A DNA stretch of 64,000 bases from Psammoneis japonica (Eukaryota). The DNA is taken from contig QPGO01000095.1 of assembly GCA_008632985.1 (NCBI GenBank), positions 121,681-185,680 of the forward strand. Reading direction: 5' to 3'. The notes beneath the pieces are model-generated. The model was given only the letters and a program-made list of their open reading frames with translations. It ran no database searches and had not been told where the DNA came from. Shown here piece after piece: positions 1 through 64,000 of the stretch (position 1 is its first letter; every line of letters begins with the position of its first letter). A program made the position numbers and the translations under genes.

Positions 1-183
1 AGCAGAGTACAAGTACCTTGTTATCCTAAACGCAAACATCGCTATTGCATTTCTTCTCGTTTAAAATCATCTGGGAAGTGAAGATAGTGATTCCAAAAGC
101 TCGCTACTGACACTGTAGGGGATTTTCTGATTTTCCGGGCGTTTTCTTCTTTTGAAAAAGGCCATTGGTTGTTAAAAAAAAGA

Positions 184-1386
184 ATGAGACGACAAAGCAT
201 AATGACTTATGCACTGTTTCTGCCACTTATTTGTTTGATATGGCCATCCATGTCATTTTCACCAGTAACGAGTTTGCCGAGGAGAAATGGCTTGCATGTT
301 GTTCCTCGCGAGAACCAACCATGGAAGAGCACCACCAGTGTTTCTCGTTCCATGACGGCGGGCGACAATGACAAAAGGAGTACCCCAACCTTGTTTGAAC
401 CGGGTGGTGGTCCTACGGTAATTTTTGACGAAGATCCTCCGTCTCGTGTCTATGAAAAAGCCATTAAACGAACACTGTTGTGGGTGGCTGCGGCCGGTGC
501 CTTTGGTGGAATTCTGTGGACAAACTTTGGTCAGTGCACGGGTGAAGAATTCTTTGCAGGCTATCTTGTGGAGCAGAGTCTTTCGGTAGACAATCTCTTT
601 GTGTTTTTGCTCTTGTTTGAATACTTCAAGGTGCCACTGGCCTATCAAGATCGTGTGCTCAATTGGGGAATTTATGGCGCAATCGTAATGCGAGCCATCA
701 TGATTGGACTGGGCGCGGCAGCCATTTCTCAATTTCATGCTGTACTCTTGGTCTTTGCTGGTATTCTAGTGTATAGTTCTGCCAATGTCTTGGTGGGTGG
801 AGACGATGAAGAGGATGAAGACATGACGGATAATGCCATTGTCAAGTTTAGCACCAAGCTCTTTGACTCCACCGACAAGTACGACGGGGACCGATTTTTC
901 ACTCTGGTGGATGGGATTAAGAAGGCTACGCCTCTCTTCATATGCATGATTGCAGTTGAAATAAGTGATGTGGTGTTTGCCGTGGACAGTATTCCTGCTG
1001 TCTTTGGGGTTACAGAAGTAAGTGCTTCGACTGGTCTTGCTCCTGCTCAACTCGCGTTGATTCGTTCCTAACAATACTCGCTGTTTTCTTTCTAAACGCC
1101 ATAAAAGAATCCGCTGGTTGTCTTTACATCCAACATGTTTGCCATTATGGGTCTGCGTAGTCTCTACACAATCCTTTCCAAAGCGGCCTCCGATCTCAAG
1201 TACTTGGAGCCGGCCGTGGCCATTGTGCTTGGCTTTATTGGATGTAAAATGATTGGAGAATACCTGGACTACAGAATTTCTACCGAAATTTCACTCGCCG
1301 TCGTTTTGACGTTGCTTTCGGGTGGCGTTGTCTTGTCCGTGTTGGAACGACAAAATGAGCTTGTGGAGCCTCAGCAAATAGATTGA
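184..1386 (+). CDS. TERC: Plastid-targeted TerC-family integral membrane protein; exons 184-1017 and 1108-1386
   Basis: TerC motifs GYLVEQSLSVDNLFVF, QDRVLNWGIYGAIVMR, EISDVVFAVDSIPAVFGVT and FTSNMFAIMGLRSLY. A 90-nt intron gtaagt...aag (1018-1107) restores the frame to TE|NPLVVF. Signal peptide followed by SMS-FSP. The start could also be 202. Confidence 0.9.
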
Positions 1387-1788
1387 AAAAGCTAATATAA
1401 TTGTATTATATATAAACGCATAACACCTACCTACATTGAAACTGAAAACTGTTAGTAAAGTGTGGAGTTGGGGTGAAAGTTTTGGAGCGCAACAAGACTG
1501 CAGTACACAGACACTTTCATCTGGGTACCTTGTACCACGATATCAACATGTGCACAGCAAAAGCAGATTCAGTGTTTTTGTGATTGGATTGATTTATATT
1601 TGAAAGAAGTTATGAGGATCGGCGTCCCGACATTTCAGAGACTCCAAGCAGTGACAGGTACCATTGAATATTAGTGCCCATTATATCTAGAAAACGCAAA
1701 AAAAAACTACCTCCACAGTCAGTTTCCCGCGAATCATCATGCTCCACACTCGAGAGTAGGTAGAACAAAGCTTGTGTGCGTATGTCTC

Positions 1789-2490
1789 TTACAGAATCAC
1801 ACACGCACAACCCTGTCCAACGGTACCATCACCACCATTACCACTCGAACCGCTCGCCTTTTTGCTAGACGCTTCGACTGCCTTTGGTTGTGGTCGTACC
1901 GCCACATTGACGGGTGTGGGATGGGTCCGAAAGACGGGTACTTCAAAATCCAGTAGTGTCCTGCTATCCGGCGTCAAGACTCCTTTTCCCATGCAAATCA
2001 ACCGCAACGAGTCACCACCACCGGAACATTCGGGGAGTTCTGGAGAATGAAAAGCAGAATAGAAAAGAAAAAGGCAAAATGAGAAAAGAAAATTGAAGAA
2101 ACAGAAGACTCGTTTCACACGAGCTCAAGAAACAATATATACCCAAAATGACTCATATGACGCACCCTTGGGCCATACCGAAATGAGAGCTCCCTTGACT
2201 TCTCCCACCGTATCCGAAGGATTACACTTGATGATCACCGACAGACCGTCTCGATTGGCAAAGAGAAACCGCAGAGTAATCTTGTTTGGATCGTGTACAT
2301 ACGGAACCTTTTTGCTGCTACTTTTGGCTTTGCTGCTTGTTGCGGGTTCGCTTGATTCTGTAGTGGGATCTGCTTTTTCTTTTGTCGTTTCTTCCTCTTC
2401 TGTCAAGCCATTATCGGATGTATCCGATGACACTGCCGTGTCTTGATCTGCAGGCGTTGTTGTAGGTGACTCTTCTGTAGTGTCTCCCAT
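1789..2490 (-). CDS. Membrane-anchored ubiquitin-fold (MUB/UBL3-like) protein with C-terminal CaaX; exons 2490-2166 and 2039-1789
   Basis: Ubiquitin-like fold KITLRFLFANRDG...TVGEVKGALISVWPK|ELPEC...LRLICMGKGVL, ending in CACVIL* (prenylation motif). Intron gtgcgt...ctccag at 2165-2040 joins the two ORFs in frame. Confidence 0.85.
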
Positions 2491-3059
2491 GTTTTAATTC
2501 TGAAAAGAAAATGAAAAACTCAAGACTCAACCTGCGCGTATGATTTTGTAACCTACAGAGCACTTCGAATTGATTCTAAAACAACCCCGCACAATCCTCT
2601 ATGATTGATTCCAATTATCAAACAAACTCAAGGTCTAACCGTACAGTAGCAAACAACTGGTTCTGATACAGTCAGATGTTGTTGAGGCAGGCCGTGTTGT
2701 CGTCGTCGTCTCTCTTGCTTCGTTGCGCGACTGCGACACTCCGGCTTCTTCCGCGCACCTCTTGCTTTGCGTTGATCCGTTGAAACCAGGCCTGCGGGGA
2801 GCATTGACCACTTGTCTTTCTTTGTGGGTGTGGGTGTATGTGTGCCGTTGCATGCTGTATTGCCTGTACGTGCGTAGGGCCCTACCGCGGCTGAGTGGCG
2901 TGGCCACCGCACCGGTGACGCGGATGACCGTTATATTTGATGTCTCATGCCATTTTTGGGGCTGTAGCGAGGTGCACGGACACTCTTTTTTTTCCAATTT
3001 ATCGCCATAATAGCGCATCGCACAAACTCACTTATTGTTCGATATGTTTTCCCCAATAT

Positions 3060-3371
3060 GACTTTTTCGTGTAGAATTCACGATAAATTATCTTTGTATA
3101 TAACTGAATACATTTTTGAACATGCCACGCCGGCAATCCCAATTTGTGCCACGTACCCGTCGTAGGGAATTTATCGATTTTTTAGGATGTCCCCACAACC
3201 TCTCATGTCCTCAATGATAATAATTCCAAGAATCCGAAGAATTCATCTGCACTAAACAACCCATACCCTTTCAAAATCCAAGGGACACACTTTCAAATTC
3301 AGACGGACAACCCGACTGCCCGACTGCCCGACCCCCCGACTGCCCGACTGCCGGACCGACACGAAAAAGTC
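3060..3371. mobile_element. Candidate MITE with 13-bp terminal inverted repeats and internal (CCGACTGC)n tandem repeats
   Basis: gactttttcgtgt (3060-3072) is the exact reverse complement of acacgaaaaagtc (3359-3371). ccgactgc-like repeats at about 3311-3352. No clear TSD. Confidence 0.4.
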
Positions 3372-3676
3372 TGCAATCACCAACCACTGTGAGTGGTCAA
3401 TGAAAGGCCTGTGCCTTTTGTACTGGGTTTGCCTAGCCCTATGAACTCACTACCATGGACATTGTTCTATCAGAGTTCGGTGATTGCGAACACTGGGAAC
3501 GGAGATCGATGATTCGATCCTGATTCCATCATTGGATTCCAGATTCCTCTGAAAGACTTCTTCCACGTGTTGGTCCGTCGTCGGCGTCAGCGTATCTTTG
3601 CATCACGTTGACGTTGATTTGTGATTTGATTGCATGTGTTGCGTGCCAATGCATCATTGTGTGTGAAACCACCACC

Positions 3677-6440
3677 ATGGTGTCTCCAATACAATGTGCC
3701 TGTAGGCTTTTGGCTACTGTGACACTGATTATTGGAGCAGCAGAAGCCTTTGTTGCTGCTCCACTTTCTCAGAAAACGACGTTACCAGGGATTACTCAAC
3801 AACGACAACAACCGCTACTTTTCAGCACACCATGGAACTATGAGCCTCACACAGCAACATCAACGTCACTGTACGCAACAAGAACTCCAGAAGATAACGA
3901 GTCAATTCGGTTTTTCAAAAGAATTCGTCGTCGAATCAGTCCTCGTCGACTTATTCGCAAAGCAAAACCCATTTCGTTTGCCATTTTGACCTTGTTTTCT
4001 CTCAGACACAACACTCCGTCTTTTTTTGGCACGGAACCCGCTCACGCGTCGGCACCACTGCCCGCCATGCCACAAATGCAAGAGGACGATCTCGAGGGTG
4101 AGGCTCTCAAACAAAAACACAATGCCGACATGGCACAATATCAACAAGAAATGCAGCAATTCCAACAACGGGCCAAACAAATCCAAGAAACACAGGGTGA
4201 CGAAGCGCGTGCTCAATTTGAAGCCAACTACAAGGCTGCCAAACAAGAAGAAGCCCGTATCAAATCGGCGCAAATCGAACAACTCAAGCGGGACTTGTAC
4301 AATCAGGGCATTAGTCCCGTGTATGATTTAGAAGGCGAACGCCAGGTGACGCTGTTGGAAACGGGCGTCGATCTCGCCGAGGTGGCTGGAACGCGCTTTT
4401 ATGCCGAAAAGACCAATATAGCACGCTATCCCGAACGGAGTGAAGCCTACCAAAAACGTGCGCATCGATTCATTCTCAAGGAACGAGTGAATGATTTGAA
4501 ACGACGATCCAAGGATCCCCTGCAACACTTTGAACGGACCCGAGAGGATGCACGTATTCTCGACATGCCCAACCGTAAAGCCCTGGCGTTGCAAAAAGAG
4601 TACATGGAGAATTTGCAAAAGTATGGACAAATTACAGTGCCCGTCAAGGGGGAAGTCATAATGACCAAGGAGGAATTGGCAGCCAAGGAACAAGCAGAAG
4701 AAGCTGCCAAAGCGGCGGCGGCTGCTGGTAGTAGTACGGATTCAAAGGCAGCTGCTCGAGAGGCCAGAGCAAAAGCTCGAGAAGCCAAGAATGCAGCAAG
4801 AGCACAAGCAAGAGAAGCCAAGGCATTGGCACGAGAGAAAAAGGCAGAGGCAAGGGCCTTGGCAAAGGAAGAAAAGGCCAAACTTCGACAAGAAAAAGCG
4901 AAAGCAAAAGAGGATGCACGGGCAGCCAAGGCTGCTGCTGCAGCAGCGGCCGCCACTGCAGCAGCCAGTGCTGCGGCACAGGGTGCTGGAGCGGCGGTTT
5001 CTGCGGGAGTTGATGCTGCTGCATCCGAGATTGGCAGTAGCAGTGCAGTCGATGCTGCGCCGATTGTAGAAACAGAGACACGTGTCTCTGCTCCTGTAGA
5101 GGAATCATCATCGCCGGCAGGAAAAAAGGTGTCCAAAACGAAATCCGGAAAGCTTCCCATTGTTCCCGCGGCATCGGTGGTTGTGGCGACTGCGGGAGGA
5201 GGGTATGCAATCAAAAGTTACCAGGAAAAGGCAGCAGCCGATGAGGCAGAGCGACAACGGCAGTTTAAACTTTTAATGGGAGATGATGATGACGAGGACG
5301 ATTTTCCTTCTTGGTCCGCTCCAGCTCTAGAAGTCGAAACGGATCTGACGGAAGAGTCCGAATCATCTACCGCCAAATCGTCGTCTTCAAAAGAAAGTGC
5401 TCCACCACCTGCCGAACAACCCAAAAAGCGAAAACTTGGCATTAAATCCGTTTTTTCCAAAAAGTCCAATGGCCGTGAGACGGATATCAACAAGCTTGTC
5501 GCTCCAAATGCCAAGGCACCCGAATTTGCCACCTTGCTGGCCAAGGTTCTGAGCCTGGGTGCACCTGGTCGATTTCCACAAGTACAGAGTCTCCCCGGTG
5601 GCATGCCCATGGAGGAGTTTGACTTGAACGCCACGAAGGAGCTGCTGGAGGAATCCATGTCTAGTTCCGACATTGATGAAAAGGTTGCGGCCGAAGTGTT
5701 TGCGGACGTCACGAATTGCATGATGATTGATATTGTGGATCTAGCTTCGTCGGCATTGAAGGAACGAGATGATAAGGTTACGGTTTCTGCCATTAATGTT
5801 GTGATTGACTTTATGAATCACGCAGCTGCCATCTTTATGGCAATCCTAGAGGTACCGTTTTTGTGGGATTGCTTGAATCTATGTCTTGATAGTCATCTCA
5901 CTCTTTTGATTCTACTCTTGTGCATATTGTCAGGGTGTTGAAATTACACCGGTAACATACGGAGGCACTCTAGGCAAGGGCAAGCTCGAACAAATGTACA
6001 GAAAGTACGCGGAATCGGCCCAATCCGAGGGCAATCTCCAGCTGCTCAAGGATGTGTTTGAAATTACAGACAAGAAGGCTCAGGGAATTGAGCAGAAAAT
6101 AATGATGAAGCAAATGATGGACATGATGAAGGGAATGAAGAACGGAGAAGTGCCACCACAAATGAAGGAAATGATGGAATCCATGGGAGGATTGGGCGGT
6201 CTGGAAGGATTGGCAAACATGGAGGGATTGGAAGATATGGATATTGATATGGAACAACTCAAGACAATGCTGCAAGGAGTGTTGGACATGAAAGAGGCGG
6301 GGCTAATTCCAGAAGAAGAGCTCAAGACAATGAAGACTGAAGTCAAGACGTTGTTGGGCGGACTCAAGGACGAAACAGCGACACTGACACCCGAAGAGAA
6401 GGAAGTGGAAGAGTTGATGAACAAGATTTTTTCAGACTAG
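3677..6440 (+). CDS. Unknown plastid-targeted protein (~893 aa) with Ala/Lys/Glu coiled coil, a probable TM segment and a Met-rich C-terminus; exons 3677-5851 and 5934-6440
   Basis: ATG in accaccATGG context. Signal peptide then AEA-FVAAP (ASAFAP-like). Intron gtaccg...gtcag at 5852-5933 joins the 3608 and 5994 ORFs in frame (ILE|GVEITPVTYGG). Confidence 0.8.
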
Positions 6441-6580
6441 CGAGGTTGCAATCTCTGTTACTACGCCGTGCCCGATGCAAGCAGTAGCCGCAGTTAAAAT
6501 AGTGCTAATTGTATGGATGCAACAATGGCATATGAGACGGTAGATTGACCGACCGTGCACTACTGTACGGTACGGGCGGG

Positions 6581-6760
6581 GCAAGGTCACTGTCACTAGC
6601 TCAAGCGACTGTAAGAAGGATCGCCTTTGTCGAGGTACGTTCGATCATGCCAAGGTATAGGCCCTAGCCAAATATTGAAAGCCCTCTCTTCTTCTGACTC
6701 CATACCGGTAGTGGAGTACTTGGCCTGCAGGATTTTTTCTCTGTTCATAAAACATCGACA
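6581..6760 (-). pseudogene. Degenerate tandem copy of the 3' end of the adjacent gene (about 6890-7028)
   Basis: Shared blocks gcaaggtcactgtc, tcgatcatgccaag, atattgaa.gccctctcttc.tctgactccata, gtacttggcctg.agg and ttttttctctgttcataaa, interrupted by small insertions. Confidence 0.7.
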
Positions 6761-6882
6761 TGCTTGCATTCAGTCCTTTGCTGATGCGCGGAAGATTGCA
6801 AAAAGTAGCTAGAGTTGAAATCGTGCTAAATGTATGAATACAATACTGCCCTTTATGAGAAGTTAGATTGTCCGACCACTCA

Positions 6883-8202
6883 CTACGAAGCAAGGTCACT
6901 GTCGTCTGGGTCCGGGGTACGCTCGATCATGCCAAGATCAAGCAAGATATTGAATGCCCTCTCTTCGTCTGACTCCATAGCTGCGTACTTGGCCTGTAGG
7001 CTTTTTTCTCTGTTCATAAACATTGACTGCTTCACACCGTTCTTTGGCGATGGCGGGGGAGGTTTTGGTTGTTCCTTTTTCGGTGCATCCACGGGTTGCT
7101 TTGGAGGCGGTACGGAAAGCGTCGGTTCCTTCTTTGGTGTCGCTGCAGGTTTCACGGGAGGTGGCACTGAAAGCGTCGGCTCCTTCTTGGGCGTCTGCAT
7201 GGGAGGTGGCACTGAAAGCTTCGGTTCCTTTTTGGGCGTCTCTACAGCTTTCTCGGGGGGTGGAACTGACAGCGTCGGTTCTTTCTTGGGCGTCTCTACA
7301 GTTTTCTTTTGAAGAGGCACTGAAAGCAACTCACTAATCAGATCAAGCGAAGACTTAGCAGCGAGCAACAGAAATAGCAAAGAAGTCTTACCAACAGCTT
7401 CCGCTTTTGTCTGGGTGACTTCTGGAGCTTTTGGGGCGGGTGCTGATGGTTCTTTAGGTTTGTCTTGGGCAACAGTATCTTTTTGAGGCGTTGGGGCAGG
7501 CGTACTAGACTTAAGTTTAGACATTGCCGTGCGCCCCCGATTCGTTGGCTCAGGCTCTGACCGTTTCAACAAAGCTTTGCGATCAGCCGCCTCGATTTCT
7601 TTCAACGTTTTCTTCACAAGCTCCTGTGCCCTCAGCCGCTCCGCCTCTTTGGCATCAATTTCAGGCTTTGGTTCTTCTTCTTCAGGTTCTCCCTCGGGTA
7701 CTTCGGTTGCCACTGTTTCCGATGTTGAATCCTCTTCTTCTTTTGCCTCGTCACTTTTACGAGCATCCAGCTTTTTTCCAACAACCACTCCAGCACCACT
7801 CGCCACGGCAATCGCTCCAACGACCGGTACTACACGGTTGTGGGTTTGCTTTGCTGGCGGCGGAGGCGCAGATTTGGCAGCAAGAGCAGGAAGGGGCGAC
7901 AAGCCACGCCAGAAAATAGCCAAACTCAACGTTGCTGTTACGAGACGCAATACCCATTTTCGGAGAAAAAGGGATAGAGCCTTTTGGCGACGGCTTAGCA
8001 ATCCATGTTTGCTGTTCTTGACTGCAAACAACGGCGTGCTGCCGGTGCTCGACACGTGTTGCGCAATTACCGGGGCATTGGCGTGTTTTTCGCTCCACGG
8101 CTGACGTACGACATTGCTCGAAATGCTAAACGCTGTAACCACGCCAAGCTGTCGTACACTTGTACAGATCAGCGCACAACTGAGCAACCAAACGATCCTC
8201 AT
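6883..8202 (-). CDS. Unknown plastid-targeted protein with TPKKEPTLSVPPP repeats and a C-terminal KYAAMESDEERAFNILLDLGMI motif; probable in-frame 72-nt intron 7391-7320
   Basis: Long ORF. MRIVWLLSC...VVTA-FS signal/transit motif. gtaag...ttcag intron. About four Pro-rich tandem repeats. Confidence 0.75.
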   Translation of the reverse strand: MRIVWLLSCALICTSVRQLGVVTAFSISSNVVRQPWSEKHANAPVIAQHVSSTGSTPLFAVKNSKHGLLSRRQKALSLFLRKWVLRLVTATLSLAIFWRGLSPLPALAAKSAPPPPAKQTHNRVVPVVGAIAVASGAGVVVGKKLDARKSDEAKEEEDSTSETVATEVPEGEPEEEEPKPEIDAKEAERLRAQELVKKTLKEIEAADRKALLKRSEPEPTNRGRTAMSKLKSSTPAPTPQKDTVAQDKPKEPSAPAPKAPEVTQTKAEAVGKTSLLFLLLAAKSSLDLISELLSVPLQKKTVETPKKEPTLSVPPPEKAVETPKKEPKLSVPPPMQTPKKEPTLSVPPPVKPAATPKKEPTLSVPPPKQPVDAPKKEQPKPPPPSPKNGVKQSMFMNREKSLQAKYAAMESDEERAFNILLDLGMIERTPDPDDSDLAS

Positions 8203-8509
8203 GGTGACGATGGGCGATAGACCAAGAATAATGTTTTCGCCGTTGGTTGTCGTTCTGTCGTCATTCATTTTTTCAAAAAAGATTCCAAAACGGCCCGGCG
8301 CGGTCAGTTCAAAAAGCGATGAGTCAGAAAATGGAATCTAGAATCTCATCCTTCGCATGTGTGTATCGACAGAAGAAATCGTACGGTATGCCGGTAAGCT
8401 CCTCAAGCAAGGTGGAAGCTTGGTGGAAGCGGTGCTCTCAGGACATCATGCTGTCACAGCCGAAACCGTTTTAGTGCTCTCATTCATTCTACTACTGCTA
8501 GAGGCAATT

Positions 8510-11450
8510 TCCAATGGTTTTCCCTCTCCACTCGCTGCTTTTTCTGCTCACCACAGGGACAAGAAAACAGCTCACAATCTGGATGATGGGGTGATCCAGC
8601 ATCAGCACTCAGCATCACTTTTTGCTCCATCACTCAGCACCACCACCCTCCTCCATCTTCTCTCTTGTTGATGTTGCAAGCTTTCCAGCCATTCTCTTGG
8701 CTCTCACCAAACCCGCACATCTTTTTTGGGGGTGCTGACACTCCAAGGCCTCTCAAGACTCAAGAGTTCTCACTGGCCAGCCAATGTGACATGCGAGATT
8801 GCCCCAGGGTGCAAAGGTTGGACAAAGTGGATTTCTTTGGCGCAAGGTTTTTTCTCACAGCACCAGCATGTGCCCAATTTGCTGGCTTTTCTTGTGATCT
8901 TGGCGATGCTTGGCAAGTGCCATGGCCAGCTCCTCTAAAGGTGGCAGCGGTGCCTCATCATTTTTGCACTGGCCCCAGCCTCTGTGCAAGACTGTCTGCT
9001 GCAGTGCCACCAGCAAGCAAGTCTTCTTGTTGTGAGCATCGCCGAACTTGGGTTTTTGGCCAATGTGACTCAGATTGGGCTGTGTGTTGGCTGCTGCCCC
9101 TTTCCCTGTTGAAAGTGTGCCCTGCACCCATTCTCCTGGCACTCTCTTTGAGCTCCGCATCATGATGGAATGGGTGTCTCTGGAAAGCTGCTGTCCAAAG
9201 AATCATCTTTTGCACTGGCAGAATTTTTGCACTGAAACAGTTCATTGATCAGCGCAGCACAGACTTTTTGAAAAAACATCAAAAAAGCTTGGCTGTGCCA
9301 ATTTGGTGTGACAAAACAATGTTCTTTTTGGCAAGTGCCAACAACCCAACAAATGTCACCATGATGCACCAAATGCACTGCTGCTGTGAACAACATGCCC
9401 TGTTGCAATTCCACAACCATCATCATCTGCACTTGCACCATCCTTTGTTTGAGGAAATCAGGGCTGCATTCAAAAAGAAAAATGTGAACTTGCGTTCAAT
9501 TTGTTGGCTTGAAAACAGTGGTGTGCAAATGAGTTGGCTGTCACCATCATTGACAAGCACTGGTTGCCTTGCTTGTCATTTGCACACCAAAGATTAAAGC
9601 TGTTCTTTGCTTGCACAGAAAGTCCACACAAGTGCCCAAAATGCCATTCCAAAAACAGTGAAAAGCAAGCATGCATCAGTTGTCCACTGACGGAAGCAAA
9701 GAGGTCAAGTGATGAAAACAAGAAAGTGGCAAGAGCTGCTTTTAAGAAGTGCAGGGCACTCAGTCTGTGTTTCATTGGACAAGCAAGACCAGCTGGCATC
9801 ATTCCCTTTCACCAGGTGACACAGCTGATTTGTCCATGTCCTCTGCATTTCCAGCAAAGATTTGGCCAGCCAAACGCAAGAAAAGAAGAGGGCGGCACAC
9901 AGATCTCAACAAACCTCTTGGTCTGGGTCAGCTTCTTGCCACTCCAAGGCCCCATCCCGCACCAGGTGTGTCAGGCAATTGTGCATTGTTGGCATGACCA
10001 AAAAATCAAATCAAAATTCCCAAACGCTGTTGCTCCATTGCCAGCTGGGCCAGCACCAGCTCACCAACACTCCCAGTGCATCATGCACTGCTTCAGCATG
10101 GCAGGAGCTTGCATGGGATCAGCCAGAGCAGGTGCTGCCAGAAGGTGACACTCTGCCAAAGTGATTGAAAAGGAACAACATGAACTTGCACAAGCAGTTC
10201 ATTGCACTCTTGTTGGTGACAGACAAACAAGGCACGTTGCAACTGCAAAAGACAACTGCACTCAGTCAGATGGGTTTTTAAAAGAGCTCACAAAACACTT
10301 TGGAACCAACTGCCAAAGCCGGCACCACAAACTGGCTCTGGCACTTCAAGGCCACTCACTCACACACCAAAAGAGCTGCAACAGCAAGAAGAAGCTTGCC
10401 ACTCAAAGCAGTGAGAGCTGGGATGGCTGGCAAACAGAAGAAAGATTGCACAGGACTTGGATGCATTGAAAAAGGAGCCTTGAAAAGGCAAGACAAACAG
10501 GCCGTTGGAGAATGTGTGTTCATTGCGTGCAGCAACAACGCCAGATCTTGTGCACAAAAGCCAATGGATGCATCAAAAGGATGACAGTCAAATGGAGCAG
10601 AAGGACAACTCATGTTGAGGCAAGCAAGTCCTTGCTGTGAGTGCGCAACAATTTGCGCCAGCTGGCACCTCCACTTTGTTTGGGGCACACCACACAGCAA
10701 AAAGGGCTTCATTGTCCCGCTGAAGATGAGTGGTTTTCTCAGAGAGTTTTGTGAAAGGTGTGCACACCTTCAGCATTTTCTCACAGGATTTGTTCACAGC
10801 TTGGTCACTGACTGTGCCAACCCATGACTTGCAAGCACTGCAGTGTGTGTGCTCGCGCACACATGTTGTGCCAGTCACACCCAGGTTGTTTCAGAGATCG
10901 CAATGATCTGTTGGCATTTGGGTTCTCCCTGTCTTTCAAGACAAAAAGTCAGCAATGAATGTGTTGCACTGACCATGCCAAAGCTTGCAAAATCTGTTGG
11001 GCTGCAGGCAGCACTCTGCGACAGAGCGCGTGCCCTTTCAGCGCAAGTTGTGTGGCCCGCTCTGCTCCAGAGAGACGGCTCTGCAGAGTGCTCACATGAA
11101 CTGCTCTGCATCTGCATCTGGCACAAACATTCATGGACAATTTGTCAAGGTGGCCAGTTGCTGCTTTTTTTGCTCAAATGCGGCCGAACAGCTCGTGTTT
11201 TGCAGGACTTGTTCATGAATTTCCCCGTGCTCCACCTTGGTGAAAACAGCAAGCTGCAAAAGTCTGTGACGGAAGCAGTCTCCAGCATCATCCAACTCTC
11301 ATTCATTTCATGTTCCTCATGCATCAAAGCTCTTGCATGCAAGAAAAGTTTGAAGAAGGCAAGCTGCGTTTTTGAGAAATGTCAACGATTCTCGTCATCG
11401 TCGTGCTTCGATCGTCGCGGTTTTCGTGCGCGATCGGCGATCGGGCGGGG
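8510..11450. other. TpA-depleted, TG/CA-rich hypermutated domain 1 (decayed repeat or gene relic)
   Basis: Only a few TA in about 2.9 kb (e.g. ctctaaag, gattaaag, tttaag). ORF translations are Tyr-free and Cys/His-rich. Abrupt return to TA-rich DNA at about 11454. Confidence 0.85.
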
Positions 11451-11800
11451 CGGGTAGGAACCCCACAACAACAAGGTACTGTAGGACAAACCACTGTAAT
11501 TTAGGATGAACGAGGGACCTTAAGCAGTGGGAAGAAAGTGTCATTGCATCGGTGTCTGGCCCAAACATTTATTGACATCACGTTAAGTGGGAAGAAAGTG
11601 TCATCAGTGCATTAATTAAAAGACAAAGTTAGTACAGTGTATAGTACAGTACAGAAAGTATGTACCGGTACGGTACATATAGGCATACAATAAGATTCGG
11701 AGTTTATCTTGCTGGTTCTCCCCCTGCGGCCTCAAACGTAAACGATATCTAAAAAAGAGGGATATGTTTCCAGTATTTCGGTTAGGAAAAGAACGATAAC

Positions 11801-13287
11801 ATGTGCCAGAAAAGCCATCTATACATCTTTCTCGTCTTCCTCTTCAGTTTGATTTGGACGGCAGAATGTGCTGAAATGAACGAGGAAACACGAAAGAAAA
11901 ACGTACTCTTTCTCATGTCGGACGAACACTCTGGGCGATTGCTTGGTGCAGCCGGCCATCCTATTATCCAAACCCCAAACATGGATGCTCTAGCTAGAAA
12001 GGGGGTTCTATTTCAAAATGCTTATTGTCAGAATCCGGTGTGCGTACAGTCGCGTTTTTCATAATTGTTACATTTGTTTTTGTTGATGGCGTTTTGCTAA
12101 TGTTGTTCATGCTCTAACATCTCTCACAGTTGCGTACCATCTCGTGCCTCGTTGGCGACGGGGAAGATGCCATCCAAACTTGGTGTGTTTTACAACTCTG
12201 CCCACGAGGAAAACGTGTTGAAGGATGCACCATTAACGCTTCCCCGCGTGTTTGCGGAAGCTGGATATCTGACCGTGTGGTTCGGGAAAGAACACTGGGG
12301 CACTGATAACGAGGGCCTTGGTTTTGATGGAGCCAACAACACGGCTATCAGAAGGAAACATTACTCGCTTCTCCGTGATTACAAGGATTTCCGCAAATCA
12401 GTAGGGCGCCTTCCACAACGAGCCCAAACTATTCCAAGCAATATAACTCATCAAGAGGACGTGATTATGTCAGACGAAGCAATCGCTTGGCTTGACAAGT
12501 ACAATGGCACGAAGCCATTCTTTCTTGGTGTCTCTTTAAAAAATCCGCATTCCCATTCATTGTTGATGATGAGTACTACAATCTGTACAAGGATATTGTC
12601 GATCTTCCAAGAGTCTCCGAGGAAATGTTGCGAGACTTGCCAAGGATAAACTCCGAACATCGAAGACTGTACGGATTCGAAAGCATGGAAGATTGGCAAA
12701 TCAAGAAGGCAAGAGCAATGTACTATGGTCAGGTCACCTATACGGATCGCCAGTTAGGGCGGGTCGTGGAGAAGCTTGAAGAGAAAGGGCTGCGTAATGA
12801 TACCATAATCGTGTACACTTCAGATCACGGCGAGCAGGCAGGAGAGCATGGCCTTTGGTACAAGAACAGTTTTTATGAGGATTCAGTAAAGGTTCCACTG
12901 ATACTTTCACACCCCTCCTCCCTTCCTTCCGAAAAGAAAGTGTGGTGGCCGGTTCAACTGATTGACGTCGTTCCAACAATGTACCAGATGTGCGGCCTTC
13001 AGATTCCGGAAGGACTTGATGGGGCATCATTATTGCCACTTATTAAGGGAAACGAGAACGGGATGAATCGGCAGGCCCTTAGTGAAACATACGCAGGTGG
13101 CGGTGGACGAATGATCCGATGGCAATCCTGGAAATATTGCTGGCGCGATGATGGAAAAGTGCAGTTATTCAACATGTGGTATGATCAGGAAGAAGAATTC
13201 AACCTTGCCAACAGTACCAGACACGCAATGCTCATTGAAATGTTGCACCAGAGAGCAATGAAGGATTACGTACCAAGGCCCTGGTAG
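11801..13287 (+). pseudogene. Secreted family-S1 (choline-sulfatase-like) sulfatase, copy A, with a 1-nt frameshift at about 12550; intron 12040-12129
   Basis: NVLFLMSDEH, spliced CVPSRASLATG signature, YTSDHGE..GEHGLWYK. 'cat tc cca' here versus 'cac ttt cca' in copy B. The frameshift could be a sequencing error. Confidence 0.75.
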
Positions 13288-13489
13288 CTGTGCAAAGTCA
13301 TTGGAGTAAATTGCCTGTAGGACTTGTTACCTCTAGCCACACAGAGAGCTGTTGCCTTTGCATTTGCTGATGCAGTCGTCTGCACTTGATTTTGAATTTG
13401 GTTTACGTGGCAGGGATGAGCCAAAGCAGCAGCAGCAGCAGCAAAAGATGCATCAACTAGTTGTAATTCCCTTGTTCTAAAAAAAACAA

Positions 13490-16400
13490 TTGGTGAGATC
13501 AACAATCCGTTGATGTGATGCTTGATGAACTGTTGCAGTGATGTGGCTGACCCGTCTCACTTGTTGGTTGGTTGACCTCATGAGCAGCCAAGCCATGTGA
13601 CCCACCAGGCTGCAAACTTTGTTCAAATGAATTTGACCTCATGCTGTGTTCACTGGGGGGTGAGTGGACATTTGGGGGGAAGGAATGATGATGAAAATGA
13701 TGATGTGCATCCACATCAAAAAAGTGTGCATGTGGTGATTGTCATTGCCCAAGCATCAGCACTTGGCAGTGGGGGGCAGTTTCTGCTTGCTGGTGCCCAA
13801 AATGGGAGTTTGTTGCTTGAGTTGGGCTCTCTCCATTCACACCCATTGGCAGATGAGCGAACAAAAGAGCAAGCCAGTCAGTGCACTGGAGCACACTCAG
13901 TTTTGCTTTTCCTTTCTTGCTCCAGTCAACCATCATCCTGAAGCACTCACCAATGTTTCCCTGAGGGACAGTGAGCCCAAAGTGCTTCAAGCATTCTCTT
14001 GTTCATGACTCTCAGCAAATGCTGGTCACCACTTTTTAGTCCACACAAGACAGCCTTGGATTGCTCACACACCAACGCATGGTGCATTGTTTCCTGTCAA
14101 TGATCAGTTTCTCCAACAAGAGGAGACAATCGCGTCATTCTAGATCAACGCCAATGTTGGGATGTCTGAAATCAGCAAGCACCACTTTTTTCTGCTTGCA
14201 GACTTGTGCACTGGTGCCCTGACACAAAATCATTGCTTGTGCAGAATCGGACATGTGTTTGTGCTGGAAGGAAGAAATCTTGAAATTGAGTTCTCTCTCA
14301 GCAATCAACTGCTGGGTTTGTTTTGACTTTCCATTTTGTGTGCTGCTGACTGAGTCTTTCAATCACACACCTCATGTGCTGTGTGCACAAGCTCAGGCTG
14401 TGCATTTCTCCCCCACATGAGCACACAAATCATGTGAGTGTGAATTGACACCTTGCACTCTCATGTGTGATGACATCCAAGTCAGGTTGGAAGGAGCAAT
14501 CCAGCCCATCAGATGATGAGGGGCTTGTTGTGATGAGAAGGACTCCTGCTTGTTTGCCAATGACAGGTTGATGGACACAGCCAAGAAGCCCAATGGAGCC
14601 AAATGTCAAAGATCATCCAAAATGGAAAGAAGTGGGCAACAATGGTGAAAAATCAAAATTGCATTCACACCCAAGCTCTGCAAAAGGTGCGGAAGATGGC
14701 AAAAGCTGTGAGATTCAGTGGTGCTGTGGAAGGACAGGAGAGGATGCAACAGGAAAAAGAAAGTGCAAGTTGATTGTGCAGACAAGCAGAAGGACATCAT
14801 TGGTCACACAGCCATGGCCCCTGCAACTCTTTTGATGTGCAGTGTTAAAAAATGATGAGCTGGAGATGCAACTTGTGGTCATTGTGTGAATCTTGTTGAC
14901 ACAACACATGACACATTTGGACAAGGGCCAATGGCATTTTGCCCCAATTGTGGGTTTTGGATGAGATGAACAAGCTGCTCTCACCTGGTTGCTGCTTGAG
15001 CATTGTGGAGCTGACAACATTCACAGTGCAGCAAGGCATCAATGCTGATGTCACTTTGCTTGTGTGATTGGCAACCCCACCAAGGTTTTGACTGACATGG
15101 CAGGGCCAGCAACACTTTGCATGGCAGGGACTGCTGTGGTTGAGGAAAGGAAAGTGGAAAAAGGTGCTTCTCAAAATGGAAGTGGAAGACCAGATTTCTC
15201 CAGTCAAGGCATGACATTTGGGAAAAGCAAAGGAGGCAAAGAAGAAAGCAAAGCAAATTCTCTGTGAGGGCAGGGTTGACTCAACCAAACAAAACAATGC
15301 ACCGCATGCAAAATTATGTTGGAGAATTGAGAGCTGGTGAGCACATGGATCTTCTAAAGGAGATGGTCAAGTGAGCAGGTAAAAGGGTTGCAATGTGTGC
15401 ACAGAGCAAACCTGAGAATGCAGTTGCATGGCTCGAGAGTCTGCCCCTGCTTTTTGACCACACATTGTGCCAAACAAAGATCAACCAAAAGTGCATTTTT
15501 GCCACTCTGGTGCAATGCTGATCTCACCAGGTTGTGCCATGCTCTGATTCTTTGCTGACACAAAGACAAAACATTGAGAATGTGTCAACAGCATGGTGCT
15601 GTCCAGCATGAAACAAAAATTGATGTCTGCTTCACAGCTTTGCTGAGCAGCGAAGCTTTGCACTGGTTGCAAGAGATGGCAAGAATTGTCAACAAAAAAA
15701 TGCCACTGGAAGCTGTGGTGAAAGCCACTTTTCTTCTGAGCCACAGCACTCAAAGGTGAGGCTGCTGAGCTCCACAGATTGGGGCACAAGATGGAAGAAG
15801 AAGAGCTGTGTGTGGAAAAGATTTTTTCTTGTTTTTGCAAGCAGCAAAGGTGCTCTGCTTAAAAATGGATCTGTTTGTTTTGCAAACAATCTCTTCCAAG
15901 CTAGTCAGCTGCAGTCAAAAGCAAAATCATCTGTGTCAAAATGACAGCCCTCAGACTTCTTGTGCACTGGCACACAGTGGCACATGGCAAGCATGGCAGT
16001 GCCGCTGTTGTGGAGATGAAAGGAAGATCATGTATTGCAAATTGACTGCAGCCAGCACCAAAGACATGCCCAGCATGTGGTCCATGAGAGTGGGAAGAGG
16101 GGGCTGCATGCAAAGCTCATTCTCAAAGGCACCATGTGGCACTGAAACAAGTGTTGCTGGCATGGAAAAAGCTGGCAAAGATCTTCAAGAACTGGAGACT
16201 CATGGCAAACCCATGTGACAACTGTGCAGTGCATAAAATCATTGACAGCAAGCAGTGCACCATGTTTCAGCCTTTGAATGACCCAAAACTGTTTTGTGTT
16301 AATTTAAAAGTGGTCGCCAGCATTGTGGAGAGTCTCAAACAAGAGTGCACAAAGCACTGGGGGCTCACTGTCACTCAGAGAGGCATTCATGAGTGCCTCA

Positions 16401-16950
16401 GGAGCATGAAGATCAACTGCAGCAACAAAGGAAAAGAGAAACTGAGAGTGTTCCAGTGCATTGATGAGCTTGTTTTTTCGTGGCCAACGGATGTGAGAGA
16501 ATGGAGAGAGCCCAACTCCAGCAACAAACTGCCCATTTGACACCAGGGAAGAGCCCCCCACTGTTGCTGGCAAGCACTGATGCTTGTGCATTGACAACCA
16601 CCATGCACACTTTGGGGTGGATAAAAAAAATCATCATCATCATCATTCCTTTCTCCCTCAATTGTCCATTCACACTCCAGTGAATGCAGCATTGGGTCAA
16701 ATTCACTTGAACAAAGTGTGCAAAGTGTGGTGGGTCACATGACTTGGCTGCTCATGAGGTCAACAAACCAACAAGTGAGATGAGCATCACTCTAACAATT
16801 CATTAAACATCACATCAACCGATTGTTGATTTGCTCCAGCTGTTTTTCATTTTTTTCTAGAAAACAAGGGAAGGAGGGGAGAAAAGATGAAAGGCACTGC
16901 TGCAGGGACAGCATCTATTTAGACAACCAGTTGATGCATCTTCGCTGCTG
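13490..16950. other. TpA/CpG-depleted hypermutated domain 2, between the converging sulfatase genes
   Basis: TA rare and mostly in YTAR or TAAA contexts; strongly TG/CA-rich. Confidence 0.8.
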
Positions 16951-17099
16951 CTTTAGCTCATCCCCTTGATGTGCCCAAACGGCATGCTACGCAAACCAAA
17001 TAAAATACAGACGACATCAGCAAATGCAAAGGCGGCAGCTCTCTATATAGCGTGAGATAACAAGTCCTACAGGCGATCGACTCCAATGACTTTGCGCAG

Positions 17100-18593
17100 T
17101 TAGGTGGGCCTTGGCCTTGGTATGTAATCCATCGTTGCTCTCCGGTGTAAAAAATCAACGAGCATGGTATATCTGGCATCGTTGGCAAGGTTGAACTCTT
17201 CTGCCTGATCATGCACCATGTTGAATAACTGCACTTTTCCATCATCGCGCCAGCAATACTTCCAGGATCGCCATCGGATCATTCGTCCACCTCCACCTGT
17301 GTATGTTTCGCAAAGGGCCTGCCGTTTCGTCCCATTCTCGTTTCCATTAATAAGTGGCAATAATGATGCTCCATCAAGTCCTTCCGGAATCTGAAGGCCG
17401 CACATCTGGTACATTGTTGGAACGACGTCAATTAGTTGAACCGGCCACCACACCTTCTTTTCGGAAGGAAGGGAGGAGGGATGTGAAAGTATCAGTGGAA
17501 CCTTTACTGAATCCTCATAAAAACTGTTCTTGTACCAAAGGCCATGCTCTCCTGCCTGCTCGCCGTGATCTGAAGTGTACACGATTATGGTGTCATCACG
17601 CAGCCCTTTCTCTTCGAGTTTCTCCACGACCCGCCCTAACTGGCGATCCGTAAAGGTGACCTGACCATAGTATATTGCTCTTGCCTTTTTGATTTGCCAA
17701 TCTTCCATGCTTTCAAATCCGTACTGTGTTCGATGTCTGCTGTTTATCCTTGGCAAGTCTCGCAACATTTCCTCGGAGACTCTTGGAAGATCAATAATGT
17801 CCTTGTACATTTCGTAGTACTCATCATCAACAATGAATGGAAAGTGCGGATTTTTCAAAGAGACACCAAGAAAGAATGGCTTCGTGCCATTGTACTTGTC
17901 AAGCCAAGCGATAGCTTCGTCTGTCAAAATCACGTCCTCTTGATGAGTTATATTGCTTGGAATAGTTTGGGCTCGTTGTGGAAGGCGCCCTACTGCTTTG
18001 AAAAAATCCTTGTAATCACGGAGAAGCGAATAATATTTCCTTCTGATAGCCGTGTTGTTGGCTCCATGAAAACCCAGGCCCTCGTTATCAGTACCCCAGT
18101 GTTCTTTCCCGAACCACATGGTCAGATATCCAGCTTCCGCAAACACGCGGGGAAGCGTCAATGGTGCATCCCTCAACACGTCGTCCTCGTGGGCAGAGTT
18201 GAAAAACACGCCAAGTTTGGATGGCATCTTCCCCGTCGCCAACGAGGCACGAGACGGTACGCAACTGTGAGGGATGTTAGAGCGTGAACAACATTAGCAA
18301 AACGCCATCAACAAAAACGTATGTAACATCTATGACAAACGCTACGGTACGCACACTGGATTCTGACAATAAGCATTTTGAAATAGAACCCCCTTTCTAG
18401 CTAGAGCATCCATGTTTGGGGTTTGGATAATAGGATGGCCGGCAGCACCAAGCAATCGCCCAGAGTGTTCGTCCGACATAAGAAAGAGTACGTTTTTCTT
18501 TCGTGTTTCCTCGTTCATTTCAGCACATTCTGCCGTCCAAATCAAACTGAAGAGGAAGACGGGAAGGATGTATATATGGCTTTTCTGGCACAT
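17100..18593 (-). CDS. Secreted family-S1 (choline-sulfatase-like) sulfatase, copy B, intact; exons 18593-18355 and 18264-17100
   Basis: Hydrophobic signal peptide. The formylglycine motif C-V-P-S-R appears after splicing the 90-nt gtgcgt...cacag intron. Conserved GKEH, PHFP and SDHGE motifs. Uninterrupted frame. Confidence 0.88.
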
Positions 18594-21500
18594 GCTATCG
18601 TTCCTTTCTAAAACCGAATTCTGGAAACACCTCTTGGATCTTGGATATCGTTTGATGCAGGGGGAGAACACAGTAAGATTACGGTGTCATGTATCTTGAT
18701 CCTTGATCTCACGTTTTGTAGAATAATCAACTTTTCAATTTTGGCCAGATTTGCGAACTCCGACACGATTAACGTATGAAGTCATAGCTGACTTTGTCTT
18801 GAAAGACAAGGCAGATAGGAGACCAAGGATGCAACGATGACACTTTCTTCTTACTTTAATTAACAATTTCTCAATAAATGTTTGGGCCAGACACCTACTG
18901 TACAGTACCGCCCGGCGGGGGGCGCGGTTCTTACATTAGGGCCCTACAGGTAGCAGGCGTACCGTACAGTACAGAGAATGCAGCAGGCAGAAGAAAAATG
19001 ATTCAGCCCAACAGATTTGCGAACTCAAAAACAATCAACATTATTCCGCAACATTTATATACCGTTATGACACTTTCTTCTCACTAAACAAAATGTCAAT
19101 AAATGTTTGGCCAGACTGGGTGTCTCACGCACTGCTTGCAACGAGAATCGCAGCTGCAGCAGCAGAAGCTCTCTCTACCCTCTCTCTGCTCTAGAGTGGC
19201 TGCACAGCACGAGAGAGAGAGAGAGAGAGCTGGCTCCAACAGCTGCCACAGAGGCTTTCTCTGTTGCTCCACTGGAGCTCCAGCTCTAGCAGTGGATGTT
19301 GCAGCACACACAGCAGCACTTTGTGCTTTCATCCATCCGCACCACCTCCAGCAACTCCGACCCTTGTTGCAAGCGGCGACACCCAAGACATTTTTGGAGC
19401 CCACGGTTCTTGCAGCCAGCACATGCCACAGTGCTCCCTGTGTGCAATGCACAACATTTGGAGTGGTGCGCAAGACACTTCATTGTGAGAGACCTGCTGA
19501 AAATCTTCCAGCAAACTTGTCAGTTGTCCTGTCCCAGACAGGGCAGTTTTTTCAGCGTTGTGGCTGAAGAGCCAGTCATTGAGCATGGGTTTGTGTGCTG
19601 TGAAGCGCCACTCATCGGCCTGTGCCCTGGTGCCAAGTTGAAAGAAAAACAATTTTTTTGCTGAAACAGGGCTTTTCATCACATGGGAGACAAGCCGTGG
19701 CTTTCTGAGAGCATCCATTTGATGAGCGGCACTTGACTGGCTGTTTGCTGCCCATCTGCAGCCACTGGGCTAAACCACAAACCACATTGTGCATGCACAC
19801 ACTCTGTGATGTTTTGCAAGTGGACAAAATTCTTTGTCCGATTGTGGCAATTTTTTGGTGGCAAGCACTCAGTGTGACACGCCCTCCCAAAAACCAGGAG
19901 CTCCTGAAAACACACCACACAACAACCAGAGCTGTCCTCAAGCCACAGAAATTGGGTGAAAATGTTTGTGCAGAGTTCTGCACATGCACGGCAGAGGCAG
20001 AGACAATGTGCACCTAAAATCTAGCCTGTTCCCTCCTGATGAGAAGGTCAAACTGCATGTGCACATGACAGCGCCACTTTCACATGTGCGGCACACACAC
20101 CTGCAGCTGTGCCTGGAGTTGCAACACATGCCCTCTTTTTGCAACATGCAATGAACAACCATTTGTGCCTCCAGCATCTCATGTCATTGCAAGCAGTCTG
20201 TGCACTTTTGTCCATTTTCTCCTGTTCACCAAGTGCTGCTGTTGTCAGCAAGAGCTGAGGCTGCACACTGCACAGGATCATGCTGAGAGATCCTGCAAAA
20301 TGCTCCTTTCCATCCCAACATGCCAGTTGATCATTGGTGCTTCAACAAGAGGAGCAGACAATGACGTCATTCTGTGTCAATGCCAAAGCTGGCGTGCACC
20401 ACTTTTCTGCTTGCAGACACACATGCCAATGCTGTCCCAGCACAAAGGTCATTTGGCACCCATGCAGAGAGTCTGTGCAATGAGCTTGTGCTGCTGGGAA
20501 GAAGAAATCTCAAATGTGAGCTCTCTTCCAGCAACCAACCAAGTTTGTTTTAACTTTTTGTTCACTTTTGTTCTGCTGGCCAAGTCTTTTGTCACACATC
20601 CCATGTTCTGCACCACATGCACAAAGCAGTGCCAAGGTTGTGCATTTCACCCACATGAGCACAACAATGTGTTTTCACCCCGGGTGAGAAACACCTGCAC
20701 ATGACACACTGAGGTCAGACAATTGCACCCACCCTTTTTCCATCACCACGCTTTTTGTGCGAGCAAAACCGGCAGATTTTCCTGCAAAATTCTTTGTGTC
20801 TGCCAGTCAGGTGAATGCAGGACAACAAAAAAACATCTTTGATGACACATTTGAAGTCACATGGCTTGGGTGGCATGTGGAGTGGGGTGCTGGACAAGCA
20901 GATTGAGCCACACCAGCAGAAAGGGATGCCACTCAGTCTTGGCTGAGGCAGTGCTCATGAAATTCATCATGCATGAAAAAAATGGGCCGTCACCAATGTT
21001 GGCACCACAACACCCCTTCACAGTGCAGAGACCAATCAAGGCTGCCCAGGAATCTTTTGCAGCCATGTGGCAATGACAGTTGGTTGACCATTGTTGCAAA
21101 TGAAAGCATCAATCTGGCTGGGTGCAAATGCAAACAAATTTTTGGCAAGAAAAACCCATCAACAAGCAAAACAGAGTGAAAAGGACTGTCCACATCCTGG
21201 TCCAACACAGCACCCATGGTGAGCTTGAAGCCATCAGTTTGATGCTGCCTGGTGAGCACCATGGTGCAAGCAAAAGGAGTGCTGAAACTTGGGCCAGAAT
21301 CTAAACTTGACTTAACTTGAAACTTGACTTGAGACCTTGAACCATGTCACAAATCAGATGATGCAGAGGGCTTTGCCATTCTGTTTGCAGTCAAGTGCTG
21401 AGCTTCCTGTCTGTGGTCAGCAGAGTTGTGCCAGCACATCCACACCTGCAGCCAGCAGTGCTTTGGGTTGCTTGGAAGCAGAGTGGCAAGTTAAAAAAAC

Positions 21501-21639
21501 CTGCAAGCTCACAAGAGGGGGACAATTTCCCTGAACCTTTGTCATTTTGCATTGGTCAGATGGCCTGATTGTGCAAAATCTGGCACAATTTGGCTGCCCT
21601 TTTGCTGTGCAACTCCCTCCAACAGAAAACACACCTGGG

Positions 21640-23270
21640 GCCTGCTGCTGCTCACTCCCTCACCTTTCATCTCCTTGCAGCACACATTCTGGGATGGCAT
21701 CATTCTCCTGTGTCTTTTGCACACTGTGCTCATCAACACCTCACAATGCTGTGAGCACACCAGAGTCAAAAGACAAGCCAGGCTCACCCCCAGCAAGCAC
21801 CCAAGGCATCAAGAATGAGCTGCCAACAATGGAGATGTGACTCAGAACAACAGCAACTTCCCTGTTGGGAGCATTGGGTCTGTCACTCTCACAACTTCTC
21901 CTGCTGTTGACTCAGACTCATTTCCTTCTTTCAGCTCCAGTGCTCCTTCATTCTTTCTCAAATTTTTGCTGCTTGTTGCAAGTCTCTGCTTTTCTTCACA
22001 ACTCCAGATAAAAAAAGCTCAGTTTTTTGTTTGAGGCCTTGGGTGTGTCTCCAGCAAGTGCAAAACCATCTGTGGAAGAGGCAGATTCCTGCATCTGCAA
22101 CAACAGAATTTTGAACAAGGCACTTGTGCAAAGGATCAAACCAAGAAACACCACCACCACCAAATTCAGGGCTGCTTTTGCACTCTCTTTCTTTGCACCA
22201 TGGGTTTCTTTTTGGAAAAGACCCACAGAGCAGAATGGCGCACATTGCCCTGATCAAGCAGTGTTTGTGCACAGGAAAAGTCGGGGCTTCAAACATCTGC
22301 ACTGCTTTGCCTTTTCTCATGCAAGCAACAAGATTTCATTTTCAGAGGATTGCTTTGAGCTTCACTTTGGCATGGCCTTGACCAAATGGGACTTCTTGCA
22401 CATGCTGGTGGAATCAGAACATTTCTAAAGGAGCCCCATGAGCATCTGCACACAAGCTGCGGCTGCCATTTGACATCTCTGTGTGCATTTGGCACACCCT
22501 GCAACTCCAATGACCTTGGTTCCCCCGATGATGCACCCAGAGAGAAACTCACTGACATGGCCCACATTGACTGCTTGATGCAGAGTGGTTGTCAACAACA
22601 ATGCTTTGATGAAACACATGATTGACAACAAAGAAGGCCACTTTTTAGGTCTTGCCCAGAAGCTCGTGCAGGTCAGGCTGGCTTCAAAGACTGGATTTTC
22701 ATGATTTCCTGGAGATTGAAGCCACCATGGCTGGTTGGCATGGCATTTTCAAATTTTTGAAGAGTTGCAGCACTGGCATTGTGACTGGTTCCCAAAACCT
22801 TCAAGAAAGCAGCAAAGGAAAAGCACACAGAAATGGGCTGCTGGAAGTTTTGTGGCATCAGCGTTGATTGTGCAGGCAAGTTTGAACAGATGTCCTCTGA
22901 TGACCTGTCAAACAGTGAGCATGAATGATTGCTTGCAAGTGGAACAACCAAAAGAAGCATGCCAAAGACAAGGCCTGAACACTCATGCAACAAAAAGATC
23001 TTCTTGTGACATTGTTGTCACAGAAAGTTTTGGTGCAGAAAGCGTGACAAGCAATGCAACATTGATGCCAACACCTGATGTGCTGACTCTGTTGGTGCTT
23101 TGCAAAAGCACTCCAAGGTCATGCTGGGTGGAAATGCAGAAACAAAACAAGGCAAGACCAAAGTCTTCTTCATGCTTGTGATGGGCTGGTGGAAAGGGGT
23201 GTCTTTGGTCCTTGTGTCATCTGAGAGTGTTGCAGGCCTGCCAATGCCAAGCAGTGGTCTTTTTGGCATG
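21640..23270 (+). repeat. About 1.6-kb dispersed repeat, copy 1 (copy 2 at about 33850-35463)
   Basis: Shared blocks ccttgcagcacacattctgg, tgggtttctttttggaaaagacc, gcttcaaagactgga, gtggtctttttggcatgaa. Many differences between copies are CA vs TG. Confidence 0.8.
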
Positions 23271-25289
23271 AATCCTCAAATTGGTGGTTTCCTCTGAGTT
23301 CAACAAAAACAACTCAGCCATTGTGCTGTTGTTTTCAAAGTCTTGGGGACACAAACGGTGACCAATCTCAGTGAGTGTGTGTGGAACTGATGGAAAAATT
23401 CAAGTCAGAAGTGTGAAAACATGCCAGCGCCACCAGTGGTGCAGAATGGTTCAGGATGTGCACCACAAATTTTGTGCCACAGTGGTGCATGTGATTTTTG
23501 TCTGAGATTCCATGAACATGTGCCAAGTGGCACAGACCCAATGCAAACTCAACAAATTTTTGAAGTTTTGTGGCATGCACTCTCAACATGTTGTGGCATG
23601 GATTCAACATTGACAAGGCTTTGCGCAACACTCTCAACACCCAAGACAACAGAAAACCACTCGCAAAATCTTGCTCCCATTTTGCACATTGTGGCTGATG
23701 TGGTGTTGTTCATTTGTCTCACTTGTTTTCATTGTGAAACCCCCCAATGACACAGGGTCTCTTTCAGGCATGTGCGTTGGTCTGACCCCTCTTTGGGCAA
23801 GAATGGGGGGTGTGCAGTTTGCTCACTTGAAGACACCAGACTGCAAGAAGCTTGCGGTTGGGAGCCAGCAAGCAAAGCACTGCACCACAAGGCAATGGCT
23901 GATGGACAGTGTTGGGCCAGCACAAGCAAAAGCATTTTCCTGAGGGTGCTTTGCACCACATTTCACAAAGCCAGAGACATGAGCCAAGAAACACAGACAG
24001 TCAGCAGGTCTTCTTGCTCAGCTGGCCACCCAAAATTCAAGGTGGAGTGCAGCTGGAATGAAGAAGGCTGCAGGTCAATTTGAGGTCCCAGTGGGAACTG
24101 GCAAGGGTGGGGCATCAAAACCCACCCTGTCCTTGACAATGCAGCAACAAGAATGTGAAATTTCACAATGAGACAGGTGGCAAGAAGGAGCTTGCCCAAA
24201 CCACAGCTGGGCACAAGCACAGAGCTCTCCCATCTTGTCTGCTGTTGGATGAGCCTCCTGCAGCAGCCACGGCTGCACTGGAAATCCAAAGGTGGCAGTT
24301 GGTGGAGTGGATCTTGCAAGTTCTCTCAAGACTTTGTGACACAAAAGGCTGAAATTTGGGCACAGCATCCACAGATGCTTTGGGAGAGATGCTGTGAATT
24401 TGTTGAGACAGGCACTGGTCTGCTGATGGCATGGGTGGGGAAGGCCAGTGCTTGTTGATGGGGATTTTTGTCAAGAGCTTTTGAAGAGGATAACACCATG
24501 TTTTCTCACTTGGAGATTTCAGAGAATTGTTTGAACACAATGGAGCCAGACCCGCCAAAGTGTGCACTGAATTTCAGAGAATGAAGAAGGTGCAGATCCA
24601 TGGCAGTGGCCGAGCTGGTGGGGCAAGGCTTGGACAACAAGCTGCCCCAGAAGCCACGATGACTGGCAGCAAAACACTCACAAAAGACACCATTGTCAAG
24701 CTGTCATGGACTGACACAACTCCGTGGTTGCAGGCTGAGGGAGCTTTGCTGTCAAGCACAAAACCGCAGCACCTCAAGTCACAGACAAGCTGCTTTGCAG
24801 GCACAAGCCCAGCCAAGGGCAGCAAGTTGACAGCCCAGCAACATCTTCTCCTTTTCTCTTCTTTTCTTCTCTCTCTTTTCCTTTTCTCCTTTTCAGTTCA
24901 TTCTTCTGGGCCACCTCCAGCAGCCACACCTCTTTCATTCTTCCCACATGCCAAAATCTCATGTCTGGGTGGAATGAGGTTGGGGAGTCTGATTGGCACA
25001 TGATCTTGCAGCAAGAGCTGCACTGCAGGTGCACATCCTGTGCCCCAATGGAGCCCGATGAGGAGGGTTCGGCTTCGCCAAGCCCAATGAGAAGGGTCCA
25101 AGCAACAAGGTGAAGACCGACAAGGCGGGTTGTGTTGCACAATGGTGAGAACAACCCCTGCGCCAGGCTTTCTTCAGAATTTTGATTGCACAAATTTGCT
25201 GCAGTGCCCCCTGGAGATGGGGTGTGACAGACATGGTTCGCATTTTCTTCCATCCTCTTTCAGGCAGCGGCTGAGGTGCCGCCGGTGGC

Positions 25290-25548
25290 AGCTTCATTGT
25301 GGAACCCCGCAAAAACGTGGGGACCCCTGTCCTGGAAATGTGTGGAGTTGTGCGTGCATGCATGGGGACTGTTTGCGCAGGTTTTGTGCCAGAGCCATCT
25401 CACGAACCAGGTGTTTTTTCGAAATTTTTTTGTAGAAACTGCACCAGTTTTGTGCACGCAGGCCACATGTTTCAGTGCCACACACAAAAATGAGCGCAGA
25501 CCTCTGCAGGAGGGTCCCCACGTGTTTGTGGGGTTCCACATTGAAGCT
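25290..25548. mobile_element. MITE-like element with about 37-bp terminal inverted repeats
   Basis: agcttcattgtggaaccccgcaaaaacgtggggaccc (25290-25326) matches the reverse complement of 25512-25548 with 3 mismatches. Confidence 0.6.
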
Positions 25549-28346
25549 TGTTCTTGTCATCCGCCAGCCAGATGTGGCAGTCACCATCCGAGAAGAACCA
25601 AACCCCGTCGGCATTCCCCGGGTCCAAAAGCCATTCCTGTTCTGCGTGCACATCCGGCAGATAAATCTTGGTGCGGGGAAGGTTGTTCTCATGACGGCAC
25701 TGGGTGGGTTGTCCTCATTGCACCTGCGGTTGTGTTCCGTTGCTGCAGTTCCACCGCCACGGCGGCCACCAGACTTGTTCCATTTCTTCTTCTTGTTTGT
25801 GGGCATGGTCAAACTGTTTTCATGAAAGCAGTGGACAATGGACAAGGTCATGTCTGAGAAATCTGTGTGGTGTGTTCATCACACATGGACTGAGTGTTGT
25901 GGTCAATCACTCAACACTCTTTTTTCGTTTTTTGGTTTCGGACACAAGTTGAAAATGAGTCGAGGGTTAAAATCTGGGCCACTTCAATCTTTTCGAGCTG
26001 TTTCATCTTTTTCACTTTCTTTTTTTGCTTGGTTTTAGGATTGGCCACACGAGAAAATGCAAACAGACAAAACTCATTCACCGCCGACCCCTGCCATTGG
26101 AACTCAGTTTAGATTCTGTCTCTTTCTGCATGCCAAAGCATGCAGAGCAAGCCCTGCCTCAAAGGCAAAGTGCAACAAGGGGAACTGACACAAAACAGAA
26201 ACCAAATGCAGGGTTGCTTTGCGTTGCAATGACGAAACTCCAAAAACAAGTGAGTGCTTGGAGCAGAACATGCAGCTGTGCAATGTGCAGATGCCAGCCA
26301 ATCATTTGCACATGCATTTGGTGCGGTGCTGTCACCAAATGAACCACCATTGTTGTCTTTCACACAAGGTGTGTAAAATGATTGCTCCATGCAAAGAATT
26401 GATTTTCTGAGATTCAACTCTGAACAACATGCAGCAGTGACAATGTCAAAAGTGCTCCTCCCAACAACAAGAACAGAGTTGAGAATGCCACCATGGAGGA
26501 CTCAGCATCTCCAACTGACCCGCCAACAGAAGTCACAATTGATGGCAAGCAGTTGGATGAACCAAACAAGTCCAAAAAGAGAACCCACTTCAACGCAATT
26601 TCTTTTTTCTGCTCAAACCTGCCGGAAGAGCCCTGGTGTCTGGTGCCCATGTTGGTTTTGAGCAAAAGCCAGTTGCCATCAGTTTTGAGTGCTTGGAGCT
26701 TGGCCACCCACTTTGTGCTAGTTCCCAAGACTGGACTGCAACACTGTGGAAGCCTGTCATCACAAGAATGTGCAGGCAATGCTGCACTAAAGACAAAAAA
26801 GAAAGTCAAACAAAATCTCAGCAATGTGAATGACTCAACCAAACAAAATGCTGCACTGCATGTGAAAACCACATTAGAGTTGAAAGCTCTTGAGCACAAG
26901 AATCTGCCAAAGAAGGTCATCAAGCAAGTGGGGTGCAGAAGGTTCTTTGCATGATGCACAAGGCACCCCCCCCCCTGAAAAATGCAGTTGCATGACTTGA
27001 GCCCAGCCCCCACCTCTTGACCACATGTGGTGTCAAACAAAGATCAGCCAAAGGTGCGCACACATGACTGCCACTTTTCACAGCACTGATGCACTCCTGC
27101 AGATCACACCAGGCCATGCCATGCTCTGATTCTTTCCTGACAATGGCAAAATGCTGAGAACATTGTGTCAACAGCATGGCACCATCATGATCAAGTGTGC
27201 TTCATGGCTGTTCTGAGTGGGAGAGGCTTGGCACCAGCTGCAAGAGATCCCAATGCTGACCTTGCAGCAACGGCAGTCATTGAGTTCCTTGAAAACTGTG
27301 CCCACGAAGTCAGCTTGCTTTCCAAAAAAAAATGACAAAGCCTGATCACTTGCTGCCCCTCCTGTCTTGCAAAAAAGGGCCGCTGCCTTGCAGGATGCCT
27401 GCTGCAGCAAAACCAAGCATGGGCCAAATGTCAAAACTGACAACTGTCAAAGTCAATCAGCCCCAACACTGCATGTCACTTCTGCTGGCATGAAGGCATG
27501 TGATCACATGCAGGCACAATCATGTTGCCCAACATCTGCAAAGGTGCTGCCATGTTCATTTGCAAGGAACATCTCAAAGAGTGCACAAATCCCTCCATGA
27601 CTTCAGCAATGATGCCAAGCACAAGACCATTTCAGAAAAGCAATTCCTTGTTTGTCCAAGTGTTTCAAGAAGCTCCACCAGCAAAATCTCCCACACTCCT
27701 TCACTCTTTGCTGCCATCACACCACCCACCATCCCTGGCAACTCATCCAGTGCTGCCACTGCCAGTGCGCGGTTGTTGGACTGTGCAGGCGTGTGTGCGT
27801 GTGTGAGGTGCAAGCAGAACAAACGTAGAATTGCTGCTGATGAGTTGACAGGCAGTGGATTTTCCGCCGGCACACAATCTACGCGGTCTACATGGAAGAT
27901 AAATTTATGTTGGTCTCTTGCGGTTTTAAATGTCATTGAAATTTCTTTGACCTTGAAGAGACACATGCCCGAATTCAAAAAAGTGAGGAACACCCCAAAA
28001 CACATTTTAGAGGACAACAAAGAACATTTCTGTTTAACGGTCCGAAACGCTTCTCAAAACATCTGCAGATTCTACACAGTGAAACATCTGCTGTCAGCAA
28101 AACAGAGTCACTGTTGGACAAATAGATCCCGTGTTCTTCGCGCGCAAACAACACGATGGCGCACAACAACACCATGGCGAGAAACGCGAACGCCGTCCCC
28201 TCATCTACAAGCTGGGAATGCGAGATGCTGTTGAAGTGGTTGGACAACATGCATGCGCTGCATTCATGGGTCAAGTTGGGTTTCTTCTCGCTGCTTGTTG
28301 TTGCATCATTTTACAACGTTTTGACCCACGCCGTGTTCTTTGCTTT

Positions 28347-28780
28347 TGCAGCATGCCTCGCTGCTGGACAACACAGCGAGACCGTGCGTGAGCCTCTTGC
28401 ATGTGGCAACGTAGCATTGTCAACACGCACCTGGGAAGCACAACCACAGGAGGGCGTGGCTCTGGGTCCCAGGCAATTCCAGAAGGATGCTAAGAGAGCA
28501 TCCGTGTGAAGCACACCAGCCCGTCGTCTGGCCCACGATGGTGGCGTGATCCCACACGATGACATCACTCGTGCATGGCGCGTGATGGCTTGATTCGCAC
28601 GATCCACAATGCGAGTGCACGATCGATTTGATGCGATCCAAATGCGAACGAAACAGGGATTTGGCAAGATTCCCTGTTTGCACGATCCCATTTTCTCCAC
28701 TCTAAACCAGCTCACAATTTTCACAACGACAAAGTCGCAACACATCTTCTTTTTTCAGCGCCTGGTGCATGCACAGGGCA
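28347..28780 (+). repeat. 5' LTR (434 bp)
   Basis: Direct repeat of 33204-33636; begins tgcagcatgcctcg and ends cagggca. Confidence 0.92.
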
Positions 28781-28874
28781 CAGCAATGTTGCTCCCGCAC
28801 ATTGTGCGAGGCAACGAAATCTGCAGAAACGAAACTGCGAAATGTTGGCAGGACCGACAAATCTCAAAACGACC

Positions 28875-29918
28875 ATGAAGAAGCGGATTGAGCCGCCGAT
28901 TCCGTTCGCACGGCCGGAGAAGAAAGAGCTGCAGCAGGGCGAGTGCCAGACATTCAAGCTGCGCAACAACCCTGCTGATCCGGATGGTCCAACGCACGAG
29001 ATGGGCATCCCGCACCTTTCTGCGGCTGCATGCGAGACACTCCCAATCTTTCTGCGCAACGTGGATCGCGTGCACGAAGGACAAAACATCACGACCGGGC
29101 CAGCGAAATTTGCCCTTGTGCGTGACCTGCTGCAGGGCGATGCTCTGACGTCATTTGACAATGCTGCTGACAAGCAGGCGTCCCAAACCAACGCTGCGTG
29201 CGCAGCGTGCGTCGCGAAGCTAAAGGAAAGCATCTTCCCAAACAGGGCGGTGCTGTTGCAGAAGCGTTGTCTGCGGCGCTTCATGCGCAAGCCCGCAGAG
29301 GTTTCCACTCGTGACTGCGTCGCGAGGGCTGTTGAAATTAACGGCTGCATCTCTCAGTTTCCACCCGTGATGGAGGATGGAGAAACACCGGCACCATTAC
29401 CCAATGACGAACTATGTGATGTGTTCGAGTACGGTGTGCCGAACGCATGGCAGAAGTTCATGACGCTACAGAACTTTGACCCGTTGGCGCATGCTATCGC
29501 CGAATTTGTACAGTTCTGCGAGCGCATCGAGCAGGTCGAGCTTGCCGAAGGTAACCAGGACCAACATACTAAGGTTTCACGTAAGAAGGGACGTAGAATG
29601 GACAATCCTGAGTCGTTGATCACGACCCAGCGGAACACCCAGAAGTCGTGTATGCTACACGGGACTAACTGTGGACATGATGCGGAAGATTGCCGTCAGC
29701 TCAAGCACCACGTGAAACGTGTCAAGACTGGACATTCCAATAACGGAGGCGGCAAGCCTAATACAAAACCTCGGAATGAGGAAGATATTAATACTCTCAT
29801 CGGATCGAAGGTCGAGGAGTACTTTGCCAACGCTCAGAAAAAGCGTAAGGCCCGCGAGGAGGAGCTTAATCACTTCCGCGACCTCAACTTAAGTGATTCC
29901 GAAGACTCGGACGCCTGA
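28875..29918 (+). CDS. gag: Gypsy gag-like ORF (5' half hypermutated)
   Basis: Open 347-codon ORF just after the 5' LTR, with zinc-knuckle-like CMLHGTNCGHDAEDC. Confidence 0.75.
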   Translation: MKKRIEPPIPFARPEKKELQQGECQTFKLRNNPADPDGPTHEMGIPHLSAAACETLPIFLRNVDRVHEGQNITTGPAKFALVRDLLQGDALTSFDNAADKQASQTNAACAACVAKLKESIFPNRAVLLQKRCLRRFMRKPAEVSTRDCVARAVEINGCISQFPPVMEDGETPAPLPNDELCDVFEYGVPNAWQKFMTLQNFDPLAHAIAEFVQFCERIEQVELAEGNQDQHTKVSRKKGRRMDNPESLITTQRNTQKSCMLHGTNCGHDAEDCRQLKHHVKRVKTGHSNNGGGKPNTKPRNEEDINTLIGSKVEEYFANAQKKRKAREEELNHFRDLNLSDSEDSDA

Positions 29919-32900
29919 GAAGGGGGCCGACACGATGCAGGTAGTTTTAATACATTAGATGAATGTATAAATGAACAACTGAATTACCATCGTACACGTG
30001 TTGTAGGCCAATCCCGCAAACGAGTTAAAAAGACTCATCTTACTCCAATGTTGTTTATAGCTATGAATACTAAACATGGCAAGGGCAAGACTCAAACCAT
30101 TAAGGCACTACTAGATAGTGGCGCCAGCAGTGCTCTACTTGATAGTCGATACTGTAAACGTCTGCGAAGCCATTCAACGGCTGAGACAAACTGGACTACG
30201 GTAGCAGGCTCGTTTAGTACGTCTAACGACTGTACCGTTAAATTTTGGTTACAAGAATTATCCGAAACTGCAGAACTTAAACATACCGTCCACGTACACA
30301 ACGGAAAGTTGGGCAAGTACGATATGATTATTGGACGTGACATTCTGGAGACACAAGGCATTGATATTGTCTTCTCTAAACAGATGATAGAGTGGCCATT
30401 AGTCAATGGAGAACTACCAATGAGGCACGTAGATGCTACGGTGGAAACCTCCTTCTAGCTTCAAGATCCAGAAGCCATTTATCTTCGGAAACCGACCGGA
30501 TTTCGCGTATTTTAGACGCTAAGTACGCGCCGGCCTGCCTCGAGGACATAACGCGAGGGGCAATAGAACTTTCTATAGTTCAACAAAACGACCTTTTGGC
30601 ACTATTGAAACGCCATGAGTCCTTATTTGATGGGACATTAGGAGAATGGAAGGGAGAACCCTACCATATCCAACTCAAGGAGGGTGTAGAACCATACCAC
30701 GCTCGTCCGTATAAAGTACCTCGTGCGTACGAAGCTACGCTACGTAAAGAAGTAGAACGCCTAGTACGTATCGGTGTTCTCAAACGCGTTAACCGATCCC
30801 AATGGGCAGCTCCATCATTTATCATACCGAAGAAAGATTTAACGGTGCGCTTTATTAATGATTTGAGAGAGCTGAATAAACGGATCAAGCGATTGCCTTA
30901 TCCGATTCCTCATATCCAAGACATGCTACTCAAGCTCGAAGGCTTTATGTGGGCTACATCGCTGGATTTAAACATGGGCTATTGTCACATCCGATTGGAT
31001 GCTGACAGCAAGAAGCTCTGCACGCTCATCTTCCCGTGGGGCAAGTGTGAGATGCAGGTGTTGCCCATGGGATTGTGCAACTCGCCAGACATTTTCCAAG
31101 AACGCATGTCAGGCTTGTTTGAAGATCTGTCGTTCGTTCGAACGCACTTAGATGACCTTCTCGTCGTGACGAAAGGCACCTGTGAAGATCACCTCAACAA
31201 ACTTGAAGAAGTTTCATTGAGGGTCCAGAAAGCAGGACTGAAAGTTAACGCAACTAAATCTCACTTCTGTCAAACCCAATTAGAACACTTGGGTCATCTG
31301 GTCAACAGAGACGGAATGCGACCAATGCCCAATGAAGTCGACGCCATCAAGCGAATCGCGACCTGCGTTCATTCATTGGCATGGTGAGCTGCTGCCGCGA
31401 CACGTGGACCAGACGTTCTGAAGTCTTGGCTCCACTGACATGACTCGCAAGCAAGACTGTTAAGTGGGAGTGGATGTCCGTTGAAGACGAGGCGTTCGAA
31501 ACCGTTGAACGGGCAATGTCGGATGATGTTTTGTTGTCGCATCCTGATTTTAACAAACCCTTTGAGATGCATGCCGATGCCTCTAAATGTCAATTGGGAG
31601 CAGTTGTGTCCCAAGACAATAAACCTGTCGCCTTTTGCAGCAGAAAGCTCAACAGTGCGCAATTAAATTGTGCAACAACGGAGAGAGAATTGCTTGCCAT
31701 TGTGGAGACATTGAAAGAATTTCGAACGATTCTCCTTGGTCATCGTGTGATCATGCATGCTGATCATAAAAATCTTGCGTGCAAAGCATTCAATGCTGAG
31801 CGCGTCATGCGCTGGCGGTCAATGTGCGAAGAGTGCGGTCCCGAATTGCGCTGTGTCAAGGGCACCCATGACCCAGTTGCTGGCGCTCTTGGTCGCCTTC
31901 GACTGGCACCCAGCTTGCCTTCCGAGGCCAATCCGGATGTAAAAGACACTCCATTGAGTCGTCCTTTGCATGAAGCCTTTAGTGCAGATGCTCAAGATGA
32001 GCTGTCTCTGCCTGTTGGCTTCAAGCGCATTCAAAAAGCACAACAAAAGGACAAGCGCCCACTCTCAAGAGCCAAGGACTCGTCCGACTGCTCCATTCGC
32101 GCACATCGTGGGGGAGGGTCATCACGACAGTCAATCTGTCATAAGGACAAAATTGCAGCACCACAGTCATTGCAGGTTCCGCCAACTGAATGGTGCCACG
32201 AGACACTGTGTCATCCAGGTGAGACACGCACGGAAATGTCCATTGCCCAGCACTTCCATTGGCCCAGTGTGAGGTCTACGGTGCATTCTACGTGCGTCAA
32301 GTGCGATCGATGCCAGAAGACAAAACGCCAAACGCAGCGTCATGGGAAGCTGCCAGAAAAGGTCGCAGAGATAATTCCATGGGAGACTCCATGCACAGAC
32401 ATGACAGGGCCACATAAAATTCAAAGACGCGGAAAGGACACCTTGCAATTGTGGGCAGTCACAATGATTGACCCAGCAACTGGGTGGTTCGAGATCAAAG
32501 AAGTGTCTGCGAAACGCGCAGACGTCGCAGCAAACGTCGTGGAACAAACGTGGCCATGCAGACATCCGTGGCCAACCCAGGTGGTTTATGACCGTGGGAC
32601 AGAATTTGTGGCAGAATTTGGCCAGATGATTAAAAATGACTGTGGGATTTTGAAGAAACCCACAAGCAAACGGAATCCACAGGCAAATGCCATGGTGGAA
32701 CGTGCACACCAGACACTTGGCAACATGGCACCGTGCACTCCTTTTCAACACAGGATGTGGAACTAGACAAAGATGACCCATGGAGTGGCATCCTCTCCGC
32801 AGTGGCCTTCGCCATTGGAGCTGCGGCACACACGACCACGCGTGCAAGTTCCGTGCAATTGGTCTTCGGACGCGATGCGGTTTTGTCCATTGCCTGTCAT

Positions 32901-33165
32901 GCCAAGTGGAAGCACACAGAAACCAGAAAGCAGAAGCTCACCCACTTAAACAACAAGCGTGAAAATCAGAAACGCAAGGAGCATCAACACACCGCAGGGC
33001 AATTGGCACTTGTCAAACAGGAACAATCCTCTAAACACGGTTCTGACAGCTGTGCAGGACCCGCCAGAGTTGTCCGTGTGCATGACAACAGCACGTTGCG
33101 CATCCAGAACGGAGTGCTGACAGACACGCATAATCTACGGCAGATTGCACCCCATCACCAGCAAG
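29919..33165 (+). pseudogene. pol: Gypsy pol (protease, RT, RNase H, integrase), disrupted
   Basis: ALLDSGAS (PR). SQWAAPSFIIPKKD, DLRELNK, LPMGLCNSPDIFQ, T(H)LDD (RT). DAS..LGAV and ERELLAIV (RH). HETLCHPG, DRGTEF and NPQANAMVER (IN). Stop and frameshift at about 30456-30480, deletion at about 31362, TGA at 31441, frameshift at about 32730. Confidence 0.92.
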
Positions 33166-33203
33166 ACATTCTGTCACTCAACGGCCCTGATCATGGGGGA
33201 GTG

Positions 33204-33636
33204 TGCAGCATGCCTCGCCACTGGACAACACGGCGAGACCGTGCACAAGCCTCTTGTGCGTGGCAACGCAGTGTTGTTAACACGCACCTGGGAAGCACGA
33301 CCACAGGAGGGCGTGGCTCTAGGTCTTAGGCAATTCCAGAAGGATGCTAAGAGAGCATCCGTGTGAAGCACACTAGCCCGTCGTCTGGCCCACGATGGTA
33401 GCGTGATCCCACACGATGACATCACTCGTGCATGGCGCGTGATGGCTTGATTCGCACGATCCATAATGCGAACGCACGATCGATTTAATACGATCCAAAT
33501 GCGAACGAATAGGGATTTGGCAAGATTCCCTATTCGCACGATCCCATTTTCTCTACTCTAAACTAGCTCATAATTTTCACAACGACAAAGTCGTAACACA
33601 TCTTCTTTTTTCAGCGCCTAGTACATACATAGGGCA
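33204..33636 (+). repeat. 3' LTR (433 bp)
   Basis: Follows the PPT and ends tagggca before the CTTT TSD. Keeps many TA sites that the 5' LTR has lost. Confidence 0.92.
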
Positions 33637-33849
33637 CTTTGTTGCTTCTGCTCGCGCACCACCAACAGCTTTTCCTGCAGGGTGTGGCTCACGGCAAAAC
33701 CAAAAAGCAACCAACCAACCTAAAAGCAAATGGAAATGGGAAGTTCCCCAAGCAGTGTGACCACCTGGAACCTGGAAGCTCTGCCAAAACCACAAACAAC
33801 TTTTCTGAAGAAGCCCCACCCAAGCAATTCAAGGAGGGATTGCCAGGGC

Positions 33850-35463
33850 TGGCCGCCTGCTGCTTGCACTTTCACCCTTCATCCTTGCAGCACACATTCT
33901 GGAATGGCGCCATTCTCCTGTGTCTTTTGCATGCTGTGTTCATCAACAGTTCACAGTGCTGTGAGTGCAGAGTCAAAGGATGAGCCCACAGCAAGCATCC
34001 AAGGCATTGAAACTGAGTTGCCAATGGAGACATGACTCATGACAACAGCAATTGTGCCCTGCAATCAGCGCTGGGTCTGTCACTTCTTGCACAACTGCTC
34101 TTGCCACTGACTCATTTCCTTCTTTCAATGCCAGTGCTTCTTCATCCTCCCTTGAAAGCTGTGCTGCTTGCAAGCCTCCACTTTCTTTCACCACAACTCC
34201 AGACAAAAAGCTCAATCTTGTGTTTGAGGCTTTCTTGGCTGTGTCTTCAGCAAGTGCACAACCATCATCTGTGGAAAAGGCAGGTTCTTGCACATGTGAC
34301 AACAGAAATGTGAACAAGAAGGCACTTGGCTGCAAAGGATCAAACCAAGAAATGCCGCCAAATTGAGATCTGCTGTTGTGCACCCTTTTTGTTTGCACCG
34401 TGGGTTTCTTTTTGGAAAAGACCAGCAAAGAATGGTGTGCATTTTGCCCTGATCAAGCAGTGCTCAGACAGGAAAAGTGGGAGCTTCAAACATCTGCATG
34501 ACTTTGCCTTTTCTCACACAAGCAACAAGATCTCATTTTCAGTGAATTGCTTTGAGCATTGCTCTGGCACAGTCTCAACAGCACAGGTCTTCTTGCAGAG
34601 TCAGAGAACTCCCCAAGGAGCCCTTGAGCATCTGCAAACAAGCAGCTGCTGTGTTGTCATCATCTCTAAATGCATTTGGCACACCTTGCAACTCCACACA
34701 CAGCCTTCCCAAAATGACACACTAGAGAGGAACCTTCTGACATGGCCCAGGTTGCTTGACACAGGGTGGTTGTCAATGACAACACTGCTTTGATGAAGCA
34801 TGTGATTGATGACAAAGATGGCTGCTCTTTTGGTCTTGCCAGAAGTGCACATGGGTCAGGCTAGCTTCAAAGACTGGACTTGGGTGCACCACAATTTCCC
34901 AGAGGTCAAAGCTGCCATGGTTGACATGACAACTTCAAATTTGTTGAAGTGTTGCAGCACTGACAAATTGACTGGCTTCTGCATCCCCAAAAACTTCAAA
35001 AAAGCAGCAAAGAAAAAGCACACAGAAATGGGCTGCCAGAAGCTTGATGGCATCAGCATTGATTGTGCAGGCAAGTTTGCACAAACATTTCCTGCTGAGG
35101 ATGACATGTTCTGCAGTGAGCACAGATGATTGCTTGCAACAAATTGGAATGACCAAAAGATGCACACCAAAGAGAAAGCCTGGAAGCTCAAACAACAAAA
35201 AGATCTTCTGACAATTGTGTTGTCAAGGAAAGTCTTGGCACAGAATGCATGACAAGCAATGCAAAATTGACACAAACACTCAATGCTGACTTTGTCAATG
35301 CTTTGCAAAATCACTCCATGGTTGTGCTGGGTGAGAATGCTGAAACAAAACAAGGCAAAACCAAGCATGCTTCACACCAATGAGCTGGTGGAAAGGGACA
35401 TCCTTGGCCCTTGTGTCATCCGAGTGTTGCAGGCCAGCCAATGCAAAGTGGTCTTTTTGGCAT
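33850..35463 (+). repeat. About 1.6-kb dispersed repeat, copy 2
   Basis: Colinear with 21640-23270. Confidence 0.8.
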
Positions 35464-38400
35464 GAAAAGCTCATGAATGACACTGACCACAGACTTGTCT
35501 AAAAAAAAAAAAAGGATTCATTTGCAAAGACCAGCAGGTGCCTTGGCAAAGGAGAAGATGACAGTGCCACCAATTGGCGCCAGTTTTGACCTCTCTTGGC
35601 AAATTGCCAGAGAACGAGGAGCAAACAGCAAGAGGAGCACATGGAGGTGATGCGACATGAAGACATGCCAGGCTTCTTGTCTGCAGTGCACTGTAGAGCA
35701 GGTCATTGTGCTCAAACAACTGGATGTGCTGGCTCTCTAAAGCTTCCACAAGACATTGCAGTTTTCAGCATGCCTTGTTCATGTGCTGTTCAACCTTGGC
35801 TGGATGCAGGCATTGTTGGCTCTGGCTGGTGGTGGTGCACTGGAGCCAATGAAGAGCAGCTGCAAGAACTGCAGGGAAATGCAAGACTCATCAATTAGAG
35901 ATCTGCACTCCATTTACCACAATTCATGGCATCGCAGGGCCACAACCTGCTTTTCGAGTCAAGGAGGAAACGCAATCTCAAAACTCGAAAACGAACTCAA
36001 ATCCATTGCATTCTGCATCTGAGACCGGCTGTCGACTGTCCCATCTTGCGCGTGGATCAACGATCTGCGTGCGCGGAGATTGAAGAGCCATCGTTGCATT
36101 CAAAAATCGATCAACGATCAAGGCAAGCTTTTCATGCTGCAGCAGTTGGTGGTTCGTGTTTGCACAACCCTTCTCAACAGATGTTGCTTGGGGCAACCTC
36201 GGGATGACCTGTGTGACACTGCGACACTGCGACACTGCTGGTTTTCTAGAGCTCTAGAAAAATTGCAACAACAAATTATTTCTTCTCTTTTGTGGACAGC
36301 CAATCTCCAGAAAAGCAGCATTGTTGCATTCATGCTTGGCATGTCTGTTGCATCAAATGATGGGCACCACACTGCAAGAGAAAAGGCCAACATGCACACA
36401 GGGTTTTCAATCACAGGGAATTCCTTGTTTGACCCTGAATTTCCTGAAATGAGGAAAGACAAGGAAACCAGATGATGAGGAAAAATTAATTGTCGTGATG
36501 TTTGCTGTTGCAACATGATCCTTTAATCTGCTGGCGGTCGACAAGAACTTGTCTCTTAGAGTGGAACCTGCAGCCACCAATGCACTTCAACACACTGCAT
36601 TCAATGAGCAAGACAGATGCTGTTGGGCACCACATTCTTGAGTCCAAAGAGACAACATGCTCCCATGTTCTCTTCTCCAGCATGTGTTCTCTCCAATGGA
36701 GTCCACAACAAGCACAAGCTGGGAGAAGAGACACTCAACAGATGCACTTCTCAACATGAGGAGCTCCTTGAGCTTTCTCTGGCTGTCCACACCTGCATTT
36801 TTTGCTCATGGTGGAGTGCCGAAAGCGCACGCGCAGCACCGCAACTGACGTCACAATCTGCGCAGGATTCTGTGCGAATCTCAGTGCAAGATTTTTCCTT
36901 GTCTTCTTCCTTGTCTCAGGCTGACCACTTCTTTGCAATCAAAAACCCTGCCAACATGAAATGCATCACAGCACATGATCACACACACTGATTGCAGCCG
37001 CACTCTCCACCATGGCTGGCAAACATGGCAGCAACGGTGGTGCCAGGAAAGGTGCTGGACGGCCTTGCATTGCCATGACTCATGGGAAGTTGAAACAGCT
37101 TCTTTCAAGGTGAGTCAGGGGGGGGGGGGGGGGGGCAGAAAAAGCCCCATTCAAAGCCTTGTTGGATTCTTCTTTGCCTTCTTCTCCACAGCTGTCAGCT
37201 CCGTTTGATGTGAGCTTTTGCATCACAAACAATGCTCAGCTCTGCTGGAAGGTCACCATGTCAGTGAGTGATGCCGATTGCAGTGATGTCTCTGATGGAT
37301 TGTTGCTCTCCAGATTGGTCAATGGCAAGGTCTGTCTGGCTTTGCATGGCTGCATGAAACTCAAGTCATTTGGTGCATGGTGCTTGTGACAAGAGCAGGG
37401 AAAATGCAAATGCTGGCAATCTCAGTTTCTGCTTTGCAATGCAAAACGTGGGTTGTCAACCATGGTGTTGTCGACGCTGTCAACATTTTTGTCATTCCAT
37501 GAAAAATCCCATGCATTGGCACTTGAAGTGGAATTTTGAATGGAGACACATTGTTTGAAGAGACACCACAAGTGAGCTGAAGTGTTTCCGGCTTCTCAGC
37601 CACAATCAGAAAAAGGCAGATTGTGGGAGCATGTTCCAGGCACAGTCTGCAGCAGTCTCTTCAAAAAGTGGGGCAATCTAGCCAAGCAGCCTTCTTGTGT
37701 TTTTCATCAACAATGACGACAAATCTTGATGCAGTGGGGCACACCACCAAGGCAACACATTGTTCGTCAAGTTCCGTTGGACGAGAGAAGTGGGGCCGGT
37801 GTGTTTTCTCATCAATCTGCCCCAGCTGCCACATCTGCAGAGCATCGCGGCAAGGTGAGGCCAGACAGGATGAGAGCAGCAACCAATGAGAGTGCATTCC
37901 CTCTCCCCTGCTCACTGGGAGTTGCTGACACAGTGTGACTGGCTGAACTGCTTTCGCGTGCTGTCAAGGAGCCAGTCATTGCCACACCGCTGTTGCAGCC
38001 AGCAGGATGCACCCGCTTGCAATGGTTCCACCCCCTCCTCTCACAGGTCACTTGCTCCCACCACAGCATTTGCCTTTCCACCACAAGTGCCACCTGCATT
38101 TCCACCAGAGCATTGCCACCAAATGATGCCTTGTCCCCCAACCTGTGCCAACCAGCCCACCACCTGCTCTTCCCAAAAGTGGCAGATTGCAGATTGCCAC
38201 AAAAATGCTCCATGCCCTTGAATTTTCTGCAATGAACAAAGATTGATGTAAAACAAAAAAGTGAGGAAATTGGTGAAAGCGCCATTGGCAATCGAAGTGG
38301 CACTTGCCTGTCTCGAATCGCACATTCAATTTTTTGACACTTTTTGCAAAAAACCACAAATCCACAATTCTCGCTGACATAAAATGTGACCAAACTTGTC

Positions 38401-38887
38401 AGATGGATTGTGAAAATGTTGTTTAGAATGAAAAAAGAAATGGGATAAATGTTGTTGTTGTGTGCTGCAACTTGCACCCAAGCCATGTCATGGTCGCCAA
38501 CTGTGGTTTCAACAAACTCAAGATTTTACATCCCGGTTACTTTTGGGCGATGAGGCTTGCTTCGCTCGCCGTTAAATTCAAGCGGTCACCAACCAGCCCA
38601 AAAAATTTGCCACGATCAACCCTGGTGCAACCATGAGCAAGAAGTCATCCACGCCACTTCAGGCGCCTTCTCAACACTCGACGCGATGCAAGATTGCAGT
38701 GCCACGTGCATTTGAGAAAGATTTTTATGTGATGGTCACTTCTTTTAAAACCTTGTGGCAATGTGAGCTTGATTGCCTTGCTGGAACAAAATCACTGGGA
38801 GGCACAAACAGTGAGCGCACCGTCAACATTCGAGCCCCCAAAGTGTTCCATGCCAGCTGAAAATGACAAAATGAAAGAAAATTACAG

Positions 38888-39160
38888 AACTTGGAACTCT
38901 CGGGTGGACTCGACTCATAAGTAGAATAGTTGGAATGCTTGTCGGACTTTTGGATTTTGGCGAAACGCAGGATACAGTATCAAGCTGTTGATCATATCAC
39001 GGACAATTCCCACAATTATCCTGCGACGAACTTGGAACTCCCGAGCGGACACGACTCACAAGTAATAGTTGGAATGCTTATCGGACACTTTGGGATTTAA
39101 GCGAAACGCCGGATATCAAACTGTTGATCACAACCCGGGGCAATGCCCACAATTATACTG
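38888..39160 (+). repeat. About 135-bp tandem duplication upstream of GACC-repeat gene 1
   Basis: aacttggaactc...aatagttggaatgctt.tcggac...gcgaaacgc.ggata...ctgttgatca...cccacaattat occurs at 38888-39023 and 39029-39160. Confidence 0.85.
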
Positions 39161-39418
39161 TTCATGCCTACCAGGAATTGCACAGAATAACGAGATTTGG
39201 GTATCACCTTCACCGTAACGGCCTACGATTGAGAATAATTGGCATAAATGTTTCAATTATGAGAATATGACGGTCGAAACAGTTTGATCAACGCATCCCA
39301 GAGATGATAATCGAGGAACCGTTGCTGCGGAAGCTCACATTTTTCTCTCCAAGGAGTTCACTCCCTTACAGTCAACAAAGAGTGAAGAAACAAAACTGTT
39401 TCGTGGGTGTTGAAAAAG

Positions 39419-41780
39419 ATGAAAGTTGCTAGTGTAGGAGTATTTCTCCTCGCTGTCCTTATTCCGCAGGAGATAAACGGAAGGAGTGCGTAGTAGAGAT
39501 TCATTTGTTGGGTATTTCTCTGCTGTTGGTCACCAATGTCTAACCCGTTGTTATTGATGTTGTCTTTCAGCTCCAACAAGACCGTGTTGTTTTCCAAGTT
39601 CTTGTGTAATTACTTCGGAAAGCAAATGTGATGCAGCGGGAGGCGACTGGCTGAATATCCGAAGTTGTGCTTATTGTCCTACACCGAGTCCAACCCCATC
39701 TCCTACGCCAAGTCCGACACCGTCTCCAACACCTGCTCCTACCCCGAGTCCGACACCTGCTCCGACGCCGAGTCCAACGCCGGCCCCCACCCCATCTCCT
39801 ACACCGAGTCCAACCCCATCTCCTACGCCAAGTCCAACCCCATCTCCTACGCCAAGTCCGACACCCGCCCCGACGCCGAGTCCAACGCCGGCTCCTACGC
39901 CAAGTCCGACACCGTCAACACCTGCTCCTACCCCGAGTCCTACGCCTGCCCCGACGCCGTCTCCCACTCCGAGTCCGACACCGTCTCCAACACCCGCTCC
40001 GACGCCGTCTCCCACTCCGAGTCCAACACCGTCTCCCACTCCAAGTCCAACACCTTCTCCCACTCCGAATCCCAAGGGTGCATGTTGCTTTTTCCATGGA
40101 TGTCGCGAAGTGACGGAAGAAGATTGCGATTCAATCTATGGCACGTGGCGCGGTCCTAATACCGCTTGCTCAAAGCAGGCATGCAAGGGAGCCTGCTGCA
40201 TCGACTCGTGGCCGCATTGCTTCGAAACGAAGGAATCAAAGTGCAAAAATGGTGTTTTCGAAGGAGTTGGAACTTACTGTGATGATTCCGATACGTGTAC
40301 TACTCCACCGCCAACACCCTCACCTACTCCTGCGCCAACGCCCTCTCCTACACCGAGTCCCACCCCATCGCCAACGAGTCAGGTGCCCGGAGCTTGTTGC
40401 TACCTCCATGGATGTGTTTCTGTAACCGAAGATCAGTGCACTTCGAAATACTCAGGCACGTTTATTGGTCAGGGTAGTGAGTGCTCAAAGCATGTTTGTA
40501 AGGGGGCCTGCTGCACAGATTCCTGGCCGTATTGCTTCGAAACGAAGGAATCAAAATGCAAAAATGGTATTTTCGAAGGAGTTGGAACGCTCTGTAAGGA
40601 TTCCGATACGTGTACTACTCCACCGCCAACGCCCTCACCTACTCCTGCGCCGACGCCCTCTCCTACACCGAGTCCCACTCCATCGCCAACGAGTCAGGTG
40701 CCCGGAGCTTGTTGCTTTAAACATGGATGTGTTTCTGTAACCGAAGATAAGTGCACTTCGGAATACTCTGGCACGTTTATTGGTCCGAATAGTGAGTGCT
40801 CAAATCATGTTTGTAAGGGGGCCTGCTGCACAGATTCCTGGCCGTATTGTTTTGAAGCCAAGGAATCAAAGTGCAAAAATGGTGTTTTCGAAGGAGTTGG
40901 AACCTTCTGTAATCATCCTGATACGTGTCCGACCAACAGTCCAACGACGTCTCCATCTGCTCCAGCGGAATCGCCTGGCGCATGCTGCTTCCCGAAGCAT
41001 TCAAAATGTTTGGACAAGACAGAGGAACTTTGCAACTCCAGCGGGGGTGATTACCGGGGCGCTGGAACAAAATGTTCGGATGACGAAGTTTGCCCGACGA
41101 CTGGGGCTTGTTGCGTCAAGAATTATTTGTGCCTGGACCTCCCACAGCATTTATGCGGCGACAGCCCGAATGTCTTTTTCGGCATTGGCAGCAAATGCGC
41201 TGATGAAAAAGATTGGTGCCCTTTGGAAACCAAAACACCGGCTCCTACGCCTCGAGCAGTTGTCAAGGGCGCATGCTGCTTCTCCAATGGAAAATGCAAG
41301 TCGTTGACAGCTCGCAAATGTAAAAGCAGGTATGGAAAATACCAAGGAGATAACGTCCCGTGCAATCTTGATTGGACTTGCCCTACCATTGTTTCCAATC
41401 TTTCTGGCGCATGCTGCTTTGCCAGCGAAGGTATTTGCAAGATGTTCAAGGGAAAGAAGTGTATTCGAAAAGGAGGATCATACGCTGGGCCGGGGAAAAA
41501 GTGCAGCATAAAGACTTGTCCCGCCGCGTTTGGAGCTTGTTGCCTGTCTGGCGGCTGCAAGAATTCTCAGGTTGCCTCTTGCCACCGCCGAAAAGGCCGA
41601 TTTCAAGGATTGGGCTCTCGTTGCTCCGAGGTCAAATGCACAGCAAGAAAGGGGGCCTGTTGCTGGAGAAACGGCGAGTGCCTGATGCTCAACGAGAAGA
41701 AATGCTGGAAGAAGGATGGGCATTTTGTTGGCGAAGGTTCTAAGTGCAGGCGTGGATACTGCCCAATTAAGGTGCATTAG
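39419..41780 (+). CDS. Secreted Pro/Thr/Ser-rich (PTPSPT)n protein with 12 Cys-rich GACC repeats, paralog 1 (~758 aa); exons 39419-39485 and 39571-41780
   Basis: Signal peptide [15 protein letters not shown]. An 85-nt gtgcgt...ttcag intron gives [14 protein letters not shown], in frame with ORF 40110-41780. Confidence 0.82.
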
Positions 41781-41949
41781 GTAAAGGTTTCACATGTATT
41801 TTTTGTGGACAGTGCCCTGTTAGCATTAGGGCGTTGTTTTGACCATCACAGTTGGGACCGGATCCAAATTGGCGCGATCCATATTATTTCACCTGTATTG
41901 GCCACTTGTTGTACGTTTGGTCCATTGCTAAACTTACATGTGATGTGCA

Positions 41950-44900
41950 TCACCATGTTGAATGTTCAGTGACAAAATTTGATGCGGGGCCTTGGACGCA
42001 ATGCCAGCTCTGGGCGGGAAAAGATCAACTCGATTTGGCAACGGCTGGAGAAGCAATCCTTCCACCTGCCATGCATTTTGCCGAGCATGCAGCTGAGATG
42101 GATCAATGCACTTGCTTGGAAAGGAGGAAGAGCTTGCCTTGTTGCATGACAAGATTTGCGTGCCATGCACGTTGCTGTCTCATTTCTCACATTGCGCTGT
42201 GTCAAAACATTTTCACCACAAAATGTGGCCAGCAGAGTCTTGAAGATAACAGCAAGCTCTCAAACTGCCAGAAGTGCCTTGTTGTTTCCTCCATGGAAGA
42301 CAAAAACATGCTGTCTTGTGGGCTGCATCAAGACATTGTGTGAGTGCATTGTCATTGAGCCTGAACAAATCTTTGTCAAGTGATTGGCAGCAAGTTTGCT
42401 CCTGGCCTGACTGCAGTTTGCCAGTCACAGAGTGTGCAGTCTCCGTGAAAAAGGACTCAACTGTGGAGACAAGGAAAACTCATCTGTGCAGAAAGGGCTT
42501 GAAAACAGCAATGGGTTTGTGGGTTGGCACAAATCATGATGTGGCACTCACTCACCCCCCCCCCTGCAAAAGGCACAAAAATGGAAGCATGGCTGCAAAC
42601 AAAGCCAAACAGGTGCTTCTGTTTGAAGCTATTGTGCCTCTCAGCTTGGTCTTGGTGTTGCATGGTTTTGGACATGCTGCAGCTCTTTTTGATGGAGTGG
42701 AAGCAAAGTGACAGCACACTTGGAGTTTGACCACTTTTGTGTGTGTGGGCTCATTTTTTGTGTGTGCTTTGTTGCTGACATGCTTTGATGCAACTTGTGC
42801 ACAGTGGGCAAAACACACTTTGTGAAAAATGCACAAACTGTGTTGCACAAGAAGCAAGTCAACAGCCACAGGCTGCACATTCCTTTTCAGAGACATGAGA
42901 TGAGCATGTGAAACCTGAAGAATTGCCAACTGCAGGAGATGGCAGGTTTCAAACAGGATTTTGGCATGGCTGCAGATAATTTTCAGTTGTGCACACAAAT
43001 TGTGCATCACAATTTGGCTTTGCACCTGCATTCGTGCACTGCAATTTTGATCTTGTCAAGCTGTGCAGTTCACAAGAACAACAGAGACTTCAACACATTG
43101 CATTCACAAAGAACACAGCACACTTGCAGCTGAGTTTTGCTCTGAAAAGCAAGACATGTTTTCATGGTGCGCACAAATGCTCCACAGCAGCACATTGCAT
43201 CTTTGCTTCAGCCAACTGACCCTCTGTTCATCATCACTGGCACATGTTTTCCAATGCTGCCTGCTGGTGGGGACTGTCAATGAATTGTGTTTCTTGGCAC
43301 CTGCAGTGGCTCTTGACCTTGGAATTTGCCTGCTGCTTGACAGCAGCAAGGTGTGCTGTGTCTTTTTGTCAAAAACATCTCACTCAATTTCTGTCAGATT
43401 GATGGTCTTGAATGTGTCATTGCTCCCCTGCCTGATTGTTCTGGTGCCATTGTCATTGCCTGATTGACATGCATTGTTTTGGCAGAGAGAGATCATTTGA
43501 TTATCTTTGTTGCCAAAGTTGTTGACACCATGTTGGAGAAAGGTTTGTTCAATTGTCTTCATTGTTGCCAAAGACATTTCTGCCATGTCCTTTTTTGGAT
43601 TGCACACTGGCCAAATTCCAGCAAGGGAAGTGGAGTGACAGATTGCACTGTTTGCTGCTTTTGCCATTGTGTTGTCACATCACACATGTGGTCAATTGCT
43701 TTCACAGATCTGGGTTGTCAACTGTGCTTGTCCACCTGATTTCAGCCCCCTTGTTGGCAAATGGCTCCTCCCCACACAAGTGAACACTGCACACATGTTT
43801 GTGCCAGCTTGCCATTTGCTTCATTGTGCATCAAGGTTTCTTCAAGGCAGTGGTGCAGCCAGACCAAATCAACTGGGAAAGGGCCAACTGCAAGCAAAGC
43901 AAGCACACCCCATGCAATTGGAAACATGGTGTGGCACCACCCTTTTTCCTGGAATGGGAGGCTGAGGTGGTTGACAGCCTTGCCAGGGAAGAACAAGAGG
44001 CACCTGCTGAACAGGAAAAATCACACAGACAACATTCAATGCATTTTTTGCATGTTTTCATGATTTGACATCTGAGCCAAATGGGCAGTTTCCAAATCTT
44101 CTTGCCACCATGTGCCACTTCTTAACCACTTTCTCCAAGTCCAGGCCCTCTGCTGCAAAGTCACTTGCCTGCAGATCAGCAGTGGGTCTGAGGACACCAG
44201 CCTGTTGTCTCCTGTGGCATTTTTGAGGTGGTTTTTGAAGAAGCTCATGAGGGAGAAGGCTTGCTCCATCTCAGTGCTTGTTTGCTGAAAAGCACAAACC
44301 TTGCTCACAGACCATCAAAACTTTCTTGAAGAAAGAGTCCTTGACAGGTTTCAACTTGAGAAAGGAGAGGACATCTGCAGCTCTTTCATCTCACCAACCA
44401 AACTCCTTTTTGCAAGTGGGGTTGCTGCAGGGGTTTTTGACCCACTTGCAAAAATGATCTCCAGGGCACACGCTCAATCATTTTCTCCTTGGGTGAGCCC
44501 AGGTTGAAGTCTGGCAAGCACTGGCCTTCAAATGCCACAAGACAATGTCAAACTTGGAGAATGAGCTCTTGGGTCTCAGAGCATCCAGCTCCAAAAAGAT
44601 TTCTGTTGCTCCATCAACTGAAAGCCAGAGCTCCTCATCTCTTTAATTGCCAAGTCACAGACTGGAGCAAAAACATCATCCTCAAAATGTTGCTTCACAG
44701 TTTGTTTTGGAGGGGGGCATCAGGTCCTGGGACACCAGCTTGGCCTTTGTTTCTGGACCTCCTGCCTCTCCCACCTTGACAATTGTCTTTTTTGTCTGGG
44801 ATCAGCCAGGATGGCATCTTCACCATTGACCAACTCACATGGAGATTCTCAATGCAGCTCACAGTCTTTGTCCAGACTGAGCAGGTCCAAGATCAACCAA

Positions 44901-47900
44901 TGGATCTAGAGCTGCTTTGAAAAGACATTCATTTTTTTGAATGTCTGTTGCACCATGGCAACACAAAAGAAAAACCCAAAGGTCAAGACATGGGTCAGCA
45001 CACCTTCCATTTCAGCCTCTCATTTGCTGGTGCTGGTTGTCTCTTCATCATCAATCAGCTGAGAAAGAGACAAACACACCACCACAGAGTTGTTGCACAT
45101 CAAGTCAGCTGTTTGATTGTTCCCCATCCAACAAGTCTCAGAAGGTTCTGGCATGGCCTGCTTTGTGCCCTTGTGGTTCTTGGCTAAATCTAACTGTGAT
45201 GGTTTCTGGTCACATTTGTTGAGCTGGGCCTCTGCCATCTTTTCATTGCCCCAGCAACCAAGGGTGCTCTCAAGCATGGCTTGTCACTTGGAGGAACCTG
45301 TGACCATGTTCCAAACCAACCACACTGTGTGAAGAAACTGAAAGAGCAGTGGAACCCCAACAAGAATGCCCTCAACATCCAGGGGTTGAGCTTGTGGCTA
45401 AAACAAGGAACACAGTGCAATGTTGGATGCAATCACTTGATTGAGGCTTGCAAACCACCCACAACATGTTGGATCTGCCACAGGCTTGTCCTCATGCACT
45501 GTCTTGGCTTGGGCCAACTTCTTTCAACAACTCAGTGCACTGGTGCTTTGATCCACATCTTGCTGATGTGTGCTCCTGCCATGCAGTCATTGTTGTGAAT
45601 CAACCCCCACCCCATGCAACAGCTGATTGCCCAGAGTGCCAAACCCCACTCTAATCTGACAATGGCAACAAACACATTTTGACACTTTCCTTCCACACAT
45701 GCTTCTGACCAGTTGCACTCATTGGTTCACAACTTCTGGAAGCAGCGGCATTGCTTCCCACACCTGCCACTTCCTCTTTTCATGGCAGTGTTTGATTTGG
45801 ATGCCCTTGCACTGACAGCACTTTGTCTTGTTTCATGCTCAGATCTGGACAGAGACTTTGGGGCATTCACACATGTGTGTGAACTTAAGAAGTCCATCAA
45901 GAGCTTGTGAAGGCATCTGCGCAGTTCTTTTGTGAGCAAATTTGTTTGTGGGTGGGGCTCCACCATGGTCTCTAGCAGAGTTTTCTCTTTTCGAAAGAAC
46001 CCCATTTGTTGACATCCCAACCAATGCAACAAAAGTCATGTTGTGTCAGGTCTTGCTTGTTGGGTTTGTTTGACATCCTCTCAGCAACTCAAAAGCAACC
46101 AAGTGCAAACAAAGAGAACACTGATGTGTGGCAGAAATCAAAATTCTGGAAAAAGGAGTGGGCAATGCTGCTGGCAGTGCAGCTTGACGTGACTTCTGTC
46201 AGAGTGCCAATGGTGTGAGCAACAAGAAAAAGAGCTCTCTGCAAACCAGCAACAGTCTGTGGGGTGCAAATCAATCTGGGTGACTTTTGAAGGAGTCAGA
46301 AAGAGCAAAGCAACAAAGGGCAATTCTGCAGATGCCTGAAAACAAGCAGAACAGCAACTCAATGGAAGTGACCCATCATCCGTTGGGCGTGAAAGGTGTG
46401 CAGTGTCAACCCAAGAGCCTTGGCAAGGTCATTGCTCAGGCCAACAATGCCAGGAATGTGTCAAGGGACAATGTAACTGGCATCCTTCCAGCCTTGAAGG
46501 GCAGGCCACTGAACATCAATGTGGTGGCAAGAGTGCTCAGTTGGGCCCGGTTGTTGACAATCCTGATGGTGGGCTCATTGTCAACATGGAAAAAAGCAGG
46601 ACCCTCCTGAAAAAAACCAAGTTCCTCAAGGACAGAGTGAAGATGCAGGGCTTGTTTGGCAGTGGCACCAGCAGCATGAAACTCAGCTTCAGTTGAGCTC
46701 ATGGCAGCTGCCATCTGTGTCTTGCAACAATGTGAGATGGTGGCACCAGCCAACATGCATGTGCATGCCCAGCACAGTGAAGCAATGACTGTGAAGGTCA
46801 TTTCAATGTGCAGCATCCAAGGAAACATGGAGTTGGGTGAGGGTGTCAGGGGGTGGGATCCTTGCAAGCTTCTTGCAGTTGATGTCCCAATGCTTTGTGT
46901 GATGCAGGCACTTGGCAACACCTTTCCATGCCATGTGATGTTTCAGTGTTGGGGTTGGCACAAACTTTGACAATGCCATGATGGCATGCCCAGCGTCAAG
47001 TCGTCAGATGATGTGTGCATGCAACAACTCACCAAATGGGTTGCAATGCCCAAAGCCTTGTGCTTCCACCAGCTCAGCATGATGTTCATGGGTGCCTTCT
47101 GCAAGACCAATGTCAGAACACAATGTGGAGACAGAATTGATGGGGAGAGGAGTGGCCTGGAAATCAGAGCCCAATTCATCCGCAGCAGGTTTCAACCAAC
47201 CATGTGATTTCAGAATGTGATCAATGTGACTGCGACAAGCAATGGAGGCAGAGTCACACACTGGTGGACATGCACACCATTGAACTCCATGCAGAGGCCC
47301 AAATGCATGAAAGGCATGTCATCCTTGCCAGGGATCTGCAGCAATTCACCAACTGCATCAAAAATCTTAACAGCAATTGATTCCTCTGGGCAAGTGGGCA
47401 AGCAAGGATCAAGAAAACATTGACCTGTCAAAGGAGGAGGATGCACTTGCCTTCAAAGGTCCCAGCACAAATGCACTTGTCACAAGCAGTGTTCTGAAAC
47501 AGGAACATCACATCTGTGGCAGCCACATGAGTCATCATGGCCACAGTGGTGACAGAGCTGTGGGGGTGTGGTGAAGAGAAAGGAGGCCACAAGAGAAGAG
47601 GCTCTCTTGACTCATCAACGTGCAGCGCAATGTTGGTGAAAGAAAAGAGCAGGTTTGCCGCGGCTCAAGAGGCGCAAATTGGTGAAAGAAAAGTGGGCTT
47701 GCTGCAGCTCAAGAGGTGCAAAGAAGTTGAAATTGACCACTGCATCGATTTGTTTTGGCTCTTTCGCGAGCAGATTGTTCATTGGCAGTTCTTCATGGGT
47801 CAGGGAGTTCTCTGTGTAGCTGCATGTGCTCGCACCGCACCGCACCGTAGCCAACAACCCTCCCCCCCCCAACACACACAGAACACGCGCAGGGCGGCAA

Positions 47901-47970
47901 AATTCAAAATCGGCCATCACTGCACTCACCACGCGCTGGTCCAATTGCAATGCTCGTCAATCATCACAGT
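41950..47970. other. TpA/CpG-depleted hypermutated domain 5
   Basis: TA nearly absent (survivors include atctagag, ctaaatctaac, ctctaatc). Ends about 30 bp before the MITE at 48000. Confidence 0.85.
46400..47480 (-). mobile_element. Decayed Ty1/copia RT-RNase H fragment
   Basis: PFMHLGL.MEFNGV, HIDHILKSHGW, GELLHAHI and AMSSTEAEFHAA..AKQALHLHSVLEELG..QEGP..FHVDNEPTI are copia motifs with His at expected Tyr positions. Confidence 0.8.
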
Positions 47971-47999
47971 CCTTTAGAAAACACCAACTTCACGTTTAA

Positions 48000-48489
48000 C
48001 GTGGTACGGGTACAAAAGTGGGCCAGATTCTACGCACGTAGAGCTTAGTATGTTTTCTACACAAATCGCCAAAGTCGGCTCGCCAACTTGAACCCTCTCC
48101 AGGACGATGGAAACTTGGACATTTCACATAACAAAGTGTTTTGACTACTTAATTACACTCTCCTCGACTTGTTTATGACGAGAAGTTACAAGTTTTCATA
48201 GGTTTCTGATGATATATAACGAATCTAATCAGAAAGGTGCCGAAATCGCGACGTTCGAGTTTTAAAGAGCTATACAAAACGAGAAACCCATGGAAACTTG
48301 TAACTTCTCGTCATAAACAAGTCGAGGAGAGTGTAATTATGTAGTCAAAACACTTTGTTATGTGAAATGTCCAAGTTTCCATCGTCCTGGAGAGGGTTCA
48401 AGTTGGCGAGCCGACTTTAGCGATTTGTGTAGAAAACATACTAAGCTCTACGTGCGTAGAATCTGGCCCACTTTTGTACCCGTACCACC
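48000..48489. mobile_element. Young foldback MITE with 208-bp TIRs, 74-bp spacer and TTAA flanks (Kolobok- or piggyBac-type TSD)
   Basis: 48000-48207 matches the reverse complement of 48282-48489 with about 5 mismatches. TTAA at 47996-47999 and 48490-48493. Confidence 0.9.
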
Positions 48490-49054
48490 TTAACATTTGA
48501 CACTATCAACATACCGGTACATGTTTACACGGTATGCCAAATGTTCGGAGCTCAAATTAATGAACTACTGTACTTTCACACAAACTGTTGACCGGGTTAT
48601 GTAACACCAGATGATTGCAAAGTCATTGAGTTGAGCGAACGGATCGGCACTTACTGCCGGGGCAGAACACACTTATGTACACACCTTTTACGTCTGAAAT
48701 GACTTTGGATATCCAAAACAGGGGGAGAAACACAATTGTTTTTGCAAGGAATTGTGCCGAAAAAATGGAAGTTTGGTTACACCTCGCTCATTACACCCTC
48801 GGTCGTTTACTGTTCGTGACTTCCCCACCCAACGTGACGACACTTTCAACAACAGGATAAATGTTTCACTTAGAGACAAAAACAATTTGGTCGGCACTCC
48901 CTTCTTTCCTGCAGTATGAACACAACCAGTGAATTTGAAAGTCCCAGTCACATTTTTTTCCCTCACAGGAGAAAGAAAGTTATTTTCGACGCATCTAACG
49001 ATTCAGTTGCGAACAAGCGCGACTCTTTCATATTGACAAACGTATTCTTCAGAG

Positions 49055-52000
49055 ATGAAATTTGCCGCAAGCGGAATTTTCCTGCTTGTTGCAGGAATCA
49101 ATGTTCCTCTTACCGTGCTTGCAAGCCCCACATCGCACATAAGCGACGTTCAACCGGTACGGACGAATGAATATTGTGTACTGTGTTTAGGAGTTCTTGC
49201 TTCCTTTTTGATTACTCACAAGATTTTTCTCCGTCAAACTCGTTGTACAAAGGGAACAGAGGACTACGTTCTAGAAGAACTTCCTTTTCTCGGCGATCTC
49301 CAGCGGGATCTTGGTACCGACATGGGCGTCCCCGGTATAGAGGAAAATGCCATTTGCATGAATGACGCTGCTGGTGAACCCGGGCTTAGATGTACCTCCG
49401 AAGCTGTCGATCTAGCATCGGCTATCCCACCCGCAAATGTTACGGGCTGCAATGTTGAAGGAGATGATGTCAGTTTCATTTTGCAATTCCAGCTCGATAT
49501 AAATGCAGGTCAACGCTTCGATGTTGGCATTTGGTTTTCAGAAACGGGTACGAGCGCCCAAACAGGAGTCTGCACTGCGGTGAATCTTCCGTGGGGGCAG
49601 GCACCGACTTACGTTGATTTGGATATGACGAACAACCCTTTTCCAGGAGGCGGTGGAAGTGCCCCTCCATCCAACATACAAGATACGTGCGGAGACCTTG
49701 ACAAAAGTTCTCAGACGTTCCCTGTCATACTGTCCATCCCCCTGACGGTGAAATGCGTCGATCTAGTTGGCAATGATCGAATGTTAGATGTACCGTACTG
49801 CACCAGCTGGAGGACATCAGGAACGACTAAGAACACCCTATGCACATCCCCTCTGGAAACTTTTCCTCTTGAAAAAAGCATGTGTAAATGCGATGTGTTA
49901 TCGCTCCCCATCGTTGTACCAGGCACGCCGAGTCCCACGCCATCACCTACCCCGAGTCCAACACCTGCGCCAACCCCATCTCCTACGCCAAATCCGACAC
50001 CGTCTCCAACACCTGCTCCTACCCCGAGTCCTACACCTGCTCCGACGCCGAGTCCAACGCCGGCCCCCACCCCATCTCCTACACCGAGTCCAACCACATC
50101 TCCTACGCCAAGTCCGATACCGTCTCCAACACCTGCGCCTACCCCGAGTCCTACACCTGCCCCGACGCCGAGTCCAACGCCGAATCCGACACCGTCTCCA
50201 ACACCGTCTCCCACTCCGAGTCCAACACCTTTTCCTACACCGAGTCCAACTCCATCTCCTACTACACCGAGTGCGACACCGTCACCTACTCCAGCTCCAA
50301 CTCCAAGCCCTACACCTTCTCCGACGCCGTCTCCCACTCCAAGTCCAACACCTTCTCCTACTCCGACTCCCAAGGGTGCTTGTTGCTCTTTCCATGGATG
50401 TCGCGAAGTGACAGAAGAAGATTGCGATTCAATCTACTATGGCACGTGGCTCGGTCCCAACACCGCTTGCTCAAAGCGGGCATGCAAGGGAGCTTGCTGC
50501 ATCGACTCGTGGCCACATTGCTTCGAAACGAAGGAATCAAAGTGCAAAAATGGTGTTTTCGAAGGAGTTGGAACTTTCTGTGATGATTCCGATACGTGCA
50601 CTACTCCACAGCCAACACCCTCACCTACTCCTGCTCCGACGCCCTCTCCTACACCGAGTCCCACTCCATCGCCAACGAGTCAGGTGCCCGGAGCTTGTTG
50701 CTACTACCATGGATGTGTTTCTGCAACCGAAGATCAGTGCACTTCGAAATACTCAGGCACGTTCATTGGTCCGGGTAGTGAGTGCTCAAAGCATGTTTGT
50801 AAGGGGGCCTGCTGCACAGATTCCTGGCCGTATTGCTTCGAAACGAAGAAATCAAAGTGCAAAAATGGTGTTTTCGAAGGAGTTGGAACTCTCTGTGAGG
50901 ATTCCGATACGTGTACTACTCCACCGCCAACGCCCTCTCCTACTCCTGCGCCGACGCCCTCTCCTACACCGAGTCCCACTCCATCGCCAACGAGTCAGGT
51001 GCCCGGAGCTTGTTGCTTTAAACATGGATGTGTTTCTGTAACCGAAGATAAATGCACTTCGGAATACTATGGCACGTTTATTGGTCCGGGTAGTGAGTGC
51101 TCAAATCATATTTGCAAGGGGGCGTGCTGCACAGATTCCTGGCCGTATTGTTTTGAAACCAAGGAATCAAAGTGCAAAAATGGTGTTTTCGAAGGAGTTG
51201 GAACTTTCTGTAATCATCCTGATACGTGTCCGACCAACAGTCCAACGACGTCTCCGTCTGAATTGCCTGGCGCATGCTGCTTCCCGAAGCATTCAAAATG
51301 TTTGGACAAGACAGAGGAACTTTGCAACTCCAGCGGGGGTGATTACCGGGGCGCTGGAACAAAATGTTCGGATGACGAAGTTTGCCCGACTACTGGGGCT
51401 TGTTGCGTCAAGAATTATTTGTGCCTGGACCTCCCACAGCATTTATGCGGCGACAGCCCGAATGTCTTTTTCGGCATTGGCAGCAAATGCGCTGATGAAA
51501 AAGATTGGTGCCCTTTGGCAACCAAAACACCGGCTCCTACGCCTCGAGCCGTTGTCAAGGGTGCATGCTGCTTCTCCAATGGAAAATGCAAGTCGTTGAC
51601 AGCTCGCAAATGTAAAAGCAGGTATGGAAATTACCAAGGAGATTACGTTCCCTGCAATCTTGATAGGACTTGTCCTGCTACTCCACGTCCTACCATTGTT
51701 TCCAATCTTTCTGGCGCGTGCTGCTTTGCCAGCGAAGGCATTTGCAAGATGTTCAAGGGAAAGAAGTGTATTCGAAAAGGAGGATCATACGCTGGGCCGG
51801 GAAAAAAGTGCAACATAAAGACTTGTCCCGCCGCGTTTGGAGCTTGTTGCCTGTCTGGCGGCTGCAAGAATTCTCAGATTGCCTCTTGCCACCGCCGAAA
51901 AGGCCGATTTCAAGGATTGGGCTCTCGTTGCTCCGAGGTCAAATGCACAGCAAGAAAGGGGGCCTGTTGCTGGAAAAGCGGCGAGTGTTTAATGCTCAAC

Positions 52001-52087
52001 GAGAAGAAATGCTGGAGGAAGGATGGGCATTTCGTTGGCGAAGGTTCCAAGTGCAGGCGTGGATACTGCCCAGTAAAGGTGCATTAG
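49055..52087 (+). CDS. Secreted protein, paralog 2: N-terminal Cys-containing globular domain, (PTPSPT)n stalk and 12 GACC repeats; probable in-frame 96-nt intron 49157-49252
   Basis: 1010-codon ORF with signal peptide. Phase-0 gtacgg...caaag intron. The C-terminal 1.7 kb is nearly identical to 40070-41780. Confidence 0.85.
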
Positions 52088-55000
52088 GGGTTGTCTTAAC
52101 CATCACAGTTGAGACTGGATCCAACATTGGCGCGCGATCTTCTTTCAAATTACCTTTTCTGATGTTACTATAAGTTGAATGTTCACTGACAAAATTACGA
52201 GTGCTGCTACTCTCTACTCTAGAGTGGGGGCCACTGCCAACTGCCAGAGGAGAGAGTTCTCGTTTCTTGCTTTGTCAACGTCAAGCACCATGGCATCTTT
52301 GATTTAAGGTTTTGCCCTGCAGTGCCAAAGACTTGCCCTCTGTTCTAAAGTTTGATTCAACGTCATCATGTGAAGCCCATCCCATCTGCCAACACAAATC
52401 TGTTCTTGTGAGGCCGAGTGTGAGCAATGCATTTCCAGTCCTCAGGTAGAGTTTGTCCAAATCACCCACATTCAAATGCAACAGCTGTGGCAAATTCAAA
52501 TGGAGTGGCTCACCATCATCTTTCTGGACCCACTGGGTCTGTGGGCAAGAATGAAACAAGAGGCATCTGCAGAGCTCAGAGTGGAGGGTCAAGAAGGGCT
52601 CCAAAACTGGACAAAAGTTTTGTGACTGCAAATCATGACCAAGGGGTTGTGATTTTATTTTATTTCAAGAAGCACTCTCTTTTGCACTCCTGGCAACTCC
52701 TCCCCAAAAGTGACTCACACCACCAGGCTTTGTAAGCCCCACTTGTTGGGTGAGAAAATGGCTCAATTGGTTGAAACCATGCCAAAGGGCAATCCAAAAA
52801 GAGCTGCAAGGCAGTGCACACACAATCTCATTTTGTGTGTGACAAGCTCCAAATTGTTGTGGTCTGACATGCAGGCAACTCATCTAGAAGGGAGCACTGC
52901 AACCAACTGAGTGACACACCACAGACCCAAACATTGTTGGCTCCATTTTTTCAGGGTCTCCACTGGAAGATTGTCAGGGCACGGTGCAAGCTCTGGGAAA
53001 AGATCATCAACTTGACTTGGAGATGGCTGTGGAGAAATCATTTTCTTGAGTGGCGCTGGTCCTTCCAGATTGCACTGCATTTTGTTTCAAAGCTTGGATC
53101 CTGCCATGGCCGCTGATGGAAAGTTTGGATGTGGTGTGCATTTTTCCGGGCACACTGCCAAGATGGATCAACACATTTGCTTAAACAGGCACTCTCAAAA
53201 GGAGAGAAAGCTTGCCTCACTGCATGACAAGATCAGTGCTGCTGATTGACACACCACCCATGTGCACCATTGTCATGTTTCTCACACTGAACAGGGTCAA
53301 AACTTTGTTGCTTCAGAAGATGGCAAGAGGTGCCTCATGGGCAGCAGGAGCTTTTTGCCAATAAAACCACCAGAAGTGCCTTGTCTTCCCCGGTGGACAG
53401 AGCTGGGCGATCTTGTTTTGTGGCAAAGCCAGGAGGCCACATGAACATCTTTCATTTGTTTGTGTGTGGTTTTGAGCCTGACCCAATCTTTGTTTTGAGC
53501 ACAAGGCAGCCCACTGGCAACAAGATTCATTCTTGTGTGACTGCAGCTTGCCACTGACCAAGTGTGCACCCAGGTTCCAAGGAGAGATCAACTGAGGTCA
53601 AAAGAGCTCAGCTCTGTGGTGAGTCAGCAGACACAGCAACAAGCCACAGCACAAGCATCCCTGACCAGATGTTGCTGCTGGCTGCACCTTCCACAAGAAG
53701 AAAATTGGGCATCACCACACACCTTGCTGCCACTTGTCTTTGGCAGAAGTTGCTGCCATCTCTTGTTTGGCCCTTTGAGAGGGCACCTTGCTGGTGTTGT
53801 CCTTTGGAACACAGCCTTTTGCAGCCAGCCTTCCTTCTTTGCCACATGCACTGCCCACAGTGTCTGACATGGAACCTGTTTGAAAAAGGCTTGCAAGTGC
53901 AGAAACATTCTGCAGCTGCCTGGTTTGATGTGTCAGGAATGAGGAAAGCATGAACTGCTAACTTCACAGTGCTGCCCAGCTGTGCACAGCCAGTTCTGCC
54001 AAAAAGTGTTTGCTGGTGCTGAAGTGTTCTAAAAAAAGAATCTCATGTTGGCATGGAATGCATGTTGTCCCTGCCACATGGCCATTTTGACAGATGAAAG
54101 CACAGCATTGCTGTTGCTGCCACCTGCTGCTTTTGGTGGTTGGTGGTTTGCACTTTTGATGGCCTGAAATTGATGCACAACTTTTGATTTGTGGCCCTGC
54201 TTTTGGCACATGCATGAGATGCACACCAATTTGTTGTTGTGGGTTTGTGGATTGGCGCAACCCCAGCTTGGCACTTGCTCAAAACCATGGCTTGAAGCCA
54301 GTGCCTTTCAGCTTGGTCTCAGCCTTGCAAGTCTTTGGACATGCTTGTTCTTCTTGGCAAAGCAGGAAGTGACACAGCACACCAGGCCCTGAGATTTGAC
54401 TGCTTGTTTGTTTGTGTAATTTGTGCATCTTTTCCTGCTGGTGCTTTGGTGCAATCTGTGGTGGACTTTGGGTGAAGCATGCTTTGTGGGAAATGGAGTG
54501 AACTGTTTTACACAAAAAAGGCACAGGAGATGGATGCTGCTGGGAGACAGATGCTGCTCATTGCTCTTCAGAAACACACATGGGTGATTGTGTGGCAGAA
54601 CTGCCTGCTGGAACAACTGACCTCTCTTGCAAGAGAAAGAAGCAAAGGGAAGACGCAGTTTTGAGACAATGGGAGAGCAGCATGTGGAGGGCTCTGCTGG
54701 TCTGATGCACCTGCCTGTTCTTTGATGATGTGCAAATGTGCTGCTGTTTGCAATGAAACCTGGTGTTGCCAGCAGCAGTTGTTTTGTTGTGAGTCACATG
54801 GAAAAACAGGATGGATTTGCAAGATGGTGGTGCAGCACACAGCAGATGAAGCTTGCTTGCCCAACAAAGTGAGCTCCACTCACTCGTCAACTGTGGCGTG
54901 TTGGTTGGTTTTGCAGTTTGCAACCACACAACCACCCAAACATGATTGATCATGGCACAGCATGCAAAAGAGGAGGATGAGGGAGAACTTGGTGAGAGGA

Positions 55001-55749
55001 TGAGGGAGAACTTCATGGTGAGAGGGGCAAAAAGTCACATCAGATTTGAGTTGACAGGCCAGGTGAAAGAGCGCATGTGGTCAACACCAGAGGCAAAGCA
55101 GCCTGCCATGATGGGAGAGAGAGAAGAGCAAAAATGACAACCTTTTCCAAGCCTGAGTGTGATCCAGTCACTGTGGTCAATGAACCTGTTCCAATCAACA
55201 AAGCTGGAGAAGTGAAAGAACAGAGAACCATTGCCTGGCCGGTCATGGCCAGCAAAAGACTGTGACAAGTCATCTTGGCTTGGGGCACCCTTCTCCAGTC
55301 AGATCAGCTGAAGGGTCACACTCATTGGGTGGGCTTGAGGAGCACCTGCTGCCTTGAAGTGCTTGCTGGCAGGGCTGTGGGTGTGACATCTGCAGGTGCC
55401 AGCAAAAAAAGCTAAAGAGTCATGCACAGAGCAGCAAGACAGCATGTCATTGTTGTGGTGAACCAAACCACAAGTCCCCAGACTGCAGGTGCAAGGATGA
55501 GATTCCACAGAAGGATTGGTTCAAGAATGCTGGGGCAAGAAACTGGATGCCAGGGGACACAGTCCCATGCACAAAGACAAAAACAACTCATCAGTGAGCA
55601 GCAACAATGCCAGCATCAAAACACCAGTGGATCAAGTCAATTGACAAGTTCCAGCAGAAGAAGCATTGCATGGCATGTGTTTCAAACAGATGAACAGGCC
55701 AAACAGAGGCCAGAGACAAGTTTGAGCCAAGCCAACATTGGCACTGAGT

Positions 55750-58540
55750 TGGACAAAATCATCCTTGACAATGGTTCTGCCTTTGGCATTGCAGCAAGCC
55801 GGAGCCTGGAGCACAATGTGAGGCTGGCAAGGGTCAACATTGACATGTCCACGAGTGCAGGAATGGACACTTTGGACAAAGACTGTGCTGTGCCAGGATG
55901 GGGTGATGTGAAGCTTGAGCTGCAGAACACAAGAACAGCACATTTCCCAAGTTTGAAGGATGTGAAGAGCAAGCACTGCATTGCATGCAACAACAGGGCA
56001 GTGAATGAGCTCTGTGTGCTGGCCAACAAGAAGTCAGGCAAACAAGTTGTGGTGTTCAAAGTCAACGACATTGGACCACACACATTTGCTCCAAGCCAGC
56101 AATTCCTTGACCACATGAAAGAAATCTAAGAAGATGAGTCACATGTGAGCATGCTGTCAAAGGGAAAGAAGGTTGCAAAGAAGACCAACAAGAAGTGCAG
56201 GAGTGCATCCATCAGGAACTGTTGTTCCAACTGTGAAACAGAGTGTGAAAGGCTGCACCAAACAGGAGGCAGTGAGCACTGAGAATGCACTCAGGCCATG
56301 CTGTGAGGCCAAAACACCCAGTGTGAGGGATTTCAAAAAATGTGGACAGAATGGTGGCCATGTGGGGACCACCGACAGGCACACTCAAAGGCAAGACCAA
56401 GTGTGCACACCACTCCTGCACAAGGAACAATGTCATTGCACCACCACCTGAAATCTGCAAGAAGCAGAGAGAAGGCATGACCCTTTGCATTGACATTGTG
56501 GAAGCATGTGGTGTCAAGACATTGCATGTGATTGATGAGATGATCCAGTGCAGATCAAGTGTGCAACTGTGGTCCAAGAAACATGAGGACATCTGCAAGG
56601 CCATGGACATGATTCTCAGACAGCGCAAAACACTGCATTGTTTAAGATTGACTTTGTTGAGTGTGATCCAGAGTTCAAGGACATGCTGGTGGAAGTTGTG
56701 GATGGTGTGAACCTGGAGCTGACATCTGCAAATGCTGAGGATCATGTTCCCAAAATTGAGCAAAGTGTCCAAACCATCAAGGAGCAAACCTGCACTGCTG
56801 TGCACAAGACAACACCCAAGCTCATGTGCAAGCAAGCCATGATCAAGAACACTGTCATGTTGAATGTGCACTCACAACTGGAAGGGATTTCTGACACCTG
56901 CAGTCCACACACCATTGTGCAACAATGAAAGAGCCTCAACTGCAACAAGCATTTTCAGCTTGAATTTGAGGAACTTGTTGTTTTCCACATTGAGAACAAC
57001 AAGACAAACACTGTGGAAGTGCAGGGTGTTGACAGCATCTGCCTGCAACCCAGGAAGTCACTGTGCTGTGAACCCACACATGGGAAAGACATTGAATCTC
57101 TGCAGGTGCACCTCTGCACCTTTGATGGACACACATGTTGCAGCTGTTGAGGACATGACCAAGAGACAAGGTCTCAAGAAATTCAAGTCTGCAAGAAAGT
57201 GCAGAGGCAATCTGCGCAGTGCTGGTTAGACTGCAGGAGTGGACAACAACCAAATCGGAAGCAACAGCAAGAACAGCAATGACAAGAGTGCACCAAGCAA
57301 AAATGATGATGCGTGCTGCACAACTGAGTCAGAGAACAAAGACTGTGAAGACAAGCCCAACTCAGATGACAAGTGCAAGGGGGGCAATGAGACACTGGCC
57401 AATGAAAGGTCCAGCCCCAATCAACAGCACAAAGCTCAAGAGGAGTGAGAGATCCACGATGACTTAGAAAACAATGACCACTGTGAGAGTGAAGAGTCCA
57501 AAAGATGGATGAAGAGCCCCAACCAGATTCAAGATGGGAAGGTGAATGAATGGAGGAAGAAGCAAATGCTCTAGAAGAAAGGGTTGCAAGAACCAGGAGA
57601 TCATTGTTGAGCTGCAAGAACCCAAAAGCAAACAACAAGTCCATGAGCTGGCTGAACAAGATGCATGGCAGCCACGGCAAAGTCGTTGCCATGCAAGGGA
57701 AGAGACATGACTGTCTTGGCATGACCCTGGACTTCAGTTAAAAAGGAAAAGTGAAAGTTGACATGGCGGGCTGCATTTGCAAGATGATTTGTCAGTTTCC
57801 GGAGAAGACAAAAAGCACAGATTCTGGGGTGACACCATCCGAGGAGAAGACATTTGACACCAGTGGAACAAGATCACCTGATGAGAAGGCCCAGACCTTC
57901 CACATGTGTGTGGCCAAGGAACTGTTCCTGTCCAAGAGAGGCCAAATGGACACACATCCCACCATCACCATGTTGTGCACATGAGCAAGAGCTCCCATCA
58001 ACAAGGATTGGTTGAAGCTGGTCCATTGTCTCAAGCACTTGAGCTGGACAAGAAACAAAGTTGCTCAAAAGGACCTCTGAATCATCAAGTGGCATGTGGA
58101 TGCATCATTCGCAGCACATCCCAAGTTCAAGAGCCATGCCGGAGGAGTCATGGCAATGGGTGATGGAGCAGTGCAGACCATCTTGAAATGCCAGAAGCTC
58201 AACACCTGAAGCAGCACAGAAGCTGAACTTGTTCTTGGAGTTGACAATGCCATGACCGTGATTTTGTGGATGAAGCTCTTCATGGAGCACCAAGGGCATC
58301 TGATCAACAAGAATGTCCTGCATCAGGATGACAAAAGCACCATCCTGCTGGAGACCAATGGGTGCAAGAGTGCTGGGAAGTGATGACGTGCACTCAACAT
58401 TTGGTGTTTCTTTGTTGTTGATCAGATCAATTGAGGCAACTTATGAGCACAACATTGTCCTGCCAATGACATGCTTGGAGACTTCATGACTGAGCCACTG
58501 CAAAGCAAGAAGTTCTGAAAGTTTAAACAAGCCATTGTGG
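55750..58540 (+). mobile_element. Decayed CoDi-like Ty1/copia pol (PR-IN-partial RT-RNase H) with internal deletion of the RT N-terminal part at about 57595
   Basis: IILDNGS (PR). DHVPKIEQSVQTIKEQ (IN). WLNKMHG...GKRHDCLGMTLDFS (RT). KWHVDASFAAHP..KSHAGG, QKLNT*SSTEAELV, QGHLI..NVLHQDDKSTILLE.NG and ALNIWCFF (RNase H). LTRs not identified. Confidence 0.85.
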
Positions 58541-59049
58541 GGCATCAATGTCAAGCACAACAGGCATGAGGCCTGTTCTTTGTGACATCAGATGAGAATT
58601 CTTGTGGGTGAATGACACCTGACAAGTTTGATGTTCAGCACAAATGTGAGAGGCAACAAGAGCCTTGAGACCTGAGCACATTGTTTTTGCCAAGAGAGCA
58701 ACAATCAACAAGAGGAGTTGATGACTGTGACATCAAATTGGTCAAACAAGGTGACCAACAACTGCAAAATTGTGCTGGGAGATGACAATGACTCCTGCAC
58801 ACAACAACAACCGTGGGACTGTTGGAGCAGGTTCCACATCCTCACAAGATTGAAGGAGCATGAAAGATTGACATGGTGTGAAGAGGAACATGCCCAGGGT
58901 TTGCGTGAGAGCAACACAGGGGAATGACATTCCACCCCAGCCCTTTCATCTGTTGCAATGCTGTTGATGCATGTGAAGTCAAAAGTCCATGCCAGAGAAT
59001 TGGGGTTGAGAATCCAAACCTGTGTGCCCAGTGCAAAGCATGGGGAGAC

Positions 59050-59650
59050 AAGGGCCCACAGAGAGCTCTGTGATTAAAAAGACACCACAAAATTAAGAAA
59101 TTGTAGAGGTGCTGATGGATCTGACATGAGTCCTGAAGCAATTGAACATCTTAATGCTGCCACACCAATGTTCTCCATTTTGTGAAATAAAGAGATTGCA
59201 TCTGTGACTGTGGAACATGCTGTCAGTGCACACAAGACCAAAGATTGTTGGCAAGCCCTGGAGGCCAATTCTGAGAGACAAAACAAGTGCACTTGCATCA
59301 AGGGTCAATCGCCAATCAATGTCAAGCATCTGGCACCTGATGGTGGGCAGGAGCAAGAGGAAAGGATTGCCTTTTTCTCAACAAGCATGACATCAACATG
59401 CCAAGCTGCAGGCTGCAAGTTGAACATCAGTTTTTCTGCCTTTGGCATGAGCAAGAGTGGGGTCTGTGGACCCTTCATGAAACTCCAGAACAGGACAAGT
59501 GCAACAAGTGGCACAGGAAACCATGGAGGAAATTCTCTTTTGGCAACATTGACTTGTTGGTTCAACACTGTCACTTTCTGCATGACAAGTGCCAGAAAAT
59601 TCAAATGTGTCTCTGAATTGTTGAATCTTGTTTTTGCACTCAAAAAGGCA
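59050..59650 (-). pseudogene. Possible decayed UPF1/DNA2-like SF1 helicase relic
   Basis: Fragments VDVMLVEK.A, ARCLTLIGD and ISLFHKMENIG...FRTH occur in the order of SF1B motifs (DEA, LIGD, SLFERL..QYRMH), but split across frames. Confidence 0.3.
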
Positions 59651-62438
59651 AACAACTGTGTTCAATGACAACAAGCAGCCCAAGTGCAGCAATGCACCCA
59701 AATCCAAACACACAGTCAGAAGTGGTTGCCATTGAAGATTGTCACTGCAACAGAAACAGTTTGATTTCTTGCTTTTTTTCCATCATCTCTTTAATTGATT
59801 CAACACATGGGTTGGACAAGAGTTCAATTTGGTCAACAAGGACTTGACCTGGTCGTTTTTTGCTGGTGGGGCACTCACACGCACTTCAATCATGCCACCT
59901 GCATTGGCTCACACAGTGAAACAAAACAACAGCAGCTTGAAGCTGCACTGCTGGGCCCTGCCTCCTCTGCATGATTGCATGTGCAGCATGCATGCAGACA
60001 AAAGTTATTTTTGTCATGACCTTTGTGACTTTTAAAGGCTGCAACACGTCGCCATGATGCGTTGACTCTTGCAAGTAGCTGGACATTGCACATGGCACAA
60101 ATTGCCCACCAGTTTTGTGTTTCCATGAAGAAGCTGGACCCAGTGACAATGCTTTTGGTGGCTGCTGCCTCCACTGCCACCAACAACTTCATCAACATTT
60201 CATCCAAGCTCAGCAACACAATGAAAAATGGGAGCTCAGTGGCAACTGACATTCAAAACACTCACCTGACAAGAACCTTGCCACACTTCCACAGAGAGTT
60301 GCTCAAGTGTTTGTGAGAAATGTCCCATGGTTTGTTCTCCACCAATCAATTTTTTTTTAAAAGCTGCAACAAGAAATCAGAAGGGTTCACACAGGTGTTG
60401 TTTGTGGCTCTGTTGATTGGAAAGATGACCGCATGTCTTGCTGTTGTAAAAACTAGCACCGTCAAGAGGGTGCCAGGCCTTGATGACAACTGGTGCCACA
60501 AAAGGGATTCTGCACCTCACAAACATGGCCAAGGTGCTGTCAATCAGCAACAAGAAGGACGCCTCAGTTGATCTTGCTGCAGGCACAAGAACTGTGCCCC
60601 CCAAGCTTGCATCCACCATCACTCTAGATGAGATGAGAGAGGTTGATTGGAGGAAAGCAAAATGAAGAATCATCAAAAAAGGTGACAAAGGACTTGCTGC
60701 AAACATGCTCACAGTGCTGGTGAACTTGCATTGATCAATTGTGTGCTTTGACATTGGCGTTCACTCACATTGGTGTGATTGGAGGCAGAGGCCCAGGTGG
60801 ATTCACGGGTGCAGCTTCAAAGATGCACTTGTGACTGGGTTCATGAAATGACAGCATTGCACTGGTTTGTGAGTGCATTTCAGGTTGGAACCAGCAAGGG
60901 GTGTAGACTGGGTTCCAGTGTTGGCACTGGACAAGCTCAGCAGGTGCACTGTGCTGCAGTACAAACTGAAGTTTGAAAACCACATTGGCTCCCAGAGAAG
61001 CCATTGCATTTGCTGTGTGGCCACCATGCAACTCATGTCTTGCCCCAATCTGTTTCTTGTCCAACAGTTGCATGCAAAAACAACAAACACATGATCTGGG
61101 TTGCACCTCACAAAAAAACTGCTGCATGCTCCAACCAATGCTCTTAAAACACCAAAACATTTGTGTTGCGTGCAGCAAGAGAAGGCTGCAATGAACAATC
61201 CAACAAAAACAGAGGTGCACAGCACATTTTCTGGAAGAATGGACATGGGCCTGTTGCACTCCCAAATGCATTCCCATTGTGCCAAACACAACCTTCATTT
61301 TGCCTTTGCCACTTGTTTCCTTGCTTTTGCCACTGCTTTCCCCCTTTTGCTGGCTGGCAGGGGGTGGAGAGGTTGGAGTGGGGGCTGGGCACATTGTCCA
61401 CTCTTTGGGCAACTCCCCCCCCCCCTGTGCTTGCAAGCTGGCCACATGGAACAACAATGTGCAAGATGCAAAGCAGAGAATGAGTGCAATGGCCATGAGT
61501 TCATTCTCTTGCAAACAATTTTGCTGTGACCCATGCCAAGGAAAGAGCCAGCGACGTGTCCACACGTGCTTTTGTGCCATGTTGCAGTTGATGGTGATGT
61601 CATCTGTGGGGTTCTTGGGGTGGCATGATGGTGGTTCCATGACAACCAATTTTTGCGTTGTTGGCCTCAAAGTTGTTGGTCACATTGCACAGGTTGCTGT
61701 TCCCTGGTTGCTCCTCACATGCACCCACTTGAGTTGCTCAACAGGGCAATCTCTGCTGCTGGGGCAGCTGACAGGTTTTGCAAGAGGATGAAGAGGGAGG
61801 TGTGCCAGCTGAGTGTTTGCAAGTCAGCATGCTGGAGGGCAGTTTGGTGTGGTTGAGGAGAGAACTCTCATGTTTGTTTTGCCCATTTGTGGTGGAAAAA
61901 GTGGGGCAAAGGTTCAGAAAGAAAAGGAGGGAAAGGGCCGTGAAATTTGCATGGTTTCCAGCAAAAACAGAGCAGCCTCAGCACCAGAAGCAAGCTGACC
62001 ATGGTTTTCCATGTTGGTCTGGTGCATTGCCTGTTCCTTGTTGAGATGATGTGTGGGCGGCTGTTGTTGTTGTTTGCAGGGAACCTTGGCAAAGCAGCAG
62101 CAGCCGTTGTTGCGAGAGTTGCAAGGAAGAGTGGGACATGGAATTGCAACATGGGGATGCAGTCTGCAGCAGCTGGAGTTCACTTGTACGATGAAGTGAA
62201 TTCCACTCATTCAATCATTCATCATCTACTGTGTCTCCATGTGTCATGCACCTGTCATTCAATCATTCATTCAAATCACATCTGTCTGTCCGTCCGCCAA
62301 TTGGTGTTGTTTGTAGGCGCACAGCCGCCTAAACGTGATTTTGATTGATCGTAGCGCGCGTGCAACAATTTCGCGCGCAAGTCATTGCATTGCACGAACG
62401 CACAACACACAACACTTCGTTCAACGCTTACTTCCACC

Positions 62439-64000
62439 ATGGCCGATTGGTTTTTGATTGTAGCCATTGTCGTGGCACTCATCGTGTTGCTGGTTGTTGC
62501 CTTTTATTTATTGGTGTACTATCAACATCCCGATGACCGCAATGATGCATACTTTCCGAAAGCCGTCGTAGTAATAGGGTTTGTGATTGCGGGAGCAACC
62601 GTGTTGTTGTTGCCGCTCGATGTGGCGAATAATGAAAATTATCCAGGTATGAAAATTTCTGTATATGTGTAAGATTGACACGATTCATACAAAAACTCTC
62701 ATGGGGATGGTCTATTTTTCTTTTGCGTTTTAGGGTGCGAGGGATACGACACGGACCTCTGTGGTGGACTCAACATGCAACTCTTTTGGGACATCTTTTT
62801 CTGGCTTATTCCGATTTGGGTGTTTGTGCTCATTCCGTTTTCCACCTTTTATTACGAAGCGGACGATGGCATGCTCATGGCGGGCACTTCTGTTGCTCCA
62901 AATGCTGTGAAAAAGTCTAGATGTGCGCAAGCGCTCTGTGCTGAATTTGTCATCTTGGTAATCTTTGGACTCATTTTTGGATTGACGTACTTGTTCCTAA
63001 GCGACACGAAAGTTCCAGTCTGGGAATACCGCGGCGGGGCTGTGGTGAATGCAATCAATGCCCAAGTGGTCTACACGGTGGAACCGCGCATCAATGCAAC
63101 ATCTGGTGAGGTTCTTCCCTTTTCCACATCTCAGCTCGAGGATATGAACACCAATGATGGCAATTTTTTTTCTGGCAAGGATGATCCCACCTTTGACGGC
63201 GTAACGTTGACGGAAGGCAGTCCACACAAGATTACGGTTCAAGTCGACCCATCAACCTTTTTTGCAGGACTCATGGCGTGGCTAGGGTGGTTTTTATTCG
63301 CCATTTTTGGTGGTATAGGCCTGGCGGCGCTTCCGTTGGATTCAATTTTGGTCTTTAAAAACCGTCCCCGACACCTGGACGCGGTCGAGTTTGCCGATGT
63401 CAAGATGGGACTGCAGGAGAGATGCAATGAGCTGGTGGATATTGGAGAATTGCTAAAGATTGAACAAGATGCCAAATCTCAGCAAAGTGCTACTGGAGGT
63501 TTTTGGGAACGCCGCCGCGAGGCACAAGAAGACCGCAAGACGCTTTTGGAATTCAAACAGGCTGTCTACTTGCTCGAACAGGACGTTCAAGATTTTAACG
63601 CTGTGTCTGCCAACTATGAAAAGTACAATCCGCTCATTCCATACGCATCCCTCCTTGTTGGATTGGTAGCGATTGTACTGAGTATTTGTTGGATTTTACA
63701 GATTGTCTTGTACGTCTTGCCGGATCCTCCGGTGACTGGATTTCTCAATGACTATTTTGAGTGGTTTGACCGGTGGTTCCCGTTGTTTGGTGTTTTAAGT
63801 GTGGCGCTCTTCACCGTTTACCTGCTGCTGTGTGCCGTCAAGGGTTGCTTTAAGTTTGGACTCCGATTCATGCTGGTGGAGCTCCATCCCATGCGTGTCG
63901 GACGGACCTACATGTCATCGTTCATGTTCAACATTGGTCTGGTGTTGCTGTGTGCCTTGCCCGTGGTGCAGTTTTGTACGACAGCCTTTGCTAAGTACGC
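62439..64000 (+). CDS. LMBR1/LIMR-family multi-pass membrane protein, runs off the window; intron 62647-62733
   Basis: YLLVYYQHPDDRN.AYFPK, VLLLPLDVAN, IPFSTFYYEAD, GWFLFAIFGGIGLAALPLD and HPMRVGRTYMSSFMFN. The gtatga...tttag intron restores the frame. Confidence 0.9.

Follow-up and report, generated by a model that had tools for sequence, protein, structure and literature searches.

Introduction

In ascomycete fungi, RIP converts C to T at CpA, creates TpA and stop codons, and is triggered by duplication. ADAR hyper-editing of repeat-derived dsRNA and the ADAT2/TadA deaminases both turn A into I, which is read as G, and both favour U or T before the target A; ADAT2/TadA deaminases can also act on DNA, as described for amphioxus ADAT2 (PMC10354150). 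In Bigelowiella natans, integrated giant-virus and virophage DNA was reported to undergo A:T>G:C hypermutation at TpA only (Mettrop et al., bioRxiv 10.64898/2026.01.13.699255). In mutation-accumulation lines of this alga, two integrated viral regions collected 231 mutations, of which 230 were A>G or T>C, all of them on TpA according to the authors, who proposed ADAT/TadA-like adenine deamination (bioRxiv 10.64898/2026.01.13.699255). The preliminary description of the locus studied here had held that no such system was described, a statement overtaken by the B. natans report.

The window, a 64-kb stretch of DNA from a diatom-lineage stramenopile, resembles RIP-affected DNA in that resident genomic DNA has undergone transition hypermutation at one dinucleotide, on either strand, with inactivated transposons and compositionally aberrant blocks between genes. 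The direction, however, is opposite, since TpA and stops are made by RIP and removed here, and two pairs of duplicated genes, 92-94% identical, were untouched, whereas RIP is duplication-triggered. ADAR differs in having an RNA substrate, while integrated DNA is affected here on both strands. The likeness to B. natans lies in the class of DNA affected (selfish or foreign, while the remaining genome mutates normally), in a very large excess (about 1000-fold in the mutation-accumulation lines; here, as a rough estimate from ~18 of 21-25 TA sites against 2 other differences in a 434-bp LTR, a few-hundred-fold or more), and in a long-term footprint of TpA-poor, CpA- and TpG-rich clusters, enriched there in reverse transcriptase and DDE domains. 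In contrast to that chlorarachniophyte, with its viral target and viral-region Rho of 0.45, the window shows an LTR retrotransposon and unidentifiable old repeat DNA as targets and TA observed/expected ratios (o/e) of 0.02-0.06 over 62% of 64 kb. The tracts here also lose CpG, a term with 0 occurrences in the main text of the preprint, and de novo events, which were measured in B. natans, are inferred for the window. The words "context", "trinucleotide", "flanking" and "downstream" are likewise absent from that main text, so that the TAY rule given below is unstated in its text.

Results

Extent and composition of the TA-poor tracts

Across the whole window, the dinucleotide o/e was 0.27 for TA, 0.50 for CG, 1.59 for TG and 1.53 for CA. 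Six tracts, delimited by TA alone, covered 39,433 bp (62% of the window) and contained 166 TA (4.2 TA/kb), compared to 984 TA (40 TA/kb) in the remaining 24,567 bp:

8500-11454, unstranded: TA-free tract 1; core 8500-11018 also without CpG (4 TA in 2519 bp, o/e 0.02; CG o/e 0.18), rim 11019-11454 with CpG kept
13479-16792, unstranded: TA-free tract 2 (TA o/e 0.06, CG o/e 0.08), between inverted sulfatase-gene arms and taking in the inner ends of both
19288-29338, unstranded: TA-free tract 3; old depleted DNA with cores 19405-25055 and 25764-27767 (TA o/e 0.03-0.05), a CpG-keeping TA-free sub-tract 25056-25763, plus the 5' LTR and the beginning of gag from a gypsy element
30984-38248, unstranded: TA-free tract 4; from 30984 to ~33275 this element's RT C-terminus, RNase H and integrase together with the initial ~70 bp of its 3' LTR, CpG kept; remaining 3' LTR (about 33278-33636) with TA retained; old cores 33722-35895 and 36278-38248
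41936-47816, unstranded: TA-free tract 5 (TA o/e 0.04 and CG o/e 0.06 in 42043-47618); rim 47619-47974 with CpG kept
52347-62313, unstranded: TA-free tract 6, the largest (38 TA in 9929 bp, o/e 0.06; CG o/e 0.10)

These edges agreed with the domain limits given in the preliminary description within ~0.65 kb, most of them within 0.15 kb, and were sharp: TA occurred at 8472, 8490, 8493 and 8499, then not until 8936, and tract 1 had zero TA between 10279 and 11455. A two-state segmentation of the window on TA and CG together yielded eight core segments with TA o/e of 0.02-0.06, CG o/e of 0.06-0.26, and TG and CA o/e of 1.66-2.05, compared to TA o/e of 0.48-0.61 and CG o/e of 0.79-1.00 in gene regions, at equal GC content (0.47-0.50). 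Both the saturation of the domains with TG and CA and the normal TA of the genes between them were thus borne out. The further claim that AA, TT and AT were all kept was correct for AA (o/e unchanged) and TT; AT was slightly low.

In the old cores the CpG loss, which the preliminary description did not stress, was as strong as the TpA loss. This CpG loss is an ordinary consequence of cytosine methylation, and methylcytosine deamination explains it (CG o/e 0.06-0.26), but cannot remove TpA. The two losses are separable, as TA-free yet CpG-keeping DNA lay at 31.0-33.2 kb, 11019-11454 and 25056-25763; TA loss is much the faster, as such young tracts are TA-free with CpG intact and the old tracts are without both.

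Polarity of the change in a Ty3/gypsy element

Retrotransposon relics had been reported inside the domains; one element there was recognisable, and the plural does not stand:

28347-33636, + strand: Ty3/gypsy LTR retrotransposon (RVT_1, RT_RNaseH, Integrase_H2C2 and rve matches; LTR ends, polypurine tract and duplication)
28347-28780, + strand: 5' LTR, from its LTR ends
33204-33636, + strand: 3' LTR, from its LTR ends
28343-28346 and 33637-33640: intact 4-bp target-site duplication CTTT, flanking the element
28632-29918, + strand: gag ORF
30380-31387, + strand: RT ORF
31444-32766, + strand: RNase H-integrase ORF
29339-30983, + strand: untouched segment with the original TA content (o/e about 1.05; 9-19 TA in each 200 bp)

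The two LTRs differed at 35 of 434 aligned positions, all by transitions and none by transversions. At 18 of these, TA in the 3' LTR faced TG (8) or CA (10) in the 5' LTR; the others were one reverse case, 8 columns forming 4 CA-versus-TG double sites, 6 positions at CpG, explained by methylcytosine deamination, and 2 of other kinds. The 5' LTR retained 3 TA and the 3' LTR 20. Along the 18 polarised sites, TG and CA outcomes fell into 11 runs by hand count, versus ~9.9 by chance; both strands were hit, interleaved along the LTR. This clean LTR test comprises one element. None of the 12 conserved tyrosines of the RNase H-integrase ORF is left (5 are now His, 7 Cys), whereas Gly (14/14), Pro (15/15) and Trp (11/11) are kept, and the RT motif YLDD reads HLDD. 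The change happened in place, after integration, in the direction TA to TG/CA, and the LTR pair, the lost conserved tyrosines and the polarised spectrum described below agree on this polarity. The LTR differences and the same spectrum likewise bear out the dinucleotide specificity.

An ADAR/ADAT-like enzyme editing the retrotransposon RNA or cDNA before insertion would fit the preference of ADARs for U before the edited A (bioRxiv 10.64898/2026.01.13.699255) and the fact that the recognisable target in the window is a retroelement. We consider this very unlikely: the LTRs of one insertion differ at 19 TA sites, though identical at integration, both strands are hit in interleaved fashion, TA-free DNA reaches into CpG-rich rims beside genes, and the Cys/His choices differ among copies of one family.

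The untouched segment has TA-free tracts on both sides, and its right edge falls between Tyr codon 30980, which is kept, and codon 30983, which is now Cys. Such edges might reflect exchange between a hypermutated and an intact copy, by ectopic gene conversion or by recombination, the hypermutation being real but having happened elsewhere or across whole copies. Word depth of the element in run X1, a public read set that may be the window's own assembly sample (library type not on record), was 11,000-23,000 compared to about 60 for single-copy DNA, which puts its copy number in the read set at about 200-350; the empty site of the element is also present, with 28346 joined to 33647 in one X1 contig. 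The copy number, the reading frames continuous across both edges (about 29339 and 30983), and the right tract that stops ~70 bp into the 3' LTR at no feature boundary all suit conversion between copies. Nevertheless, this account leaves the origin of the TA-free copies unexplained; single-copy old tracts have edges against genes as sharp as those inside the element, and similar edges occur in two loci of other organisms, L020 and L050, the latter dropping from 7-18 to 0-3 TA per 250 bp at about base 3000 with CpG kept. We regard conversion as an unlikely source of the edges.

Reality of the TA-free sequence

Contigs of X1 covered 25490-27794, 33659-36172 and 41638-43673 with 9, 4 and 6 letters different, respectively, at a word depth of ~58-67, that is, single-copy. 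The extreme depletion, in an assembly whose platform is not on record, could in principle stem from assembly or base calling, or from a natively TA-free composition kept by selection. A consensus artefact is unlikely, as the X1 contigs show the same TA-free sequence at single-copy depth. Metagenome contigs of other assemblies bear the same signature, conserved tyrosines were replaced, including that of the RT active-site motif, and the same element contains an untouched segment rich in TA (o/e 1.05). Neither the X1 contigs nor this segment thus refute the preliminary description, on the points of a base-calling or assembly artefact and of TA-free family consensuses. Artefact and native composition together thus appear extremely improbable.

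Sequence context and other organisms

Survival of TA in old tracts relative to gene regions was 0-0.02 for ATAT, ATAC/GTAT, GTAC and ATAG/CTAT, compared to 0.41 for CTAA/TTAG, 0.67 for TTAA and 0.78 for CTAG. In young tracts, TAC and TAT stood at 4-7% of the untouched-segment level, TAA at 27% and TAG at 15%, and the largest rise was in TGC. The preferred target is 5'-TAY-3', and therefore YTAR sites (TTAA, CTAG, CTAA) partly escape; polarised counts for this bias inside the window are small, 12 versus 4, and the survival ratios agree with them. That the process erases transposon target sites, as had been proposed, is speculation, TTAA being among the best-surviving contexts in old tracts.

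The signature also occurs in retrotransposons of other organisms, in unrelated metagenome contigs. When the metagenome locus L042 was compared with five copies of its family, 149 of 215 differences were A>G or T>C. A>G changes hit 44 of 112 TpA sites versus 9/216 at ApA, 7/154 at CpA and 8/167 at GpA (about 4-5% outside TpA), so that TpA was hit roughly 8 to 10 times as often, which upholds the proposed spectrum; T>C changes hit 32 of 110 TpA sites versus 3-6 per about 110 in other contexts. By context, the A was hit at 41/58 YTAY, 14/32 RTAY, 10/58 RTAR and 7/62 YTAR sites. In a second gypsy family, six database proteins contained 0-1.2% Tyr compared to 3% in three intact members, and the Cys/His states of the six varied between copies.

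Pol eta has an A>G bias at WA motifs, and error-prone repair synthesis of this kind (WA>WG) in silent chromatin had been offered as an alternative. We find it highly improbable because ApA was not hit (9/216 versus 44/112 at TpA in L042); AA o/e is unchanged in the tracts, and no more than 2 of the 35 LTR differences are at sites not derived from TA or CG.

Old repeats and relics in the tracts

In the depleted DNA outside the gypsy element, Pfam gave no transposon-family match and no viral gene for any of the 229 ORFs (80 aa or longer), and tblastn with 123 proteins (the three ORF products of the element and 120 gypsy relatives) had no hit beyond the element. Much of the old-tract DNA is single-copy at 90% likeness. 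Two further features were recorded:

21639-23272, + strand: old dispersed repeat, second copy at 33851-35466; both copies without TA and CpG
55416-56126, + strand: 237-aa ORF P0245 in old tract 6, probable gag-protease relic of a retroelement

Of 1572 aligned bases, 79.5% are identical between the repeat copies (BLAST identity 75.7%); when bases are scored only as purine or pyrimidine, the figure is 87.9%. P0245 has eight weak relatives (E 2.5e-6 to 8e-4) with a common LDNGS/T motif, which in two of them is preceded by a CX2CX4HX4C knuckle; one has a sub-threshold Retrotrans_gag match (E 0.02), so that P0245, itself without Pfam confirmation, is probably a gag-protease relic. Restriction of the process to silent, transposon-bearing DNA, as first described, holds.

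Duplicated genes

Two duplicated genes in the window bear on the trigger:

11706-13478, + strand: sulfatase gene arm, normal TA; inverted copy 16793-18679
39676-41781, + strand: repeat-protein gene, normal TA; paralogue 49956-52088

The sulfatase arms are 92.2% identical over 1650 bp with equal TA counts, and the repeat-protein paralogues 94% over 2097 bp; neither pair has a CA-versus-TG double site. In contrast, 10 such sites occur between the depleted inner parts of the sulfatase arms (13481-14105 and 16237-16848; 77.5% identity), and the old repeat pair has 42. Each depleted copy has resolved independently to CA or TG. The preliminary description called the process repeat-targeted; as these two gene duplications (1.65 and 2.1 kb, 92-94% identity) escaped the change, repetition alone is not the trigger.

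Discussion

We consider it probable that silent, presumably transposon-derived intergenic DNA in the window undergoes DNA-level hypermutation from TpA to TpG/CpA after integration. The A of a TA step on either strand would suffer an A:T to G:C transition, with the strands hit in interleaved fashion, preferably at 5'-TAY-3', and nearly to saturation inside tracts ~1-10 kb long with sharp limits. The resulting changes are only missense (Tyr to Cys/His, Ile to Val/Met/Thr, Thr to Ala, etc.); TAA and TAG stops are removed, and long open frames therefore persist in dead copies. Present-day activity would rest on 2 of 17 differences.

By analogy with B. natans, the most likely chemistry would be enzymatic deamination of adenine to inosine by an ADAT/TadA-like deaminase. 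Alternatively, the T of 5'-RTA-3' could be modified, for example by TET/JBP-type oxidation to 5-hydroxymethyl- or 5-formyl-uracil, and mispair with G to give T>C, with signature, tracts and targeting otherwise unchanged. 5-Formyluracil mispairs with G, and thymine hypermodification is present in some protists. TA is its own reverse complement, so that A>G at TAY on one strand reads as T>C at RTA on its complement, indistinguishable by sequence, and the L042 counts fit both. We judge thymine chemistry quite unlikely, as such a base or enzyme has no direct evidence here and adenine deamination is the only proposal published for this signature (bioRxiv 10.64898/2026.01.13.699255). An adenine deaminase is a plausible agent by this analogy.

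Thus, the window is a new and far more saturated case of TpA hypermutation, in the diatom lineage, for which a precedent exists. Its targeting would follow a mark of silent chromatin or of small RNAs and not the repetition of sequences, and the process may serve as genome defence rather than arise as a by-product of DNA modification.

TA-free tracts with sharp borders

Over the 64-kb window as a whole (GC 0.48), TA reached 0.27 of its expected frequency (observed/expected, o/e) and CG 0.50, with TG and CA at 1.59 and 1.53. The positions of the individual TA dinucleotides assigned the deficit to six tracts:

8500-11454, TA-free tract 1
13479-16792, TA-free tract 2
19288-29338, TA-free tract 3
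30984-38248, TA-free tract 4
41936-47816, TA-free tract 5
52347-62313, TA-free tract 6

Together they covered 39,433 bp (62% of the window) and contained 166 TA, or 4.2 per kb, compared to 984 TA, or 40 per kb, in the 24,567 bp outside them; residual TA bases made up ~0.6% of tract positions. The borders were sharp, being resolved to tens of bases, and they bore out the TA-loss domains of the preliminary description, whose edges were reproduced within ~0.65 kb, most of them within 0.15 kb. Two-state segmentation on TA and CG defined eight cores with TA o/e of 0.02-0.06, TG and CA o/e of 1.66-2.05 and unchanged GC content. GC-biased conversion was ruled out by this unchanged GC content and by the dinucleotide specificity of the effect. 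CpG was also depleted in the cores (CG o/e 0.06-0.26), a point not stressed before, and to a degree consistent with methylation-type CpG decay. We refer to this TA-free, CpG-depleted DNA as old tracts, and to TA-free DNA that kept its CpG as young tracts, which comprised both tracts within the gypsy element described below and the following sub-tracts:

11019-11454, TA-free, CpG kept
25056-25763, TA-free, CpG kept
35896-36277, TA-free, CpG kept
47619-47974, TA-free, CpG kept

Two local features were observed at tract edges. Inside the right edge of tract 1, beside the upstream region of a sulfatase gene, 17 CpG were clustered in ~65 bp at 11386-11451, TA-free and not depleted of CpG. At the outer edge of tract 5, a 498-bp segment of normal TA content (47996-48493) matched its own reverse complement at ~90% identity, forming a palindrome with a perfect centre.

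An assembly artefact was an unlikely source of the TA loss. Of the words sampled from 8001-18000, 87% were present in a public sequencing run with contigs matching the window (X1); no RNA data set matching this DNA was found. The X1 contigs over TA-free 25490-27794, 33659-36172 and 41638-43673, at a word depth of ~58-67, differed from the window by 9, 4 and 6 letters, respectively; X1 may derive from the assembly's own sample, so that this agreement excludes a consensus error and is not independent biology. Independent support for the TA loss came from the sequences of other organisms, which carried the same signature.

In-place loss of TA in a Ty3/gypsy retrotransposon

The direction of the change was read from the one recognizable transposon in the window:

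28347-33636, Ty3/gypsy element flanked on each side by a CTTT duplication, LTRs 434 and 433 bp long, polypurine tract present

An X1 contig joining 28346 to 33647 represented the empty site of this insertion, and the X1 word depth of 11,000-23,000, compared to ~60, indicated a family of ~200-350 copies. CpG was kept across the whole element, and TA was lost from 28347-29338 and from 30984 to ~33275. The segment in between (29339-30983) had a TA o/e of ~1.05 and reading frames uninterrupted at both its edges, and is referred to as the untouched segment. At 30477 the window had two bases absent from most X1 copies of the family (depth 2420 of 2538), which are therefore a private 2-bp insertion of the window copy; it puts the RT ORF out of frame with the protease ORF.

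The two LTRs of a retrotransposon are identical at integration. Here they differed at 35 of 434 aligned positions, by 35 transitions and no transversions, and were 98.7% identical in a purine/pyrimidine alphabet. At 18 of these 35 positions the 3′ LTR had TA and the 5′ LTR had TG (8) or CA (10); the remainder consisted of one reverse case, eight columns forming four double sites (CA in one copy aligned with TG in the other), six CpG differences and two others. Thus, 19 single TA sites and four double sites explained 27 of the 35 differing columns. About 18-22 of the 21-25 TA sites of the 5′ LTR had changed, compared to two other differences in 434 bp along two lineages, which would correspond, as a rough estimate from small counts, to a few hundred-fold or larger excess of mutation at TpA.

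The coding region pointed the same way. In the RNase H-integrase ORF, each of the 12 columns with conserved Tyr now had His (5) or Cys (7), compared to complete retention of conserved Gly (14/14), Pro (15/15), Ala (12/12), Trp (11/11) and His (7/7). Its further replacements (Thr>Ala, Ile>Val/Met/Thr, Leu>Ser/Pro, Asn>Asp and Ser>Gly) also fitted TA>TG/CA, and the RT motif YLDD had become HLDD. The tract edge fell between a retained Tyr codon at 30980 and the codon at 30983, where Tyr is now Cys. The LTR differences and Tyr replacements together establish that TA was ancestral and that the change occurred in integrated DNA, so the polarity proposed in the preliminary description, TA to TG/CA, was correct. 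Fungal RIP, which is triggered by sequence duplication, changes C to T at CpA and creates TpA. The replacement of conserved Tyr (TAY) by Cys or His is of the opposite direction, with TA lost rather than gained.

Strands, sequence context and order of events

Among the LTR sites, the TG and CA outcomes were interleaved in 11 runs by hand count, compared to ~9.9 expected, and this match to chance ruled out a strand-coherent single pass. The Tyr codons yielded 9 TG and 8 CA outcomes, indicating that both strands were mutated. RNA hyper-editing of the ADAR type fixed by retrotransposition, with edits made on one strand before integration, was disfavoured, as the LTRs of a single insertion differ from each other and mix TG with CA at 8 to 10. 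At sites where the context differed between the strands, the A preceding a pyrimidine was the mutated one in 12 cases versus 4 (6 versus 2 in both the LTRs and the Tyr codons).

The same preference was seen in the TA that survived. Relative to gene regions, survival in old tracts was 0 for ATAT, 0.008 for ATAC/GTAT, 0.015 for ATAG/CTAT and 0.02 for GTAC, and rose to 0.41 for CTAA/TTAG, 0.67 for TTAA and 0.78 for CTAG. Young tracts, compared to the untouched segment, had TAC and TAT reduced to 4-7%, TAG to 15% and TAA to 27%, with TGC as the largest gain, and the ranking of TA contexts was the same in young and old tracts. Since young tracts retain CpG, TA loss preceded CpG loss. In single-copy tracts the window and X1 differed at 17 sites, nine of them CpG/TpG or CpG/CpA and two TA>CA at residual CTAG sites; judged from the latter, TpA hypermutation may be ongoing.

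The same signature in environmental retrotransposons

The 120 best relatives of the RNase H-integrase ORF included two metagenome proteins in which conserved Tyr columns were occupied by Cys or His, namely P0217 (9 of 13 columns) and P0207 (8 of 12). Three members of the P0217 family contained 3.0-3.2% Tyr, and six contained 0-1.2%, with Tyr>His/Cys throughout; these six carried 24-56 substitutions of the predicted kinds compared to 1-14 of the reverse kinds. The choice of Cys or His at a given column varied among the copies, which argues that each was mutated on its own. Hypermutated pol copies are present in databases as 'hypothetical proteins' (P0217, P0254-P0256, P0279 and P0292).

A metagenome scan with a single protein found no relative; a scan of metagenome DNA with an alignment returned 79 related loci. 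These matched the window in pol only, at 63-69% identity, and at such identity none of them belongs to the species of the window. A 1-kb stretch with TA o/e ≤0.17 was found in four loci (L050, L042, L020 and L043), all of them among the 14 loci sharing one contig-name prefix, compared to none among the other 65. At ~base 3000 of L050, TA fell from 7-18 to 0-3 per 250 bp with CpG kept; of its eight ORFs scanned, the five from the TA-free half had no Pfam match.

For L042, mutations were called against the column majority of five less affected family copies (80-91% identity). It showed 215 differences in 2357 sites, of which 149 were A>G (87) or T>C (62). A>G affected 44 of 112 A preceded by T, compared to 9/216 after A, 7/154 after C and 8/167 after G, and T>C affected 32 of 110 T preceding A, compared to 3/108, 6/114 and 4/109 before the other bases. 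In leave-one-out controls, the other five copies were changed at 2.4-13% of TpA. Error-prone synthesis by Pol-eta, the alternative offered in the preliminary description, leaves a WA>WG signature that would put A>G at ApA as well as TpA, and failed on the comparison of ApA (9/216) with TpA (44/112). By site class, 29% of YTAR, 91% of YTAY, 92% of RTAR and 94% of RTAY sites were mutated, and the mutated A per opportunities numbered 41/58 in YTAY, 14/32 in RTAY, 10/58 in RTAR and 7/62 in YTAR. The TAY rule of L042 is the same as that of the window.

Identity of the old tracts and the role of duplication

Pfam assigned no transposon or viral family to any of the 229 ORFs of ≥80 aa from old tracts; six had one unrelated Pfam match each, all under the curated cut-offs. 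A tblastn search with 123 proteins, comprising the three ORF products of the gypsy element and 120 gypsy relatives, revealed nothing new beyond that element: of 288 matches, one lay outside 27.9-33.7 kb, and it was the start of the gag ORF as repeated in the 3′ LTR. Thus, only one segment of the tract DNA, the gypsy element, is provably transposon. A 237-aa ORF, P0245 (55416-56126), had eight weak relatives sharing an LDNGS/T motif, none with a Pfam family and two with zinc knuckles upstream; we take it to be a probable gag-protease relic, for which Pfam gives no confirmation. A 304-aa ORF at 60768-61679 (minus strand) was rich in Cys, His, Gln, Trp and Met. Long ORFs persist or arise in TA-free DNA because it contains no TAA or TAG stops.

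Old tracts also contained diverged repeats. The longest pair (21639-23272 and 33851-35466) was 79.5% identical over 1572 aligned bases (75.7% by BLAST) and reached 87.9% in the purine/pyrimidine alphabet, and five shorter pairs exceeded the shuffled control score. CA-versus-TG double sites numbered 42 in the long pair and 10 in the depleted inner arms of a sulfatase duplication, compared to none in both normal paralogue pairs. Such a pattern would be expected if each copy had resolved ancestral TA (or CG) separately after the copies separated.

The genes between the tracts coded for a TerC-family protein, two sulfatases, an LMBR1-like protein and several ORFs without a family. The 120 best database relatives of the LMBR1 ORF were 54-62% identical, and the named ones were mostly diatoms (such as Epithemia, Nitzschia, Entomoneis, Thalassiosira and Attheya). 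This points to a diatom-like stramenopile as the source, with its own proteins absent from the database. Repeated features in this set were as follows:

6883-8337 (minus strand), 484-aa ORF without Pfam family, with a 54-nt tandem repeat (~4 copies) at 7103-7327
11706-14104 and 16238-18679, sulfatase gene and flanks, duplicated in inverted orientation
39558-41780, 740-aa ORF of 24-nt and 315-nt tandem repeats, no Pfam family, TA-free tract downstream
49037-52087, 1016-aa paralogue of the preceding ORF, with the same kinds of repeats, no Pfam family, TA-free tract downstream

The sulfatase arms (1650 bp at 92.2%) and the direct duplication of the repeat-protein gene (2097 bp at 94%) had TA counts that were normal and the same in both copies, with no double sites. 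Since both gene duplicates, at 92-94% identity, thus remained unmutated, duplication is not the trigger, and the term 'repeat-targeted' in the preliminary description was unsupported. The duplication trigger of RIP likewise finds no counterpart in these normal 1.65-kb inverted and 2.1-kb direct gene duplications. Identity of the sulfatase arms was 92-99% over the gene and ~70-83% where they enter the TA-free tract, so that divergence was far more rapid in the tract DNA than in the gene. Weak collinear matches in the purine/pyrimidine alphabet downstream of the paralogous repeat ORFs (42070/53135 and 42621/54290) suggest that their duplication took in the start of a tract. Four window-versus-X1 differences in the normal repeat-protein gene (40298, 40423, 40463 and 40596) were TA>CA or TA>TG; they may reflect cross-laid paralogous repeat units rather than alleles.

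Relation to TpA hypermutation in Bigelowiella natans

The preliminary description knew of no such system, a statement now out of date. A 2026 preprint on mutation-accumulation lines of the chlorarachniophyte B. natans reported 302 nuclear mutations, 231 of them located in two integrated regions, one from a giant virus and one from a virophage; 230 of the 231 were A>G or T>C, all on TpA according to the authors, at ~6e-7 per site per generation and in some lines only (bioRxiv 10.64898/2026.01.13.699255). The genome contained 124 TpA-poor, CpA+TpG-rich clusters, TpA-depleted coding sequences were enriched in reverse transcriptase and DDE domains, and the authors proposed adenine deamination by an ADAT2-like enzyme (bioRxiv 10.64898/2026.01.13.699255). 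The main text of the preprint does not contain the words diatom, stramenopile, CpG, context, trinucleotide or flanking, and a context rule may be given in its supplements (bioRxiv 10.64898/2026.01.13.699255). Our literature search found no report of TpA loss or TpA hypermutation in diatoms.

The features of the B. natans type recurred here: changes were almost exclusively A>G/T>C transitions (all 35 LTR differences were transitions; 149/215 in L042), restricted to TpA (44/112 in L042 versus 4-5% at ApA, CpA and GpA) and limited to foreign or selfish DNA (4.2 versus 40 TA per kb, with one segment provably transposon). In B. natans, integrated viruses are targeted and the footprint left is mild, in contrast to the window, where an LTR retrotransposon was hit and the process ran near completion. 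The best reading of our data is that TpA hypermutation of the B. natans kind operates in a diatom lineage and also in one or more other environmental organisms. Hypermutation would act on retrotransposon-bearing silent DNA with a preference for TAY and run to saturation, and ordinary CpG decay would then follow more slowly. The chemistry would involve deamination of A or modification of T, and the process would follow a targeting signal and may have a defensive role.

TpA-specific hypermutation has so far been described in that single preprint, for one chlorarachniophyte, and the window belongs to a different major algal group. Beyond the text of the preprint, our analysis adds five points. 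The LTRs of one insertion give evidence of change in place, and both the window and unrelated environmental retrotransposons follow a 3′ pyrimidine rule (TAY). Tracts are kilobases in length and sharply bounded, TA is lost from them long before CpG, and the data argue against duplication alone as a trigger. The o/e of TA combined with that of TG+CA offers a simple genome-wide screen for TpA hypermutation in other eukaryotes. TA-free dead copies are also an annotation trap, holding long Cys-, His-, Gln- and Trp-rich frames that gene callers report as proteins. TAY provides a testable motif for an enzyme search. We consider it possible, though rather doubtful, that a chromatin- or RNA-guided enzyme editing adenine in double-stranded genomic DNA at 5′-TAY-3′ forms an old arm of genome defence, shared by stramenopiles and rhizarians or invented twice, and that it reached saturation in this diatom lineage, with more than half of the intergenic DNA rewritten. 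If true, a DNA adenine base editor recognizing a defined motif would exist in nature, as an A:T>G:C equivalent of fungal RIP.

Follow-up and report, generated by a model that had tools for sequence, protein, structure and literature searches.

Evidence for patchy, post-integration loss of TpA in a gypsy element and surrounding non-genic DNA of Psammoneis japonica

Introduction

The two LTRs of a gypsy element in the diatom Psammoneis japonica differ almost exclusively at TpA and CpG, or at the TpG and CpA that stand in their place. Which of these states is the older, when did the change occur, and what kind of process could be confined to such steps? An earlier note on the same DNA, made by eye, had proposed that TpA is ancestral and was lost to TpG or CpA on both strands of the integrated, double-stranded chromosomal DNA. 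We address these questions for a single element within a single 64-kb window, by which we mean the whole stretch of DNA analyzed.

Results

The element at 28347–33636 is one insertion. It has TG...CA ends and is flanked by an intact 4-bp target-site duplication, CTTT (28343–28346 on the left, 33637–33640 on the right, plus strand). Its direct LTRs (5′ LTR, 28347–28780; 3′ LTR, 33204–33636; both plus strand, defined by alignment), TG...CA ends, short duplication, and pol order of protease, RT, RNase H, and integrase are those of the Ty3/gypsy group. The internal region (28781–33203, plus strand) comprises gag, protease, RT, RNase H, and integrase, with Pfam matches in the order RVP, RVT_1, RT_RNaseH_2/RT_RNaseH, Integrase_H2C2, and rve, and is collinear with Pol homologues of 1050–1100 amino acids at 50–60% identity. 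Matches to the Pol profile (30012–30479, 30470–31363, 31348–32784, and 32733–33158) fall in three frames, with frame changes near 30470, 31350, and 32740 and an in-frame stop at 29916–29918; by contig comparison, two letters at 30477 are absent from most other family copies. A purine run, GGGGGAG, directly precedes the 3′ LTR, and the sequence 3′ of the 5′ LTR (where a primer-binding site would lie) sits in a decayed patch. The target of the insertion was an older repeat (27671–28346), with a summed contig depth of 3000–6800 compared with ∼60 in unique flanks. One contig of run X2 bridges 28342 to 33637 with four letters shared, resembling an empty site. The gypsy family itself is very abundant, with 6399 matching contigs and a summed depth of 12000–33000.

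Alignment of 28347–28780 with 33204–33636 in MAFFT (434 columns; LTR lengths of 434 and 433 bp, 92% identity) gives 35 substitutions, comprising 35 transitions and 0 transversions, and a sole indel of 1 base at column 305. Pyrimidine-purine steps (TA, CG, TG, and CA) make up 55.4% of LTR positions, yet hold 33 of the 35 substitutions (binomial P = 4e-7); the two off-class changes are at columns 123 and 269. TA alone, 9.2% of positions, holds 18 (binomial P = 2e-10), a value reached in 0 of 100000 random placements, in which the highest was 12. At these 18 sites TA in the 3′ LTR corresponds to TG (8) or CA (10) in the 5′ LTR, the reverse case being a single site with TA in the 5′ LTR and CA in the 3′ LTR. 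Six sites are of CG type, five with CG in the 3′ LTR versus TG or CA in the 5′ LTR and one with CG in the 5′ LTR versus CA in the 3′ LTR. TG faces CA at four further sites, corresponding to eight substitutions, every one of them in the first 70 columns, where the LTRs differ at pyrimidine-purine steps only. The by-eye tally of the earlier note (about 19, 6, 4, and 2, plus one indel) agrees with the 19, 6, 4, 2, and 1 of the alignment. The 5′ LTR is thus the decayed copy, with 3 TA and 28 CG compared with 20 TA and 32 CG in the 3′ LTR, and the loss is one-sided both for TA (18 versus 1, P = 8e-5) and for TA plus CG (23 versus 2, P = 2e-5).

Along the element, TA loss takes the form of sharp patches of about 1–2 kb. 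Patch A (28124–29397, left edge approximate) extends from the end of the flank repeat through the entire 5′ LTR and across most of gag, and has 7 TA in ∼1270 bp, with CG retained at 3–11 per 100 bp. Within the flank repeat the window reads TG at 28158, 28220, 28227, and 28230, where other copies read TA, and this stretch of the patch may be older than the insertion. There follows a TA-rich, unconverted block (29398–30980), with one TA per ∼14 bp, that runs from the last part of gag through protease into the N-terminal portion of RT. Next to it lies patch B (30981–33277), which takes in the remainder of RT, then RNase H and integrase, and extends ∼70 bp into the 3′ LTR. Here the ∼14-bp spacing gives way to a 169-bp gap and then to about 1 TA per 100 bp. 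The edge of patch B is sharp, with TAT retained at 30980 and a converted TGT at 30983. The unconverted remainder (33278–33721) consists of the other ∼360 bp of the 3′ LTR, in which TA is present, and a short right-hand piece of host repeat.

The earlier note had proposed to reconstruct the ancestor from other genomic copies. Their majority consensus is not a valid ancestor because most copies have themselves decayed, and the direction was obtained instead from a profile of 60 Pol homologues, whose consensus residues were read against the codons of the element. Of 28 consensus-Tyr columns in patch B, 24 read Cys (TGY, 13) or His (CAY, 11), 1 reads Tyr, and 3 read another residue, while the adjacent TA-rich block retains Tyr in 7 of 9. 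Once those 3 columns are set aside, along with the TAT at the patch edge (30980), 24 of 24 scorable Tyr codons are converted. Consensus His is retained in 12 of 12 columns and consensus Cys in 7 of 8, and neither ever reads Tyr. Where at least 80% of the 60 homologues agree, a change that would be reversed by restoring TA or CG from TG or CA is present at 49 of 367 columns in patch B (Y>C 10, Y>H 9, T>A 6, I>M 4, I>V 3, and others) and, in the TA-rich block, at 0 of 109. When sought in the 60 homologues themselves, the signature of TA loss was found in 0. Considered together, these sequence comparisons support a change from TA to TG or CA, as the earlier note had claimed, and argue against the opposite direction, CA or TG to TA as in RIP, which it had named as the result that would overturn its reading.

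Of the 587 places at which family copies vary, 40 were viewed. One consensus Tyr codon (33036–33037) has CA here and TG in the other copies. At LTR columns 196–197, where TA in the 3′ LTR faces TG in the 5′ LTR, CA is the state of almost every other copy (depth 34466 of 34515 at 33399); here, at one site only, a CA>TA step is possible.

TG and CA outcomes are interleaved within one tract, and therefore both strands were hit, as proposed. A hand count of Cys and His outcomes along patch B gives 12 runs against ∼13 expected, and the 18 TA sites of the LTRs give 11 runs against ∼10 expected. With the 3′ LTR taken as ancestral, the changes at these sites in the 5′ LTR are 8 A>G and 10 T>C.

The LTR pair captures this young element part-way into a state that extends across the whole window. 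Outside islands, 29534 bp of non-genic DNA contain 82 TA (o/e 0.041) and 135 CG (0.08), along with 3324 TG (1.9) and 3536 CA (1.83). The tract at 20090–25055 is an example of such DNA, nearly without TA and CG, and others lie at 13554–16792, 42248–47618, 52448–57456, and 57841–61938. The members of an old repeat pair (21639–23272 and 33851–35466) oppose TG to CA at 42 of 296 aligned TG/CA sites, having decayed independently after duplication. The proposal of the earlier note that the change took place on chromosomal double-stranded DNA after integration is borne out on both counts: it is post-integration because the LTRs differ, and chromosomal because TA is almost absent from the window's non-repetitive, non-genic DNA too, which no process other than a chromosomal one can bring about.

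The process spares genes. TA and CG are retained in islands corresponding to a sulfatase gene (17100–18293, minus strand), even at synonymous positions, and to TerC (91–1071) and LMBR1 (62679–63998), both on the plus strand; in LMBR1, codon positions 2–3 contain 13 TA and 28 CG, so that synonymous sites are again retained. A frameshifted sulfatase copy (1-bp deletion; 45 nonsynonymous versus 27 synonymous differences) also retains both dinucleotides, and the gene duplicates 11706–14104/16238–18679 and 39676–41781/49956–52088, at 84–92% identity, have diverged with an ordinary spectrum.

TA loss has a flank preference, 5′-T-A-Y or, equivalently, R-T-A. Surviving TAs are of the TAA/TTA type at 65 of 82 sites in the background compared with 139 of 380 in genes (P = 1e-12), and at 24 of 29 in the patches compared with 55 of 131 in the fresh block (P = 7e-5), with ATAC, GTAC, and ATAT almost absent among them. 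Strand choice agrees with this rule at borderline significance (P = 0.05, 20 informative sites): where the top strand reads TAY and the bottom TAR, the outcome is TG at 10 sites and CA at 4, and in the reverse case TG at 1 and CA at 5. The three out-of-context changes (TAA>TGG at 28157–28159, TTA>CCA at LTR columns 123–124, and AA>AG at column 269) are each A>G beside a converted TA, on either strand.

CG loss is separate from TA loss, and slower. In patch B, Arg persists at 28 of 31 consensus Arg columns, with CGN as the codon at 19, and a search of the 31 columns for Arg>Cys, His, Gln, or Trp found none. Several islands contain CG but not TA, as at 25056–25763 (2 TA, 33 CG). CG>TG/CA is nonetheless seen at the 6 LTR sites and, as the end state, in the background. 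Surviving CGs are poor in TCG/CGA (36 of 135, compared with 341 of 720 in genes), so TCG has been lost preferentially. This decay of CpG to TpG or CpA would most simply be ordinary deamination of 5-methylcytosine.

Discussion

We consider it likely that these observations reflect a post-integration, patchy, gene-sparing chromosomal conversion of TpA to TpG or CpA, together with a slower CpG decay. After the gypsy insertion, duplex chromosomal DNA would have been the substrate of a process that converted each TpA by a transition at one of its two base pairs, with an about even choice of strand. Inside a patch of ∼1–2 kb, essentially every TA would be gone before other substitutions build up, and from this we infer a rate of removal at least two orders of magnitude above background. 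The slower decay of CpG to TpG or CpA would then occur in the same DNA, and old non-genic DNA would end with neither TA nor CG. The asymmetry of the LTRs would arise because patch A spanned the 5′ LTR completely and patch B extended no more than ∼70 bp into the 3′ LTR. The patches themselves may be silenced, probably methylated, chromatin domains.

An unlikely alternative accepts the loss of TA but attributes the patches and the LTR asymmetry to ectopic gene conversion or recombination among copies of unequal decay. The abundance of the family would permit this, and patch edges that are sharp and leave the reading frame intact resemble those of conversion tracts. However, conserved-column mismatches otherwise unexplained are alike in patch B (26 of 367, 7.1%) and the TA-rich block (6 of 109, 5.5%); non-TA/CG divergence is not raised inside the patch, which disfavors a much older donor and is still compatible with a mosaic. 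In addition, the first 70 LTR columns differ only at pyrimidine-purine steps, patch A does not stop at the insertion junction but goes on into an unrelated repeat (although that part may be older), and the non-repetitive background has decayed as well.

The kilobase-scale patches and a preference for TA far above AA also characterize the A:T phase of somatic hypermutation, and error-prone repair synthesis in methylated DNA, with polymerase-eta-like WA>WG errors repeated over the same patch, could in principle leave a similar trace. We regard this as improbable, given the absence of transversions among the 35 LTR changes, the near-complete conversion of TA at the scorable Tyr codons, and the unchanged CG alongside, including the 19 CGN Arg codons.

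There is very little probability that modified bases at TA and CG were miscalled and that the true DNA is unchanged, although the patchy, domain-like layout does look like a modification map. The TA/CG-free flanks at 26001–27794 and 33659–36000 are reproduced, with 8 differences and 1 difference, respectively, by k-mer contigs of 2.3–2.5 kb from run X1 at a word depth of ∼60, which noisy reads would not yield; that run may, however, be the one from which the assembly was made. If a palindromic site were miscalled on both strands, the calls would conflict instead of reading cleanly as TG or CA. The old repeat paralogues and other family copies differ in their choice of TG or CA site by site, as inherited mutations do.

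We can give almost no credence to a classical RIP direction, in which the ancestor had CA or TG and C>T changes made the TAs of the 3′ LTR and the TA-rich internal block. The restriction to transitions in a dinucleotide context is RIP-like, nearly all other copies have CA at 33399, and diatoms possess DNMT4 enzymes, relatives of the fungal RIP factor RID, as described in one report (PMC9998398). Against this stand the distribution of Tyr, Cys, and His between the two tracts, the conserved His and Cys that never read Tyr, the unaltered conserved columns of the TA-rich block, the unaffected gene duplicates, and a non-genic TA o/e of 0.04, which is the opposite of RIPed DNA. Equally implausible is RNA-level A-to-I hyperediting (ADAR-like, favoring a 5′ U) that reverse transcription or cDNA-mediated conversion would then fix: it would account for A>G after T and for the three out-of-context changes, but not for sense-strand A>G and T>C interleaved at about 1:1, LTRs that differ, decay of unique non-genic DNA, or a favored 3′ pyrimidine where ADARs favor 3′ G.

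For the preferred reading, a chromosomal conversion of TpA, the exclusive occurrence of transitions in the LTR pair points to deamination-type chemistry. Tentatively, we propose enzymatic deamination of adenine to hypoxanthine, which is read as G, at 5′-TA in double-stranded DNA by a putative enzyme; a thymine modification that mispairs with G is a less probable alternative. With similar reserve, we suggest a dedicated genome-defense enzyme that would deaminate adenine, or otherwise recode T:A, at 5′-TA-3′ on chromosomal double-stranded DNA in silenced domains. If this is true, it would be a natural A:T-to-G:C DNA editor, would disable transposons for good through loss of tyrosine codons, TATA-like signals, and TAA/TAG stops, and would over time have rewritten about half of the genome's sequence space. 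A literature search for an earlier description of TpA-erasing A:T-to-G:C hypermutation found none.

Comparison with known systems

The process resembles RIP in Neurospora and other ascomycetes in being very fast, dinucleotide-specific, and limited to transitions, in acting on both chromosomal strands of mobile DNA, and in ruining coding capacity and leaving a compositional scar. In contrast to RIP, which makes TpA from CpA/TpG by C>T change, TpA is here destroyed through a change of A or T. RIP, which depends on a RID/DNMT4-type protein and on the sexual phase, also needs duplication and mutates both copies, whereas the LTRs are hit unequally and gene duplicates are spared; non-repetitive non-genic DNA has reached the end state, and G+C content is not lowered.

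The CG>TG/CA component, with its restriction to non-genic DNA and moderate speed, is like the 5-methylcytosine decay of CpG in vertebrates and plants, and metagenomic relatives of the element have CpG o/e down to 0.04. Methylation of TEs in diatoms is described in two reports (PMC5124317, PMC9998398). The decay of methylated CpG leaves TA alone, whereas here TA is lost first and much faster. In basidiomycetes, transposable elements undergo TpCpG-targeted hypermutation, which the preferential loss of TCG recalls; that system has no TA component and its lineage is fungal.

A-to-I deaminases that prefer a 5′ U or T include ADARs on double-stranded RNA, TadA/ADAT on tRNA (U-A-C), and TadA-derived adenine base editors on DNA. 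They share with the process described here the A>G outcome and the 5′ T, with A as second choice, and the TadA substrate also has a 3′ pyrimidine; we know of no natural A-to-I enzyme that acts on chromosomal double-stranded DNA. ADAR-type hyperediting fixed by retrotransposition would affect one strand and both LTRs, which is not the pattern observed. Finally, APOBEC3 edits C to U in one cDNA strand of retroelements before integration, giving G>A on the plus strand. Both systems hypermutate LTR retrotransposons by clustered transitions; in place of strand-specific G>A, the 5′ LTR here has A>G and T>C in similar numbers, at TA, on both strands, and after integration.

Two LTRs of One Insertion Differ by Context-Restricted Transitions

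The element at 28347–33636 is one Ty3/gypsy insertion. Its LTRs (5' LTR, 28347–28780; 3' LTR, 33204–33636) begin with TG and end with CA, the target-site duplication is CTTT, and the domains run in the order protease, reverse transcriptase (RT), RNase H, integrase; a contig from sequencing run X2 connects 28342 with 33637, with 4 letters common to both ends. The copy is broken by three frame changes and an in-frame stop. It sits in an older repeat (27671–28346 and 33637–33721; summed contig depth 3000–6800, no Pfam match), whose two halves are joined by a 223-bp X2 contig precisely at the gypsy insertion site. Copies of the gypsy family abound (6399 contigs matched, summed depth 12000–33000), and the family is so variable that long contigs are missing from parts of the element. 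Its variable places are mostly transitions (A>G 154, T>C 143, C>T 107, G>A 102; transversions 80 in total), and at 30477 most other copies are 2 letters shorter than the window copy. No further remnants of this family were found elsewhere within the 64-kb window.

Alignment of the LTR pair over 434 columns gives 35 substitutions, all of them transitions, and one 1-base indel. At 18 sites the 3' LTR has TA where the 5' LTR has TG (8) or CA (10); a single site is opposite, TA in the 5' LTR facing CA in the 3' LTR. CG in the 3' LTR faces TG or CA at five sites, and CG in the 5' LTR faces CA at one. Four sites (8 substitutions), every one within columns 1–70, are TG in one LTR and CA in the other, and two of the 35 substitutions, at columns 123 and 269, belong to none of these classes. 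The alignment reproduces the class counts made by eye in the earlier note, and the dinucleotide-context enrichment that the note had proposed to check is borne out, 18 TA hits never being reached in 100000 random placements. Positions in a TA form 9.2% of the LTR and hold 18 of the 35 substitutions (P = 2e-10); pyrimidine-purine steps, 55% of positions, hold 33 (P = 4e-7).

The losses are one-sided, for TA (18 versus 1, P = 8e-5) and for TA plus CG (23 versus 2, P = 2e-5). The 18:1 asymmetry arises because the 5' LTR lies wholly in a TA-poor patch (28124–29397), whereas only the first ∼70 bp of the 3' LTR lie in another (30981–33277). The TG-versus-CA sites are confined to the first 70 columns because both LTRs changed in that part. 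With LTRs that are 8% different and only 2 of 35 substitutions outside pyrimidine-purine steps, LTR-divergence dating is invalid in the Psammoneis japonica genome.

TA Is Ancestral and TG/CA Derived

TA density within the element is bimodal, with one TA per ∼14 bp at 29398–30980 and dense TA again at 33278–33630, against about one per 100–200 bp at 28347–29397 and about one per 100 bp at 30981–33277. We compared these blocks with a Pol profile made from 60 homologues of 50–60% identity, all of which lack the TA-loss signature. The nine consensus-Tyr columns of the TA-rich block hold Tyr in seven, His in one, another residue in one, and Cys in none. In the TA-poor block, the 28 such columns hold Cys (TGY) in 13, His (CAY) in 11, other residues in three, and Tyr in one, a TAT codon at 30980, exactly at the patch edge; the catalytic YxDD box of the RT reads HLDD. 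Control columns retain consensus His in 12 of 12 cases and consensus Cys in 7 of 8, with Tyr in neither. Tyrosines have thus become Cys or His and never the reverse, which upholds the earlier claim that the change runs from TA to TG/CA.

The same direction is seen at columns with at least 80% conservation among the homologues, on which the element was placed with mafft --addfragments. Among 367 TA-poor columns, 292 match, 49 are reversible by TG/CA>TA/CG, and 26 (7.1%) are unexplained mismatches; among 109 TA-rich columns, the corresponding numbers are 103, 0, and 6 (5.5%). The reversible changes comprise Y>C 10, Y>H 9, T>A 6, I>M 4, I>V 3, L>S 2, L>P 2, I>T 2, and others. Because unexplained mismatch is similar in both blocks, the TA-poor tract is not otherwise older, and its excess change is purely of the TA/CG class.

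Reconstruction of the ancestor from other family copies, which the note had also suggested, supported TA loss, with one site to the contrary, within the 40 of 587 variant places listed, among which the family state is given for few LTR sites. At 32620 all other copies have TA and the window copy TG, and at LTR column 123 the other copies carry T, as the 3' LTR does, both in agreement with TA loss. Site 33399 is contrary, with CA in nearly all other copies, TA in the 3' LTR, and TG in the 5' LTR. At 33036–33037, a consensus Tyr codon, agreement is again seen, the window copy having CA and the other copies TG. Since most copies have themselves decayed, their majority consensus is an unsafe ancestor; in this genome a majority taken over repeat copies will give the wrong ancestor, and conserved tyrosines of decayed copies will appear as Cys or His.

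Conversion Acts on Both Strands, in Patches, and on TA before CG

Along pol, the 13 Cys and 11 His outcomes form 12 runs by hand count, against ∼13 expected, and the 18 LTR TA sites form 11 runs of TG or CA, against ∼10 expected. The outcomes therefore alternate randomly in pol and LTR alike, as expected from the proposal that both strands were hit, and events limited to a single strand, such as RNA or cDNA editing or the deamination of a resected strand, are excluded. That two LTRs of one insertion differ at all likewise confirms that the changes followed integration.

The patch edge is sharp, codon 30980 being kept and codon 30983 converted. TA-poor stretches of ∼1.3 and 2.3 kb alternate with TA-rich stretches of ∼1.6 and 0.4 kb, a mosaic to which gene conversion is rather unlikely to have contributed; if it did, the nature of the process would be unchanged. 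Because the edges are sharp and stable and the choice of strand is random, we favor a continuing process in a fixed domain over single events. The patches would be domains of silenced, probably methylated, chromatin; CG methylation of diatom transposons is described in two published accounts (PMC5124317, PMC9998398).

TA loss is separate from CG decay, TA going first and fast and CG later and slowly. Of the 31 consensus Arg columns in the TA-poor tract, 28 retain Arg (CGN in 19), and none has gone from Arg to Cys, His, Gln, or Trp; elsewhere there are islands that lack TA and keep CG, such as 25056–25763 (TA 2, CG 33). This and the other small islands of the kind (37447–38014, 35896–36277, 8714–9253, and 36820–36875) are probably insertions of intermediate age, which agrees with the TA-first order. 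In the 5' LTR 18 of 20 TA sites have changed, and at most 2 of ∼195 non-pyrimidine-purine positions have changed in both LTRs pooled, from which we infer a per-site TA rate at least two orders of magnitude over background. The order of TA and then CG provides an internal clock for the spread of silencing across a new insertion.

The Same State Spans the Window and Spares Genes

The LTR pair captures one moment of a state that spans the whole window, where observed/expected (o/e) ratios are 0.27 for TA, 0.50 for CG, 1.53 for CA, and 1.59 for TG. Segmentation of the window on TA/CG density defined a non-repetitive complex remainder of 29534 bp, with 82 TA (o/e 0.041), 135 CG (0.08), 3324 TG (1.9), and 3536 CA (1.83). 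TA and CG persist in islands made up of genes and young mobile DNA (TerC, sulfatase, LMBR1, three unassigned long ORFs, and the gypsy element), and the genes retain both dinucleotides at synonymous positions. The LMBR1 protein is 55–62% identical to proteins of Nitzschia, Epithemia, Thalassiosira, and other diatoms, which places the host among the diatoms. Searches of the window for Rfam families and tRNAs found none.

An inverted duplication (11706–14104 / 16238–18679; 84.5% identity across 2.5 kb) holds the sulfatase gene, which is of bacterial type. The copy at 12101–13287 has lost 1 bp at codon 149, differs by 45 nonsynonymous and 27 synonymous changes, and is likely a pseudogene. It keeps normal TA and CG, so the process is targeted rather than a neutral decay checked by selection alone. 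Gene duplicates of 84–92% identity show an ordinary spectrum, with transition/transversion ratios of about 1.2–1.4; sequence duplication is therefore not the trigger. The nearest named homologues of the sulfatase are in bacterial metagenome bins, and the gene was perhaps acquired horizontally. An old non-genic repeat pair (21639–23272 / 33851–35466; 76% identity) has TG facing CA at 42 of 296 aligned TG/CA sites, against ∼5 estimated from two independent adjacent transitions, so these repeats had TA/CG when duplicated and then decayed independently.

Two paralogous long ORFs (39558–41780 / 49037–52087; 92% identity across 2.1 kb) contain internal repeats of ∼315 bp. They are codon-biased, with TGY/TGG at codon positions 1–2 and CCN/ACN, and their Cys/Pro/Thr-rich products, which match no Pfam family, may be cell-surface proteins. 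Long open frames also lie on both strands of TA-free DNA (8534–10853, 13554–16792, 20090–27767, 33722–38248, 42248–47618, and 52448–61938), and 69 frames of at least 150 aa are listed for the whole window. Such frames are many because TGA is the sole stop in TA-free DNA. A Pfam search with 16 of the long TA-free frames gave only two hits, both weak and sub-threshold; the frames are probably spurious, and gene finders will report others like them.

The TA Process Prefers T-A-Y

Surviving TAs are mostly of the TAA/TTA type, in the background (65 of 82) and in the patches (24 of 29), compared with 139 of 380 gene TAs and 55 of 131 from the TA-rich block; ATAC, GTAC, and ATAT hardly survive at all. 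Polarized sites with TAY on the top strand and TAR on the bottom became TG in 10 cases and CA in 4, and the reverse arrangement gave TG 1 and CA 5 (P = 0.05). From the surviving flanks and the choice of strand, the target is 5'-T-A-Y should A be the base that changes, or R-T-A should it be T. Three out-of-context changes, TAA>TGG at 28157–28159, TTA>CCA at LTR columns 123–124, and AA>AG at LTR column 269, are each a second A>G (or its complement) adjoining a converted site. Among surviving CGs, TCG/CGA is scarce (36 of 135, versus 341 of 720 in genes).

The Changes Are Probably Present in the DNA

Contigs of sequencing run X1, with a mean word depth of ∼60 on unique flanks, match the TA/CG-free flanks, with 8 differing letters in 26001–27794 and 1 in 33659–36000. 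The three sequencing runs all come from one sample and one study, and X1, whose library type is unrecorded, is possibly the assembly's own source and is therefore not independent confirmation. An origin in noisy reads is very unlikely, as contigs of such length and accuracy are not expected from them, and so is a miscalled modified base, since a palindromic site misread on both strands would not yield clean TG/CA. At six of the eight left-flank differences (26327–27214) the window has T and the X1 contig C, and four of the eight are TG/CG or TA/CA; they may be allelic differences from the same processes.

Relatives in Metagenomes

Every 600-bp window of 78 related metagenome elements, from the best 80 matches taken, contains TA, at least 7 times. 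Both search patterns contained tyrosine and the best matches were retained, which selects against decayed copies, so that the result argues weakly against a wide spread of the TA process. Some related elements have CpG o/e down to 0.04; four of these loci (L068, L031, L008, and L074; 0.04–0.13) have normal TA: in these other hosts, CpG decay of the ordinary kind has occurred and the TA process has not.

The undecayed RT region at 30480–30800 is locally high in TA and CG and low in TG/CA (30700–30800: TA 12, CG 14, TG plus CA 3). Metagenome relatives (L028, L024, and L011) are likewise biased across whole elements, with o/e of up to 1.18 for TA, up to 1.59 for CG, and ∼0.75–0.83 for TG/CA; this richness is therefore a trait of the gypsy lineage rather than a host effect. 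A reverse process in the TA-rich block was rejected, as whole-block o/e is near 1 by hand sums and the relatives are similarly biased.

Discussion

TA in this DNA has been converted to TG and CA after integration, at the level of the duplex, within patches and with genes spared, with a preference for T-A-Y; a slower conversion of CG to TG/CA has followed. A published description of such TA decay, in diatoms or other organisms, was not found in a search of mainly non-subscription literature.

That the changes are purely transitions and conversion is near complete argues for deamination of a base, or for a base modification that mispairs, and against polymerase error. The CG part would be ordinary 5mC deamination. 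For the TA part, we tentatively put forward adenine deamination at 5'-TA on duplex DNA, a possibility to which we give appreciable but less than even weight. TadA-type enzymes act on U-A-C, and this substrate resembles the 5'-T and 3'-pyrimidine preference of the TA process. The mispairing alternative, a modified thymine that pairs with G, appears unlikely, and repeated error-prone repair synthesis is very improbable, as transitions alone and near-complete conversion argue against a polymerase. What weight is left falls to a cause we have not thought of.

The CG part agrees with known CpG decay. The TA process resembles RIP in being a fast, context-specific, transitions-only scrambling of mobile DNA, but lacks RIP's defining direction and its dependence on duplication. 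To our knowledge, targeted hypermutation in cellular genomes comprises RIP, AID/APOBEC, and 5mC decay, all of which alter cytosine; a chromosomal change of T:A pairs at TpA, near complete in kilobase-sized domains, needs a different chemistry. If a dedicated duplex-DNA adenine editor does underlie TA loss, it would be categorically new; an enzymatic process would amount to nature's version of the laboratory adenine base editors and would add an arm to eukaryotic genome defense.

Follow-up and report, generated by a model that had tools for sequence, protein, structure and literature searches.

To date, a targeted A:T to G:C hypermutation of invading DNA has been described a single time, in a 2026 preprint on the chlorarachniophyte Bigelowiella natans, in which its long-term footprint was weak (bioRxiv 10.64898/2026.01.13.699255, Mettrop et al. 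2026). During mutation accumulation, 231 of 302 new mutations fell into two integrated viral regions; with one exception these 231 were A>G or T>C, and every such change lay at TpA. The TpA-poor coding sequences of B. natans are enriched for reverse-transcriptase and DDE domains, and a TadA/ADAT2-like or other deaminase acting at silenced chromatin was proposed; reports of DNA activity of natural ADAT2 are, according to the work cited there, limited to amphioxus and trypanosomes. The terms CpG, LTR, gypsy, tyrosine, trinucleotide, context, diatom and stop codon do not occur in the main text of the preprint; its supplements may hold the mutation context.

Several other systems share part of this behaviour. 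Fungal RIP is a transition-only, dinucleotide-specific mutator that acts on DNA and ruins transposons in sharply bounded tracts, but it makes TpA from CpA, lowers the GC content and creates stop codons. ADAR and APOBEC3 enzymes carry out deaminase-type hypermutation against retroelements. They act on RNA or nascent cDNA and thus leave the LTRs of an element identical; APOBEC gives G>A or C>T, and ADAR, which shares a preference for 5' U/T, prefers a 3' G. In the tRNA substrates of TadA and ADAT2-ADAT3, U33 precedes A34 in the anticodon loop, and early TadA-derived adenine base editors preferred YAC. The TadA and ADAT2-ADAT3 enzymes, whose natural substrates are tRNAs, deaminate this A34, the bacterial enzyme reading 5'-ACG (PMC10661471). 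Diatom transposons are CpG-methylated (Hoguin 2023, PMC9998398; Maumus 2009, PMC2806351), and this methylation is DNMT5-dependent (Hoguin et al. 2023, PMC9998398). The literature searched, including passages of Maumus 2009 (PMC2806351), holds no report of TpA-directed mutation in diatoms.

In the window (the whole stretch of 64,000 nucleotides of Psammoneis japonica DNA that was analysed), apparently diatom DNA, the same signature has run to its final stage in whole transposon relics that lack TA, and one young, datable element is caught half-way. As in B. natans, to the extent that the preprint describes it, the changes are nearly only A>G and T>C at TpA, affect both strands, give TpG and CpA as products, and are limited to foreign or transposon-derived integrated DNA in an otherwise normal nuclear genome. 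The host there is a chlorarachniophyte (Rhizaria), whereas here it is probably a diatom: the assignment is based on one host gene, whose best named matches are diatoms, and the LMBR1 frame was placed by the Protein Atlas no more closely than Eukaryota. The B. natans targets still contain many TpA steps (rho 0.45 in the giant-virus region), whereas TA was reduced here to rho 0.00–0.10 in 30 of 64 1-kb windows. The base-sharp tract edges and the mosaic of kept and mutated tracts are unexplained by the known features of the B. natans process. We consider it very probable that the two processes are of the same kind. The details that are new here are a context preference TAY > TAG > TAA, the base-sharp edges and the reading frames that stay open.

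The gypsy element and its tracts

The region singled out by the original prediction is the pol of a 5.3-kb Ty3/gypsy LTR element (28347–33636) with a 4-bp target duplication, CTTT (Table 1). The element has the features of this family: LTR ends of the form TG...CA, the target duplication and the order PR-RT-RNaseH-INT. The pol frame matched the Pfam families RVP, RVT_1, RT_RNaseH_2, RT_RNaseH, Integrase_H2C2 and rve, the last with 26.3 bits and thus under its cutoff of 32.6 bits. The frequency of TA was 67 per kb in the unmutated and 9 per kb in the mutated parts of the element; about 87% of the TA steps were lost in the two mutated tracts, while CG remained at rho 0.8–1.0 and the GC content rose from 46.6% to 51.6–56%. 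The tract edge in pol is sharp to the base: the last kept TA is at 30980–30981 and the first converted one at 30983–30984.

Table 1. Features of the window, with their positions, strand and composition.
Feature	Position	Strand	Remarks
5' target-site duplication CTTT	28343–28346	+	identical four bases at 33637–33640; contig joint 28342>33637 shares 4 letters
5' LTR (TG...CA)	28347–28780	+	TA-depleted nearly throughout; CG kept
Mutated tract 1 (5' LTR and first part of gag)	28347–29350	+	rho TA 0.10, CG 1.02; GC 56%
Unmutated tract (end of gag, protease, first half of RT)	29398–30981	+	rho TA 0.99, CG 1.18; GC 46.6%; Pfam RVP, RVT_1
Mutated tract 2 (second half of RT, RNase H, integrase, first ~85 bp of 3' LTR)	30983–33290	+	rho TA 0.19, CG 0.80; GC 51.6%; Pfam RVT_1, RT_RNaseH_2, RT_RNaseH, Integrase_H2C2, rve (below cutoff)
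3' LTR	33204–33636	+	first ~85 bp mutated; unmutated and TA-rich from about 33320
3' target-site duplication CTTT	33637–33640	+	same bases as 28343–28346
Six old tracts with hardly any TA or CG	about 9000–11000, 13600–16900, 19600–27800, 33800–38500, 42000–47800, 52800–61900		together 33.1 kb; 3.2 TA per kb
Ty1/copia relic in old tract without TA and CG	55382–58560	+	found by read-through homology search
Weak second copia RNase H relic holding EAEFHAA	46550–46762	-	4 of 120 copia relatives match, E 9e-4 to 8e-3

Loss of conserved tyrosines in pol

The translated pol was compared with the best 120 of 1117 matches (48–60% identical), and columns were taken as conserved when the consensus reached at least 70% among at least 40 relatives. 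The element was identical to the consensus at 130 of 146 conserved columns in 29919–30979 and at 321 of 426 in 30980–33200. From base 30983 on, Tyr was kept at 1 of 23 Tyr-conserved columns (10 had become Cys, 10 His, and one each Met and Ala), compared with 320 of 403 for the other conserved residues (Fisher p = 1.3e-13). Upstream of 30981, Tyr was kept at 4 of 5 conserved columns, and the difference between the two zones was significant (Fisher p = 0.0012). Of the in-frame codons, 2 of 804 encoded Tyr in the mutated part, compared with 10 of 379 upstream; the two frames overlap by about 40 codons. The Tyr content of the relatives was 3.8%, and none of the 120 intact relatives was poor in Tyr, the lowest value being 2.9%. 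The recoding of conserved Tyr to Cys or His, as read in the original prediction, is thus real; it is neither a trait of intact relatives nor matched by the replacement of other residues.

All 13 gypsy motif strings on which that reading was built were found in their places, and 14 of the 16 positions called former Tyr have Tyr as the majority residue in the 120 relatives. The counts of relatives with Tyr were (present residue in brackets) 120 for MGY[C]H, 111 for WGK[C], 120 for T[H]LDD, 120 and 114 for LE[H]LG[H], 110 and 120 for S[CC]RD, 96 for LS[H]PDF, 108 for VAF[C], 117 for LN[C], 67 for EE[C]G (with Phe in 53), 117 for R[C]VKG, and 120 each for EW[C]H and GP[H]KI. The catalytic YxDD of the reverse transcriptase thus reads HLDD in this copy. 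The remaining two positions did not hold. The His of FEM[H]ADAS is His in 94 of 120 relatives (Tyr in 23), which leaves two TA hits (I>M and T>A) of the three proposed for this motif, and the column of the second His in HF[H]WP is unconserved (Thr 40, Trp 35, Tyr 28, His 10).

The nucleotide changes behind the replacements point to TpA in the same way. Single-step replacements at conserved columns of 30980–33200 (n = 81) comprised 32 A>G, of which 27 directly followed T, and 21 T>C, of which 18 directly preceded A. Taken together, 45 of these 81 lay at TpA, compared with 0 of 11 in the unmutated, TA-rich part of the element. Of the 53 A:T to G:C changes, 8 lay off TpA; opposite to these 53 stood 7 G>A or C>T changes, 5 of them at CpG. 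Codons of Ile, Thr, Asn, Lys and Leu that contain or follow TA showed the replacements to be expected from such changes (I>V/M/T, T>A, L>P/S). Both strands were affected, since the Tyr codons had become TGY in 13 and CAY in 11 cases. The two outcomes were not clustered along these 24 codons (runs test, 12 runs versus 12.9 expected, p = 0.43), nor in the 5' LTR. All 45 inferred sites taken together gave 14 runs versus 22.6 expected (p = 0.005), but many of these sites can reveal one outcome only, whereas both are visible at the Tyr codons; a strand-coordinated clustering of outcomes is not claimed.

Comparison of the two LTRs

The 5' and 3' LTRs differed at 35 of 434 aligned sites. All 35 differences were transitions, without a single transversion, and 33 lay inside TA, TG, CA or CG (YR) steps. 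For comparison, control gene duplicates (92% identical) differed at 125 sites, only 68 of which were transitions and 38 in YR steps. At 19 sites TA in one LTR was opposed to TG or CA in the other; the mutated copy was the 5' LTR at 18 of these (8 TG and 10 CA) and the 3' LTR at one. At four dinucleotide steps TG in one LTR was opposed to CA in the other, which requires a TA ancestor. The LTRs must have been identical at insertion, and the target duplication matches on both sides; they now differ at 35 sites, so that the change came after integration. Given a correct assembly, the mutator acted on DNA already in the chromosome. The original prediction had taken TA as the ancestral state and TA to TG/CA as the direction of change, and this is supported by three independent lines: the LTR comparison, the conservation of the protein and the normal Tyr content of intact relatives.

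The reverse direction, in which a RIP-like change of CpA to TpA would have made the TA-rich parts and the TG/CA-rich parts would be original, can be regarded as refuted, even though the unmutated part, with a TA rho of 0.99, exceeds the host genes (0.4–0.7). It is the TA-rich part that is intact (130 of 146 conserved columns, Tyr at 4 of 5), whereas 22 of 23 conserved Tyr are gone from the TG/CA-rich part. The TG-against-CA steps of the LTRs are unreachable from TG or CA by single steps, and equally high TA (rho 0.97–1.33) was found in several intact relatives, in 5 of 80 metagenome loci. RIP in its known form would moreover enrich TpA, which is down to rho 0.1–0.2 in the mutated tracts; here TpA is destroyed, the GC content rises and stops vanish.

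It is very unlikely that the changes are RNA edits, i.e. ADAR-like A-to-I conversions on double-stranded retrotransposon transcripts that were fixed by reverse transcription. Hyper-edited retroelements are known in animals, to which ADARs are, to our knowledge, confined. The preference of ADARs for U 5' of the edited A (PMC10661471) agrees with the changes at TpA. However, LTRs made from one cDNA must match and carry the same edits, so that the 35 differences already contradict this origin for the present copy; the LTR differences likewise set the element apart from the known action of APOBEC3. In addition, ADARs favour a 3' G (UAG), whereas TAG is a poorer target than TAY here, and the process in B. 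natans acts, according to the preprint, on single-copy integrated viral DNA. Neither the G>A or C>T changes of APOBEC nor the 3' G of ADAR corresponds to the TpA changes seen here.

Origin of the mosaic and other copies of the element

We give appreciable, though minority, weight to the possibility that the mosaic represents an old, fully mutated copy that was partly overwritten by ectopic gene conversion, or a stitching of several copies by the assembler or polisher. The TpA signature would stand in either case, and only the tract structure and the reading of the copy as young would change. Run X1 contained 5165 contig pieces that match the element; the gypsy family is therefore multi-copy, in keeping with conversion or chimerism. 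Two exact and very deep contigs lie in unmutated tracts (30590–30695, depth 1290; 33435–33561, depth 785), while the contig listed for the mutated tract of pol (31265–31363) has 7 differences at a word depth of 237, and three listed contigs in mutated tract 1 differ at 8–11 places at depths of 55–63. The base-sharp edge also resembles a recombination junction. The matching 4-bp target duplications, on the other hand, speak against a crossover between two elements; the four TG-against-CA steps in the first ~85 bp of both LTRs indicate that each LTR was mutated in place; and the lack of transversions among the 35 LTR differences makes the copy young on the background clock. Among the listed Logan contig pieces (three runs, one sample), none spans the element or the 30981/30983 edge.

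At 109 places where the X1 pieces have another letter, the changes were A>G 28, T>C 31, C>T 21, G>A 24 and transversions 5, and several steps that are TG in the window copy are CA in others, and vice versa. The window copy reads TGC at the invariant Tyr codon at 32194; most other copies have C at its first base, which implies that a change other than the one at TpA followed in them.

A signature like that of the window was present in 3 of 80 related metagenome loci. Locus L033 had a TA rho of 0.01 and kept Tyr at 0 of 13 columns; L062 kept 4 of 20, and L063 kept 0 of 12 in 4200–7657. Tyr was kept at 27 of 29 columns in each of two TA-normal metagenome control loci. No relative closer than 68% in protein was found in the metagenome scan.

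Targets in the window

About half of the window is without both TA and CG. Nearly all TA is gone (1–6 per kb), and of the 30 1-kb windows with a TA rho of 0.00–0.10, 29 had a CG rho of 0.00–0.25, the value being 0.55 in 25001–26000. The old relics contain 3.2 TA per kb, compared with 37.4 per kb in the genic tracts, where the TerC, sulfatase and LMBR1 genes retain their TA. An inverted duplication allows the two kinds of DNA to be compared directly: its gene arms retain TA and CG (34/35 and 42/42), whereas its relic arms have 1–5 TA, and TG-against-CA steps numbered 10 in the relic arms and none in the gene arms. The duplicates 39676–41781 and 49956–52088 (2.1 kb, 92% identical) and the sulfatase gene arms are normal in TA and CG. 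Any duplicate is a target for RIP; these were left untouched, which shows that being duplicated does not by itself set off the process here. The mutation is confined to transposon-derived DNA, and the neighbouring genes are spared.

Sequence context and nature of the mutating activity

The base 3' of the surviving TA steps was A in 52–55% and C in 8%, whereas the unmutated part had A in 26% and C in 28% (chi-square p = 3e-5 and 1e-12). The tetranucleotides ATAC, ATAG, ATAT and GTAC were absent from the mutated gypsy tracts. The activity thus prefers TAY over TAG and TAG over TAA.

The most probable reading is that TpA in integrated DNA is hypermutated to TpG or CpA, the A of 5'-TA-3' undergoing an A:T to G:C transition on one strand or the other, and that this is directed at transposon-derived DNA and spares neighbouring genes. 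Conserved Tyr codons (TAY) thereby become Cys (TGY) or His (CAY) codons. Such changes can create no stop codon and destroy TAA and TAG, so that the element is killed by missense while long frames stay open. A slower second process, CpG to TpG or CpA, would follow, and both together would yield the old tracts without TA and CG. Judged from sequence, this explanation as a whole is probable. Its pattern, direction, post-integration timing, restriction to transposons and TAY > TAG > TAA preference are well established, as read from end states rather than from new mutations.

The chemistry is less certain. As proposed for B. natans, there is about an even chance that adenine is deaminated to inosine in DNA by a putative TadA/ADAT2-like or other deaminase recruited to silenced chromatin. 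A small chance attaches to errors of a Pol eta-like polymerase in long repair patches started at deaminated 5-methyl-CpG, with the loss of TA as a by-product in methylated transposons. In phase 2 of somatic hypermutation in animals the hotspot is WA, and A>G after T on both strands would fit such an origin. So would the targets, which are transposons and in diatoms CpG-methylated (PMC9998398, PMC2806351). A WA hotspot should, however, strike AA too, and A>G followed A in 2 cases versus 27 after T at the conserved columns. With about 87% of TA lost at a CG rho of 0.8–1.0, very many faithful CpG repairs would be needed per CpG lost, and a near-total removal of TA (1–6 per kb) exceeds what is expected of an error-prone side reaction.

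A lesion on thymine has a slim chance of being the cause: a T-modifying enzyme (e.g. a TET/JBP-type hydroxylation of T in TpA) would leave a base that is read or repaired as C. TpA is self-complementary, and T>C on one strand is therefore indistinguishable from A>G on the other; the balance of TG and CA (13 versus 11 at the Tyr codons, 8 versus 10 at the 5' LTR sites) is also compatible with it. No pathway is known to us by which modified T would end up as C at high yield. The TAY preference resembles the context in which TadA finds its tRNA target, 5'-ACG (PMC10661471), which lies after U33, and also the YAC preference of the early TadA-derived editors.

A more tentative proposal, to which we assign somewhat less than an even chance, is that diatoms and the organisms of L033, L062 and L063 run a dedicated DNA-editing defence, in which the A of 5'-TAY-3' (TAG less, TAA poorly) would be deaminated on either strand until silenced transposons have lost all TpA. 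The putative enzyme would be active on DNA and related to the tRNA A34 deaminases, which likewise target an A after U in their natural substrates. If so, adenine-deaminase genome defence would, together with Bigelowiella, be an old and widespread trait of SAR lineages and a mirror image of fungal RIP: GC would go up, stop codons and TATA- and AATAAA-like signals would be removed, and proteins would be killed via Tyr>Cys/His. The data suggest that the TpA process is not a curiosity of one alga. Diatoms are of major ecological weight and include genetically tractable species, and the specifics that can be tested there are the order TAY > TAG > TAA, action after integration, sharp edges and the loss of TA before that of CG.

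Copia relics and decay of CpG

The Ty1/copia relic at 55382–58560 showed the same loss of Tyr as the gypsy pol, in agreement with the original prediction, and its homology was confirmed. Tyr was kept at 0 of 13 conserved columns (Cys 7, His 5, Leu 1), and Arg at 4 of 20 (Gln 7, stop 3, Cys 2, and Leu, His, Trp and Lys once each). Replacements typical of CpG decay occurred in the old tracts, i.e. Arg>Gln/Cys/Trp/stop (TGA), Thr>Met and Asp>Asn. The decay of CpG in methylated transposons matches this second signature of the old tracts, CG loss included, but it leaves TpA untouched and, in this window, lags behind the loss of TpA, the gypsy tracts having lost TA while CG is still present. The CpG depletion of the old tracts probably reflects the decay to which methylated CpG is prone.

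The copia relic was recognised by the read-through search only. None of the 73 long frames of the depleted tracts gave a Pfam match above cutoff (3 weak matches lay below it), and none of the 45 short frames around the copia motifs exceeded any family cutoff. Since the relics keep long open frames and lose Tyr and Arg, they may be annotated as false genes and overlooked in profile searches. In the weak second relic, the EAEF[H] position, which had also been read as a former Tyr, is Leu in the few copia relatives that match it weakly (4 of 120).

Loss of conserved tyrosines in the gypsy pol

The flagged stretch proved to cover the last (3') two thirds of the pol gene in a single Ty3/gypsy LTR retrotransposon (Table). 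Its 440-residue RNase H-integrase frame matched 1117 longer proteins, and the best 120 of these, intact polyproteins of about 800–1500 residues (mostly ~1050) with 48–60% identity, were aligned to the element with tblastn; only columns with 40 or more relatives and a consensus of 70% or higher were used. Between 30980 and 33200 (mutated zone) the window matched the consensus of these relatives at 321 of 426 columns. Tyrosine was retained at 1 of 23 columns (Cys 10, His 10, Met 1, Ala 1), while Ala (23/23), Gly (25/26), His (10/10) and Trp (14/15) were kept; Ile (15/34) and Thr (15/29) were also lost heavily, to Val, Met, Thr and Ala. Between 29919 and 30979 (unmutated zone) the consensus was matched at 130 of 146 columns, and tyrosine at 4 of 5. 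The loss of Tyr exceeded other replacements (Fisher, Tyr versus every other residue, p = 1.3e-13) and differed between the mutated and unmutated zones (p = 0.0012). The catalytic Y of YxDD, Tyr in all 120 best-listed relatives (of 1117), reads H in the window.

The original prediction, that conserved pol tyrosines were systematically recoded to Cys or His, is confirmed overall against the best 120 of 1117 relatives. Its 13 gypsy motif strings were all found where it placed them, and 14 of the 16 positions it took for former tyrosines are majority Tyr in these 120, several of them in 120/120; the other two are not. FEMHADAS had been explained by three TA hits; its H is His in 94 of the 120 best-listed relatives (of 1117), so the number of hits there falls to two. 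The best-listed relatives vary at the column of the second H of HFHWP, and its reading as a former Tyr does not stand.

Features of the window and of related metagenome loci (rho, dinucleotide odds ratio)
Feature	Position	rho TA	rho CG	GC	Remarks
Inverted duplication	11706-14104 and 16238-18679				84.5% identical; sulfatase gene per arm
copia fragments	13778-14104 (-), 16142-16574 (+)				inner ends of inverted duplication
Ty3/gypsy element	28347-33636				LTRs 434 + 433 bp; TG...CA ends; 4-bp duplication CTTT either side
Mutated tract 1	28347-29350	0.10	1.02	56%	
Unmutated tract	29398-30981	0.99	1.18	46.6%	
Retroviral protease	29919-30455				Pfam
RVT_1	30380-31384				Pfam
Mutated tract 2	30983-33290	0.19	0.80	51.6%	
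RT_RNaseH_2, RT_RNaseH, Integrase_H2C2, rve	31444-32763				Pfam; rve 26.3 bits, under the 32.6-bit cutoff
Unmutated end of 3' LTR	33320-33636	normal			
Paralogous long open frames	39558-41780, 49037-52087				740 and 1016 residues; without Pfam match
copia relic	55382-58560				
Metagenome locus L033		0.01			Tyr 0/13
Metagenome locus L062					Tyr 4/20
Metagenome locus L063	4200-7657				Tyr 0/12

Direction and timing of the changes

For each changed conserved column, the single base step that would turn a codon for the consensus residue into the window codon was tabulated. In the mutated zone 81 changes required one step and 24 required more. The one-step changes included 32 A>G and 21 T>C; a T immediately preceded 27 of the former, and an A immediately followed 18 of the latter. 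G>A occurred four times, always after C. None of the 11 one-step changes of the unmutated zone was at TpA. Alignment of the two LTRs over 434 sites gave 35 differences, each a transition and 33 of them within YR (pyrimidine-purine) steps: TA versus TG or CA at 19, CG versus TG or CA at 6, and TG versus CA at 4 steps. The simplest account of a TG-versus-CA step is that TA (or CG) changed once in each LTR. Control gene duplicates that are 92% identical showed 125 differences, of which transitions accounted for only 68. The codon steps and the LTR differences bear out the predicted direction, from ancestral TA to TG or CA, and the reverse is refuted. An insertion begins with identical LTRs, and this one has a matching target duplication, so the changes arose in the chromosome and not in RNA; RNA editing is contradicted by the LTR differences. 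The mutator acted after integration, specifically at TpA, by transitions only, on both strands, and on transposon DNA only.

Mosaic of mutated and unmutated DNA

Over the whole 64 kb the odds ratios were 0.27 (TA), 0.50 (CG), 1.59 (TG) and 1.53 (CA). TA was at or below 0.10 (0–6 TA per kb) in 30 of the 64 one-kb windows, in which TG and CA reached 1.45–2.28; CG was 0.00–0.25 in 29 of these 30, the exception being 25001-26000 (0.55). The stretches between such void tracts are ordinary (TA 0.4–0.7, CG 0.8–1.0); TerC, LMBR1 and two sulfatases are encoded there by frames that lack introns. The gypsy element represents a third state and is itself mosaic. The start of its second mutated tract is sharp to the base: 25 TA steps lie within 30710-30981, the final one being the TAT codon at 30980; the adjoining codon 30983 (Tyr in all 120 best-listed relatives, of 1117) is TGT, and the first further TA follows only at 31149. 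This mosaic may reflect patchwise targeting, in keeping with outcomes that are independent between the two LTRs over their first 85 bp and with the 0 transversions that separate them. It may also stem from gene conversion from unmutated copies or from an assembly chimera, and two exact, very high-depth contigs fall in unmutated tracts, as either would have it. In the intact gypsy part, TG (1.00) and CA (0.92) are below those of the host genes, and TA and CG are above; of the 80 related metagenome loci, five have a similarly high TA (0.97–1.33).

Properties of the process

TA was lost before CG. In the mutated gypsy tracts ~87% of TA is gone (9.1 versus 67.3 per kb) with CG still at 0.8–1.0, and no one-kb window of the 64 kb has lost CG but kept TA. 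The opposite order was seen in two metagenome loci (L062:1-1750 and L073:2250-5950), where CG is lost and much TA kept; the two decays are therefore separable and need not share organisms. Surviving TA steps are TTAA, CTAA/TTAG and ATAA/TTAT; ATAC, ATAG, ATAT and GTAC, which together supply 37% of the TA in the unmutated part, are absent from the mutated gypsy tracts. The base 3' of surviving TA is A in 52–55% and C in 8%, versus 26% and 28% in the unmutated part (p = 3e-5 and 1e-12). We read this as a context preference TAY > TAG > TAA. At Tyr codons the strand outcomes were even (13 versus 11) and unclustered (12 runs, 12.9 expected). Clustering over all 45 sites is probably an artefact, as some sites can reveal one outcome only.

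Duplication is not the trigger, since TA and CG are retained both in a duplicate of 2.1 kb and in the gene arms of the inverted duplication. These gene arms are 7% different, whereas the transposon-derived arms are 22% different, have lost TA and CG, and show 10 TG-versus-CA steps. The two paralogous long open frames have a 2.1-kb stretch in common (92% identical), internal tandem repeats of ~315 bp and normal dinucleotide content.

The process is incapable of making stops and destroys TAA and TAG. The copia relic, which sits in an old TA/CG-void tract, was recognised only by a read-through search; stops in its read-through frame (56587-58485) were TGA in 22 of 23 cases and TAA in one. As predicted, it has the same pattern, with Tyr kept at 0 of 13 positions (Cys 7, His 5, Leu 1). 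Arg was kept at 4 of 20 (Gln 7, TGA 3, Cys 2, and Leu, His, Trp and Lys 1 each), and Asp>Asn (5) and Thr>Met (4) are among its further replacements; the relic combines TpA loss with ordinary CpG decay. The second copia relic, with a predicted loss of Tyr, gave weak matches (4 of 120 relatives, E 9e-4 to 8e-3). TA-void tracts contain unusually long open frames in all six frames, which in dead DNA could pass for genes.

Candidate mechanism and precedent

Deamination of adenine to inosine in DNA, by a putative enzyme reading T-A-Y, would produce these changes. Chemistry at the thymine instead is a rival that sequence cannot separate from it. Pol eta-like repair errors, another rival, are disfavoured because AA was not hit (A>G 2 after A, 27 after T). 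In tRNA, U33 stands before A34. The A34 site of tRNA deaminases, 5'-ACG, resembles T-A-Y, and ADAR prefers UAG, unlike T-A-Y here (PMC10661471).

A full-text literature search yielded one direct precedent, the bioRxiv preprint of Mettrop et al. (10.64898/2026.01.13.699255). In their Bigelowiella natans mutation-accumulation lines 231 of the 302 new mutations lay in two integrated viral regions, one from a giant virus and one from a virophage; with one exception they were A>G or T>C, and each A>G or T>C was at TpA. TpA-poor coding sequences of that genome were enriched for reverse-transcriptase and DDE domains, and an ADAT2-like DNA adenine deaminase was proposed. The main text of that preprint is silent on CpG, LTR, gypsy, tyrosine, trinucleotide, context, diatom and stop codon. 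The phenomenon is of the kind that was reported from another lineage in 2026; here it occurs in a probable diatom, has run almost to its end, and comes with more mechanistic detail. The host is not B. natans: its LMBR1 frame has diatoms as best named matches (Epithemia, Nitzschia, Entomoneis, Thalassiosira and others), 55–62% identical, with none nearer; literature searches returned no report of such mutation in diatoms. Diatom transposons are CpG-methylated by DNMT5a (PMC9998398, PMC2806351), which would account for the second signature, CpG loss.

Other copies and related loci

The gypsy family is multi-copy, as the element is matched by 5165 short pieces of contigs from a public sequencing run (X1). 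Their 109 variant places comprise A>G 28, T>C 31, C>T 21, G>A 24 and 5 transversions, and several steps are TG in the window copy versus CA in other copies, or vice versa. The Tyr codon 32194-32196 (Tyr in 120/120 best-listed relatives, of 1117) is TGC in the window copy; its first base is C in most other X1 copies (depth 5523 of 7111), which implies that this codon changed a second time, in a way not covered by the TpA rule, and hints at an extra step beyond TpA in those copies.

Three of 80 related gypsy loci from metagenomes (L033, L062, L063) carry the same signature, and two TA-normal control loci each kept Tyr at 27 of 29 positions. In two further runs of the same sample (X2, X3) contigs connect 28342 straight to 33637 with 4 letters in common, as at a site without the element. 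This joint, with 4 mismatches in 96 bases, represents either an allele without the insertion or a paralogue of an old repeat that took the insertion.
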